From positions 321,192 to 385,191 of the forward strand of contig NMRA01000327.1 in assembly GCA_002633005.1 (NCBI GenBank): DNA of 64,000 nucleotides, read 5' to 3'. Below are positions 1 through 64,000 of this stretch, piece after piece. The DNA is from Phoronis australis. Its lineage: Eukaryota; Animalia; Phoronida. Made by a program: the position numbers and the translations under genes. The notes under the pieces were generated by a model, which made no database searches, was not told the origin of the DNA, and saw only the letters and a program-made list of their open reading frames with translations. Every line of letters begins with the position of its first letter. Within the stretch, counting starts at the first letter, position 1.

Positions 1-417
1 GAGATTCATAGATCCTTATAATTGAAAAAATGTTCGTTGAAATTATAGACACATGGTGAACAGAGACACCTGGTGGCTGCCAAAAGTATTGCTCACAGGC
101 TACTTTAGTTTTTGACAATATTGGACAAGACAACTAGTTCTTATCTGTCAATCATCTAAGTTCTTAACAGGTCTTCCTGGAGGCGATTTGTTTGCAAGTG
201 TTGGATTTTATGTTTCAACCTATTAAAAATAATTAAAAAATTATGGGTCATGGGTTGGAGAAATAAATGAAAAATATGGGCGGTGGGTACAAAATAAAAG
301 TGCCTTCCCCCCCTCCCATACAGATTTTGCTGGAACAGCCCTTATGGTTTAAATCTAGATCCAATGTTTTGAAATTCATTTGCAGTGATAGTGTTCAATA
401 TGGCACCGAGTTACTGT

Positions 418-918
<501 letters not shown>

Positions 919-1301
919 CGGTAACAAGCTTCCATTGAATAATGGTAGTACTTGAAAACTGATATTTAATTGACGCCGATGTCTTTTACATTGTGAAACC
1001 GGGAATTTATGAACCATTGGGCAATTTACATTTAATTTTGTAAAACTTACTGTTTGTATTTACTTGAATGTGCGCGCTTTTTAGTACCGGACCAATTTTG
1101 CTCTCTTTGCTTTTTCTATCAAAATTTGTGTCTTTTAACACTTTTTCATGTTAAACTGCTTAGCATCTCAAGCTAATAAAATGAAAGATAATTCACATTT
1201 ACCAATTGATGGCAATGTTTTTGACAGAAAACTGGTGCCCATGAACCCTTTGGGTGATCCCTTTGGGTGATATCTAGTGGCCAGGAAGTAATGTTAGCTA
1301 A

Positions 1302-1610
<309 letters not shown>

Positions 1611-2199
1611 TAAAACATGTGCCTAATTGTCAGGCATTGATATGATTGAACATATGTATGGATTGAACACCAGCCTAGAGACATCTGTATGTTAGAGTGG
1701 TCCGCTACTTTCTTCAGAAGTTCCCTATATGGAAACTTGGTAAAAGTAATCAAAAATGAAATTTAGAAATAGTAGCTTGCCCATATGGTTCATGATTGTG
1801 ACATGGAATCGTGTTTCAGTTAAGATGTCTTGTAATTTCTAATTGAACCTGGTGTTTTCTGCTGAAGATGAATGATTCTTTCTTTCATTATTCAGTGTTG
1901 CTGTATTTCTCAAGAACTAGGTTCTTTGGACTGGTTGCTAACTCTAGTTTGTGCAGCGTGAGCGTGTGAGAGGCTTTGAACTACCACTGTACAGGACATT
2001 AGTCCATCACTGATTGCTTCCTAGCTGTGTCTGGTGCTCATGTACAGTTCAGATAACTGAAACAAGGCAGGTCAAGTGCTTGATTAATTAGAAACAAGCC
2101 AATACTTTCGAAGCGTGTAAGATATTTTATGTTAAACCTTATGGATAAAATTTAACCATAATCCATAGTGAGCCACTGGTTCTTTCCACTGTTTCCTAG

Positions 2200-2464
2200 G
2201 TTACGTGCCCATTGTGGTCACAACTGTACTGGTAGCTCTGCTGACGCCACGGTGCTAGAGGGGGCGTGTGCTATGCCCTCGGTCCCTGTCGCCCCACCCC
2301 AGTCCATTGAGATGAGTCTCCTTCAGTTTATGGGCAGTAGGAGCAACATGACTCCACCAGGTGGAGCCAGCACAGCTAACAAACCTGCCATTATGAGTCT
2401 GTCAAGTCTGAGCACAGTCTGTGAGACGCCTTTGAAGGAATCAATAATGCAGCGGCGGGTTGAG
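2200..2464 (+). CDS. PCNX: Pecanex-like protein, penultimate coding exon (low-complexity linker)
   Basis: tttcctag|G acceptor completes an Arg codon from the previous exon; GAG|gtagga donor (phase 0); the frame is open (LRAHCG...QRRVE). Confidence 0.85.
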
Positions 2465-3573
2465 GTAGGAATACACCATCGTTGCGTTGCTAAGTGAGCA
2501 CATTTACTTGTATAACAGTGGTAGCCTAGGAAGATGAATAGTTGGGTGCTGTAGCTTTTATTGCATTACAAATTGGTTAAAAACATGATAATATTGTCTG
2601 TTGCAGGACCTGATGCAAACTCGCTCAAATTCACTGTACTCCAGAAAATAGATGGATAAATCTGTTCACCAGAAAATAGATGGAATAAATAAGTTTACAT
2701 GTACTCCAGAAAATAGGCAAAATAGATGGGTGTATGTGCTTGTGAGAAAATAGAGAAGAGTGTTAATACCGTGAATAAGTGCAATTTTGTATCAAGCTAG
2801 TCAACTGACAAGATCGTTGTGTTTTAATCAGTTTTGAATAAAACGAGGAGTAAAATGAATAAGCCAAGGCCCATTTTATCAAAGGTCATATGCCCAGTTT
2901 TTGCTGAAACTGTCATGTCTTGGGTGACTTCTGACAGTCAGTGGTTTATGAGGGCGATTACTAAATGTGAAAGTGAAGTACAGTCAAGTTTATGTCATTT
3001 GCAAGGTTGTGCTCTGGCATTGTGTTCGCTGTCATGTAAAACCCACTGTCTTAGCTAGGACTGGGAGTACGCTCTTTGATAATTCACGCTCACAGAAATA
3101 GGCCACTTGCGGGTTTTTAAACTGAACGGGGCAAGTAGGGCAAAATCTCCATCTCGTTGCATAACCTCGACGGTTTATAGCCTCGCACTCAGAAAGCCCA
3201 CACGAGGCCTTGCAAACTTAATACTGGGTGAATTGTCAGACAGTGTGGAATTAGGTATAATAGCCTGATGGCAAGGAAGTAGGACAAACAGTCCATTTTG
3301 CTTCTTATCTCACATGAGGACCATTTCATAAGGGATCTTTTGACAAACTTATTTCATAATTAATTTGTTGTAAGTTTTGATGAATGATGTATTAATGTTG
3401 AATAGTAATATTGTTACTGAAGTAACGATTTTATACTTTGTACAACTTTCATTAATTAAGCCTTTCTTCGTTGTTTATTAGTTATTGCATGGTTTGGTTT
3501 CTGATCATTTCAATATATAGGATTGATCATAATTAATTTGTTTTTCAAGTGATCAAACTTTAATAAATTCCAG

Positions 3574-3855
3574 ATTGTGGACATATCATATGTTTATGAC
3601 AGTATTAACCTTGGACGTCGTATTGATGTCCAGTGGCCGAGTGAAGAGTGGCGGGAGAGGGGTGGAAAGAATGGCTGGAATGGCTGGAGTCCAGAGAAGG
3701 GTCAAGAGGGACTGGTCGTCCACCGCTGGCAGCCATGTCATCGTGACCCCGGGAAAAGGTCTCACGTGGACAAGACTATCGTGCTCGTACACATCGGCGA
3801 GTACTACGTACCTATATGTGAACAAGGCGTGAATGATCTGGGTGCTCAAGTGTAG
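3574..3855 (+). CDS. PCNX: Pecanex-like protein, last coding exon
   Basis: ttccag|ATT acceptor in phase 0. IVDISYVYDSINLGRRIDVQWP...WSPEKGQEGLVVHRWQPCHRDPGKRSHVDK...LGAQV* matches the conserved pecanex C-terminus. Stop TAG at 3853-3855. Confidence 0.94.
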   Translation: MVDISYVYDSINLGRRIDVQWPSEEWRERGGKNGWNGWSPEKGQEGLVVHRWQPCHRDPGKRSHVDKTIVLVHIGEYYVPICEQGVNDLGAQV

Positions 3856-6471
3856 CCTACCATGCTGTAGGGTCAAGGTCATTTGAACTTCACAAGCTTT
3901 AGTTTGCTTGGGATGTATTGTGAAGCCAACAGACGTCACTGGCAGATCAAGGATGTTGTCGGGGGGGGGGGGGGTTGTTAAATGGGGNATGAGTGGGATG
4001 TCAGTGCCAGTTATACTACTTGGTGGTACAGTTTTTTGGTCAGTCTGTTAGGATAACGCTTAATGTGTGTCAGATTTATGGTTAATTTTTATCTGGATAA
4101 CGGTTAATATCTGTCAGGATAACGGTTAATGTCTGTGAATCAAGTGTCGATTGTAGAGTGTACCATGATTTGAACTATCCATGTTTGTTGAGAGTAGGTT
4201 ATTCACAGATAGACACAATAAAAACAGTCCAATTAAGACATACTTGTTTAAAAGTAAAGCTCGGTTGCATGTTACTGTATTGAGGTGTGCAGTAAAGGTG
4301 CAAATTTTGTTATTTATTTACTTTTTAACCACTGAATATTTGTACAGATTCTATTCAAGAACAGCTCTGTAAAATGCTGTGAGCTTCTTGCTGAACTTGG
4401 AACAGCATAAAAAATTAGGTGTCCATTACAAGTCTATACTTTGTGGCTATATGTGATCTTAAAGGTACCGTATTTGATGATGATCAATTGGTCATTCATC
4501 GCCTTATTATAAAATTCTTAATTGAAATTAACAAGTTTAGAGGCTGCGAGGGATTGATTTGTGACAGGTGCAAATACTTTGGTATGTTTTTTTTTGTTGA
4601 CACGGCTGTAAATCTTTGTAAAACATTGTTGCACCAACTGTGAGCTAGTCCTCTTCACAAATATTTTGCTGAACAGGCAGCAGCGAGATGCAGACATCCG
4701 AAGGTTGGCAAGAGATGATCAGGTAGTAACCAACGTAGCAGATCCTAAGTATCCAGTCGTCCCCCTGGACCCATCCCCCTACACTCCATGTGTCTGTGCA
4801 CCAAAATATTTGTGAACTGCACTTTATGTGACGGCAGCTGGACAGTGCATGCAACTTAATGGTTTACTCAGAAATTAGTATTGTTTGTATTTATACTGAA
4901 ATTTTAAAGTTTTAAATGTAAACGAGTGAACTTCGGGAGTAAATTTTAGCATTTCAACAGCCACCCTTACAGCACATATTTTTGGATTTATACTGTGGTA
5001 ATTTTGAAGGTTGACAGCGGGAGTGAATATGGTGCTTTGGATAGTATATAGGTCCTGTTCCTTTGAAACAAAAGAACGCATTCACGTGCTATCAAGCCAG
5101 GGTCTTGGAGTTAAAACATCGAGTTTTCTGCTTTTTTGAGGGTTTTGTGTTCAATACCCATGAGTTTCTGTTCAGCGAGAGCTGTGTTGGTAGCTAGGCC
5201 CTTTAAGCAGTTCGCGGTGACCCTTTAAATATTGTTTGCAAGGCATTTTCTCTGTATGGTGCTAACTGCTTTCTTCCTGGGTCTTAGAATTGCCATACCT
5301 TCCAACACCATAAGGAAAGTATTTAACAAGTTTAAGCTACATTTCACCTGTTTAGCTGTCTTTGTTGAATTCATAACTGAAGCGCAAGATGAAATTTGTC
5401 CAACCTCGACATATTATGTTGAGTCAAGTTGCTAATGGAGATATCAATCCTATCGCAATAAGGATTATGAGATTGATTTTATCAGAGTAAAAAGCCCAGT
5501 TCGATTTTTATTTTCAACCCAGCTAAACAGAGCGAAATGCAACTTTGACAAATATTTGTGGTCAGGTCCCTGTCCAACCTAGTTCTCAGTTCTGAGTAAG
5601 CAGCCCATAACATCATTGTATTCGAGGCATGCTTTTGGCTGAAATTGACCGTTTCTGACTTTCTCTGCTCATTTTATCAAGATGTTAAGACAGGCTTGAG
5701 AGTGTGTGAGGAGTGACAGGGTTTACTAACTACTGTTTACTAGATGACTGAACCTATATGTCAAGGCTCACTTCATGCGAGAGTGTCTACAACCCACCGT
5801 GTGTTGTGTAAAATAACTGTTGTGCAACAACAGTCAAGCAACACTTGTGCCTTTCTGCTTTATGCAAAACAAGTCTTACTGTTCTGTTGATAATGTGCAA
5901 TACATCGTCAAGATTTTACATTTTGTTGTTTATTTGTAAGCAGTTAGACAATCACAGAGTCTGCCGTTAAAAATGCAGTATACTATATTTGAGAAACACG
6001 ATAATGCCAAAAACCTCAATATCTCAAATCTTCAGAATCAAAAAAATTCAACTTTGGCTTGAATTTCAGTGTCATTTAAATTTTTTTAAACTGTCCCACA
6101 CTGGAGAATTTTTAACATGGATGGGATGTGTCGTATACTGCTGTATGAACCTTATGTAAGCAGCAAACAAGAAATCGTGAATTTATCCAAGCAATGTTGG
6201 TTCCGCACTAAGGCGCTAAGTCATCCAGTTTTGTATCCCAAGTCGGTAACTTGGTACTATCTAAAGGACTGCAAACTTCCTTAAAAATCTTGAAACCAAT
6301 CATTCAAATGAAATTAGCGACAACCCATGTCCTCGTGTATCCATCAGACATTGGCTATCCTCGTCTTTCCACCATACTTTCATTTAGCTGTCCTTGCCTT
6401 GCCACCATTCTTTCAGTTAGCAGTCCTCGCCTTTCCACCAAACCTTCAGATGGCAGTATTGGATCTTACCA

Positions 6472-6841
6472 CTACACAAACTTAGTAGCCAGTGCTAATA
6501 TTTTTGTGAACTCTCCCTTCCCCCTCAGCATAGACGGTAATGGAACCTTAATCCTTGACCCTAACGGTGACCCATTATCATCAACTAAGACACAGTTATT
6601 TGTATCAAATCGTGGTATCATGGCTTTCTGAGACTGTTTCACTCCCACAATATATGCTTTTTTCTTCTGTCCTTTAACTGTCAGTAAAATCTTGTCGCCA
6701 ATAGTCCCAACACCTGACTTCCTGTACACGTGTATACAGCGCGGTGGTTTACCTGCAGCAACAGCAGCCTGACCAATAGCACTATTGTCCACAATTCTCA
6801 TTCTTGCCAACTTGCGGATTTCTTCCAACAAGGGTGATGAG
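6472..6841 (-). CDS. MRPL14: Mitochondrial ribosomal protein L14 (uL14m), coding exon 2
   Basis: ttttag|C acceptor; RMRIVDNS...PRCIHVY...GTIGDKILLTVKGQKKKAYIVG...PRFDTNNCVLVDDNGSPLGSRIKVPLP is the uL14m signature. Confidence 0.96.
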
Positions 6842-7551
6842 CTAAAATGCAAAACAACAAATTTGAACAACTACAGGCTAGCCATGGTATCACAATTGAT
6901 TAAAATATTGTTTTACATGCATTGACAGAACGGCAATTATGGAAAAAATTACATTTTGAAAACCCAATTGTTGCCAAAATGATGTGAAATCATGACTTGA
7001 CTACGTCGTGTAACCAATAACAACATGTCACTTGGAAGGTTTCATTGGTTAACGTGCATCAGACGTTCACGGCAACCTAACAAAATTTAATTAAAGAGTC
7101 CCGTTGTTTATTGTATGATGTCAATTGAAATTTGCAATGTTGTCGCTACAAATTTTAACCTGAAATGTTAACTGCTTTCATTACTCTTAAGCGATGACAC
7201 TAATCAGTAAAAATGCAAATAAAAACCTAGGCCCCATTTTACCAAAGGTAGTACATCTGGTGTGTATTCTGTAGACATGAGAACCTTGTGAAAATGCAAG
7301 ATCACGCTACACTCCGTGAGATACTGCCGTGTTAGTGCTAGTGCAAGCAAAGCACAAGACCACGCTACCTTCACGACACTGCGTTTACAGGCGACTATTA
7401 ACTTTTGTCAGTTGACATTAGCCAAACTTTACTACGAATAGCCATCATCGTCTTCCTTTTAAAAACCTTTTTATGATCGACACATGTCCCGGAAAATAGA
7501 TAAATGATACGTGCGTCGCAAGCTCATTGCCAGAGATGAAAAGGAGACTGA

Positions 7552-7675
7552 TGTAGGCGATATAAGGTCATTTATTATGACTAGTACAATTACAATAAAA
7601 TGAATACAGGTAAATAACGTATAATAGATAATCTCTGGTAAGATGGGCAATAAAAAGCGCCGGCCACGTGGAAGT
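7552..7675. repeat. Interspersed repeat, second copy at about 11622-11735
   Basis: taggcgatataaggtcatttattatgact...aatctctgg(t/a)aagatgggcaataaaaagcgcc is present at both places. Confidence 0.75.
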
Positions 7676-8329
7676 ACGAGAGAATGACGAAAACTGGGAG
7701 GAATAGGATGGGAAAATTGAATGAGTTTTTTGACGTACAACAATGTGGCCGGAACAAAGTGAACTGAAAGCGAGGTTACAATAACAAAGAAAAACGCCCC
7801 TAAAGACACGTGACAATCATCAGCCTATGCCGGGAAGGCATACTCGTCTCCTAACTAGAAACCTAATAGCTAAAATTTATGAATGTCCATCAAGGAATTT
7901 CAAAAACAGAGGCAAAAATAAAAAATAAAATTGCCAGTAGAGGGAATACCAGTTCTCAGATCCATCGGAAAAGTGCCATCGCTTCATAGGAAAATGTTCT
8001 CCACAACAGAACAGACTGGGATTATAAAATTCATGTACATGGTTGAAAATCCATGTCCATACTGTGCAGATTTTGTGCGTTAAATCTTGGATTAATGCAT
8101 ATGACTGTTACCAAAAGGCCAGAAAGTCCTCATCTCCTAAACTTTAAACTCATTGCATCAGTTTTCAAAATTGATGCAAGGAAGCCAAACTTGTCATGGT
8201 AAAATTAAAACTTGACATAGTGACGAGTCAAAACAGGTGGTGGAGAACACTTTAGGAACACACTGCCAATTAAGATCTTGCACACCCTTTCAGAGAAACA
8301 GCAGCATATGTCGGACAGAGATGACATTG

Positions 8330-8730
8330 TCATTGTCTGAGGGACAGACATCACTGCACATTGGACAGTACACAAGTGCTCAGCCCTTGTCTGCAGCAGC
8401 CAAGAAAGAGTCACACTGCTGATGGTTCCCATGTTGAGCTGGTTAATCTGGTGTCTACTTTCTCCACGAAGGTGATGTCGCTTCCTCTGGCAACATGAAA
8501 CTCAGTCTTTCCAGGGTGGTGCTTTCTGAGGGAGCCTCCATCTCCTGGTCTTTCAGTGCCATCAAAACATCCTTCTCGTTCCAAGTGACATCTTCCAAAA
8601 GTTCTGCCTTTCCTGCCAGGTCATCTGCTCTTTCATTCCCGTCACTCCAGCATGTCCAGCAATATGCACTTACATATGATTTGCAGGTGCACAAAGATGG
8701 CAGCTGTATTTGGAGGCTTTCCATGTCTAA
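8330..8730 (-). pseudogene. Decayed RNase H-containing non-LTR retrotransposon fragment in the MRPL14 intron
   Basis: GNERADDLAGKA motif (RNase H C-terminal GNExAD) preceded by a frameshifted W-VxGHxG-like segment. Confidence 0.65.
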
Positions 8731-9841
8731 TCGTCAGGCAGAAATTAAATACCAATCAACAACAGATCACAAAAGGTCACAACGCACTTGGGTAAAAGCC
8801 GATAGTAAAACAAGTTACAAAGCTGGCAAGCACTAAGAGAACAGAGTCAGCATGCGGCGCACACCCACGAGATTCTTGTTCAACACAGGTTCACAAGTTA
8901 TAGTAGAACCTCCAATATTTTCAGTCTATGGTTGTCTTGTTCAGTATACAGAGTTTCAGTGTTTTCAACGATCTCGTGTCTAGCAATTTTGCGACCAGGC
9001 TGGTGTAGAAAATGAACCTCTCTGCAAATGTATATTAGACAAACACCCATAAAGGGAACATGCCATGTGTCAGATGTGCTATAGTTTACGCTTATTTGGA
9101 CGATTACAATCAACCAGAAGACAAGTGAACTTGTAAATGACATTGCAACAAGACAACGGTTGCAATTTTTGGCAGTTTAGGTTGTTTTTAATTAGCGGAT
9201 CATACGATATAGTATTCTGATAGTAGATTGAGTTTATCTCCATGTTTTAAAATTTTAAAATTTTCTTAACAACACATTGAGCACTGAGACAGTCAATGAC
9301 CAGGCAATTTTTATCAGTCTTGATGGTGCCAATGCTAGAAACAAACAACCTAACATGATGATGTTCAACAAAAGAATTAGTATATCCACTATTTACAAGT
9401 ACTTATCTTCAGCATTAAGCGCGTTCTAATCAAACGATACTTGGTGTCCCTTCTAAAGGTAATTCGTTAGAATAGCTTCTTTGGAATGCTCAGGGCAATC
9501 ACTAGCAGCATGCAAGCAAGTACCAAGTACCAGCACAGAAAAGAATAGAAATTTTTCAGGACAGGCATTAAGTACTTATATGAATTTCAATACAGCATTG
9601 GCTTCAAGCATAGTCTAAATAGATAGCAAATCGTCATGAACAATATACAAAGATATCACCAACACAAGAGTAAATACATATAGAAAAATGGTCAATGCCA
9701 TAAGCCACCAGTTTCACAACTTCTGACGTATAAAATTTAGAGAATGTTGGCCCTGGCATGATGCTGAATGTATGATATACCGTGGACAATATTGTGGCAA
9801 AGCAACAGTAGCCGTCGCAAAATTAAATGTACACCAAATAC

Positions 9842-9927
9842 CTGAACATAGCCTTGGAGTAGAGTCCATTACAACTGTCTGCGTGTAACAAAGGCAGAGA
9901 TTTTTGAAGAAAAGTTGAGCGCAGCAT
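9842..9927 (-). CDS. MRPL14: MRPL14 coding exon 1 (mitochondrial transit peptide)
   Basis: ATG at 9927, MLRSTFLQKSLPLLHADSCNGLYSKAMF + AG|gtattt donor. Phase 2 joins exon 2 exactly (Ser), giving 151 aa. An upstream ttgtag| acceptor at 9945 implies a further 5'UTR exon. Confidence 0.85.
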
Positions 9928-10038
9928 GTCAGTATTCGGTTGACCTACAAGCATATAATGTGATGATCCAACTCCACTTCATTTGTAAACTTATGGCTAC
10001 CTGCTGTACAGAACAACAAATAATTAAAAAAGGGGTTA

Positions 10039-10079
10039 TGACGTCATACCACCTGCCACGCACAGTGTTAAAAATGGCG
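10039..10079. promoter_or_regulatory. CRE palindrome (TGACGTCA 10039-10046) and YY1-type AAAATGGCG (10071-10079) near the MRPL14 5' end
   Basis: Exact motif matches about 100 bp upstream of the first coding exon; function untested. Confidence 0.35.
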
Positions 10080-12091
10080 AGTTTCCGACTTTGAGAACTG
10101 AACGAGGGACTGCTCGAAGGAAAAGTCTGATAAAGGGAGTAATTTGTCAAGTTGGAAGGAATTAAATACATCGATGGCTTTAATCCCAAGATGTCCCTCT
10201 ATACAAAAAAGGTATTTCTAACAACGTGACTTTGATGTGTGAAGTGTGAGGCATAATTCGCCGAAAAGCATCAGGCGTATGAATTAGCTCCTATAAGAGC
10301 TCCAATGTCAGCTAGAGACAGTGATCACTGTCTAACTCCACCAGGTGCCCTGAACAGTCCTGGACCTGGTGAGTGGCACGGACGTCCTCAGGTTCTGATC
10401 GTCCCCAATACACTATGTACGAGTATGAGTATACTACAAGGTATGACACTTAGGACTAAAAATTTCACAGGTGCTTCACTTCAGCCATCAAATACAAAAC
10501 TCAAAAAATTTACACAAAACCGGGTTGAACAAACCATTAGCAATTGTTCTTTCTTCTATCATTTACGGTACCTTGCTCCGGCGCGTTCGCGACAAATTCG
10601 AGGTCAAAGCACAAAAAATCTTTCCCAAAAGCTCATGCGTGCTAACTACTTTGCACCACGCAAGTCGGTTCAAGGTCAGGTATAGTACGGAATTATCCCA
10701 TGGCCATGAGTTATACGGATAGACGGCAATTTGCCGGTTACGAAATGGTCTGGTTAAGTGTGGAGTTATCGACGTTGTGACTTTCCGTGACAAATCGGCA
10801 ATTTATGTGGGATAAAGTTAGTTAGTATGCATGGGCTTTTTGGGAAGAGTGTATTGGTACCCAAGATATTAACTTTATTTACCCAAAAAGGTGTAATTTG
10901 TGGGAAAAACATAAGTACGTTGGGTGCCGTATTTGACACCATTACTTTACTGTCTGTTGGGTACGATCAGAAGCTGAGAACGCCTGCGGTGAGTGGTGGA
11001 CGTCACCGATGTCACTCTCGTCTGTTTACTTCCTCAAAGCATTTTCTGCGACTTTTCTGATGCCTTGCACAACATTATTATGGCGACTTCGTGGCGAATT
11101 TTACGGGATATTTACCAGGTCGCACTGGCGAGCTACAGGTCGCCAAATCAAGTCCCTGAAAGAGAATCGGCGGCTGCTGAAAACAAAGTTTAATACACAC
11201 TGTTGGAAATAAACGATAAAACATAAAACCAATATTAGATTGAAGACGATATTATTTTTATATATATTATTTTAATTTAAATCTCAAATAGCTGCAATTT
11301 TTTTTGTATTACCATTCCTGTTTACACTACCTTTTTACATGCAAAGCTGTGACAATGTTTCGGGTGCAACAACTTTAATCGTTCAGTTTTCACTGGGAAT
11401 TTCCCAAAATCGCAAAATCGACCAAAATCTCAAAACATCGTGTCGGGAGGTACTGATGATGCATCGCATGTTCACTGTTTTTTAGAATAATGGCAGGTAA
11501 CAAAGTTTACGTTTTCTTCTTTTCAATATTCCTGTTAATCTTCAGAAGTAGTTTTGGAATGAAAGTTTGATATTTGTAGTGTTCTCACATGTCACATGTA
11601 TACGGCCCAGNGAGACCGTGTATAGGCGATATAAGGTCATTTATTATGACTGATAAGGTACAGAAATATGAGTGTACAAATAACATAAAGATAAAATAAT
11701 AATCTCTGGAAAGATGGGCAATAAAAAGCGCCACGAGAGATGTTGAAGACATCTCATGCCCAGCCCTTGGTGTGAGAAATGAAATGGTGCAGAAATCATA
11801 AAAATTAGGTGAGCGGTTACAGAGGAAATGGCCGTTGAAACGTAGTAGTAGTAGTAGTATAATAATCTTTATTTAAAAGTCGGTGAGCTTTAACAATGAA
11901 ACGTTAGCACAAGTGCTATTATCTGACAAATTTAAAATCTACAAAATGAACAGAACTAAAATACTAGCTAATTCTACAGTACGGAGAAATGTGACGATTA
12001 TGCGTAAAATATCTGCCTTTCTACATGATTTCGAAAAATATTAAAGAATATACATTTGCTGCATATCAAAAGATTCATCTCATTGAGACAA

Positions 12092-15000
12092 ACATAGTGG
12101 TGTCGCAGACCAAGTAGATATCTCCGACCGAGTTGCAATGTACCGTTGATACCTGAATGTTTGCCATAGTGTTATAATATGAACAGTTCTACCAAATACG
12201 TTTTTTGAAATTAGATTTCATTTTTATGAGCATGTTATCGTTAGGACCTCATGTGGTGTCAAAATAACTCTGGCTGACAAAAATCTGTATTTTAATCTTT
12301 TCAACAGGAAACAGAGTACCCGTAAGCAACTGCATGGGTCACCAGGTGGGATGGGAGCATCCAATAACACACAGCGCCACGAATCAAACATTTAGATTTC
12401 ACATCTTAATATTTTCATCTGCTTTTCACAAGAGAGATATTAACCAACTTTTACGGCTCAATGCACTGTAGTTTTGCTTGCAGGTTTACTTGGTCCAGTC
12501 TGTCAAGAACGGCCGGACTGAGTTTGCTGTGACGTGCTAAAACTAGCAGAATCAAAAGATATTTCACTTTTTGTCCAAAGAACGTTTCTTTTGTTAAAAG
12601 TTTCGATATCTAGAATTGTTTTTCGTGCTTTTCACTGTTAAAAAATTGTTACGTTCTTTTGTGTCTCTCACTTGGCTTGACACCACGAGTGTTGAGGAGC
12701 CGTGCCTACCCTCTAATTCATTGGCAATGGTCTAACGATGTTTTGAAAATTCTCTGTGACAAAACTTTCCTCTATATTGTAATTACTGATTGTTAACAAC
12801 TTCCTGCTGATTCCATAGAATACAATCCAAAGCTATTAGCGTCTCAAAACATATAGTTTCCTTCTAAAATTTGCTTGGGCTGGCTATACCTGACTGGAGG
12901 AGGTCGAAACAATACTTAACTCCAATGAAAAGAAATTAATTTCATTTGACGTGTACCCAGCAACTCTAACAAAACCATTAGCTCTTCTACCTGTCTCTAG
13001 AAAGTTATCAGCCAATTTTTACGGCTTAATACACTGTAGTTTTGCTTGCAGGTTTACTTGGTCCGGTCTGTCAACGGCCGACCGAGTGTGCTAATTAAGA
13101 CGTCATCAAACTTACGGAATCTGAATATTACAAAAGGTTCTTTCAACTTTTCTTCAAAGATCGTTTTTCGTATTCACATTTTTAACGTCTAGTCGTTTTT
13201 CGTGCTTTTCACGGTCCAAAAATAATTACAATTTCTTGTATTGTTTTTTTAACTAAATTTTACTTGGGCTGGCTACGTATAAGGTCCAGATAGCACACTA
13301 ACACCTATGAAAAGTAATTTATATCGTTTGACATGTACCCAGCTTCGTGTCTTTAGAAAGTTATAGGCAAAAGTTTTCTGCGACTCAATACACTTTAGTA
13401 TTCCTCGCAGGTTTACTGGTCCGGTCTCGTCACAGGCCGGACCGAGTGCGCTGTGACGTCATCATTCTCCCGGGTTGGCTACCAGGAAGTCTGGACGATA
13501 TACTTGACGCCAATGAAAAGAAATTAATTTCATTTGACATGTACCCAGCATCTCCAACAAAAACTTTAACTCTTCTACGTGCCTCTATAAAGTTATCAAC
13601 CAACTTTTACGGCTCAATACACTGTAGTTTAGCTTGCAGGTTTACTTGGCCCGGTCTGTCAACGGCCGGACCGAGTGCGCTGTGACGTGCTCAAACTAGC
13701 AGAATCACAAGACATTTCGCTTTTTGTTCAAAGAACGCTTCTTTTGTTTAAAGTTTTGATATTTAGAATCGTTTTTCGTGCTTGTCACTGTTCAATAAGT
13801 ATCATGTTTTTTGTGTCTCTCACTTAGCTTGACACCACGAGTGTTGAGAAGCCGTGCCTACCCCCTAATTCATTGGCAATGGTCTAATGATGTTTTGAAA
13901 ATTCTCAGTGACAAAACTTTCGTCTATATTGTAATTATTGATTGTTGATAACTTCCTGCTGATTCCATAGAATACAATCCGAAGCTATTAGCGTCTCAAA
14001 ACATAAAGTTTCTTTCTAAGTTTCACTTGGGCTGGCTACTTTATACCTGATTGAGGAGGTCGAGACAATACTTAACGCCAGTGTAAAGAAATTAATTTCA
14101 TTTGACGTGTACCCAGCAACTTTAACAAATCATTACCTCTTCTACCTGTCTCTAGAAAGTTATCAGCCAATTTTTACAGCTTACTACTGTGTAGTTTTGC
14201 TTGCAGGTTTACTTGGTCCGGTCTGTCAACGGCCGGACCGAGTGTGCTGTGACATCATCAAACTCGCAGGTTGACATGCAAGATGTCCGGACAACATACT
14301 TGAAGCCAATGAAAAGTATTCAATTTCATTTGACACTTACCCAGCAGCTTCAACCAAACTTTATAGCTCTTCTACGTGTCCTTAGAAAGTTATCAACCAA
14401 TTTTGAGGCTCAATACACTGTAGTTGTAGTTTTACTTGCAAGTTTACTTGGTCTGGTATGTCACAACCAGACCAAGTGCGCTGTGACATCATCAAACTGA
14501 CAGAATCAGAATATTCCCTAATATATTTCACTTTTTCTCCCAAGAGCGCTTCTTCTGTTCACATTTCCGATCAATGCTTTTTCGTGCTTTTTTTCACTGT
14601 TCAAAAACCATTGCGTTTTCTAGCTTCATTCACGTGGCTTGACACCACGCTGGGGTAACCCTATGTTGTTTGAGTAAATGAAAAGTTGTCAAAATTTTGT
14701 TTTTTTCTTACATTGGGGTTGTTTTCGAGTTGCATATTGATATAAACCAGTTTTAAAAAAAATAATGAAGGCGACATATTTCGAACAATGTTTCATTGGC
14801 AGCGGTCTAATGATGTTTTTGAAAATTTACAGTGGCAAAATTTTCGTCTATATTTGTATAACTACTGTTCGCGTTGACAAATTCATGCGCATTTCACAGT
14901 ATACAGTCAGGCGCTATTATCGTCTCAAAACATACTAATATTTCTTTCTCAGCTCACTTGTCCTGGCTAGCAATGAGAGGTCCAGATGACATAATTGACG

Positions 15001-18000
15001 CCAATGAAAAGTATGAATCTCATTCCACATGTACCCGCCCCGTCGCAGCTCCAACTGAAGCCATTACTCTTCTGAAGTGTCTTTAGAAAGTTATCAACCA
15101 TTTTTACTGCTCTATACTCTTTAGTCTTGCTGGCAGGTTTTCTTGGTCTGGTCTCTCACTGAACAGCCTGACTGAATGCACTGTGACGCCATCAAACTCG
15201 CAGAATCGGAATATTTCGTAAAAAAAGTTATCACTTTTTCTTCACAAAAAGCTTTTTCAGTTCACATAGAATCGTTTCTCAAACTTTTCACTGTTCAAAA
15301 ACCATTACGTTTTATTGTGTTGTACTGTGATTGAAGTACCAACTCCGATCACGAGCAGCTAGGGAGGACATATGACATTTCCGTCAACTTCCTATTTTAG
15401 GGTTGGACAATTAACGTGGAAAGACTCTCTCTAAGTCATGGATGCTTTTGCAGTTCCGGTTTGTAACGGAAATGGAATTATATCACTTGAAGAATAAGGA
15501 ATGTCAGGAGACCGATTTTAGTGATCATGAAGACCAAACTCCATTTTTCTGATTTGGCCACTTGAGTCAGTGTAAAACATTGCCGGGACCCGAGCATTCA
15601 TGCAGTAAAACTATACTCGAGAAAACAGGCGAAATAACAATACTCATGTTAACTGCCAATTGCGAATCAAAGTACACACAGTTCAACTATGAAATTACAC
15701 AGTAAGAAAATGTAATGCAAAGTACTAAAAAACGCCAGGCCAATATAAGAAGAAGCAAGCATACGACAATCGTACCCCGTCGCTTTTTATTTGAATTTAG
15801 ATTGCGACATCCTGGACAAAAAACCAAAATCATGACTACGTCTTATCAAAGTCGGAAATTTAAAATAAAAATTGAAAGAACTCATGAAATATTTCGATTC
15901 CGCGAGTTTGATGACGTCACAGCGCACTTGGTCCGGTCGTTAGACCGGACCAAGTGAACCTGCAAAAAAACTACAGTGTATTGAGCCTTAAAAATTTGGT
16001 CGATAACTTTCTAGAGACACGTAGAATAGGTAATAATTTCTGTCGCAGCTGCTGAGTACATGTCAAATGAAATTGAATACTTTTCATTGACGTCAAGTAT
16101 GTCCGGACTTACTGGTAGCCAACCCGGGAGTTTTATGACGTCACAGCTCACTGGGTCCGACCGGGGAAGAGATCGGACCAAGTAAACCCTCAAGCAAAAC
16201 TTCAGTGTATTGTGCCGTAAAATGGGCTGATAACTTTTTAGAGACACATAGAAGAAGTAATGGTTTTTTTGGAGATGCTGGGTACTCATGAAATGAAGTT
16301 AATTACTTTTCATTGACTAAGTATGATGGCTGGACCTCCTGCAGTAGCCCGGCCCTCGTAAAACTTAGAAAGAATTTTTATACTTTATGTTGAGACGCTA
16401 ACAGCATCTGACTAAATTCTATGGAATAGGCATGAAGTTGTCAACGACCACTAATTACATATATAGACGAAAATTTTGCCACTGAGAATTTTCAAAACAT
16501 ATCGTTAAACCGTTGCCAGCACGGCTGCTCAACACTCAGCCAAGTGAAAGATAAAAGAAAACGATTGTTTTGAACAGTGAAAAGCACGATAAACGATTCT
16601 AGATATCAAAAAATTGAACAGAAGAAGTGTAATTTGGACAAAAAGTGAAATATCTTATGCAATAATCTGATTCTGCCAGTTTGATGACGTCAAAGTGCAC
16701 TTAGTCCGGTTATTGACAGACCAGACCAAGCAAACCTACAAACAAAACTACAGTGTATTCTGCCGTAAAAATCGGCTGATAACTTTCTAGAGATAAGTAG
16801 AAGAGGCAAAGGTTTTGTTGGAGCTGTTGTTTACATTTCAAATAAAATTAATTACTTTTCCATGGTGTCAAGTATGTCATCCGGACCTCCTGGTAGCTAA
16901 CCTGCAGGTTTGATGACGTGAAAGCACACTTGGTCCGGGCGAATGGAGAGACCGGACCAAGTAAATCTGCAATCAAAAAGACAGTGTACTGAGCTGTAAA
17001 AAATGGTTGATAACTTTCTAAAGACACATAGAAGAGATAATGGTTTTGTTGGAGCTGCTTGGTACATGTGAAATGTAATTAATTATTTTTCATTGGCGTC
17101 AACTATGCTGCCTGGACTTCATGGTAGCCAACCCTGCGCCTGCACTCGGTCCAACCAATGACGAGACCCAACCAAGTAATTCTGCAAGCAAAAATGCAGT
17201 GTATGGAGCTGTAAAAATTGCTTGACAACATTCTAAAGACACGTAGAAGAGGTTATGGTTTTGTTCTAAATGCTGGCAGGTTACATTTGAAATGAAATTT
17301 ATTACATTTCATTGAACGTCAATGTCGTGTGAACCTCCTCAACCAGCCCAAGTAAAACTTAAAAGAAACTTCATGCTTTGAGATGCAAACAGCGTCTTGC
17401 TCTGTTGTGTGGATGTGAAGTTGTTAACGATCAGTTGTTACAAATATAGACGAAAATTTTACGACTCAGAATTGTCGAAACATCGAAAGCCTGCTGCCGT
17501 GGTTCCGGCAGCGCCACACTTGAGGTGTCAATTCATGTGAGCAATACAAGAAAAGCAAATTGTTCTTAAACAGTGAAAAGAACAAGAAACTATTTTAGAA
17601 GAAGCGATCTTTGAAGAAAAAATTAAATATTCCAATTCATCGAGTTTGATGACGTCACAGCGCACTCGGTCCGGGTCGTTGGAATACCGGACCAAGTAAA
17701 CCTGCCTGCAAAACTGCAGCGTATTAAGTAGTAAAAATTTTTGATAACTTTCCTAAGACTTGTATCAGAGGTTATTGTTTTGTTGGAGCTGCTGGGTACA
17801 TGCCAAATGAAATTAATTACTTTTTTCATTGCGCCAAGTATGTCCGGTGTCTGAACTACGTACTTGATAGCCAGTGCAACTGTAAAACTTAAAAAGAAAC
17901 TTTAGATTTTGAGACGCTAATGGGGTGTCGGTGACCGTATTCTGTGGAACAAATAAAGGTGTTAATGATCACTTATTAAAAATATAGACAAAAATTTTGC

Positions 18001-18712
18001 CACTGAGAATTATCAAAACATCAGTAGTTGCATGCCTCATAGTACTCTAGGCCAGCCCCGACGGCCGGGTGTCCCGGCGGCACTCGCAAAACCAAATGAA
18101 CGATACAAGAAAACGTAATGGTGAAAAGCAGGAAAAACGATTACAAAAATCGAGTTTGTGAACAGAAGAAGGGTCATTGAAGAAAAAGTCAAAGAACTTA
18201 TGAAATATTTCTATTCTGCGAGTTCGATAACGTACAGCCTACGTCACCGAGTGCACCGACCTGTGACAAGACCGGACCAAGTAAACCTGCAAGCTACAGC
18301 ATATTCAGCCGTAAAATCTGGTAAATAACTCTCTAGGGAAAAGCAGATGCAAAGAGTGAAATTATATGTGAAATCTAAGTGTTTGATTTGTCTGCGTTGT
18401 GCATTTTTGGCTCCAGTTCGCCCTGGCTGGCTCGATAACTTAATTACTCTATTATCGGTTTGTTCAAAGGATTAAAATAAAGATTTTTGTCAACCACACA
18501 TATTTTTACACCATATGGGTTACTCAAATGATAAAAAGCCCATAAAAATGAAATTTGGTTTAGAAAAGCTGCATTTGTCAGACCTGTTCACTGTAACACT
18601 ATGGTAAACATTCAGATATCAACGGTACATTGTCACTTGGTCGGAGGTATTTACTTGGTCTGCGAGGTCCGACTGTGTAAGCCAACCAAGTTGGTCTGCA
18701 ACAGTGGTATGT
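12092..18712. mobile_element. Foldback-type element: about 3-kb inverted arms built of tandem subrepeats around a spacer of about 550 bp
   Basis: The left end gcagaccaagtagatatctccgaccgag...aatgtaccgttgatacctgaatgtttgccatagtgtta is the reverse complement of about 18595-18665. The module gcaggtttacttggtccgg...gctgtgacgtcatcaaact repeats on + in 12450-15320 and on - in 15880-18330. No clear TSD. Confidence 0.85.
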
Positions 18713-18997
18713 ATTGTCATACCAAGAGAGCTCGCCTTGACAATTTCAAGAAGGTATACTGCTGACAGTTGCATTTATGTACACATTGAAGCCTGGAGAA
18801 TACAGACTTGATCAGGGCTTGGGATTTTCCTCTTTTAAGAGTAATTCTTTTTTGGTGTCGATTTCCTCTTATTTGATTTCCAGTTTTCTCTTTTTATCAT
18901 TTTTCGACTTTATTAAATGTTTAGTGCAGGTAAATTTTACAACCAGTTCTGATAATTCGCGGCTCGATGTTCCCTAGGCCCCAGGGGTTCACCCCAG

Positions 18998-19284
18998 CAG
19001 GCCTTTATGCATCGTAGGTCCTGGGCCTCCAAATGGACGCCCTAGCACTAATCTGAACGCCCTGGCAAGGACGCTCAATGTATCATTTGGACGCCCACTG
19101 TCAATAGGAGCCTTTCAGGTTTGGACTCGCACATTGTAAGGAATACTAGGAAGCCTCTGAAGGCTCACAGTGGGGACTCTTTTTTNNNNNNNNNNNNNNN
19201 NAACGCGTCGGAATCATGGACGCCCTGGAATATTGGGAACCCCATTTTGGACACCCTATTTTCAAAATCATGGATAAAGGCCTG
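18998..19284. mobile_element. hAT-type MITE
   Basis: TIR CAGGCCTTTAT(G/C)CAT at both ends, perfect 8-bp TSD caccccag (18990-18997 and 19285-19292), repeated ggacgccc motifs. Contains an N gap at 19186-19201. Confidence 0.9.
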
Positions 19285-19439
19285 CACCCCAGTCTCCGCT
19301 GCTGCCAATTTTCAGTCAGCCTGTGTCGTAGATATTTTATACTCGAATGGGAAGGATTTTGTTCCAGCTGAAACTAGCCAATGAAGAAACAAAATTATTC
19401 GGGAGGGTTAAAAAGGTAGGTGGAAGCAATATTCACAAA

Positions 19440-19999
19440 CTTAAGGGAATTCTTAAAAATCCGAGAGCTTCCCACCTAAAGCGAATTAGCAACACCACTG
19501 TCATGTTCCTCTGGCTTTATTTTTTTGAATATATGTTTTATCTAGAGCACTGCAGACAGAAACTTAGCGCGGCAGATGGCATTGCTGAAGTCGTATGTAT
19601 TCAAGGTAGTTTTGCAAACATGGGAAGAAAATAAAGTGACAAAGCGTTCAAGGTATTACATTTTGAAGCAAATCCATGACCCGTGACAATAATTTGTTAC
19701 TTGTATTATAATTCACATTGCCAAACCACGGTCTCCGACACTGTCGTTGCATTCTTTGTTATCATCAATTTTTATCTAAAAATGGGTAATCGCGTGTTTC
19801 CTTAGCACTGGGTGCGTAATCATCAATCTTCAAAAGTCGGAGATGGGCACTTAACTAAGAGGTGGGCTCTTAACTGGAAATCTTCAAAAATCGCAGGGGG
19901 GGTGGTTAACCGAGCACTGTGGGCGGTTAAATCGAAAATCCACCTAAAGTAGGGGATGGGGAGTTAAGTGAACATGGGTGTTAACCCGAACGTTTACGG
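19440..19999 (-). mobile_element. Truncated inverted copy of the pogo-like element at 39855-42243
   Basis: Ends in ttaacccgaacgtttacgg|ta; reverse-complement similarity to about 39855-40420. Confidence 0.8.
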
Positions 20000-20012
20000 T
20001 AGATGTCTCTAT

Positions 20013-20502
20013 AGGGCCTTTCATACTAACGTTGACGCGCCGATGGTTTGGGGAGTTGCGGTCAGTATGAACGCTTAACTCCGGTCCTGGATCACAGTTA
20101 ACAGCTCCAGTTAACATCGCAGTTAACAGGTGGATTTAATAGCGCAGCGTCGACGCTGCGGTGCCGTATGAATGCTTAACTTTGGTGCAATTGAAGTTAT
20201 CGCCAGATGCCACTGTTATCGTCAACAGTTACAGGGTAGTGTCGTCACTAATAGCTGCTTATATTTTGCTCTAATAATAACCAATCGATTTAAAACTAAG
20301 TTTAATGTCACTTAGCACCTGTGCATGTTTCCAAATTGAAACATAGAAAAAACATCTTAGCGTGCAACACTACCTTGCGATAACTGCGATGACGACAGTG
20401 GCACCCACCGCTTACTTCGATGTTCATTAAGTACCTAAGCCAGTATAAACGGTCTTGTTTACTGCACTGTTTACGTCAAGTTAAGTCAATATGAAAGGGC
20501 CT
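20013..20502. mobile_element. PIF/Harbinger-like MITE, copy 1
   Basis: Termini agggcctttcata...tatgaaagggcct with TA/TTA flanks; same family as 42449-42906. Confidence 0.75.
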
Positions 20503-21300
20503 TATGAAAAAAGCACAAGTTTCGAATATTGGGCTTGAGTGGCCCACGATTTGATATTGCCATCAGTTAGTGCCATGTTACGTGGATGTTCTTGGTGATC
20601 TTCATCTATTAAAATACTGTATTTTGTTAAGTTTGTTTTCAAGTAATTCACTATTTCAGATCTGACGTGAGCATGATGAATGTCAGTGCCATAAACAACT
20701 AATCGTATGCAACGGAAAAAACAGTTACCATCAGGAACAACATTTGTTGTTTGTAGCGTGAACCATTGATTTCAGTTATATTTTGTAGAATGATGTGAAA
20801 GCCTTTTTTCTAACTTGGAATTTTGTCTCTTCATTAGTTCAGATTCCTTATGGATTTTGAAGTTTAGTATTTCCTTTTGAGTTTCTTCACTTAGATTTTG
20901 GATGTAACTGTGTGACAATTCGTTTTCATTATGCCAAATATCACGTTTGATTTTACTTTATTTCTGTTTCTGTTGACAAAGGATATGATTATGTCCGAAA
21001 ATTTTAATTGATCCATTATCATTGTTTTATTTACCTATATATATTCTTCGTTTTGATACAACAGAAAAATGTCTGATTTTGAAATGCATATTAAGAAATG
21101 AATTTTTAAAGCAGTATGTATTTCAATAAAGAATATATTAGTCACATAGATGTACTGATTTGGATGACTGGCGAGTAAGTTTGAGCAATGCAGATGTCTT
21201 TCAGTACAAGGGAAAAATGTATGATTGTCATTAATACCATTGGACAATTAACGGACAGCATCATCATTGAATAAAAGCTTGTGCTGGTCAATAATTATGT

Positions 21301-24185
21301 TTACTCTGCGCGTGTAAGCGCAGAGTACTGTTGTTCCTGGGTTTTCTTCACTTTTATTACTCTGCGCGTGTAAGCGCAGAGTACTGTTGTTCCTGGGTTT
21401 TCTTCACTTTTATTCTTATTTTCTTATTCTTCTTCCGACCAACTTTGAGGCTTAATAACTCCAAATTGGGTGCAGGTACGGTCTTTAAATTCAGCATATG
21501 ACTTTTGACAGTATATAAATTTTGATTGGTTATAAAATGATATTCCATATTGCACCGGAAGAGGTCGTTTGGTACAAAGGTCATATAATTTTCAAAATGT
21601 TACTCCTTCATATTTAAAGCTATCTTTTTCAAATTCGGTGCACAGGTATAAGTCCACATGACAATTTAAAAAATTACTTTTCTAAGTAATCGGGTCATCC
21701 AATCAGGTGAAATAGGTCAAAGGTCATTAGGTGCAAACTAAAATTTTGAGCTAGACACTTCAAATTGACAGGTCTGATTGCCACAGGTAAATCAAATCGG
21801 AATCCAAAGTTTCAGGTCATTTAGTGCAAACATGGGGTCATTAGGTGCATTTCTCTTCTGAAAATTTGACCTTTTCAATCAGCAAGTATTCTGATGTGTC
21901 AACCGTTAGACAACTGTGATTCTCAGCGTTAAACACATTTTCCATGGGCTTTGCAATAATTCTCCTAAAGATGCTTAAAATGCACCGGATAAGGTCAATT
22001 AGTGCAAAGGTCATGTAACGTTCAAAATGTTATATCTCTTATGTTTTTCAAGGAATTCTTTTCAATTTCAGCACACTGGTGTAAGTCAACATGCCAACTG
22101 AATACCCTACTTTATTTTGCATTAAGCCTAACCAATCAGAAAGAATAGGCCAAAGGTCATTGAGTGCAAACTAAAATTTTGAGCTAGAGACCTCAGAATT
22201 ACGTATCTGTTTACTAAGTGCGATTGAGTTTGAATTCTAAATTTTCAGGTCATTTGGTGCACCCATGGGGTCATTAGGTGCATTTTTCTTCTGAAAGTTT
22301 GGCACTTCATTCATCTTGTATTCTGAAGTGCTTAAAGTAAAACATCTGTGATTTTTAGCATTAAGCACACTTTTAATCGAGTTAACAATTACTCCCTCAT
22401 CGGGGCTCATAGTGCACCGGAAGAGGTCAATTAGTAGAAAGGTCATCAAAAATTTAATATGTAATTTCTCCTACAATTTTAAAGAATTCCTTTTCATATT
22501 GGTAAACGGGTTGCTGTCAGTAACTTCCCATAATAATTCTAGTAATACGCACGCGCAGAGTCCGTTATTGTCACGCCGTGACAATAATCTTTCTAGTTCT
22601 TCTTATTCTTATTCTTATTCTTCTTATTTTTCTTATTCTTCTCCCGACCAACTTCAAGGCTTAATAACTCCAAAATGGGTGCAGGTACGGTCTTTAAATT
22701 CAGCATATGATTTTTGACTGTACATAAATTTTGATTTGTTATATAATCATATTCAATGTTGCACTGGAAGAGGTCGTTTGGTGCAAACGTCATGTAATTT
22801 TCAAAATGTTACTCCTCCTTCAGTTTTAAAGTTATCTTTTTCAAATTCGGTGCACAGGTATAAGTCAACATGACAATTTAAAAAAATACTTTTCTAAGTA
22901 ATGGAATCATCCATTCAGATAAAACAGGTCAAAGGTCATCAGGTGCAAACTAAAATTTTGAGCCAGACACTTCAAGTTCACAAGTCTGATTGGCACAGGT
23001 AATTCAATTCGAAATCCAAAGTTTCAGATCATTTAGTGCAAACATGGGGTCATTAGGTACATTTTTCTTCAGAAAATTTCTCCTTTTCATTCACCAAGTA
23101 TTCTGATGTGTCAACCGTTAGACAACTCTGATTCTCAGCAATAAATATACTTTTCACGGACTTTGCAGTTAATTCTACTAAAAGGGCTTCTAATGCACTG
23201 GATAGGGTCAATTAGTGCAAATGTCACCTACAATTGAAAAGGTTATTTCTCCTATATGTTTCAAGGAATTCTCTTCAATTCTAGCACATTGGTGTAAACC
23301 TATATGCCAGTGAAATACCCTACTTTACTAAGCAATAGGGCCACCCAATCAGGAAATAGGTCAAAGGTCATTGAGTGCAAACTAAAATTTTGAGCTAGAC
23401 ACTTCAAATTCACAAGTCTGATTGGTACGTCTAATTCAATTCGAAATACGAATTTTCAGGTCATTTAGTGCAACCATGGGGTCATTAGGTGCATTTTTCT
23501 TCTGAAAATTTGTCCTTTTCATTCACCAAGAATTCTGATGTGTCAACCGTTAGACATCTGTGGTTCTCAGCATTAAACACACTTTTCACAGGCTTTGCAA
23601 TAATTCTCCTCATGAAGACGCTTATAATGAACCGTATAGGGTCAGTTAGTGCAAAGGTCATCGAACGTTCAAAATGTTATATTCCCTACATTTTTCAAGG
23701 AATTCTTTTAAAGTTCAGCACACTGGTGTAAGTCACCATGCCAATCGAAAGCCCTATTTTACTACACAATATGCCTAACCAATCAGAAAAATAGTACGAA
23801 GGTCATTGAGTGCAAACTAACATTTTGAGCTAGAGACTTCAAAATTAAATATCTGTGTAGTAAATGTGATTCAGTTTGAATTCTAAATTATCAGGTCATT
23901 TGGAGCACCCATGGGGTCATTAGGTGAATTTTTCTTCTGAAATTTTGACCAATTCATTCACCAAGTATTCTGATGTGTCAACCGTTAGACAACTGTGATT
24001 CTGAGCATTAAATATACTTTTCACCGACTTTGCTATAGTTCTACTAAAAGGGCTTGTAATGCACTGGATAGGGTCAATTAGTGCAAAGGTCATCTACTTT
24101 TGAAAAGGTTATTTCTTCATCAGTTTTTCAAGGAATTCCAGCACATTGGTGTAAACCTACATGCCATTGAAACACCCTACTTTTA
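21301..24185 (+). mobile_element. Helentron/DINE-1-like non-autonomous elements (family A), one copy (21357-22597) nested inside another
   Basis: 5' hairpin actctgcgcgtgtaagcgcagagt at 21303 and 21359, (attctt)n microsatellite, internal tandem repeats, 3' subTIR acgcgcagagt (22551-22561), stem-loop ttattgtcac-gcc-gtgacaataa, terminal ctagtt. Confidence 0.8.
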
Positions 24186-24479
24186 AGGAAAGAACTTAAA
24201 TTATAAACTCCAAAGCTCATAAAGTTTGGTAGGCGCAGCTGCTCATATTGGTATGCCATGTACGCCAAAAGATTTTTTGCAAATTGCACTTCAATCTAGC
24301 TAAATCACGTAAGTCACACTGCTTTCAGTACATTTCAAAGGCATACCGATTCATCTGGAGGCCGAAATTAGAATAAGGCCTTTTATTCTCGTAAATATGA
24401 GACTGACTTTTTTTCCTTGCAGTGATAGAATGGTACTCCTGTTACCAACAAAAATTAAAACCGTCAGCGACTTAAGTCA

Positions 24480-25014
24480 CTTTCCCATAAGAGGCAAAAC
24501 TTCATTTTTACCGAAATTCCGGTAAGTGGGAAATGTTATCTCCGGTAGTTAATCTGCAAGTAATGCTTCGCTGAAAATAGTGGGATTTAAAAGCAAAACT
24601 TTGGTACTTACCGAAGCTTTGTTACTCACCTAATCTTCGGTGTAGTGGGAAAGGTCAGGGCGAAACTTCACCGAAGTTAACGGTAGAGGTCACGGTAATG
24701 ATATACGATCATGCGAGACTTTCAAAATGTGTTCTTTGTTGTTGTAGCGTAGACAACGTGCCCTCAAAAGACACACGTAAATAAATAAAAGAAAGGTTAT
24801 CTGATGAAGAATGACAGTGATCATTTCCATTTACACTCGCAAATGGCAGAATGATTTTCACAGTCTCAAACCCAGTACTCAATATTCGTTTGAGAGCATG
24901 ATTGAACTGTGTCATCTGTTATCTTAGCAATAACTTCGATATCCCTGTCTAGTCAAAAAGGTAAGCAAAGTTGCAGTGAAGCTTCGGTAAACCGAAGTTC
25001 CTCTAATGGGAAAG
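24480..25014. mobile_element. Probable MITE upstream of the Rel gene
   Basis: Inverted termini ctttcccataagagg ... cctctaatgggaaag and repeated accgaag/cttcggt motifs. Confidence 0.55.
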
Positions 25015-25638
25015 CACCAATTAAGAAAAGACCTCAGAGTTTGTAAGCCAACCCTAAATTCTGCGTGGTGCATGAACGCTTTGCCTATGACTAGAGGTGC
25101 TGGCAACAATTGTTTTCCTCAATGAGAAGGGCCTCCTTGATATGAAAAAATTTAGCTATAATAAAAAACTATGATAAACAACCAGGAGAATGATGATCGT
25201 ATGATCAGGATTTTCCTCTAGAGGGAGGCTTCTTTACTTGACGAAACGTATCATTTCATGAAATTAGGAAATGAACAGCAATTGGTTTCATCATTAGGGC
25301 CCCGTGCGAAATCAGACCAGCTTAAGATGAAAGAATTTCGAACAGAAAACGGCAAAACATGGCAATTAATGTCGTGATTGTGGTTCTGTTACCTTTGACA
25401 CCTTCCTGATATTACAACAGTCATTTTCAAACTTATTCTGTGTTTTTACCACTAAGACTACGACAAGCATTTTTATAAACATTTTTTGTTGCCTGCCTGC
25501 TATCGTCTCGACTTCTGCAGTTGTGTACCAGATTGTTTACGATGTTAACACGTTCTTTAACAGTGTATGGTGGATTACGAAACCGCTGTGAATGACCATC
25601 TGAACTGGCATTGTGTGAAAGGGCATAATTAACGACAT

Positions 25639-25648
25639 ATGTCATTTA
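25639..25648 (+). CDS. Rel: Rel/NF-kB family transcription factor, coding exon 1 (MSF)
   Basis: ATG TCA TTT A|gtgagt consensus donor; 72-bp GT-AG intron; phase 1 matches the next exon; in-frame TAA at 25630 upstream. Confidence 0.7.
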
Positions 25649-25720
25649 GTGAGTGGGCTGACCCTGCTCCAGTATTTCTGATTTTGGGATAAGTAACGTT
25701 GTTTTGATTGTGTTTTACAG

Positions 25721-25863
25721 TTAATCGTCCAAAACTTGAGATTGTTGAGGAACCCTGTGCTGCTGGACATCGCTTCAGATACAGCAGTGAGAAGAGTACA
25801 CACGCTGGTATCCTGTATGGGGAAAGAAGTAGAAAGAATGAACCATCTTACCCAACTATTAAG
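25721..25863 (+). CDS. Rel: Rel/NF-kB exon 2 (RHD DNA-recognition loop)
   Basis: ttacag| ... AAG|gtgtga. NRPKLEIVEEPCAAGHRFRYSSEKSTHAGILYGERSRKNEPSYPTIK aligns with RHD PYVEIIEQP..RFRYxCE...PTIK. Confidence 0.93.
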
Positions 25864-26158
25864 GTGTGATATAGTTATATGTCTTGTAAAATAGTAAAAC
25901 TAGTAAAATTAAAATGACGAGCGTCGGTACTAAAATATATTAAAATATCCCTACGTATCGAGCAGTGCGCTCTTTCTCAAGGGTGTGCTACAGACATATA
26001 TGTTTTGTGAATTTGATGAAGGTTAACTTTATAGAAAGCTCGAATAAATGAGACTCTACCATGATTTTTGTGTGTCGTTTTGTCACTATTAATTAATAAT
26101 ATGATTTTATAAATAAAGATTCACTTTTAAGTGTCAGTTTATATTGTGAATTAGTTAA

Positions 26159-27898
26159 AGGAGAATGCCACCCGATTTAATTAGTGTTTTTTGCCGTCTT
26201 AATCGGTCTATATCCACATCGCCTCGCATACGGTCAACCTTACCTTGCCAAGAAGTGTCGCGTTAACCTGTGAGGAAGGTGAGAAACGACGCTAGCGACG
26301 TCAGTGGTTCATATGCAGAGTGAATGCCGCTATGTTGCGGTGCATCGTCCCCGCTTGTCCGAACTAAGCAGGTGCGAGGAAAGCGGGTATATCGTTTTTT
26401 TTACTTCCTCGAGAGTCCGAAATGCTTAGGAAGTGGCTCATGGTAGTAAAGAATGAAATGTACGCTGTAAATAGCAAGTATGAGGCCGTCAAACATCTCC
26501 GTGTCTGTGGCCTGCAGACGTCGAAAGTGCCTGATGAATGCCGGCTTACCAAATAACTCCATACGTTCCGTTGTCTGAGCTTGTTCACGGCGCCTCTCTA
26601 GTATTTCTTCATCACTGTATTCCTGTTCGAATTGATAGCCTGTAAAACTTAACGATCCACCTGCGAAGTCAGTACTGAGCCCTAGTTCGTCGTCGGGATT
26701 GTGAGTTGCCATGTTGGCGTTTATTACTGAGCGTTCTGTTTCAAAATGAATTATTCTCACCCTAACCAATACTTATATAAAACTGAAACAAAATCAGTCT
26801 CAGATGTAATTTGAAATGCCTTTGGAATGTTCATGAGTGCAAATGATTTGAGAAGCCAGCAATGAATAAATCACTGCGTTGCCGGCTTTAGGTGCAATAA
26901 AACTAATTGACGGGACACCGTGCCTGAGCTCATGCTAATTTAGTGTTTGCTGGCAGAAACTGTTGTGAAACAGCTCGATTTCCATCCCACGGCCTGGTGT
27001 TAGGGGAATCTTTATTTACATAATTTACATTACTCAAATAATGATTGTCTATGCACAACTTCTGCCCTGACGGTGCTGTGGTCATAGCGGAACCTGAATT
27101 CGCGGCCCCCGACGAGTAAGTAGATTTGCAGTTTCGTGGCTAACTCACCAACATAATCACGTGCACATTACTTTGGCTCACAAGTATAGTATTTTCTTGA
27201 CTGGAAGTTTAGCTACCACTGAACTTTGGCTGGTTTATGTTCGTGATGTCTGATCAGTTTCCGAGCCACTGGCCGGGATAACGCCAGTCAATCCGGCCGG
27301 CCGCGACGGGTCTGATCGGACTCAGCTTCCAAGTCACTGGCCAGGATAACGATCAATGTCAGTCCGGCCGCGACGGGCCTGATCGGGCTCCGAGCCCCTG
27401 GCCAGGATAACAAGCGTTTTGTGTGTTTAGAACTCAAAAAATCACAAGTCTAAACAACACAGATCTAGGTTCTCCTGTCTGTATCACACGGAAAATACTT
27501 CGAAATTATCTCCGAACAGACCCCCAATGAAACTCCTTCTACGGACATTGGCCTGCCGAACTTTGTAGGCTACGGTGTGTCCAAATACCAATATATCCGT
27601 AAGAGCGAAATAAAACAACACGTTTTTGTAAGACCTCGGTGTATTTTTAAGGGTTTCACATCGAAGTTTGATGATTTGTTGGTGTTAAACGATGACTTCA
27701 AGTGATAAGCTGACACCAGTAACCCGTGTTGTTAACTGCTGAACAGACTGTGTGTGAAACCGATGACGTCATTGGATAATTTCAACACCTCTGTCTGCCG
27801 TCAGGTGTCAGGTAACACAACCGTGCGTGTCGTTATGGAGTAGAACTACTCAATCTAATTTGATAGAAATTAGGTTGTTTTTTGGGTGGCATGCTCCT
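26159..27898. mobile_element. Kolobok-like non-autonomous DNA transposon, copy A
   Basis: TTAA TSDs (26155-26158, 27899-27902); TIR aggagaatgccaccc / gggtggcatgctcct (14 of 15 match). Confidence 0.85.
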
Positions 27899-28286
27899 TT
27901 AATATGCCAAAAGGAAGAGCTTACTACGGACTTATGTAACTTGAAATAAAGTCCGTTCCAGATCAAAATCTCCTGTTGCTAATACATATCCTTCAAGGTT
28001 TGCACAACTTTGCTGAACTTTCAAGTGCCAAGTATGGTCTCAACAGACTGCCAGTCCTTTGCAAACCCAGAAGTCACTTCTTTCTCATCAGAGTAAGGAA
28101 CAAGTTGAGATCAATTTTACATCAGTATGTGGTCTCAGTTAAAAATTATTCGATGGAACATGGGTTAATAGCCTCTTTCACAAGCCTTGTATTCTTTGAC
28201 ATGCCCCTAGTGTGTTTTTTTTAAATCTTGATGTTAAAGGGACGTTTCTCTTTACTCACCACCTAATACTGACATTGTCCACTTGA

Positions 28287-29844
28287 AGGAGAATGCCACC
28301 CAAAAATAACCTATTTTGTATCAATTTAGATCGAATAGTTCCGCTCGATAACAGCAAGTTTAGTTCCTTTACCTGACACCTGACGGCAGATGGAGGTGTT
28401 GAAATTAACCAATGACGTCAGAGGTTCAAACGCAGTCTGTTCAGCATTTCACAACATGCTTACTGGTGTCAGCTTATCACTTGAATTCATTGTTTTACAC
28501 CAATAAATCATCATAATTCGATGTAAATCACTTACAAACTCATCGAGTTCTTGAACAAACGTGTTGTATTATTTCGCTGTTACGGATTTGTACTGTAGCC
28601 TACAAAGTTCGGTAGGCCAGTTTACCAAGATTGGTCACAAGAGTTTGGTGTCTGTTCTGTGATAAATTCGTATGATTCTTCCGTCAAATAAAAACAGGAG
28701 AACATAGCTATGTATTGTAATTTTAGACTTGCGATTTTTTTTCAGTTATAAACAAACAAAGCCCTTGTTATCCTGGCTAGTGGCTCGGAACCAATCAGGC
28801 CCTTCGCGGCGAGACTGAAGACATCACGAACATAAACCAGCCAAAGTTGGAAACTAAACTTCCAGTCACGAAAAGACTATACTAGTGAGCCAAAGTAATT
28901 ATGTACACGTGATTATGTTGGTGAATTAGCCGCGAAACTGCAAATCTCACACGTCGGGGGCCGTGAAGTTAGGTTCCCCTTCCACAGAACTGTCAGAGCA
29001 AAAGTTGTACAGTAACAATGATTTGAATAATGTTATATGTACATCTAAATAAAGATTCCCCTTACATCTGGCCATAGCATATAAAATCGAGCTATTGTTT
29101 CACAACAGCTTTCTGTCACCAAACACTGAATTAGCATGTGCTCACACGGCCTCTGTATCCGTCCAATTAACTTTATTGCATCTAAAGTCGTTACCATAAT
29201 GATTTATTTGTTGCTGCCTTCTCAAAACATTTGCACTCACGAACACTCCAAAGGCATTACAAGTTGTATTTGATGAGACAGACTTTGACACTTTGTTTAA
29301 GTTTTATATTCACATTGGTTAGGGTGAGAATAATTCATTTTGAAACAGAATGTACAATTATAATAAACGTCAACATGGCAACTTGCAATCCCGACTTAGA
29401 CGAGTACTCATCAGTCTCTTTTTCTGCCCTGGCATGAGCTGTTTGGTAAGCTGGCATTCTTCAATGAAATCACTGTTAACGAAATGCCAGCCACAGACAT
29501 GGAGATGTTCCACAGCCTCATACTTGGTATTAACGGCTTAATTACTTTTCATTCTTCGCTGCCGCGAGCCACTTCAAGCATTTCGGGCTCTCGAGGAAAT
29601 CGTGAAAATGATATGCGTGCTTTCCTCGCAGCTTCATAGTTCGCACAAGCCGGAATGATACGCCACACCACAGCGGCACTCACTCTGCAGATGAACCACT
29701 GACATCACTGCATCATATACTCACTTTCCTCACAGGTTAAGGTAACATCTCTCGTCGAGGTAAGATTGACCGTATATGAGGTGATGTGGCTATAGACCAA
29801 TTAAGATGGTAAAAAAGACGAATTAAATTGTGTAGCGTTCTCCT
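28287..29844. mobile_element. Kolobok-like element copy B, inverted relative to copy A
   Basis: Starts aggagaatgccacccaaaaataacc (reverse complement of the right end of A), ends ttctcct|ttaa; reverse-complement similarity to A along its length. Confidence 0.85.
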
Positions 29845-30169
29845 TTAAGTTTACTGTCTAAAATTTCTCAAACTGCCCAAACTATAGCAGACTCCAATTT
29901 TCATCAGAAACGGAAATTCTGGTCTTCAACAAATAAACATTCTGTGAAAATACCCTTAATCTTAATAGTATGGGTATGATATTAATCACATGTAATGCCA
30001 AAATTCATTTTGATGTTGCTAGAAGCTTGTTATTGCTCTTGTCGCAAAGACCATTTAGAGACCAGTGTGTTCTACTGCAGGTACACTCTGTCTAATTCAA
30101 GATTTTCACTTCCATGCTGTAGGGTGGAAATGTCCTATTAGTTTGCGTGCTGAAGTATGTGAATTACCT

Positions 30170-30930
30170 TCTGTGAGTGGGTTCACACATGTTGAGCGCA
30201 CATCCTCTCCTCACAGGTACACCCACTTGGATAAAGCGTAAGGGTATTGGGTGTGATGTTTCCATAATGAGCTGATTGTGAAGTCTTCTCAGAGGACCTT
30301 TCGGTGGCCGGATGCTGACTGGCCAAAGGGAAACTCTAGTCGTAGAATGCAAAGCCCTCGTTATATTTGCCCAGCTTTTCTGTTCTGTTCTGTTCTGTTG
30401 TGCAGAGCACAATAATGTGGTGTTCAAGCAGCTTGATGTCAGGTGCATAAAGCTTCAGTGGCACAGCTATCACAGCCTGGCTGGCGACTAAATCTGCTTG
30501 GTTATTCAAAACATGCCGGCATGGCCATAGGGATATAGCTCCAGAAAACATGTTGGAGTAGGCAGACTTCCTGTAAAATGAGCCAGTTGGATGGGAGCAG
30601 ACCAGAGGAGATTCTAGTCAGCACAGCCTTCGAGTCTGTGGTCAAGATGATCATCGTCGTATCAGGGTGCAGCTCAGGGAGGAGGAGGAGGGTTTGTTGG
30701 ACTGTCTCGAACCTCATGCCTGTACAGTAGACCTCATGGTAGCTACATCCTTCTGCAAGTGTTAGATCATTCTGGCGAATCGGGTATCCCCAGCAAGCTC
30801 TGTTGGTATCCTGACAGAAGGAGCCGTCAGTGGCCACTATCAAGGCATCATCCCTATCTATCTTCCAGTGTAAGTCTTGGGCGTCTATTCTGGATGCCTT
30901 GGCAACAACGCCGACTGTCAACCAGAATTT
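30170..30930 (-). pseudogene. Decayed RNase H domain of a non-LTR retrotransposon
   Basis: LIVATDGSF (first catalytic Asp), IILTTDSKAVL, VFWSYIP and, after a frameshift, NNQADLVA. Confidence 0.75.
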
Positions 30931-31035
30931 CTCCTGTTCAGCCTCCCACATTGTAAGGGAAAGGAATACTAGGATGCTTAGTTGATGGAAGATGCACATC
31001 TGATTGCTGATAGTTACAATGACTCTCAGTGGTCT

Positions 31036-32134
31036 TATCACTCTGTGCGTGTAAGCGCAGAGTACTGTACAGTTGTTCCTGGGTTTTCTTCAATTTTATT
31101 CTTATTTTTATTCTTCTTCTTATTCTTCTTCCGACCAACTTAATAACTCCAAAATGGATTCAGGTATCTTCTTTAAATTCTGCATGTGATTTTAAGCAGT
31201 ACATAAATTTTGATTCGTTAAATAATCACAATCCATATTGCACCGGAAGAGGTCACTTGGTGCAAATGTCATGTAATTTTCAAAATGCTACTCCTTCATT
31301 TTTAAAGCTATTCTTTTCAAACTCAGTGCACAGGTATAAGTCAAGAAGGCAATTTAAAAAAATACTTTTCTAAGTAATTGGGTCATCCAATCAGGTGAAA
31401 TAGGTCAAAGGTCATTAGGTGCAAACTAAAATTTTGAGCTAGACACTTCAAATTGACAGGTCTGATTGGCACAGGTAATTCAATTTGGAATCCAAAGTTT
31501 CAGGTCATTTAGTGCAAACATGAAGTCATTAGGTGCATTTTTCTTCTGAAAATTTGACCTTTTCAATCAGCAAGTATTCTGATGTGTCAACCGTTAGACA
31601 ACATTTTTCAAGAATTCTTTTCAATTTCAGCACACTGGTGTAAGTCAACATGCCAATTGAATATCCTAGTTTACTTCGCAATAGGCCTAACCAATCAGAA
31701 AAAAATAGGTCAAAGGTCATTGAGTGCAAACTAAAATTTTGAGCTATAGACTTCAAAATTACATGTCTGTTTATTAAGTGCGATTCAGTTTGAATTCTAA
31801 ATTTTCAGGTCATTTGGTGCACCCATGGGGTCATTAGGTGCACTTTTCTTCTGAAAGTTTGACCAATTCAGTCATCTTATATTCTGAAGTGCTTAAAGTA
31901 AAACATCTGTGATTTTTAGCATTAACCACACTTTTAATCGAGTTAACAATTACTCCCTCATCGGGGCTCATAATGCACCGGAAGAGGTCAATTAGTGGAA
32001 AGGTCATCAAAAATTAATATGTAATTGCTCCTACAATTTTAAAGAATTCCTTTTCATATTGGTAAACGGGTTGCTGTCAGTAACTTCCCATAATAATTCC
32101 AGTAATACGCATGCGCAGAGTCCGTTATTGTCAC
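31036..32134 (+). mobile_element. Helentron/DINE-1-like family A, third copy
   Basis: Same 5' hairpin, microsatellite, body and 3' end (gcgcagagtccgttattgtcac) as 21357-22597, with an internal deletion. Confidence 0.8.
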
Positions 32135-34067
32135 CAGAATATGCCTATTTAAAATCTTTGGGTTTGCACCTGTTTCATGCAATTTTCATTGTGTGTTTTA
32201 AGTTTTTATATGGAACAGTAGTGACACCTGTTGCCAAAATGTAAACCACATGTCATCTGTGCGTTACTCTTGCGTTCATAAGTGCAGCTCTGATGACTCA
32301 TTGTACAGAATATAAAAGCTAGTTAAGATGATGTAAACTTTATAGCAGCAACTTGAATTGAGATCACCTAAAACCTAATGCACTGACCGTTCAACCAATA
32401 TCTCTAATATTTGGTAAGCTACTTGGCTGTTTTCGTTAATTTAAACACAAAAGCCTTGGTCCAAGCAGTTTTTTGCTAAAGAAGCTCAGTTCACTGGCTG
32501 TTTTTTGTAAACTTAGATGTGACTTGAAAATGTGCATCTCGTTTTTTATGACAACCCTATTAATCGCCAATCAACAGTCTTGTCTTCCCTTTCAGCAGAG
32601 TAGTTTTGAGTTGCTAAGGCTCTCAAGCCATTTACTTGTTTCTGGGACTACATGAATGACATATGAGTCATCTGTAAACCTAAAGTGTAGGCCTACTCCG
32701 GCGATTCAAGGGTGTGAACCTATATGCATACCACTCCAAAGTTGCACATCAACAGAGAACAAGGACAATCCTAAGTGAAAGAGTATCTAGGCTTGGCTCT
32801 GTTAAGCGATTATAATGACATAGCTTACTATTCAAGTCTTTCAATATATTACCGCAAACATTCAGGTTAACGACTGTGCTCATACATGCAATTACTCCTT
32901 ACTTTTGAAGTGTTGCATAATAAGCGTTCACTGCTTTACTAAGTGTCCCCCCCTCAAGTTTTTATTGAGAATTTCCAATCAAGCGCCCACACTTCAGGTT
33001 AGCTCCCGTCATAGTGCACTAAAAACGACTGTGCTTGGTTTGAAATTGACATGCAGCCTATGTAGTGAGTGGCACTATCATTCTACACGGCAACAAGTTC
33101 AGTTTTTAAAAATGCCGTCTTTTCTCAATATTTAAAAACCAAATCATGGCTTTGTTTTATTCCTCTGAAAGGAAGTAAAACTAGTTACATGGACAGCAGG
33201 GTCACGTGTCGTTTTGTAGGTGACCTGTTTTTCCAGTGCATAGAAGGTATTGCGGATCAGCGAAACTTGAATTACACAACGGAAACTCGCATGTAGTTGA
33301 GAATTATTTCAAGGCCTCTCATTTCATGGCAAACTAATTGTTGAATACGTAAACAGCATGAGTTCCACATTTTGCGTTGTAAAATTTGCACTGAATTGTT
33401 TCCACGTATAAATACGTCATTCGGCTAAGGGCTAAAACAACATTTCATGGATTGTTTTGACAATATGTTTTTCAAATATCGAGGTAAGTTGCAAATTTGG
33501 GCTGCGAACAAATGAAGGGAATTTGCATTCAGAGTTAGCTTGGATCTTTAATGACTTTGATGACAGTCATATAGCAGGTCAGTCCTAGCAAAGTAGCGGA
33601 CACTTTGTCAATGAGCATTTTTTTCCTTTTCACATTGCAAACTTAGCTGCTCGAATGCATATGTCGGTTCAACTTTCATGCCGGCAACTTGCCTTGTGCT
33701 CTTGAGCCTTTCAATGATGGTCTTAAAGAACAGTAACGCCGTACTTAAATGTAAGAATTCAGTTTTGCGACCTGAAATTTGTGAGTATTACGCCGCAGGT
33801 AAAAGCATAATCTTAACATTTTCTCAATGAAGTAAAAATCAATTTTAGCGCGTAAAAATGTCGGGAAACTTTTAGACCTGGAATTTATAATCAATGTGAC
33901 CTCGATTTTGAAAATGCGACCTGGGATTTTGGCTAGGTCGCAAAATGCGACCTTACGATTTTCATAGCATTGAGTGCTGCTTAGTTAAAATTTTTTTGTG
34001 TTCTTGTCAAATATCATCTCCACCAAGTGCCTGTAGCATCAGCTGATTATGTTTTGATATTTTGCAG

Positions 34068-34222
34068 GTTCACACCAATGGTTATCAAGGTTACATTATC
34101 GTGAATGCCAGTTTAGTGTGCAAAAATGAACCTCATTATGTGCACCCGCATGAACTGACTGGGCAAAACTGTTCCAATGGTTACTTTTATCTAATGGAAT
34201 CTGTCAACCAATCAGTGGAAAT
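34068..34222 (+). CDS. Rel: Rel/NF-kB exon 3
   Basis: ttgcag|GTT ... AT|gtgagt. VHTNGYQGYIIVNASLVCKNEPHYVHPHELTGQNCSNGYF resembles RelA NGYTG..[21 protein letters not shown]. Confidence 0.93.
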
Positions 34223-34860
34223 GTGAGTAGAATTGTACTGGGCTTACTATTGCTTTCAACTTAATTTGTGAAGTCAGACAAAATGTGCTTTATTTAGTTG
34301 TTTGCGAGGAAACAATTAGATGTTGATTATTTTGTCAGATTTAAGTGTCAGTGTATGACACTTTTTCAACAGGGTTAGTGTCATGTCCATCCTTCCTCAT
34401 GAATGTAGGGTGTACACTGCCATCACCTTCGTGGATCTCCTAAAACGGTTGTGGATGTCTTTTAAAATTGCAGGAATGTCCCTAATCTAGATTGGGCGCA
34501 TTTCAATGCTGTGGTCACATTTCAGTGCTTTGCGTTGTTCTTGTTATTGCATTACTTTAGGTGATCCTAACATAAGTTGTCACAAGGAATTCTAATTTCA
34601 AAAGCGCTCAAGTTAAACAATCACCAATTTTAGGCCACAATACATTAATTTATATGCGCTAACTGCGAAGCGATACCGAAGCTAGTTTACAGTCAATAAT
34701 AAAAATAATTGCAGGTGGTCTGATACACGTTGTACCAGACGTGCGCAGGCCTCACATGTAGGCCCATTGCACTGATCACCTGGAAATATTTTTATGCTTT
34801 ATCAATATATAGTTAAAACTGAGCTGAGGAGCTAGAAACCTGGCTCAAGGGTTTAGCAGT

Positions 34861-34932
34861 GTGACCTGGTGGGACTCAAACCCACGACCTCGAGTAGAGA
34901 AAGCGGGCACTTATCAACCAGGCCACACTGCC
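34861..34932 (-). repeat. tRNA-derived sequence (SINE head or tRNA pseudogene)
   Basis: A-box-like tggcctggttg and B-box/T-arm gtgggtttgagtcccac; acceptor and anticodon stems do not pair. Confidence 0.55.
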
Positions 34933-37900
34933 TCCTCAGTTTACAGTGAAACAACTCATTTAAATGAGATAAAAGTTCATATATATTATGACAAACTAAA
35001 CTACTACAGATATCGATAAATACAAACGTTATATAATATGTTGAGCTGTAAAGGTGGGTGATAATCTGCCGGACATGTATACATAAGTGTTGAACTAGGA
35101 AGAGAAGTAACAATATGCGGAAGCAACACAGCAACACCGGGACAGCGACATGGGGAAATAAAGTGTAAACAGGGAAGGAAAAAAATGGTTTGAGGGAGGG
35201 AGGGAAATAGAAATTGACTGAAAACTCGAAACTTGCAGAGAATTATGGACAATGGCCCAGTGTTGCGACAATGCAAAGAGATCACGTGGTACAATTAAAC
35301 CAATAATCGTAGAATAGAGAGGGTCACTGACCCAAGAATTCAAACAATATGATAATGAAGACGAAGCAGTATAGCTTGTATAAAATAATTTAATACTTAA
35401 ATAATGTTTGTATGCGCTAACTGCAAAGTGATACCGAAGCTAGTTTACCGTGAAACAACACGCGTAGGTGAGAAAGAAGGTCGTACATAATATGACAAAC
35501 TAAACTACTACAGATATCGATGAATACAAACATTATATAATATGTTGAGCTGTAAAGGTGGGTGACAATCTACCACAGATGCAGCAGAAGGATGCATCCG
35601 CCCACCCAAATTTATTTTAGCCTGTGTTTTATTGCTCTGACGTCCTCACTTATGTGGTAATTGACCTATCGCCAGGATTATGACGGACGGCTTAATTGAC
35701 CAATCAGAACAAAGCCTTCTTGGCACACCTTTGTCTGCGTTTCCAAGCCGCCATTATACCCGACAAACCACACGTAGTCGAGTAAAACTTACTTTGGTCT
35801 ATAGCTCAAGAAATTGTCCGCTAAGAATGGGGAAACGGTGTTGATATGGCGTTTGTAGCACCAAAAGCCGTTATGCTGCTCCAGAATAATATCCTTCATT
35901 TTTTGGCATGTCCTAAGCCGAAAAATGATGTTGAAAAGCGTAATTGATCAAACTGTACGGCCACACGAGCAGCTGAACTTAGCGATGTTGCTTGATAACT
36001 CGAAGGCTATAATAAACACAAATATATTAGTTCCAAGATACGCACTTTTCAGCTTGGTGGCTATGGTGAAGGGCTATCTCAGGCTCCCGAGTTTCCTACG
36101 TCTGGCCGCCTTTGTCTCGACACCTGCTGGATCTCAGCACTCTAGCGGTATAGTCCCCAGAAATTGTTGTTTTCAAGGACATTTTTATTTTATGTTTTTT
36201 TATTTATTTCAACCTAACAGAGGTACATTTTTGTTATTCATAAAACCGTAGGCTGGCGTTCAACTGAACTTCTCTCCCTGTCAAAATTCAGAGATTCCAT
36301 CGGCACAGGGAGGGCAACGGGATTACTGCCGGTAACTCAAAGCCCCAAGTTGGTCGAGCTGTTGTCACTAAAAATAAACTGTTGAATTACTTTTTGACGT
36401 GTACCTCTAGTATACACTATGTCTGTAGAGTTAGACAGAGCTCATTTTGAAGTTGTTCAAACATGATGTGTAGATTTATGAAGCTTTAAAAAAGAATTTG
36501 AGTTATTTTTGTAAATACCCTATTTTTGCAACTACCACACCAGACTTGTAATTGTTTGTAACCATACCACGACTTAGTGATCATGCTACCTTCAAAATTA
36601 AATGAAAGCTACCTTTATAGAATGAAACTACAAAAAAATGCCAAGTTCATCAGAAGGTAGGCCTAATTTAAACAGTCTTAATGGTGCAAACGGACAATTC
36701 CTCCCCCACAAGCATAATGAAACAGCAAGAGCGTGAAGCATGAGGAAATATTGAGTTCAGTAACTAGGACCGGTAGCGGAATTGTGTTCCTGTTTTTTTC
36801 TAGTCCACCGATAGATTTTCTGAACAGAAGGTCCAAAGGTCTGCATCCTCGGCCCCTGCAACTTTCGGGCCGCCTTTGTACATACAATTGCACTTTTCCC
36901 AATTCCACGAGGCAACATGTTGGACCCCTCTTGTGGTATCCTAGAACTGCACTGAGTTCCAGACATTAACTTGACTTAGACACAACCCTAGACCTACCCG
37001 GCCGGAGCAAACTCATTGGACGAGATGAATGTGTACATGAGCTATGAACCTGAATTTTTTTATCAAAATATTTCGTTAAGATTAGAAAAGCGTAAACAGT
37101 GCTGTCGAGTCGACCTAGTCATGTGATGTCTGTAATCTATGACCTACTTTACTCCAGGAGTCCCACCAGTTGTGACCTACTTTTTATTTGGCGAAATTTA
37201 GCAGACGACAGAATAAAAATATCGGTGAATTTTCACTGATTTTATTCCAAAGATCATGAAATCTATGGAATCGAACAGATAATTCGACTTTAAGGTACAT
37301 ACCCAGCTTTACATGAACATATCGTATCAGTGGCCTTGTCATTTGTCAGGTGAAGGTGGCCCCGAGGCAGAAGGGATTTTCGCTGGCTCCTCGAGCCATT
37401 TTTTCATCGTCACCTTTACAAATTCCCATATCATGAACGTATGATTCTCTGTTGAAAAGCATCGCCTCTTGTCTCTGTCGAAGCGTTTTCAAATAGTGCA
37501 AAAACACTCATCGATTCCACCAGGAACGTCGTTTAGCGACAGTGTATTTGCCTCTGACATCTCGTTCGAATGTCGGGTATCACGTGACTTTTCGCATAGG
37601 GGCGGAGCTTGCGATAGGTCAATTGCTCTGCCCAACTCAAAAGGACTTTATATGAGCATTCCTGATAAACAGGCTTTTTAACCACAGTGGTTGTTGTACA
37701 ATTCTGTCAACAGAGTACAAGGTGCTGTGAAATGGGTCGAGTTTGTAATATAAAGCGAGACAGTATAGCTAACATTGATTTTGAGTCAAGTTCAACTACT
37801 AAGTACTGTACATCAATCAGTGGCAACTTAAGTTTTCTTTGCGTATTTTCTATATCTTCTAAGTTCCTTGATGAATGTTTGTGAAATTTGGCAAATAAGT

Positions 37901-38094
37901 TTCTGTCATGGAGGCGGTTTCTTTGTATCTGCCTCAATATCTACTTAGTAATTTGTTGTATTTTATGAACTTTTAGCTGTCGTTAACTATGGCGCACCAA
38001 AACAGCAATATTATGCATCCGTGTATTTATATATGGGTGCTCTACCAAAAGATCTCGCACTGATGAACACGAGTAAAGTTTGAATAAAGACAAC

Positions 38095-38660
38095 TTTTCT
38101 AAAATGTAGCAACATGTTTCAGCAGTAAAACGTTCATCATTGTCAAGCTTTATTCAGAGAATGGATGCCAAGATGGCTACAAGTACCATACACAAAAAAA
38201 TACAAAACACGTAAAAATACCTGAACAGTGTTGGCTAGCAATTAGCAAACAACAACTCAGTATAACAGTGTCAACAACTCATGGCAAACCTGTGCATGGA
38301 GTGAGGGCATTTCTGAAGACCGAATGTGAATTGCTTCACACAGTTTCAAGCGTAGCGATTAGTATAACTGCCAATAATCATAAAGCTGTGTTCTCCAGCG
38401 ACCTCTGTACAAGCAGCATTGTTTTCCAAGTGTCTAAAGATTTGTGAATTCTTATTACTAACTACGAAGTGTTCCTTAATCCTTGTAGTCAAACGGCGAG
38501 TTGTCTCACCAATGTTAGTTGCTTGACAACAACTACAGTCAAATTTATACACTACATGGGATTTTAGAGCAAAAAGAATCTTATCTTTAACACCAAGTAA
38601 ACTTGCAATCTTGCACGACTTATATGCAAGCTGAACATTCATTTTTTTCATTTTCCTCTT
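38095..38660 (-). mobile_element. Penelope-like element 3' fragment (GIY-YIG endonuclease), decayed
   Basis: KDK...KSHVVYKFDCSCCQATNIGETTRRLTTRIKEH...SQIFRHL is the VVY...YIGET.R.L..R..EH signature. Confidence 0.85.
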
Positions 38661-38689
38661 TCTCTGAACCGTTTTATCAGGTTTTATGA

Positions 38690-39173
38690 AATTGCTATTA
38701 AAATGATGACATGTTCCTGTTTTCGGATGGGTTCAACATGTGTTGGGCCATCTAGTGGCCATTTTTCTATTTTTAGTATGTTTTTGGCAACCGCCCCTCT
38801 ATCAGTCAAACCACTACCACTCTAAGGATGATTGTGAAAAATAGCATATAGGTTCGTAGTGTGAGGAGGACGGTTATAGGTGATTTTCTGACGAGTTCAA
38901 CTACTGGCACCTCCTTGTAGCAGTTATTTTTTGCACCCGTAGCCTTCTTGTGACAATTTCATTTTTTCCATTTCCTCAGTTTCTCAGAAGTTCCTTGATG
39001 GATTTGTGTGAAATTTGGTAAATAGCTTTGATGACATATACCAGTTTTCGGATGGATTTGACGTATTTTGCGCCATCTAGTGGCCATTTTTATGTTACAA
39101 ATAAATACCCCTAGAAGCACACCGTTTGCGGTGCATTCGTGGATGCATTTCAATGCTCTACCCTGCTCTTGTT
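38690..39173 (+). mobile_element. Helentron/DINE-1-like family B, 3' fragment
   Basis: gcgccatctagtggcca modules and the family 3' end gtggatgcatttcaatgctct...ctcttgtt. Confidence 0.7.
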
Positions 39174-39385
39174 ATGAAATTGGGTTTCAACTATGAAGAC
39201 GACAGCACCTTTCCATTGTTGAGTTATTTACTTCAAATTGTTCAATTTTGTTAGTTTTTTAGATTATTTCAGCTTAAACTTAAACTTTCAATCATTGTCT
39301 GAATTTTTTTTACTTGTTTTCTTGTCTTGCTTATTAAGCAAATGTTTTTTGTTATCTGATTCTCACTTTTCTAGTTTCTTTCTAG

Positions 39386-39477
39386 TAAATTTAAGGATGT
39401 TAGTGTGCAGCGAACCAAAAAAAATGAAATCTGGGAGAAGCTCCGACAGAGGGTGTCACTGTGTGATCCATATAGCT
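39386..39477 (+). CDS. Rel: Rel/NF-kB exon 4
   Basis: tttctag|T ... T|gtaagt; phases fit both neighbours. KFKDVSVQRTKKNEIWEKLRQRVSLCDPYS aligns with [30 protein letters not shown]. Confidence 0.88.
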
Positions 39478-39854
39478 GTAAGTTTTCTTTTTAAAGTGAA
39501 CAAACTTATTATCTTTTGTTATAATTATTGTTTTTGTTCAGTTTGGTGCGTTTTACTTAGTCTGGAATGCCTTTTGAATCTTTTTTAGTTGATATAAATG
39601 CATGTGGTAGATTTCACAATCAGCTGGATATATGCTTGGGAATATAGGTCAGTATGAACAAGACCAAAGTGAAAAAATTTCATTTTCCAAATTGACATAT
39701 TGCGAATGTTTTCTTTACTAGTATCTGATGTGAATTAAATTAACATGTGCACTTGACAGCACGTGATGTGTCGAAAGATGACAATGCCGACAAGACATTA
39801 TTCTTTCCTTACACCACTCCACCGGAGGTCATCAGTGAAACTATACACTATATA

Positions 39855-42243
39855 CCGTAATCGTTCGGGTTAACGCTCATGTTCAGTTAACCGCCCATCC
39901 CCGACTTTAAGTGGATTTCCGATTTAACCGCCCACTGCTCGGTTAACCGCCCTCCCCCGATTTTTTAAGAGTTAAGCGCCCACTTCTCGGTTAAGCGCCC
40001 ACCCCGACTTTTAAAGAATGAAGATTTAGCGCCTAGTGCTAAGGAAACTCGCGATTCCCCGACTTTTAGAAAAAGATCGATGATCACAACGAGTGCATCG
40101 ACGCTGGGACTCCGAGAGGGTGGTTTAGCAATCTGAATCACAATACAGGTAAAGAGTTATTGTCTTGGGTCATGAACTCACTTCAAAATACTTGAACTTT
40201 TTGTCACTTTATTTTCTTCCCTTGTTTGCAAAGTTTAAGAACGCCGCCGGCGTCAAAACCTCCGCTTTCAGCGACTTTGTCTGCCGCACTGAGTTTCCGT
40301 CTACAGTGCATTAGATAAAACATATATTCGAAAAAAATCAGGCCAGAGAAATGTGACAATGGTTTTGCCAACCCTCCAAATTCTATTAAGGTGGGAAGCT
40401 CTCGTATTTTGAACAAATCTCACAACTCACGGAAAGACGTCAAATTCTCAATATTTTGGTGAATATAACTGCCGGGTTATAGAGGATGTGGGGCGACCGA
40501 AGGGACAGTACAAGTGTCTTACTGGGTTACCGATTTCGTTGCTGCCTGTCGATTTCTGAATTCAAACGTTGGCAATAATGTATGTTTGTGTATGATCTTG
40601 AAGTAATAAAAAACGGCTAGTTTTTCGCTTACTGCATCTCAGTCAAACTGGTTAGCAGATTCAGTGTCGCTGGCTGTTCTTTACTATTTCTCGCGTCAGC
40701 CCCCACGTAAGCGTGACTGTGTGAATTATCGTTTCCACATCCCCTTTTTAGCCATCCGGAATAGTTTTGTTCATACATTGGCCATTTTCAGCCGGAACAA
40801 AAATTCTTACCATTCGAGTCTGAAATATGTACGACGTAGACTGCTTGACGATAGTGGGTAGGAGATTTACGCAGTTAGTTACAGGGATGGGCTTAGGGAG
40901 CATCGAGCCGGGAAATATGGGAATAGACTTGACATCGCAGTTTTGGGGAACATTGGCAACGGAGGAATATCGTAAAGAACTGGGTCTTTCGTAACAACAG
41001 CTTAAAAGTACATAGTCACGCCCGTTTTTGTTACTTCGGACTGTCGCTATGTGTGACTGATTTGTAGTGGTGCACGTGCACAAGTTCCCACACTGGAGTG
41101 CATGTTACCTTGACACCAACATGTGATTGACAGGTGACTCACACGTAGGCCCTACGTGCTTGCTGAATACTGCCACTATCTTTAGCCATAAAAAACGAGA
41201 TGCATATTGAAAGAGGCCATTATATTACTTGACGGCATTTCCAAGTCACGATTGTCAGCCGACTGAGACATTGCGCGATAACAGCGGGACCGAACAGTCC
41301 CGTAGTGCGATATTACAAGTGATATGAATAGGATAATCTGGACATCTTGCATGAAAATAAATGTTTTTCCACCACGAAGTTTGGTAAGGTGATCGTTTAG
41401 AATATTGAATTGAAACATTGCCGTTTTCTGACATTTTGTAACACATTTATGCAGTTGCTTGAAATTTTATTCTTGATCGACGACTGGCTCGACCACCCCC
41501 GATCCTTGTCTTACTTCTTTGCATAGCATGTTTGGCGCAACGGCAAGAGAGCAATGCCGGGCTGTCGAGATAAGACAGCTAGCCGCAGAACCATACGCTG
41601 AAAATGTCATTGAGTCACGGAGTGTCGACTATAACACACCAAACACAAAAAAACAGCCGAGTTAAGTTTTTCAAACTTTTACTACAACCAATTTTAAAAC
41701 TGCTCTCTGACTCAGAACTTGACAGCTACATATAGTACGAGACCATAAATTTGATGTCTGACCTCTGCAACACGTGAAGCTTGCACGCGCGCACTTAAAC
41801 AAGATCATATCTTGAAACAGTTATAATTCTAGTGGAGGTTTCGTGGTCACTGGTCGTCTGCGCACGGCAGGACGGCACGGGGCTATTACTCAGCAATTTT
41901 GTAAATTTAATAGTGAATGACTAATCTGAGGGCAAGAGAACCTTTGTTGGGATCATCCGCTGTTATGACGTTTTCACAGTCATTTGGCGACGTGACGCTG
42001 AAGCTCTTTGAAAAGGGCTACGCGTTCCGAGTATGAGTGTTGTGTCGGGATTTAGATCGCTAGGTAAGATTAACCGCCCAGGGCGGTTGACTGTCGTAAT
42101 AAGCGCCCATGTTCGGTTAACCGCCCACCCCCTACTTTAGGTGGATATTCGATTTAACCGCCCACTGCTCGGTTAACCGCCCTCCCCCGATTTTTTAGGT
42201 TCGCCAATTTAACCGCCCAGGGCGTTAACCCGAACGATTACGG
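39855..42243. mobile_element. Tc1/mariner-superfamily (pogo-like) non-autonomous element, 2.4 kb
   Basis: Perfect 22-bp TIR ccgtaatcgttcgggttaacgc, TA TSD on both sides, many ttaaccgccc subterminal motifs; no transposase ORF recognised. Confidence 0.9.
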
Positions 42244-42448
42244 TAATCAAGTGAAGTTTTTCATCATTGTCAGTTTTACTTTCACTAGTTCACCTAATCG
42301 AGTCACTGAACTTCAAATGCAATGCAACATAGCTAGAGGGTATGGTACCTGTTGGTTGGACATCTGAATGAAGCTCAGTTGATCCTAATAGGTTGGTAAC
42401 ATTAAGTACCATTCTCATGGAGTGTAAAAATCAAGAAATTTCCACTGT

Positions 42449-42906
42449 AGGGTCTTTCATACTAACGTCGACGCGTCGATGGTTTGGGGAGTTGCGGTCA
42501 GTGTGAACGCTTAACTCCAGTCCTGGATCGCAGTTTACATCTCCAGTTAACATCGCAGTTAACAGGTGATTTAACTGCACTGCAGTATGAACGGTCAACT
42601 TCGGTCCCATCAATGTTATCGCCAGGTGCCACTGTTATCGTCAACAATTACTGGGTAGTGCCGTCGGTAATAGTTGCTTGTCATCAACAATTGATTAAGT
42701 TTTATGGCAATTAGCCCGTGTAAATGTTCCCAAATTGTCACTTTGAAAAAAATTTTAGAGTACAGAGCTACCTTGCGATAACTTCGATGACGACAGCATC
42801 ACCTACCGTTTACTTTGAAGCCAGCCGAGTATGAACGGTCCAGTTAACTTCGCTGTTTATGTGGACACTCCGCTCAGGCTGGAGTTAACTCAATATGAAA
42901 GGGCCT
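42449..42906. mobile_element. PIF/Harbinger-like MITE, copy 2
   Basis: agggtctttcata...tatgaaagggcct|ta; collinear with 20013-20502. Confidence 0.75.
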
Positions 42907-44315
42907 TATCACAATCTAATCTAGAATCACGCTCGATTAAACTTGTCAAGCATTCCTTTTATGTGGGTATACACTACTGTGGTTTAGCTGGTTAGAGCTT
43001 GCTGTCACACAAAAGAATCAACAGGACAACATTAAGTCTAAGTTCTCTGACCGTCAACTGTTTTTCTCCATTCGAAGTTTTTTGGTAAAAGTATTTCATA
43101 CGAAACACATCTGCTTCACAACATTTGTTGAAAGTCGTTTGCAAATAGTATTTTTGAATATCGGTTAGCATCAGGTGCCCTGTTTACAACGTAATTTCTG
43201 GATTATGTGAGCATCAGATGGAAGCAGACAATGAGAGAGTTGGACTATGTAAATATTGGTTTGCCACCATCAAACTGATAATGACACGGCTGTAACCCGA
43301 CTGGCCAATCAGTCACAGTCTGGATACTCATTTCACTGCGTGGGTGCGCAACCAATGTAAGAATGGCACAAACACTTGGAATCATCGATATAAATAAAAA
43401 ATAATTGCAAATGGTCTGGTGCACGTTGTACCAGACGTGGGCAGGCTGCTCAGGTAGGCCCATTGCACTCATACCTGGAACCATTTTTATGGTTTATTAG
43501 TAGTAGTTAAATCATGGATATACCACTGTGTGCAAATGTGAGTTATATAAGGATGGACTCAAACACTTGGGACCCTGGGTATACCACTGTGTGTAAAAAG
43601 AATGGGTTCAGACACTTGGAATTATGGCTATAACACTGTGTGTAAATGTAAATCTAAGAATAGGCTCAATTTTATCCTATTTATACCTCTGTGTGTAAAT
43701 GTTTTTCCCCAGGGCAACAGTTTCAATGAAATATAATGAGAAATGCATAGAATACAACCTGATACTGTTGTAGATTTGGAGGCAGGTTGCTTACCTGTAT
43801 TTGTTGTGTGCCTGTGGGATTTGGCAATGGTAACTACAATGGGTGTGGCTTCATTGCATTTGTTTCAACTATCCATGGCTGAACAATCATTCACTGTCCT
43901 GGATATACTAGATCAGGGGTGTCCACACTTTTTTCACCTTGGAGGGTCAAGTAGAGGAATTTATAGCACTGGCTACACCAACTTATCAACGGTCTACATT
44001 GCTCTTTCAGTTTTAACATTGTAGTCATTTTGTATAAAACTTGAATTAGATGTGTGAACTAAAATGAACTTGTACAAAGAATAATGGACACTTATCTCAC
44101 GTTTTTTATAGAAGATCGGAGATAAGACCCCAAATTTCAATCATTTCTATTGTTTAATATTTTCTGTGTGAGTTTTGTTCATTTTTTACATATAGAAGTT
44201 TGGTTAAAGAATTCCTAGAACAGTTGCAAACTCAACCAGTAAGTTTTTATTCTCTGTTTCGATATCCGTGTTGCAGTTTTCTCGTTTCTTCAATGTTTAA
44301 ATCACATAATCATTT

Positions 44316-45764
44316 TTATGCGCCCACATATTTATATGTGGACGCATTATGCCGTCATCTCTGTCCGTCCGTCCGTCCGTCCGGGCGGCGTCCGTCCGGC
44401 GTCCGCTGCTCTATCTCCAAAACCCTTTGACATACGTTCATGAAATTTGGCACATATGTTCCATTCATGAATGGGACGGCATGTGCGAACTTTCGGACGG
44501 ATCCGACTACCAATGTGCCCCCTAGTGGCAATTTTAGTTTTTTACGCTTACCTTTGTATCTTCAAAAGTCCTGAACGGATTTTCATGAAATTTGGTATGT
44601 AGGCACCTAGTAGTGAGATGACGCTATCCTGCCGTTTTCGGATGGATTCGACATAGTTTGCGCCACCTAGTGGCCATTATTAGTNNNNNNNNNNNNNNNN
44701 NNNNNNNNNNNNNNNNNNNNNNNNNNNNNNNNNNNNNNNNNNNNNNNNNNNNNNNNNNNNNNNNNNNNNNNNNNNNNNNNNNNNNNNNNNNNNNNNNNNN
44801 NNNNNNNNNNNNNNNNNNNNNNNNNNNNNNNNNNNNNNNNNNNNNNNNNNNNNNNNNNNNNNNNNNNNNNNNNNNNNNNNNNNNNNNNNNNNNNNNNNNN
44901 NNNNNNNNNNNNNNNNNNNNNNNNNNNNNNNNNNNNNNNNNNNNNNNNNNNNNNNNNNNNNNNNNNNNNNNNNNNNNNNNNNNNNNNNNNNNNNNNNNNN
45001 NNNNNNNNNNNNNNNNNNNNNNNNNNNNNNNNNNNNNNNNNNNNNNNNNNNNNNNNNNNNNNNNNNNNNNNNNNNNNNNNNNNNNNNNNNNNNNNNNNNN
45101 NNNNNNNNNNNNNNNNNNNNNNNNNNNNNNNNNNNNNNNNNNNNNNNNNNNNNNNNNNNNNNNNNNNNNNNNNNNNNNNNNNNNNNNNNNNNNNNNNNNN
45201 NNNNNNNNNNNNNNNNNNNNNNNNNNNNNNNNNNNNNNNNNNNNNNNNNNNNNNNNNNNNNNNNNNNNNNNNNNNNNNNNNNNNNNNNNNNNNNNNNNNN
45301 NNNNNNNNNNNNNNNNNNNNNNNNNNNNNNNNNNNNNNNNNNNNNNNNNNNNNNNNNNNNNNNNNNNNNNNNNNNNNNNNNNNNNNNNNNNNNNNNNNNN
45401 NNNNNNNNNNNNNNNNNNNNNNNNNNNNNNNNNNNNNNNNNAAGGAAAAGTTCCAAGTAGAAATTTGTTTCTGGCATTCTAATACTGTGCTAATCTCGTA
45501 TGTTGGTAAATTTGTTTTTAATTCTATGTTTCTGTGGTGCTTTAAGCAACTGGTGTATAGGATGTGCTTGTATTATGAAGATTACTCACATTTTGCCCCT
45601 AGCCTATTGAGGAGACAATGACCATGCCTTTCCATTTTGCTAAGTACAACATACTACATATATGCCCTCTACTGGCCACTTTATGGTACCAATAAACAAC
45701 CCTAGAAGGATACCGTATGCGGTGCAATTGTGGGCGCATTTCAACGCTCTGCATTGCTCTTGTT
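44316..45764 (+). mobile_element. Helentron/DINE-1-like family B sequence either side of an assembly gap
   Basis: 5' tatgcgcccacatatttatatgtggacgcat plus (gtcc)n microsatellite; 3' end gtgggcgcatttcaacgctctgcattgctcttgtt. Continuity across the gap is unknown. Confidence 0.65.
44685..45441. other. Assembly gap (N run)
   Basis: 757 consecutive N. Confidence 0.99.
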
Positions 45765-45972
45765 TCAGTAATTGGTGAAAGGAAATATTGGAATATGGCC
45801 ACACATGAATTCTTCACCCAGAATAATAATGAGATGATGCTGTGCTGCAAAAATAATAAAAGTTTTTTGTGTTTAAAGAAAATGCATCTTTGGAATTTGT
45901 TATACTATTTTTGAAATGTTATGTTCCATTGGGACTTCCATACTATATTTCCATTGTTTTGTGTCTTTGCAG

Positions 45973-46098
45973 TGGGACTTCCAGACAAAAAATGTATCGA
46001 CATGGGGTGCTGCAGACTATGTTTTGAGCTGTGGATTTTTAGTGGTGTGGATCCAGAGGTTTGCGATGTAAAGGTCTCAAGGCCTATGTATGATGAGC
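45973..46098 (+). CDS. Rel: Rel/NF-kB exon 5 (end of the RHD N-terminal subdomain)
   Basis: ttgcag|TG ... C|gtaagt. IDMGCCRLCFELW...VSRPMYDE(R) aligns with YDLNAVRLCFQV...LSHPIFDNR. Confidence 0.92.
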
Positions 46099-47098
46099 GT
46101 AAGTGGAGCTTATAACATCATGCGTACTATTTCTGAAATAGCATCCACCACTAGGAAACACTCTAAAGACGTTTCCAAAAACTGCTCAGTATTCCCTTTG
46201 AAAATGTTAATAAATTAAGACCACATACCACTTAAAGGGTTTTGTGGTATTGACACTTTGAGTGAGATTACTAGAAAAATAGACACTGTGATGAGATGGG
46301 AGTGATTGTTAAAGCAAGATTGAGTTAGCACTGCTTGAAGGGTATTGTTGTAATATCTCTCTGAGTGAAATTACTGGGAAAATAGGTACCAGGGTGAGGT
46401 GAGACCGGCTGTTAAAGCAAGATTGGGTCAATGCTTAAAACATTTTATGTGTTGGCCATGGTCTCGAGCAAGAAAACATCATTTGGCTGTCTGGAAATCA
46501 GTTTGAGGTACAGAAAAGTTGAGTCGAGTCTTGCATCATTTTGCAGAAGTCGGGTTTATGGGATGCTTTAAATAATAGCCTCCATATTTTGCAGCTTCAC
46601 AAATTTACATGATGCTCTCCCTCATTCAAATTTCACTGCATTCTTTGAGAGATTTAAAATTGCTGTGATAAGCGGTGCCAGTGCTATCAGGTCACAATGT
46701 CACATTGTGTTGCTCGAGCAGGTTACACAATATAAGTTGGGACATATCAACAAAGAAACAGCAGTTTCAGTGCATATTATTACTATTGTAGCTAACCAAT
46801 TTTTGACGTTCGGACAATAGAAAAGTTCAATTTTCAATTGCAGATTTAGTTTTTATATGCTCACATATACCGGGACTTGTAATTTTTCTCTTTTAAGAGG
46901 ATTTTCCTCTTTGTTGATTTCAATTTCCTCCTATTTAATTTCCAGTTTCTTCTTTTCTCATCTCTTTTTCATTATTGGACTTGTTCATGCCAAACATTTC
47001 TTATAGATAAATTTTGCAAAACAAAATATATTTCTATCACTTAAGTCTATTTGTAGAACCATCCGTCACCTGAAAAGTTATCTGCATTTTCCGCTTTT

Positions 47099-50000
47099 TT
47101 ATGTGCCCACATATTTATATGTGGACGCATTATGCCGTCATCTCTGTCCGTCCGTCCGTCGTCCGCTGCTCTATCGCCAAAACCCTTTGACTTATGTTCA
47201 TGAAATTTGGCACACATGTTCCATTCATGAATGGGACGGCATGAGCGAACTTTCGTTCGAATCCGACTACCGGTGTGCCCCCTAGTGGCAATTTTAGTTT
47301 TTTACGCCTTGTATCTTCAAAAGTCCTGAATGGATTTTCATGAAATTTAGTATGTAGGCACCTCTTAGTGAGATGACGCTTTCCTCCCGTTTTCGGATGG
47401 ATTCGATGTAGTTTGCGCCACCTAGTGGCCATTTTTACTGTTTTCAAGTCTGTTTTTTGCGTCCACCCCTCTATCAACCAAACCGCTCAAAGGATGATTG
47501 TGAAAATTGGCATGTATGTGCTTACTATGAAGAGGACGTTTGACGTTGATTTTCCGACGGTTTCGACTACTGTGGCGCCTCCTTTGGCAGTTTTGTTTTT
47601 TTGCGCCTATGGCTGTATCTCCTAAACCATTCGCAGGATCTTTACGAAAGTTAGTAAGTACATTTATATGATGTTCACAACGGAAGACGACGACTTTTGA
47701 ACAGATTCGAATACCGGTGTGCCCCCTAGTGGCAATTTTATTTTTTTACATTTACCTTTGTATCTTCAAAAGTCCTTAACGGATTTTCATATGTAGGCAC
47801 CTATTAGTGAGGTGATGCTATCCTCCCGTTTTCGGATGGATTCGCCGTAGTTTGCGCCACCTAGTGGCCATTTTTACAGTTTTCGAGTCTGTTTTTTGCG
47901 TCCACCCCTCTATCAACCAAACCGCTCAAAGGATGATTGTGAAAATTGGCATGTATGTGCTTACTGTAAAGAGGACGGTTGACGAGGATTTTCCGATGAT
48001 TTCAACTACTGTGGCGCCTCCTAGTAGCAGTTTTGTTTTTGTTGCGCCTATGGCTGTATCTCCTAAACCGTTAGCAGGATCTTTACTTAATTTAGCAAGT
48101 GTAATTATATGATGTTGACTATAGATGGCAACGACTTTCGGACAGATCTGACTACTGTTGTGCCCCCTAGTGGTAATTTTATTTTTTTATGTTTAACTCG
48201 GTATCTTCAAAGGTTCTCAACAGATTTTCATAAAATTTTAAATATAGGCATCTATTGGTATGAGGACGCTATCTTCTTGTGTTTGGATGGAATCGAGGTA
48301 TTTTGCACCACTTAGTGGCCATTTTTGCTGTTTTCAAATCTTGTTTTTGGTGGCTACCCCTGTACCAGCCAAATCATTTGAAAACTGGCATATATGTTCT
48401 CAGTGTGAAGACGACCTTTGATGATGGTGACTGACTACTGCGGCGCCTCCTAGTGGTAGTTTTGTTTTGCGCTCATAGTTGTATCTCTTAAACCCACTGC
48501 AGGATCTTTACTAAATTTAGTAAGTGTATTTATATGAAAATAACAACACACGACAACGACTTTCAGGGGGATCCAATGGACACTGTGCCCACTAGTGGCA
48601 ATTTCATTTTATTCTGTTTTCATTTGTTTCTCTGAAGTTCCTTGACAGATTTTTATGAAATATGGCATGTTCCTGTTTTTGGATGGATAGTATGTTTTTG
48701 CGCCATCTAGTGGCCATTTTTATGATACAAATAAATAACCCTAAAAGCACACCATTTTCAATGCATCCGTGGGCGCATTTCAACGCTCTGCGTTGCTCTT
48801 GTTGTTTTTGATTATTACATGCCCTGCATATGTGTGTGGATATTGCCGTCATCTCTGTTTGGGCTTTTGGCATCCTCTTATGTATCTGCTAAAACCTTTG
48901 AGGCATCTTAATGAGATTTGGTTTATCTGTTCCTTCCAAACTGATAAATTTCAGACCAGTCCAACTACCACTGACTGTGCCCATTTGTGTCAGTTTTAGT
49001 TTTTTACGTTAATTTTGCTTCTGTATCTTTGGAGTACATTGGCGGATTTTTGCTTAAAATCACCAATTCTATATACCCACATTTTTATATGTGGTCGCAT
49101 ATTGCCGTCATCTCTGTACCGGCGTCCGGCATCCTGTATCTGCAGCGGTATCTCCTAAACCCCTAACAGGATCTTGATGAGATTTGGCAGATGTGTTCCT
49201 ATCAAGCTGGCAACTGATGACGATAAATTTCGGACCTCTTTGACTACGGGTGTGTCCCCTAGTGGCAATTTTATTTTTTTACGGTCACCTGTGTATCTTT
49301 GGAGGTCCTCAACGTATTTTCACATAATTTGGAATATAAGCATCTATTAGTGAGATGACACTATTCTCTCGTTTTCGGACAGATTGGACATAGTTTGCGC
49401 TTCCTAGTGGTCATTTGTACTGTTTTCGAGTCTTTTTTGATGTCCACCCCTCTAAGGATGATTGTGAAAATTGGCAGTTTTGTTCTTTCTATGAAAAGTA
49501 TGACTGATGATGATTTTCTGACGACTTGGAGTACTGTGGCGCCTCCTACTGGCAGTTTTGTTTTTTTTGCGCCCATGGCTGTATCTCCTAAACCGTTTGC
49601 AGGATCTTTATTAAATTTAGCAATTGTATTTATATGATGTTGACAACGGACGACCACAACTTTTTCAGGGATGGGACTGCTGGTGCACCCCCTAGTGGGA
49701 ATTTTAGTTTTTTACGTTTACCTCTGTATCTTTAAAGGTCCTCAACACATTTTCATAAAATTTGGGATATGGGTGTCTATTAGTGAGATGTCGCTATCCT
49801 TCTGTTTTCGGATGAATTTGAGGTATTTTGCACCACCTAGTGGCCATTTTTACTGTTTTCGAGTCTGATTTTTGGCGTCCATCCCTCTGTCAACCAAACC
49901 GCTTTAAGGATGATTGTGAAAGTTGGCATGTATGTTATTACTTTGAAGAGGATGGCTGATGATGATTTTCCGATGCCTTCGACTACTGTGGCACCTCCAA

Positions 50001-51045
50001 GTGGCAGTTTTGTTTTTTTTTTTGCGTCCATGGCTGTATCTCCTAAACCGTTTGCAGGATCTTTGCTAAATTTAGCAAGTGCATTTATATGATGTTGACA
50101 ACGGACGATGACGATGACTCTCACACAGATTTTTTCACCAGTGTGCCCCCGTAGTAGCAATTATAGTTTTTTACATTTATCCCTGTATATTCAATGGTCC
50201 TCAACAGAGTTTCATAAAATTTGGAATATAGGCATCTATTGGCAAAGTGGCGCTATCCTACCATTTTCAGATAGATTCGAGGTATTTTGTGCCACCTAAT
50301 GTCCATTTTTACTGTTTTTGAGTCTGTTTTTTGGCATTCACCCGTCTATCAAACAAAGCATTCTAAGGATGACTTTGAAAATTAGCATATATATTCTCAG
50401 TGTGAACTAGAGGACAGTTGAGGATGATGATGTCGACTACTGTGGCGCCTCCTAGTTGTGGTTTTGTTTTGTTTTGAGCCCATAGCTGTATCTCCTAAAC
50501 CCACTGCCGAATCTTTATTGAATTTAAAAAGTGTATTTATTTTATAGGAAGCTAACAATAGATGACGACTTTCAGGTGGACGCTATGCCCCCTAGTGACA
50601 GTTTCATTTTTTCTGTTTTATTCTATATCTCTGAAGTTCTTTGTCAGATTTTTATGAAATTAAGTAAATAGCTTTCCATTGAAGAAGCAATGACATGTTC
50701 CATTTGAAGATAGATTGGACGTTTTGCAACATCTAGTGGCCATTTTTATGATACAAATAAACAACTCTAGAAGCACACCGTTTGCAGTGCATTCGTGGGC
50801 GCATTTCAACGCTCTGCTATGTTTGCTTCTGTATTTTAAAGTTCAACTGGATGTCTCAAAATTTCCATGCTTTTTTCCTTGATAGATTTTCATTAAGTTT
50901 GGTGAATGATTTTGTGTTTGAGAGGCAACAACACCCTTGCATTTTCAGACAGATTTAACGTATTATGCGCCATCTGACATTTTTGCGAGACTAGTGAAAT
51001 TCTCTAAAAACATGCCGCATTTCAATGCTCTGCATTGCTCTTGTT
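47099..51045 (+). mobile_element. Cluster of Helentron/DINE-1-like family B elements (47099-48803 complete; 49070-50823; fragments) with internal tandem repeats of about 440 bp
   Basis: subTIR pair atg(c/t)gcccac / gtgggcgcat, (gtcc)n, 3' hairpin caacgc-tct-gcgttg (48781-48795), terminal cttgtt; subunits of about 145 bp each with a GCC.CCTAGTGG motif. Confidence 0.85.
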
Positions 51046-51386
51046 ATAGTCTGTCTAAAATGGTTGGGGAAAGAATGTTGCCATGAACAGATAGCAGTTA
51101 TCACTAACACCCATCTCTGTTCCTTTATTCCCATTAATGCAGGTGGTCATAAGAGTCCAGAGGCTGTTAGTATGTGCCTATAATGCCAATAAGTGCGAAG
51201 CATTCATAGTTGCTGGGTGGTAAATGTAAGGCAGCGCCTAGTGAAATGCCCTCGGCATTTACCCAAACATCTACAAAAAATTATAGGTTGATATAAATAT
51301 ATTTGTCTATATTGAGATGTTCCTAAGATATTATTAATGGTAGTTGAACTATATCTGCTCACTGTGTTTCTTCTGTTCCCACTCAG

Positions 51387-51485
51387 GTAACAATCCCAAA
51401 CTACAAATTCAAGAGTTCAGCCATTATTCGGGATCTGTCGAAGGGGGTCTTCGCGTTATGATGTTCACCAGTGAAGTGAGAAAAG
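51387..51485 (+). CDS. Rel: Rel/NF-kB exon 6 (start of the IPT/dimerisation domain)
   Basis: actcag|GT ... G|gtaaac. KLQIQEFSHYSGSVEGGLRVMMFTSEVRK aligns with [29 protein letters not shown]. Confidence 0.9.
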
Positions 51486-51844
51486 GTAAACTTAGTGGTG
51501 TCGCATTGAAACCATTATATTATATTTTTAAACATGCAAATTCATTTATCTTAAGAAATATATATGAACAGTGCCAGTCAGTTCATACGGCCAACACAAT
51601 ATCCAGGTCATTGTTTTTAGAAAGCAAATCTTGAATGTGAATTGATTACTTACATGTTATGGTAGTGATGAAGTCAAGTTTTTCTTGAGGACTATTTTTT
51701 ACAAGATAAACTTCCATGATTGTACAATTTTGTTAAGTGCTTATGTGAAGAGCATGCAGTAGTGCTTAAATGAAATCATTTTTGCATGAACTAGTTAGAA
51801 CAATTGATATAACTATAGTTAGATTGTTGTTGCTTCTGTTTTAG

Positions 51845-51930
51845 ACGACTTGCAGATAATAATTGCTCAGCTAGCTGATGGTGTGGAAGTATGGCATGCA
51901 GTTGTGGCAGAGTTTAATGTCCATAAACAG
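51845..51930 (+). CDS. Rel: Rel/NF-kB exon 7
   Basis: ttttag|AC ... CAG|gtacag. DDLQIIIAQLADGVEVWHAVVAEFNVHKQ aligns with EDIEVYF...WEA....DVHRQ. Confidence 0.9.
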
Positions 51931-53471
51931 GTACAGTGGTTACATTCACTAATAAATTCTACTTACCTTCAAACTTGTTATGTCTCTACAAAATGTATCA
52001 AGTTGGCTTGAACTACACAGACAGATGGCACACTCGTAAACGTGGTTCTTTTCTTATAAGCAAAAGTCAGGGACTCGATATACCCAGTTCACTGATTCCA
52101 TTGCCGAATGCCAAATATGGCTCACCCTCCACGAAAGACAGTGCCTTTTGACTTAAAACTCAACTCATTGCCCACCCCCAACACTCTGCTCTGACGTGAC
52201 TGGCATCCAGCGTCACACCAGGGTCACATCTGAGCTCTAAACCCCTTGCAGGATGTTTGTAAAATTTGGTAGATGAATTGCTATGAATAACTATAGATGA
52301 GGACAACTTTTGGATGGGTCTGATTACTGCTATGCCCCCAGTGGCAATTTTATTTTTTTTGCGTTTGCCTCTGTATTTACTGAGTTCCTTGATGGATTTC
52401 ACATATAGGACAGATTCAAAATACATTATATATTAACACAGTCATGACGTTTCCTGGTGACAACAGCTAGTTTTTGGTAACAGCAAAAATGATTGATAAA
52501 TGACTACCTTGGTGGAAAAATTCTAACTACACAATGACTTGGCCACCTTCCGAACTTTTCTGTTAATTCCCCTTCGTTGAGAAAAGGCTGCCGTGAATTT
52601 GGTCTTTCTTCAGCCATCATGACTGGGAATTATGGGTAATTTTGTCTTAATACTTTTGGCATGTACTGTAGGCTGCTTTGTCACCTAGTGGCAATTATAT
52701 TTTTTGTGTTAACTTTGTTTTTGTATGTGTCAAGTCCTTCAGCTGATCCTGAAAAAAAGCTTGGCAAATTTTATGGATCAGTGAAAGGATATCACCTGAC
52801 GAATATCGGATAACTCCATCGTGTTGATTCCTGTTTAGTGGCAGTTATAGGGATTTTGCATACGGTATGCCTCTCCATCTGCCAAAAAGTTTGAAGGATC
52901 ATCATGAAACAAGACCATGACAGATACTGATTTTCAGACCTATCAGACTACCACATGCCTCCTATTGCAAGTTTTAAAGTTCTTTTGCACCTGCCTCGAC
53001 ATCAGCTTCCATGAAGGATCATAGTGTGGGTTCAAGCCTGGTCTTGGTTGTATCAAAGTTAGATTCTCTGTGTGAATAAATGACATCACGCTTGTGCACA
53101 TCAAGTATTCTTTGCAGAACTAAGTTTTTGACACTGCAACATCGGACTTACATCGCCATTGGCGCTGGTATGAATTCGTATCAGTGGGATGACCAGTCTG
53201 ATTTTTCATAATATCATTCATGGAATATCTCTTTTTATCATTGCTTATAAATTATTATGATTAATGATTGTCCTTGCATGATACTTTATATCAACTGTTC
53301 ATAACTATTGATATCATGTTGTAGCATTCATATCAATTCATAGAAGCGAGTGATATGAATGCATGATGATCACCCACAATTACCTTTGTATTCATTGAAT
53401 GACTTGTGTTGTTTTCTTTAATCTAGCGTGTTTGTCTCTACTAAAGTATTGCAATCGTCTTTTTTATGCAG

Positions 53472-53688
53472 TGCGGCATTTCGTTTTGTATGCCTCCCTA
53501 CACTGGACCCAATCAGAACTCTCAATCAGAAATTCCTGTCATCATTCAACTAAAAAGACCCACAGATGGAGCCACCAGTGACCCAGTCGACTTTGTTTAT
53601 GTATCATCTGACATTTTTGTGGTGGAAAACAAGCGGAAACGGAAACGTGTTGATAACACCTTAATGCTTGAGAGGGCACCGTCTCAGG
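53472..53688 (+). CDS. Rel: Rel/NF-kB exon 8 (end of IPT domain and nuclear localisation signal)
   Basis: atgcag|TGC ... G|gtttgt. CGISFCMPPY...IQLKRPTDGATSDPVDFVY...ENKRKRKR matches AIVFRTPPY...QLRRPSD..SEP.EF.Y...KRKR. Confidence 0.93.
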
Positions 53689-53987
53689 GTTTGTCATCTT
53701 TACTTTCACTTTAACTGCTTTTGGTTAAAAATTGTTCTTACCATTTTGTAAATTGTTCTTACCATTTATAAAATGTTTTGCCTGACAAAACTCATCAAAG
53801 CTCTTGCCGCAGCGTCTGTGAACCAAGTAGATAAGCGTAATTTAGTGAATTTTTAACTGTTGATTTTCCAGTTACAACTTTTGACCCAATGTTATTTCTT
53901 ATAAAGAAATGGCAAAAGTTATAACCAAGGTGGTGAAACCTCTTGGACTATCTAAGTATAGTGACATCACACTTTCCATCCTCGTTT

Positions 53988-54342
53988 CAGGGCTTTGAAA
54001 AAACTGACAGTTTGTAATTGCTTGAGGCGAGGCTCTTCGCGTTGGCAGGTCACCGCGTGTCATTTTATGCCCTGAGCATGATCTCCGGCTCTACGCGTTG
54101 GCAGGTCATGGCGTGTCATTTCATGCCCTGAGCAGAATCTCAGGCTCTACGTGTTGGCAGGTCATGGCGTGTCATTTTATGCCCTGAGCAGAATCTCAGG
54201 CTCTACGCGTTGGCAGGTCACGACATGTCATTTTATGCACTGAGCATGATCTCAGGCTCTACGTGTTGGCAGGTCATAGCATGTCATTTCAAGCACTGAG
54301 CATCTCAAGGGACAACAAACTGTCAGTTCTTTGCAAACCCAG
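53988..54342. mobile_element. Small TIR element enclosing five tandem 56-bp units
   Basis: Imperfect TIR cagggctttgaaaaaactgacagtttgt / acaaactgtcagttctttgcaaacccag; gttggcaggtca recurs at 54041, 54097, 54153, 54209 and 54265. Confidence 0.75.
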
Positions 54343-55104
54343 TAATTTGAGTTAAGACAAATTTGAAACATGTAGGCAATAAGTTGTCGAAATGAGAAGT
54401 TCACTTCTTGGATGGAACATAGTTTTATTGCCTCTTTAAAAACAGTACTGGTGTCAATCCGTCTTGAAAATTTGAAGCTAGATGGAGACTTGGTCACTCT
54501 GCTGTTGTACTAACTGAGAAAGTCAACATTTTTGTGTTCCCTGTTAAAATTACAAAATCAAAACTACATGCATTCGTCCAAGTCAGTTATTATGTTAGCT
54601 CAGTGAAAGTTAATAGAGAGAGACTGGGCAGGTAATGTCACTTCTCAGTTGTTTCATGAATTAATGTAGTACTTAAAATCAGTGTAACATGAATATATAA
54701 TTGTTGTTATCTAGTGATTGTCACATGACCAGTAAGGTACATTGTGAATTCAGCGATGTTATTGTAAAGTGGCTCAGACTGATGGATCCTGTTCAGCTGT
54801 GTAGTGAGTTGAAGCTGAATAAACTGTTACCACTTAAACGCAAACTGTAGGCTGAGTGTGTTTATTCTATATAAACAAGTGGAACTGTAATTAAAAGTGA
54901 AATGTAAGAAAACTGAGCATTTATATTTTCAGATAAGATGACGTTAAAAACATTGGCTTGTCCCTTTAATGTCTAGGACCTGAATTGACCATTATGATCT
55001 TGTCATTTGGTTGAAATAAAGGTACTGCCTTGAACGGTCACTAAATGTAGTGAAAGTACTGCCTTGAACGGTCACTAAATGTAGCATATGCTCTTTTGTA
55101 ACAG

Positions 55105-55307
55105 GTGCAACGTTCACCGTTCCTGATGAGACCATTGAACAGTTCAATATTCCTGATGTAATGGCAACTCCAGCAGAAGGGAATATGGCTCTGTTAGCTG
55201 AAGGTGGTGTGGAAGGCCCTGTGATTAGTTTACCTGATGAGTTGCCTGGCAACTTCAATAGCACGGAATTTGATTCATTTGTGAAATTTTTAGAAGGAGG
55301 AACTTAG
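55105..55307 (+). CDS. Rel: Rel/NF-kB exon 9 (acidic putative transactivation tail and stop)
   Basis: taacag|GT in phase 1; acidic ATFTVPDETIEQF...EFDSFVKFLEGGT*. Total CDS 1131 nt = 376 aa. Confidence 0.78.
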
Positions 55308-56899
55308 AAGGACATATTGCAGAAAGTGAGAGCTTGTATTCTACGAGGTCCTCGTATGCCATTAGAGCAAGGAAGCAAATTCCTCTTGATTCCTGCTCCA
55401 TTTTTAGACTAGATCCTGGATGGTTATATCAAGGTAACACTGTTGTGTAGTACTAACTTTGCAACTGTGGCTGTTAAATAGTATGATGCAAACATTTTTT
55501 GAAAACTGTAAATTCCATTATTTGAAACGTCCATTGTCTTCCCTTATGAATTATAGATATAGCACAATCGTTTCTCCAACAAAGACATTGTGGACATTTT
55601 GTATTGTATCATATTCAATGAGTCACTGTTTTTAAAGTGCCATGTTTGATGGGCATCCAACCTGTCAAAGTTGTTCATCTACGTTATGCTCATTTTTGTA
55701 CAATATTGGCGAACATTTTCTGTCGCAATGACTTTCACATGGTTCTGAATGACATGAATTTAGTTTGTCACTAAACTTTGAAAACCTATGCATATTTAAT
55801 CAGCTTGTTAGTAAATTTTAGGATGCTTCATATGTGAAAGTATTGGTGATTGTATTAAGGACTGTGGCAGCTGTTTTTGGGCGTGGCTGAACAGGATAGG
55901 AGGGCACTTCCTGTTAATTCTCTGCTAATTACCTGCCATTTTTAATTAATTATTACAGCCACAGGCTGAACCTCATATCAACTCAAAAGGCTGTGTTTAA
56001 GTTTATCTGACATGTGATAGCAACCTTTTTTGTTGTAAATAAAATGGCATGAATTTGACAATTTTGGCAAATAATTGCTGTTTTATGATTTATTCAAGCT
56101 GTATGGAGACGGGTGGCTTGACTCCTGCTCACAGAAATGCATGCATTCAGGTAGTCACGTGGCTCTTGTAGCAGACAATTATCTCTGTGTTGAGGATTTG
56201 CTTTCTGCAGGGAGCTTTATTGATAAGTGCCACCTAGAAAATATCGAGTCACCCCTTTCTGCGATCGAAATTGAATGTTATTTGATTGCTAATATGGTAC
56301 ATGTATTTCACTCTTTTCCTAACATCTTTATGTCTTGTTATTTAACGTTTTTGTCTTTAAAATATATATGTGATTGTGACTGCTGAAAGTTTGGCTAAGA
56401 TATATTATTACCCAGGTACATTCGCTTTATTTGAGGAGTAGATGAAGGTCTTGTAGCCAAAGTCTTCAGTGTCGAGCTAAACATCAAGTTTATTGTGTCG
56501 AATTCCTAATGTGAGCAATTCCTTTTGCGCAAGAATGGGCTGCTGTCCTGGGGGGGTTTTGGCTTTAGTTTTGAAGGGATGGAAAGTTATGGTATCAACC
56601 GTGTAGAGAGCAGAATCGAAAAAAGGGTTCTCAAATTGTAGGGAGCTTCCGTGAAAAAGTCACAATTTCATGGGGTTTTGTTAAAAAAATCACCCTATTG
56701 TAGGAATGAATTAAAAAACTAATTCTGGAATCTTGAACTGCTGAATTTGTATAGTCCATTCTTTGAAATCAGCCCATACCTAAAAAAGACATTGTATTAA
56801 TCGACCTTTCGGTTTACTATCACTTAAAACCATTCTCAAAACAAATGTTCATTATACTCCAGTCAGCTAACACAGGTCGAGAGCAGCCTGCACAGGTAC

Positions 56900-58700
56900 A
56901 CATCAAAATGCAGTGTGTGGGGAGACCAGAAATCAAGTAGTGAAGCTCAGGAGAACCAATGTTTCTATTCAGATATTGAGCTTTTTGACGCCTGTCCAAT
57001 CGACTAACTCAGCTAAAAAGTCTTGTATTAACCTCTCTATTACCAGTGATTTGAGTTGTATTCTCTACACTGAAGTTGTGCCGCCTATTGGTAATTTGGA
57101 CCACTATGCTCTACATACTAGTTTGAGTGATACCGCGCTCGGTACCGATTAGCCTAAAATTTACAAAACCGTGTTGAAATAAAATCGTGCTTACTTCTGA
57201 TTTAGATGAGGTTAACTGGGATGCAGTATTCGATTCCAGCGACATTGACCACATTGAGGATTTGTTTAGTTCAAGTTTCTTAACGTTATTAAAAGTGGCA
57301 TCCCTTATGAAGTAAAATTAATAAACCAAAAATTAACCTTGGTTTAATGAATTAAAAAAGGAAGCGTCGACTGTATGAAGCTTTAAATTTTCCAGTAACC
57401 CCATCCTGTATCAAAGATATAAAGACCAAATTTCAAGGGCGAAAGGTGGTCGTTGCAAAATCTTAATTCAAGCTGCTAGTAAAAAACCAAGAATTCTAAG
57501 GAATACTGGAAACTCATTAAGAATATTCTTGGTCATTCCACTCAAGATACATTTACTTGTCTTAAACAGAATAATATTGGTGATTATACCTCTTGAAAAT
57601 TAGATAAAGTTATTTTCTTAATTATTTCACGAATAAAAGCCATTTGAGACAGCTTTGTTCCGTGACTTTCCAAATATGGATAGTAGGTGTCATCTTCCAA
57701 TAAAGTATAAATGCAGGTGAGGTCAAAAGACTTCTTGAAAATATTGATACGTCGAAGAGTGAATTGTCAACAGATATAACGAGAACATGTTCAAATTACT
57801 TGCAAATCTACATTTTTAATAAGATTTTCCATTGATGTACTTTTCCATCAAGGTGAAAACAAGGATTGATGATACCTGTGCATAATAAAGATTCATCAAC
57901 TGAAGTGTCCAATTATCGCCCCATTACTGTACTCAAAGGTTCTTGAAAAAATATATTCCCGTATATATGACGACTTGATAACTCATAATTTACTGCCAGA
58001 CAAAAGCACCACATCTCAATTCATCGAAATAGTTCACGGTCTCCACTCAGAATTTCTTAAGGGGAATGATGGTTGTGCTGTTTTTCTTGATCTTGCATCT
58101 GCGTTTGATATGGTGCAACATGATCTTTTGTTATTAAAACTTCGTAAGTATGGAATAAATGGGACAGTGTATTGCTTACTTCAGTCGTGTGGGTGGTTTT
58201 GTTTCTGATGAATAGCCAATGCTGGTGTACCGCGAGGCAGTGTCTTGGGGTCGTTGCTTTTTCTACTATTTATTGATGATCTGCCTGATGGACTGTATTC
58301 CAAGAGATTTGATATGCTGACGATGCATCTATTTTTTTTCTTATCCAAAAGACAAACTCGAAGATGTAAGTGGAGAAGGGATCTTTATTTACTGTTTGAT
58401 AGGACAACAAAATGGCGTATGAAGTTCAAAGCGTCCAAAAGTTACGATATAACGTTTTTGCAAAAATCTCTACAGAATACCCACAGACTCCCACGACAGT
58501 ATTTGAAGGACTGTTATTACTCAAAGTGTGTCGGTCAAGCATTTGGGTGTTATGCTTGATCTTCCACTCACTATGAATCATCATTGTGTTCATCTAATTA
58601 AAAAAGACAAAAACTTCTCAACTCATTCAGAACTCTCTTTCGAAATATATTTCCAGTTTATATACCAGTCGTGAGGTAGTACGCACGCAACAATGTCGTA
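56900..58700 (+). pseudogene. Decayed CR1/L2-type LINE ORF2 (end of endonuclease plus reverse transcriptase)
   Basis: Ordered motifs PPIGNLDH, NWD, PWFN, YRPI, STTSQ..AVFLDLASAFDMVQH.LLL.KL, GVPRGSVLG.LLFLLFIDDLP, WRMKF, KHLGV, broken by stops and frameshifts. Confidence 0.9.
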
Positions 58701-59234
58701 TCAAGAACAGCTGCATCGTCATCTTTGAAAACCATAGGTTTGGTTCATGATGGGTTCGGATGAGTATTTTTGTTTTAGTTTATTAACGTACACGACGAGT
58801 TAGGATTCCTTGATAAAACCGTAGACTGAGTAGAGTTCATTGATTGCTTCGAAGGGAAAATTCACCGCCGCGAGTTAATAGTGAATTAGCCGATCGCTCA
58901 TGAAGGGCGGACCGCTTATTGGGTTCGTTAAAATAATGCTCCGATCCATCACTAGTGTTATCTCGATCTTTGGTTGGATGTGGTCGATAGTTTAACAAAT
59001 AAACAACGAATGTGAAGTTCATGAAGTTGTGGCCGGACTAAACGCTACTGATTTCACATAAAATTGGCACGTCAGTGGTACTTTTTGATATTTTTAAAAA
59101 TTCACGGTTGAGATCAAAACATTATCAAACAAAGCAATTAGTAATGGTAGTTACGCTATGGAAAAAGCGTTTGAGACTTCCTTTTCCAGTAGTGGACGAT
59201 AAGAATAAAAACATCATGGTCTTTAAAATGCCGA

Positions 59235-59240
59235 TTTATT
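59235..59240 (-). terminator. Polyadenylation signal of the Spaetzle-like gene
   Basis: AATAAA on the minus strand about 73 nt after the stop codon. Confidence 0.6.
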
Positions 59241-59312
59241 GAATAATTGAGTTATGCATAAATATAACCAGACACAGACACGCAGAGACAAAGTATTCAC
59301 ACGCACTTCATT

Positions 59313-59541
59313 TTAATTGCCGCCATATTTGATGAACAGCTTGAGGGGGTTACCGCAGCAACAGTTGCTGGGGAACTTGAACCATTTAAGGCGGAGCTTG
59401 TACGAGACTTTGTACTGCCAGGTGTCATAGTCGTAGAACTTGTGCTCGACCCAGACGTACAGTGGGCTGTGTGTGAACACCTGTTGGCACTTGGCCAGCC
59501 AGTGGAAATAGAACCAGAAATAGCCATTACAGACTTTGTTG
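59313..59541 (-). CDS. Spaetzle-like cystine-knot secreted protein, exon 5 (last)
   Basis: tttcag|C acceptor. NKVCNG...KCQQVFTHSPL...KWFKFPSNCCCG resembles Spaetzle C.Q.Y....L...SFKIPSCCKC. Confidence 0.85.
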
Positions 59542-60072
59542 CTGAAACAGAGAGCAGGACAATTAGTGACGAGCGCTGACCACAAGAGGCAAGATTCGCG
59601 ACGTGCATTGACAACGACGCGAGCTTAACAACGAGCGCTGACCACGAGACGCGAGCTTAACAATACAATGAGCGCTGACCATTAAAAGTCAGCTTACACA
59701 AAACTAATGGCATTAAACTCTAGGTCTGCAACAAGACGGCGTATATCTCTCTTTATATTGAACTTCAATCTTGTCGCAGGGAGCAGTGGAAAACGACTGC
59801 AAACATTTACACATTGAATGATAGAATCTTAAACACGCTGTTACGCGTAATTAGTAAAAAAACAATAACTTTGTGTAAACGAATTTCAGCTTCTCGGCTG
59901 ACTGAACAGTAAAGACTGTGCAATTTGGTGAAGCTTGATCCAATCAGCATAATGTATACTTTATATTCTCCTCCAATCAGACGTGCACTAATTATAATAT
60001 CTGTGAACGTCGCAAGCAGATTTTTAAATAAAGCTGATTACAGAAAAAGTTCATCGTGTGACGTTGACTTAC

Positions 60073-60204
60073 GCGCAATAGCAGACGTGTATCCACTGTT
60101 GAAACTTGCGGGTTTGGTAAACTTGCACCCATCCATTCCTAGAGAAGGGGACAAGCACTTTGGCTACACGCACCCACCGACAGGCTTCAGTACAGCCTTG
60201 ACCA
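60073..60204 (-). CDS. Spaetzle-like protein exon 4
   Basis: ctttcag|T ... GC|gtaagt. CTEACRWVRVAKVLVPFSRNGWVQVYQTRKFQQWIHVCYC aligns with Spz CRSIRKLVYP....DTWQLIVNNDEYKQAIQIEEC. Confidence 0.85.
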
Positions 60205-60428
60205 CTGAAAGAGAAAGTTTATTGGGCTCTTGTGATGATGAGAAACTTCAACTTACAATAAGGGCTGCAACCAATAAAAAGTGTTGTAAAATTACTTACA
60301 TTGCGTAAAAGTACAGTATAAGTTATTTGAATAAAATGGCTGGAACAGATGAATAAAACTAGGATGAATATTCCCTTAGTATTTAGCGCTTCAAAAAGTC
60401 TGACATGGTTATTGTATGCTACACTTAC

Positions 60429-60563
60429 TATGTACCATCTGGGATCGCTTTAGCAACAGTTGACAAGCGTCTAAGTTTCTTCTCTTGGGGGGGCTTGCCG
60501 TCTTCTTCCCAGACACTGTCTAAAAACTCCTTCTCTTTGTCACTTTGACCCGTTTTTTCAGCA
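60429..60563 (-). CDS. Spaetzle-like protein exon 3 (pro-domain and basic cleavage site)
   Basis: ttgcag|T ... TA|gtaagt; AEKTGQSDKEKEFLDSVWEEDGKPPQEKKLRRLSTVAKAIPDGT; phases fit both neighbours. Confidence 0.82.
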
Positions 60564-60600
60564 CTGCAACAGAAATGAGCTCATTGTAAACATTACAAAT

Positions 60601-60676
60601 TATCGTCATCGTTGTTGTCTTCATCATCGTCATCGTTATCATCTTCATCATCATCACCACCATCATCATCATCCGT

Positions 60677-60713
<37 letters not shown>

Positions 60714-60720
60714 GATCATC
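60601..60720. repeat. (CAT)n microsatellite in intron 2 of the Spaetzle-like gene
   Basis: Run of catcatcat with degenerate flanks. Confidence 0.95.
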
Positions 60721-61055
60721 AACTTCTACAGTTTCAATACAGGTATGTTAGTTCTGCAATTGTCGAGGTTATACTTAGCCTGTTCTAATCATTTTAAGTC
60801 TAGAAATGAATTTTGAAGCTATCAGTGACACATTTAAACCTAGATGCCGTTTATAAAATGAGAAACTCTCTGAAGTCTCTCGCAGAGCTAATTAGATCAA
60901 GCCAATATCAGCGGAACGGTTAGCATGAAACGGTTTTGGTCTCTGACACCCTGTAATGATTGACGCTCATCCCCGAGATATTTTTGATTCCCATAGCAGT
61001 AACAATAAAGTTATAACGAATAAATATATTGTGTGACTTGATCCTGTACGTGTAC

Positions 61056-61234
61056 CTTAAAGTGGCCGTCTCTGAGTATCCGCAGCAGCCATAAGGTTCG
61101 TTGTCTGCTTCATTCATGTGACTTTTACAGTTGCAGATGTCACCCCCGTATGACGACGAGCCCCCTGAATTTGGACCGCCATTCGGCGGAAGGAAGGCAG
61201 AAACAACTGCAACAAGGCCAAGAAGGCACAATGC
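61056..61234 (-). CDS. Spaetzle-like protein exon 2 (signal peptide and Cys-containing pro-region)
   Basis: cttcag|GCA ... AG|gtacac; ALCLLGLVAVVSA-FLPPNGG...CNCK...GCCG. Confidence 0.85.
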
Positions 61235-62685
61235 CTGAAGAAAAAATGTCGGGAATTAGTCACAATTGGACAAGACGATATAAACTAAAAGAATAGAAAT
61301 AGATTAAAGACGCTAGGCCACACCTTTCGTTGTATTCCGGTGTCATGGTACACTGAAGACAAATACGGATATGGCGAAGTTGTGACCGTAAAGCTAAACT
61401 CTCAGCATTAATCTCCTGGCAACCCGACATAGAATCAAAACTACGTCATGATCCGTGGTGCAGTTTACGGTCTTTCAATTCAACCTGGCAACTACCAGTC
61501 TGAAGGTGGGCCAATACTGTTTCGACACAAATAAATGTAAAGGTACGCAAAACACTTGGACCAGGTAAAATACCGCTTCTGGTTGTTTGACTCCGACATG
61601 AAGAACATGGCAGAAATCATTGATATCGTTTTAATTTTTTAGTTATTCCGAAACTTGTAGACACAAGCCAAAGCTTGGAAGAAATAATGTCAATCTTAAA
61701 AACATTTTTGGATTTTGTTAGAAGTCCCCGAAACACCTAAGTTGTTTGAATGATACCTGCTTTTACCTTGAACCCTTGAGATTGTTATTCATAAATAAAG
61801 CTATGTTTCAAAAACTGTTCTGAATGAAAGGGATTTCTTTGAGTTGGCAAACGTTCAAAACATTATAAGTTGATAGTGAATATGGGATTAAATTTGAATC
61901 AAAATCTCTTTATTTCATGCAAAACAATTTAGTCTTTGCGTTTCTCAATGACACCTAGTCACGGAATAGAAAAAAGATTTTAAATTCCGAAACTTATTTG
62001 AATTTTAAACCGTCCAAGCGTAAAGAAGACAACTCCAATTTTACTCCTACGTACGAAGATTGGTAATGCATCACGCAGCATAACGTAAGGACATGTTGAA
62101 AAGTCAACGATTAAACTGATCAGCTGATGCAGATAAAGTTACGTGCTAATTCAATACAAACAAATGAAGTATTTTAAAGTTATGTAAGATCTCATCGACA
62201 AGTCTGAGAATTTTGCCAGACTTAAACTCCGTAACAGTACAATATTTGAAAGTAGTAAGTTGATAGACTTGTTACCAATCTGCCATTAATTGGATCACTG
62301 AACATGTCATTTCAGTAAAAAGTTGGAACAAAGGTACATTGATAGCAATTCAACGGACAAACAATAACAGGGCCAAAATTTCATTTGGTAAAAATATCGA
62401 AGATGAAATCTCAAAAACTCTCTTACGGTTTTCTAAATTATTATTTCGTTTCCGTTTTACTGAACTTGTCATTTTATCATGAAAATCATAACAGTTCTAT
62501 TTTATATATCTTTTTATGCAAAAGCGGAAAGAATACTTAACAAAGTTTGGAGTACACTGCATACAGCACATTTTTTTCCAAGTTTCGTCATATAAATCCC
62601 ACCACTCACTTCTAAGATATGACGTTCCGAAGTTTGCCATATTCGCACCTTCTTCTATGATTCTATGTAAACTTAAAGGACTTAC

Positions 62686-62697
62686 CAAAATCTTCAT
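62686..62697 (-). CDS. Spaetzle-like protein exon 1 (MKIL)
   Basis: ATG AAG ATT TTG|gtaagt consensus donor, phase 0; creates the signal peptide MKILALCLLGLVAVVSA. Confidence 0.8.
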
Positions 62698-62762
62698 ATT
62701 TGCAATCGGCGTCTGGTCACTGTACCAGTCAGAAGCGTGTGGACAAAACTATAAACTCTGCC

Positions 62763-62770
62763 CTTTTATA
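62763..62770 (-). promoter_or_regulatory. TATA box of the Spaetzle-like gene
   Basis: TATAAAAG on the minus strand about 70 nt upstream of the ATG; predicted TSS near 62740. Confidence 0.65.
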
Positions 62771-63299
62771 ATATTCCTGTTCATATACGCAAGCATTTAA
62801 TTGAGGATTAAGTAACAGATTGCGATATAAACGAATTAATATAATCAAAATGTGATAGATATTATACTGCGTAAAATGGGGATAAAATTGGCCCATAGCA
62901 TTTTTCAAATCCTTCCATGGATTACCTTGGAAACCGATATAACGTAACAATTTGAAAACAACAGAAAATCATGGGCATCGTTTTAACGTATGAAAATAGA
63001 TAATAGTCAACATAGATATAAATAGAAGAGTTATGCGTCAGTTGTGAAATTGTAAAACCATAAAAGAGCATTTTTAATACATTATTATTTTACTCTCGAA
63101 TCCAATTTCATATAAAATTTATCGTTTGATTTGTACATGAAGTAACGCCGTTTGAAAACAGCACAGCGCTCTCTCTCTCTGCATAAACAATAAATTGGTA
63201 ATACTGGAATTATTCTCAATAACCAAAAAGAAATGCCACTGTTTGCCTCTAAGTTTCATAAATAACGTATCGCATTTCCTAATATTCTAACAGTCTTCT

Positions 63300-64000
63300 G
63301 TACACCGTCTGTTGCTATATCTCTAAAACTTCTTACTAGATGTTCATGAAATTTTTTAGAGATGTTCCTACCATGAATAGAACAACGCGGCCGAATTTTT
63401 TAATGGATCTGATTACCGCTGTGCCCACTAGTGTCCATTTTTTACGTTTGCCTCTGTATCTTCAGAGTTCCGTAACGGATTTTTACGAAATTTGGCAAAA
63501 CAGGTATCCAGTAAAGAGACGACATCTCCTTCCCAGCAGTTTTTGAATGGATTCAAGGTATTCTGTGTCATCCAGTGCCCATTTTTAATGTTTTGATGCA
63601 AATTGGCAAATGCGTTCTTGATAGGAAGAGCGCGACTGAGTATGATTTTTGGTCTGTTCCAACTACTACTATCACATCTCGTAGTAATAGTTTTGTGGGA
63701 TTTTTGTCATCCACAGATGAATCTCCTTAACCCTTTGCAGAATTTTTGTTTAATTCTGTAAAAGTGTTTCTATGAACGTGACAACAAATCACGACGTTAT
63801 GATAGATCCAGAGTTCTTTGACGGAAAGAGACGATAATACCTTCCCATTTTCGGATCGATTTGAGCTAGTGTGCACCACCCGATGGCCAATTTTATTTTT
63901 TTTTTCGAACCTGTTCTTTGTCGTCCGCCTCCCTGTTCTGCAAACTACTTAAAGAATCATGGTGAAATGTGGGCTAATTTCATTTTCCTTGCAGTGATCC
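63300..64000 (+). mobile_element. Diverged Helentron/DINE-1-like family B-related fragment
   Basis: Degenerate modules (gtgcccactagtg, ttttcggatcgatttg, caccacccgatggcca) resembling 47099-48803. Confidence 0.6.

What the first reader, a model, noticed from the sequence alone, without database searches (positions are those of the whole stretch)
25639..62770. Candidate Toll-pathway gene pair: a Spaetzle-like ligand gene tail-to-tail with an atypical Rel/NF-kB gene
Seen: two intact multi-exon genes converge with their stops 4.0 kb apart (55307 and 59313), separated mostly by a dead LINE. One encodes a Rel homology domain protein, the other a secreted pre-pro cystine-knot protein. Known: in insects cleaved Spaetzle binds Toll and activates the Rel proteins Dorsal/Dif, and endogenous Toll ligands are poorly characterised outside arthropods. 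Inference: the possible input and output of one pathway are physically linked, and both are divergent, which could mark a lineage-specific Spaetzle-Toll-Rel module. I know of no described spz-Rel linkage, but a single adjacency can be chance, and I saw no canonical kB site in the Spaetzle-like promoter.
Basis: partly seen in the sequence, partly recalled or inferred. Interest (0 to 1): 0.8.

Follow-up and report, generated by a model that had tools for sequence, protein, structure and literature searches.

The report
Real genes, likely chance neighbours
An unusual NF-kB-type (Rel) gene and a gene for a predicted secreted Spaetzle-like protein sit tail to tail in an invertebrate genome and both are spliced and transcribed, but they are switched on in different samples, so their closeness is likely coincidence rather than a shared immune module.

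Summary
Both genes are real. RNA reads support all 4 introns of the Spaetzle-like gene (228 aa) and 5 of 8 introns of the Rel gene (375 aa). The stops are 4.0 kb apart, as stated. However, the Rel gene starts at 11490, not 25639, and sits head-to-head with mRpL14. A module is not supported. Spaetzle-like junction reads are 1609/0/0 in three RNA runs, while Rel gives 35/32/72 and follows mRpL14 (42/28/75). The only consensus kB site near a gene start lies in Rel's own first-exon region; the Spaetzle-like gene has none. Pecanex lies just upstream, and human PCNX3 and RELA share a locus, so Rel may sit in an old block. The Rel is closest to p65, lacks ankyrin repeats and has Ser for the redox Cys. 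The Spaetzle-like protein matches Pfam Spaetzle only weakly (16.7 bits, cut-off 27, half the domain), and its knot is 24% aromatic. This scan noted Spaetzle-like genes in mussel and oyster before (unchecked). No relative's genome was available, so conserved linkage is untested.

The parts
11490..11496 (+). Rel exon 1, coding part (ATG at 11490; the exon extends at least about 75 bases upstream of its 3' end)
   Evidence: RNA joint 11496 to 25721 in 3 of 3 runs; frame
11395..11405 (.). 11-bp near-palindromic kB site GGGAATTTCCC, matching the consensus on both strands, between the mRpL14 start and the end of Rel exon 1
   Evidence: whole-window count 4 against 2.2 expected, so not enriched overall; function untested
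25721..25863 (+). Rel exon 2, DNA recognition loop RFRYSSEK (Ser for the conserved Cys)
   Evidence: Pfam PF00554 36.9 bits; PDB alignment to p50; RNA joint at its 5' end
34068..34222 (+). Rel exon 3
   Evidence: PF00554 32.8 bits; best PDB hit p65 36.8 bits against p52 13.5; splice sites inferred
39386..39477 (+). Rel exon 4 (inferred)
   Evidence: GT-AG and frame only; no RNA laid here; no RHD match in Pfam
45973..46098 (+). Rel exon 5
   Evidence: loose read ends before 51387 match its 3' end (7 and 24 reads; sequence); 5' end inferred; no PDB hit
51387..51485 (+). Rel exon 6, start of the dimerisation domain, strongly diverged
   Evidence: RNA joint; no PDB or Pfam hit alone
51845..51930 (+). 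Rel exon 7
   Evidence: RNA joints on both sides; no PDB hit
53472..53688 (+). Rel exon 8, end of the dimerisation domain and basic nuclear signal KRKRKR
   Evidence: PF16179 28.5 bits; best PDB hit p65 29.7 bits; RNA joints
55105..55307 (+). Rel exon 9, acidic tail and stop; no ankyrin repeats
   Evidence: RNA joint
55308..56580 (+). Rel 3' UTR (AATAAA at 56038; read depth continues to about 56.6 kb)
57000..58650 (+). Broken LINE-type reverse transcriptase remnant (limits approximate), practically untranscribed
   Evidence: RVT_1 pieces below cut-off; stops and frame shifts; depth at most 0.14 in 57018-59202
59313..59541 (-). Spaetzle-like exon 5, second half of the cystine knot and stop; poly(A) signal 59235-59240, RNA ends 59221-59230
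   Evidence: PF16077 16.7 bits, E 0.011, cut-off 27; 278 junction reads in X1
60073..60204 (-). Spaetzle-like exon 4, first half of the cystine knot
   Evidence: RNA joints, 278 and 314 reads in X1; no family hit alone
60429..60563 (-). Spaetzle-like exon 3, acidic prodomain and basic site KKLRR (aa 92-96)
   Evidence: RNA joints, 314 and 595 reads
61056..61234 (-). Spaetzle-like exon 2, predicted signal peptide and four-Cys prodomain segment
   Evidence: RNA joints, 595 and 422 reads; hydropathy
62686..62728 (-). Spaetzle-like exon 1 (RNA start 62726-62728, ATG 62697)
62764..62770 (-). TATA box of the Spaetzle-like gene
6472..11152 (-). mRpL14 gene, head-to-head with Rel
   Evidence: PF00238 52.3 bits; joints 6841-9842, 9942-11114, 9942-10881 and read ends at 11152
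1302..3855 (+). 3' exons of a pecanex gene (stop at 3855)
   Evidence: PF05041 143.5 bits on the first of these exons; last exon read from translation, its identity recalled

Best explanation
Two separately regulated genes lie tail to tail, likely by chance: a low-level, broadly transcribed, divergent Rel-class transcription factor gene and a sample-restricted gene for a predicted secreted Spaetzle-like cystine-knot protein. Rel side. Shown: nine exons from 11490, head-to-head with mRpL14 across less than 350 bases, read counts rising and falling with mRpL14, a Rel homology domain closest to p65, a basic nuclear signal, an 80-aa acidic tail and no ankyrin repeats. Inferred: it shares a two-way promoter with mRpL14; it binds kB sites as a dimer, because the RFRY and Glu of the recognition loop are kept; it resists thiol oxidation, because Ser replaces the loop Cys; it receives NF-kB feedback through the kB site at 11395; and it sits in an old pecanex-Rel neighbourhood. 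Spaetzle-like side. Shown: TATA box, five exons, strong expression in one of three samples, no consensus kB site. Inferred: it is secreted, cut at KKLRR by a furin-type convertase (as Drosophila DNT1/2 are, unlike Spz itself), and releases a basic 132-aa knot with nine cysteines. Its abundance (about 19 times mRpL14 per junction) and 24% aromatic content fit a tissue-specific secreted product acting locally, either as a matrix or gel component or as a growth-factor-type ligand (about even odds), rather than an infection-triggered Toll ligand wired to its neighbour.
For: Junction reads Spaetzle-like 1609/0/0, Rel 35/32/72, mRpL14 42/28/75 in runs X1/X2/X3 (summed). Depth at most 0.14 between 57018 and 59202, so no overlap or read-through. 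kB patterns: 0 hits of 4 patterns in the Spaetzle-like gene and 1.27 kb upstream; a two-strand match in the 345-base mRpL14-Rel interval. PMC3514665 (passages) names head-to-head orientation, short spacing and correlated expression as marks of co-regulated conserved pairs: Rel-mRpL14 fits these, Rel-Spaetzle-like does not. Pecanex ends 7.6 kb before the Rel start, and a table row of PMC7320185 places PCNX3, SIPA1, MAP3K11 and RELA in one human locus. Furin cleavage of DNT1/2 but not Spz: PMC5412559 passages.
Against: Only three runs from one study, tissues unknown, 18-19% of each read, no immune challenge known. A ligand and its responding factor need not be co-expressed, and Rel activity is set after translation (established knowledge). 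Under assumed gene numbers the adjacency has a prior of only 0.05-1%. The Spaetzle family is still the nearest lead: Pfam E 0.011, and the three best Atlas hits are Spaetzle clusters at 0.81-0.82, a score the tool calls a lead only. The pecanex-Rel link rests on two species, with a different intervening gene and orientation (human order recalled). Rel and mRpL14 co-variation rests on three points. The kB pattern is not enriched window-wide (4 against 2.2; 21 of 100 shuffles reach 4).
Confidence: 0.75

Rival explanations
1. A functional Spaetzle-Toll-Rel module kept linked by selection: the secreted knot is cleaved, binds a Toll receptor and activates the neighbouring divergent Rel.
For: Adjacency is unlikely for a pair named in advance. 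Both proteins are divergent: no relative found by exon searches (the tools call such blanks weak). Spaetzle is the nearest family lead. An endogenous ligand for oyster TLRs was raised as a possibility in PMC3788107 (passage).
Against: Opposite expression in three runs. Tail-to-tail, no shared promoter, no kB site at the ligand gene. Papers report direct binding of microbial patterns by mollusc TLRs and no demonstrated role for the clam Spaetzle homologue (PMC7773633; PMC7056985).
Confidence: 0.08
2. The Spaetzle-like protein is a true Toll or neurotrophin-type ligand of this animal, but its place beside Rel is unrelated to that role. This overlaps with the best explanation on position and differs only in committing to a signalling role.
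For: Signal peptide, prodomain, basic site, Cys spacing with Gln two after the fourth knot Cys, intron inside the knot. PMC2586362 names six cysteines and a glutamine as knot essentials. PMC8296651 notes a characteristic intron within the knot.
Against: Pfam score below cut-off. High abundance and 24% W/Y/F. No receptor data.
Confidence: 0.4
3. The secreted protein is not of the Spaetzle lineage but another cystine-knot type (neurotrophin, coagulogen-like, IL-17-like) or a different disulfide fold.
For: Atlas rows 5 and 6 carry NGF (57% of members) and IL17 (17%) families. No PDB sequence hit to Spaetzle for either knot exon. The position just before the fifth knot Cys is Asn (register recalled), and three spare cysteines are present.
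Against: Spaetzle is the only Pfam family hit by exon 5 at E up to 10 and holds the top three Atlas ranks.
Confidence: 0.2

Closest known systems
Rel-class NF-kB factors (p65/RelA, c-Rel; Dorsal-type in invertebrates)
   Same: Rel homology domain, nuclear signal after it, non-ankyrin tail; exons 3 and 8 match p65 best.
   Different: Loop RFRYSSEK against the consensus RFRYXCEG (PMC2751831); a His aligned to that of p50, and exon 2 scores p50 slightly higher (28.7 against 25.0 bits); Thr for the Ser of p65's RRPS motif; exons 5-7 too diverged for any PDB hit; tail only 80 aa.
Nematostella NF-kB Ser67 allele and insect Relish
   Same: Ser at position 6 of the recognition loop; in PMC2751831 (abstract and passages) this gives resistance to thiol-reactive compounds.
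   Different: Those are NF-kB-class proteins (class recalled); this one is p65-like over most of its length and also replaces the loop Gly by Lys.
Spaetzle / Drosophila neurotrophin family (PF16077; Spz, DNT1/Spz2, DNT2/Spz5, Spz3/4/6)
   Same: Predicted signal peptide, prodomain, C-terminal Cys-rich domain with knot-like spacing, intron in the knot, extra cysteines as in Spz3/4/6, basic site as in DNT1/2.
   Different: Below the Pfam cut-off on the half tested; very aromatic; four-Cys prodomain segment; likely non-arthropod host; no Toll binding shown.
Mollusc Spaetzle-like genes
   Same: Spaetzle-like secreted proteins outside arthropods (PMC7773633; notes e1-8594228 and e1-9520954).
   Different: No shared short words with the scan's indexed findings; single copy in this window, not a pair or cluster.
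Human MAP3K11-PCNX3-SIPA1-RELA locus (11q13)
   Same: A pecanex gene within two genes of a Rel-class gene.
   Different: Intervening gene is mRpL14 here and SIPA1 in human, and relative orientation differs (human order recalled). Orthology not tested.

Membership tests
Rel-class NF-kB | RHD DNA-binding domain above the Pfam cut-off | tested here: met
   36.9 and 32.8 bits on exons 2 and 3 separately, cut-off 27
Rel-class NF-kB | RHD dimerisation domain | tested here: met
   exon 8 gives 28.5 bits, cut-off 28.3; exons 6 and 7 give no hit alone
Rel-class NF-kB | Basic nuclear signal right after the RHD | tested here: met
   KRKRKR at aa 290-295, aligned to p65's
Rel-class NF-kB | No ankyrin repeats in the C-terminus | tested here: met
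   80-aa acidic tail, stop and 3' UTR supported by RNA; no Pfam hit on exon 9
Rel-class NF-kB | Closer to p65/c-Rel than to p50/p52 | tested here: met
   exon 3: 36.8 against 13.5 bits; exon 8: 29.7 against 16.0; exon 2 leans to p50, 28.7 against 25.0; 3 of 6 exons searched gave hits; no tree built
Rel-class NF-kB | Recognition-loop consensus RFRYXCEG (typical, with known Ser exceptions) | tested here: not met
   RFRYSSEK; consensus and exceptions from PMC2751831
Rel-class NF-kB | Binds kB DNA, is held by IkB, activates transcription | not testable with these tools
   needs experiments
Spaetzle family (PF16077) | Signal peptide and prodomain before the knot | tested here: met
   hydrophobic aa 1-17 by hydropathy, acidic prodomain; no dedicated signal predictor run
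Spaetzle family (PF16077) | Score above the curated cut-off | tested here: inconclusive
   exon 5 alone 16.7 bits against 27, profile positions 48-94 of 96; exon 4 alone no hit; the spliced domain was not scored
Spaetzle family (PF16077) | Six knot cysteines and the conserved glutamine | tested here: inconclusive
   Cys 113, 117, 150, 152, 157, 171, 213, 214, 215 and Gln 173 fit the pattern; assignment of the six is by recalled register
Spaetzle family (PF16077) | Characteristic intron within the knot | tested here: inconclusive
   an intron lies between Cys152 and Cys157; its equivalence to the Drosophila position (PMC8296651) was not checked
Spaetzle family (PF16077) | Cystine-knot fold | tested here: inconclusive
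   exon 5 alone folded at pLDDT 50, four strands; best Z 2.5, unrelated
Spaetzle family (PF16077) | Cleaved form binds and activates a Toll receptor | not testable with these tools
   no genome held, so no Toll sequence of this species
Co-regulated conserved gene pair (Rel with Spaetzle-like) | Head-to-head orientation with short spacing | tested here: not met
   tail-to-tail, 4.0 kb between stops; criteria from PMC3514665
Co-regulated conserved gene pair (Rel with Spaetzle-like) | Correlated expression | tested here: not met
   1609/0/0 against 35/32/72 junction reads in 3 runs of one study
Co-regulated conserved gene pair (Rel with Spaetzle-like) | Linkage kept in related genomes | not testable with these tools
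   no eukaryote genomes; nothing found

The most novel reading that the evidence does not exclude
This lineage has built a private NF-kB channel. A redox-proof Rel with a p50-like reading head and a charge-reversed dimer face (Glu184 and Arg197 where p50 has Arg252 and Glu265, by recalled register) pairs only with itself and feeds back on its own promoter. The neighbouring convertase-cut Spaetzle-like knot, made in one tissue, is its Toll ligand, which would be the first Spaetzle-Toll-Rel axis outside arthropods.
Probability: 0.08. Interest if true: 0.75.

Novelty: new member of a known kind. Interest (0 to 1): 0.3.

Why it matters
The linkage itself probably means nothing. Two by-products are worth keeping. 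First, endogenous Toll ligands outside arthropods are an open question (PMC7773633 knew one clam homologue, with no function shown), and this is an RNA-supported, strongly sample-specific candidate that can be expressed and tested. Second, the Rel is a natural variant with Ser in the redox position and a heavily changed dimer face, useful for asking how NF-kB dimer choice evolves. Its position next to pecanex hints at a bilaterian pecanex-Rel neighbourhood that two paper searches did not show as described.

Tried and rejected
No whole genome is held, so paralogue counts and Toll genes could not be examined. Homologue searches with single exons found nothing: Spaetzle-like exon 5 (1 candidate, 0 passed), Rel exon 2 (2 candidates, 0 passed), metagenome contigs (281 and 204 pattern matches, 0 confirmed). 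The one hit of the 1.84-billion search, P0061, is a five-fold tandem repeat matching 21 residues and was rejected as spurious. PDB sequence searches: 3 of 6 Rel exons hit (none in 39, 40, 76) and 0 of 2 knot exons hit a relevant entry. The half-domain model was low in confidence and its fold search uninformative. No RNA holder was listed in the index; the runs came by species label. Run X4 gave only 3 short repeat matches and was left out of the counts. The mRpL14 tree (37 rows: the window, 28 named and 8 unnamed of 60 hits) put the window in no supported clade; best named hits are molluscs and annelids at 65-74% against at most 63% for arthropods, a tardigrade and deuterostomes. The host is therefore likely a lophotrochozoan, phylum unresolved. 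Rejected: start at 25639 as the main start; antisense overlap of the two transcripts; an ankyrin-bearing p105/Relish-type gene. A paper search for the dimer salt-bridge residues returned only noise. One review on kB recognition was not held. Supplements of PMC3514665, which may list pecanex or Rel pairs, could not be read. PMC12943528 and PMC8609888 mention Spaetzle only in references. No paper search was aimed specifically at spz-Rel linkage; the listings showed no such title.
Full report
1. Setting. The window is animal DNA (39% GC), and no whole genome is held. The mRpL14 gene in the window has its best named relatives in molluscs, annelids and a nemertean (65-74% identity), against at most 63% for arthropods, a tardigrade and deuterostomes. 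A tree of 37 rows placed it in no supported clade, including the small arthropod clade. The host is likely a lophotrochozoan; the phylum is unresolved.

2. Observation. Both genes exist. The minus-strand gene has five exons (62697 to 59313, 228 aa). All 4 introns are GT-AG and are bridged by 422, 595, 314 and 278 reads in run X1; the RNA starts at 62726-62728, about 40 bases after a TATA box at 62770, and ends at 59221-59230. The plus-strand gene has nine exons (11490 to 55307, 375 aa). The stops are 4006 bases apart. About 1.6 kb of that is a broken LINE-type remnant and about 0.75-1.3 kb is Rel 3' UTR; 57018-59202 is practically silent.

3. The Rel protein. Exons 2 and 3 each pass the Pfam cut-off for RHD_DNA_bind and exon 8 just passes RHD_dimer. 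Exons 3 and 8 match p65 far better than p50/p52; exon 2 leans slightly to p50 and carries a His aligned to p50's. After the nuclear signal KRKRKR (aa 290-295) come 80 acidic residues and no ankyrin repeats. It is a Rel-class factor by anatomy; orthology was not tested by a tree. It is atypical: the recognition loop reads RFRYSSEK against the consensus RFRYXCEG. PMC2751831 (abstract and passages) knew Ser here only in insect Relish and one Nematostella allele, and links it to resistance against thiol reagents. Exons 5-7 give no PDB hit. By a register I recall and could not confirm with a tool, the p50 interface residues listed in PMC6863704 (passages) are all replaced, with a possible Arg/Glu swap. 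This is a lead only.

4. The secreted protein. It has a hydrophobic N-terminus, an acidic prodomain with four cysteines, the basic site KKLRR (aa 92-96) and a basic C-terminal domain with nine cysteines; aa 109-228 are 24% Trp, Tyr and Phe. Exon 5 matches Pfam Spaetzle at 16.7 bits (E 0.011, cut-off 27, second half of the profile) and no other family; exon 4 matches nothing relevant. The three best Atlas clusters are Spaetzle at 0.81-0.82, a lead only, followed by NGF- and IL17-bearing clusters. The Cys and Gln pattern and an intron within the knot agree with family features named in PMC2586362 and PMC8296651 (passages), but the register is recalled. The basic site resembles the furin processing of DNT1/2, which Spz itself lacks (PMC5412559 passages). 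Folding half the domain was uninformative. It works like a Spaetzle/neurotrophin-type pre-pro-protein; membership is inconclusive.

5. Are they a module? In three RNA runs of one study (18-19% of each read, tissues unknown), junction reads are 1609/0/0 for the Spaetzle-like gene, 35/32/72 for Rel and 42/28/75 for mRpL14; per million records and joint, 31.5/0/0, 0.69/0.71/1.63 and 1.65/1.24/3.39. Rel is highest where its neighbour is silent and follows mRpL14, with which it lies head-to-head across under 350 bases. That interval holds a kB site matching on both strands (11395-11405); the Spaetzle-like gene and 1.27 kb upstream hold none of four patterns. Window-wide the pattern is not enriched, so the site is suggestive only by position. 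Pecanex ends at 3855, two genes from Rel, and a table row in PMC7320185 puts PCNX3 and RELA in one human locus; an unchecked scan note (e1-7514066) reports an old MLK-pecanex pair. So Rel's older neighbourhood may be the other side.

6. Against my reading. Three samples are few, and none is known to be immune-challenged. Ligand and responder can be made in different tissues. With assumed gene numbers the adjacency has a prior of 0.05-1%, though it was selected after the fact. Linkage in relatives, paralogue number and Toll binding are untested; look-ups for relatives found nothing, and these blanks are weak.

7. What is known. PMC7773633 (passage) states that outside arthropods a spaetzle homologue was described only in the clam Paphia, without a shown role in TLR signalling, and that mollusc TLRs bind microbial patterns directly. 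PMC7056985 (passages) found homologues only in panarthropods within its ecdysozoan sample. PMC3788107 (passages) leaves an endogenous ligand for oyster TLRs open. Unchecked notes of this scan report Spaetzle-like genes in mussel and oyster. Two searches for a pecanex-Rel synteny gave one irrelevant listing (not read) and one genetics paper. No search was aimed specifically at spz-Rel linkage.

8. Verdict. Observation partly confirmed, with a corrected Rel start. The module reading is weakened to about 8%. Best explanation (75%): two independently regulated genes that are neighbours by chance, each a divergent new member of a known kind. Interest 0.3, carried by the non-arthropod Spaetzle-like candidate, the unusual Rel and the pecanex-Rel lead.

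Noticed in passing
window 1302-3855 (+), 6472-11152 (-), 11490 onward (+): Order pecanex, mRpL14, Rel. Human PCNX3 and RELA lie in one locus, and scan note e1-7514066 reports an old MLK-pecanex pair; a possible ancient MLK-pecanex-Rel block.
   Followed up: partly
window 11152-11496: Likely two-way promoter of mRpL14 and Rel, under 350 bases, holding a kB site that matches on both strands at 11395-11405; read counts of the two genes move together in three runs.
   Followed up: partly
window 51387-51485: By recalled register, the five p50 dimer-interface residues named in PMC6863704 (R252, D254, Y267, L269, C270) are all changed here (E184, S186, M199, F201, T202), with Arg197 at the place of a Glu: a possible charge reversal. 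No tool alignment supports the register.
   Followed up: partly
window 9942-10881 and 9942-11114: mRpL14 uses two alternative upstream splice donors, giving different 5' exons.
   Followed up: no
window 60558-61056: Minor alternative joint at Spaetzle-like intron 2, 5 reads against 595.
   Followed up: no
window 21354-24183 and 31035-32134: Repeat with a unit of about 432 bases in Rel intron 1, copied in intron 2; its family is strongly transcribed on the + strand in run X3 (depth 251), with many mismatches, so probably from other copies.
   Followed up: no
window 47097-50817, 12100-18700, 44313-44682, 63306-63594: Arrays of diverged units of about 440-460 and 225-230 bases, with dispersed copies, fill much of the Rel introns.
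   Followed up: no
window 20502-20771 (-), 30502-31089 (-), 38346-38732 (-): Transposon-like fragments in Rel introns: an OTU-like piece (22.5 bits, cut-off 23.3), an RNase H-like piece and a GIY-YIG-like piece (the last two by recalled resemblance).
   Followed up: no
window 54030-54303 and 60602-60712: 56-base minisatellite in Rel intron 8 (reads show a one-unit length difference) and a TCA microsatellite in Spaetzle-like intron 2.
   Followed up: no
window 44684-45460: Assembly gap of about 760 N inside Rel intron 4; the frame closes without an exon there.
   Followed up: partly
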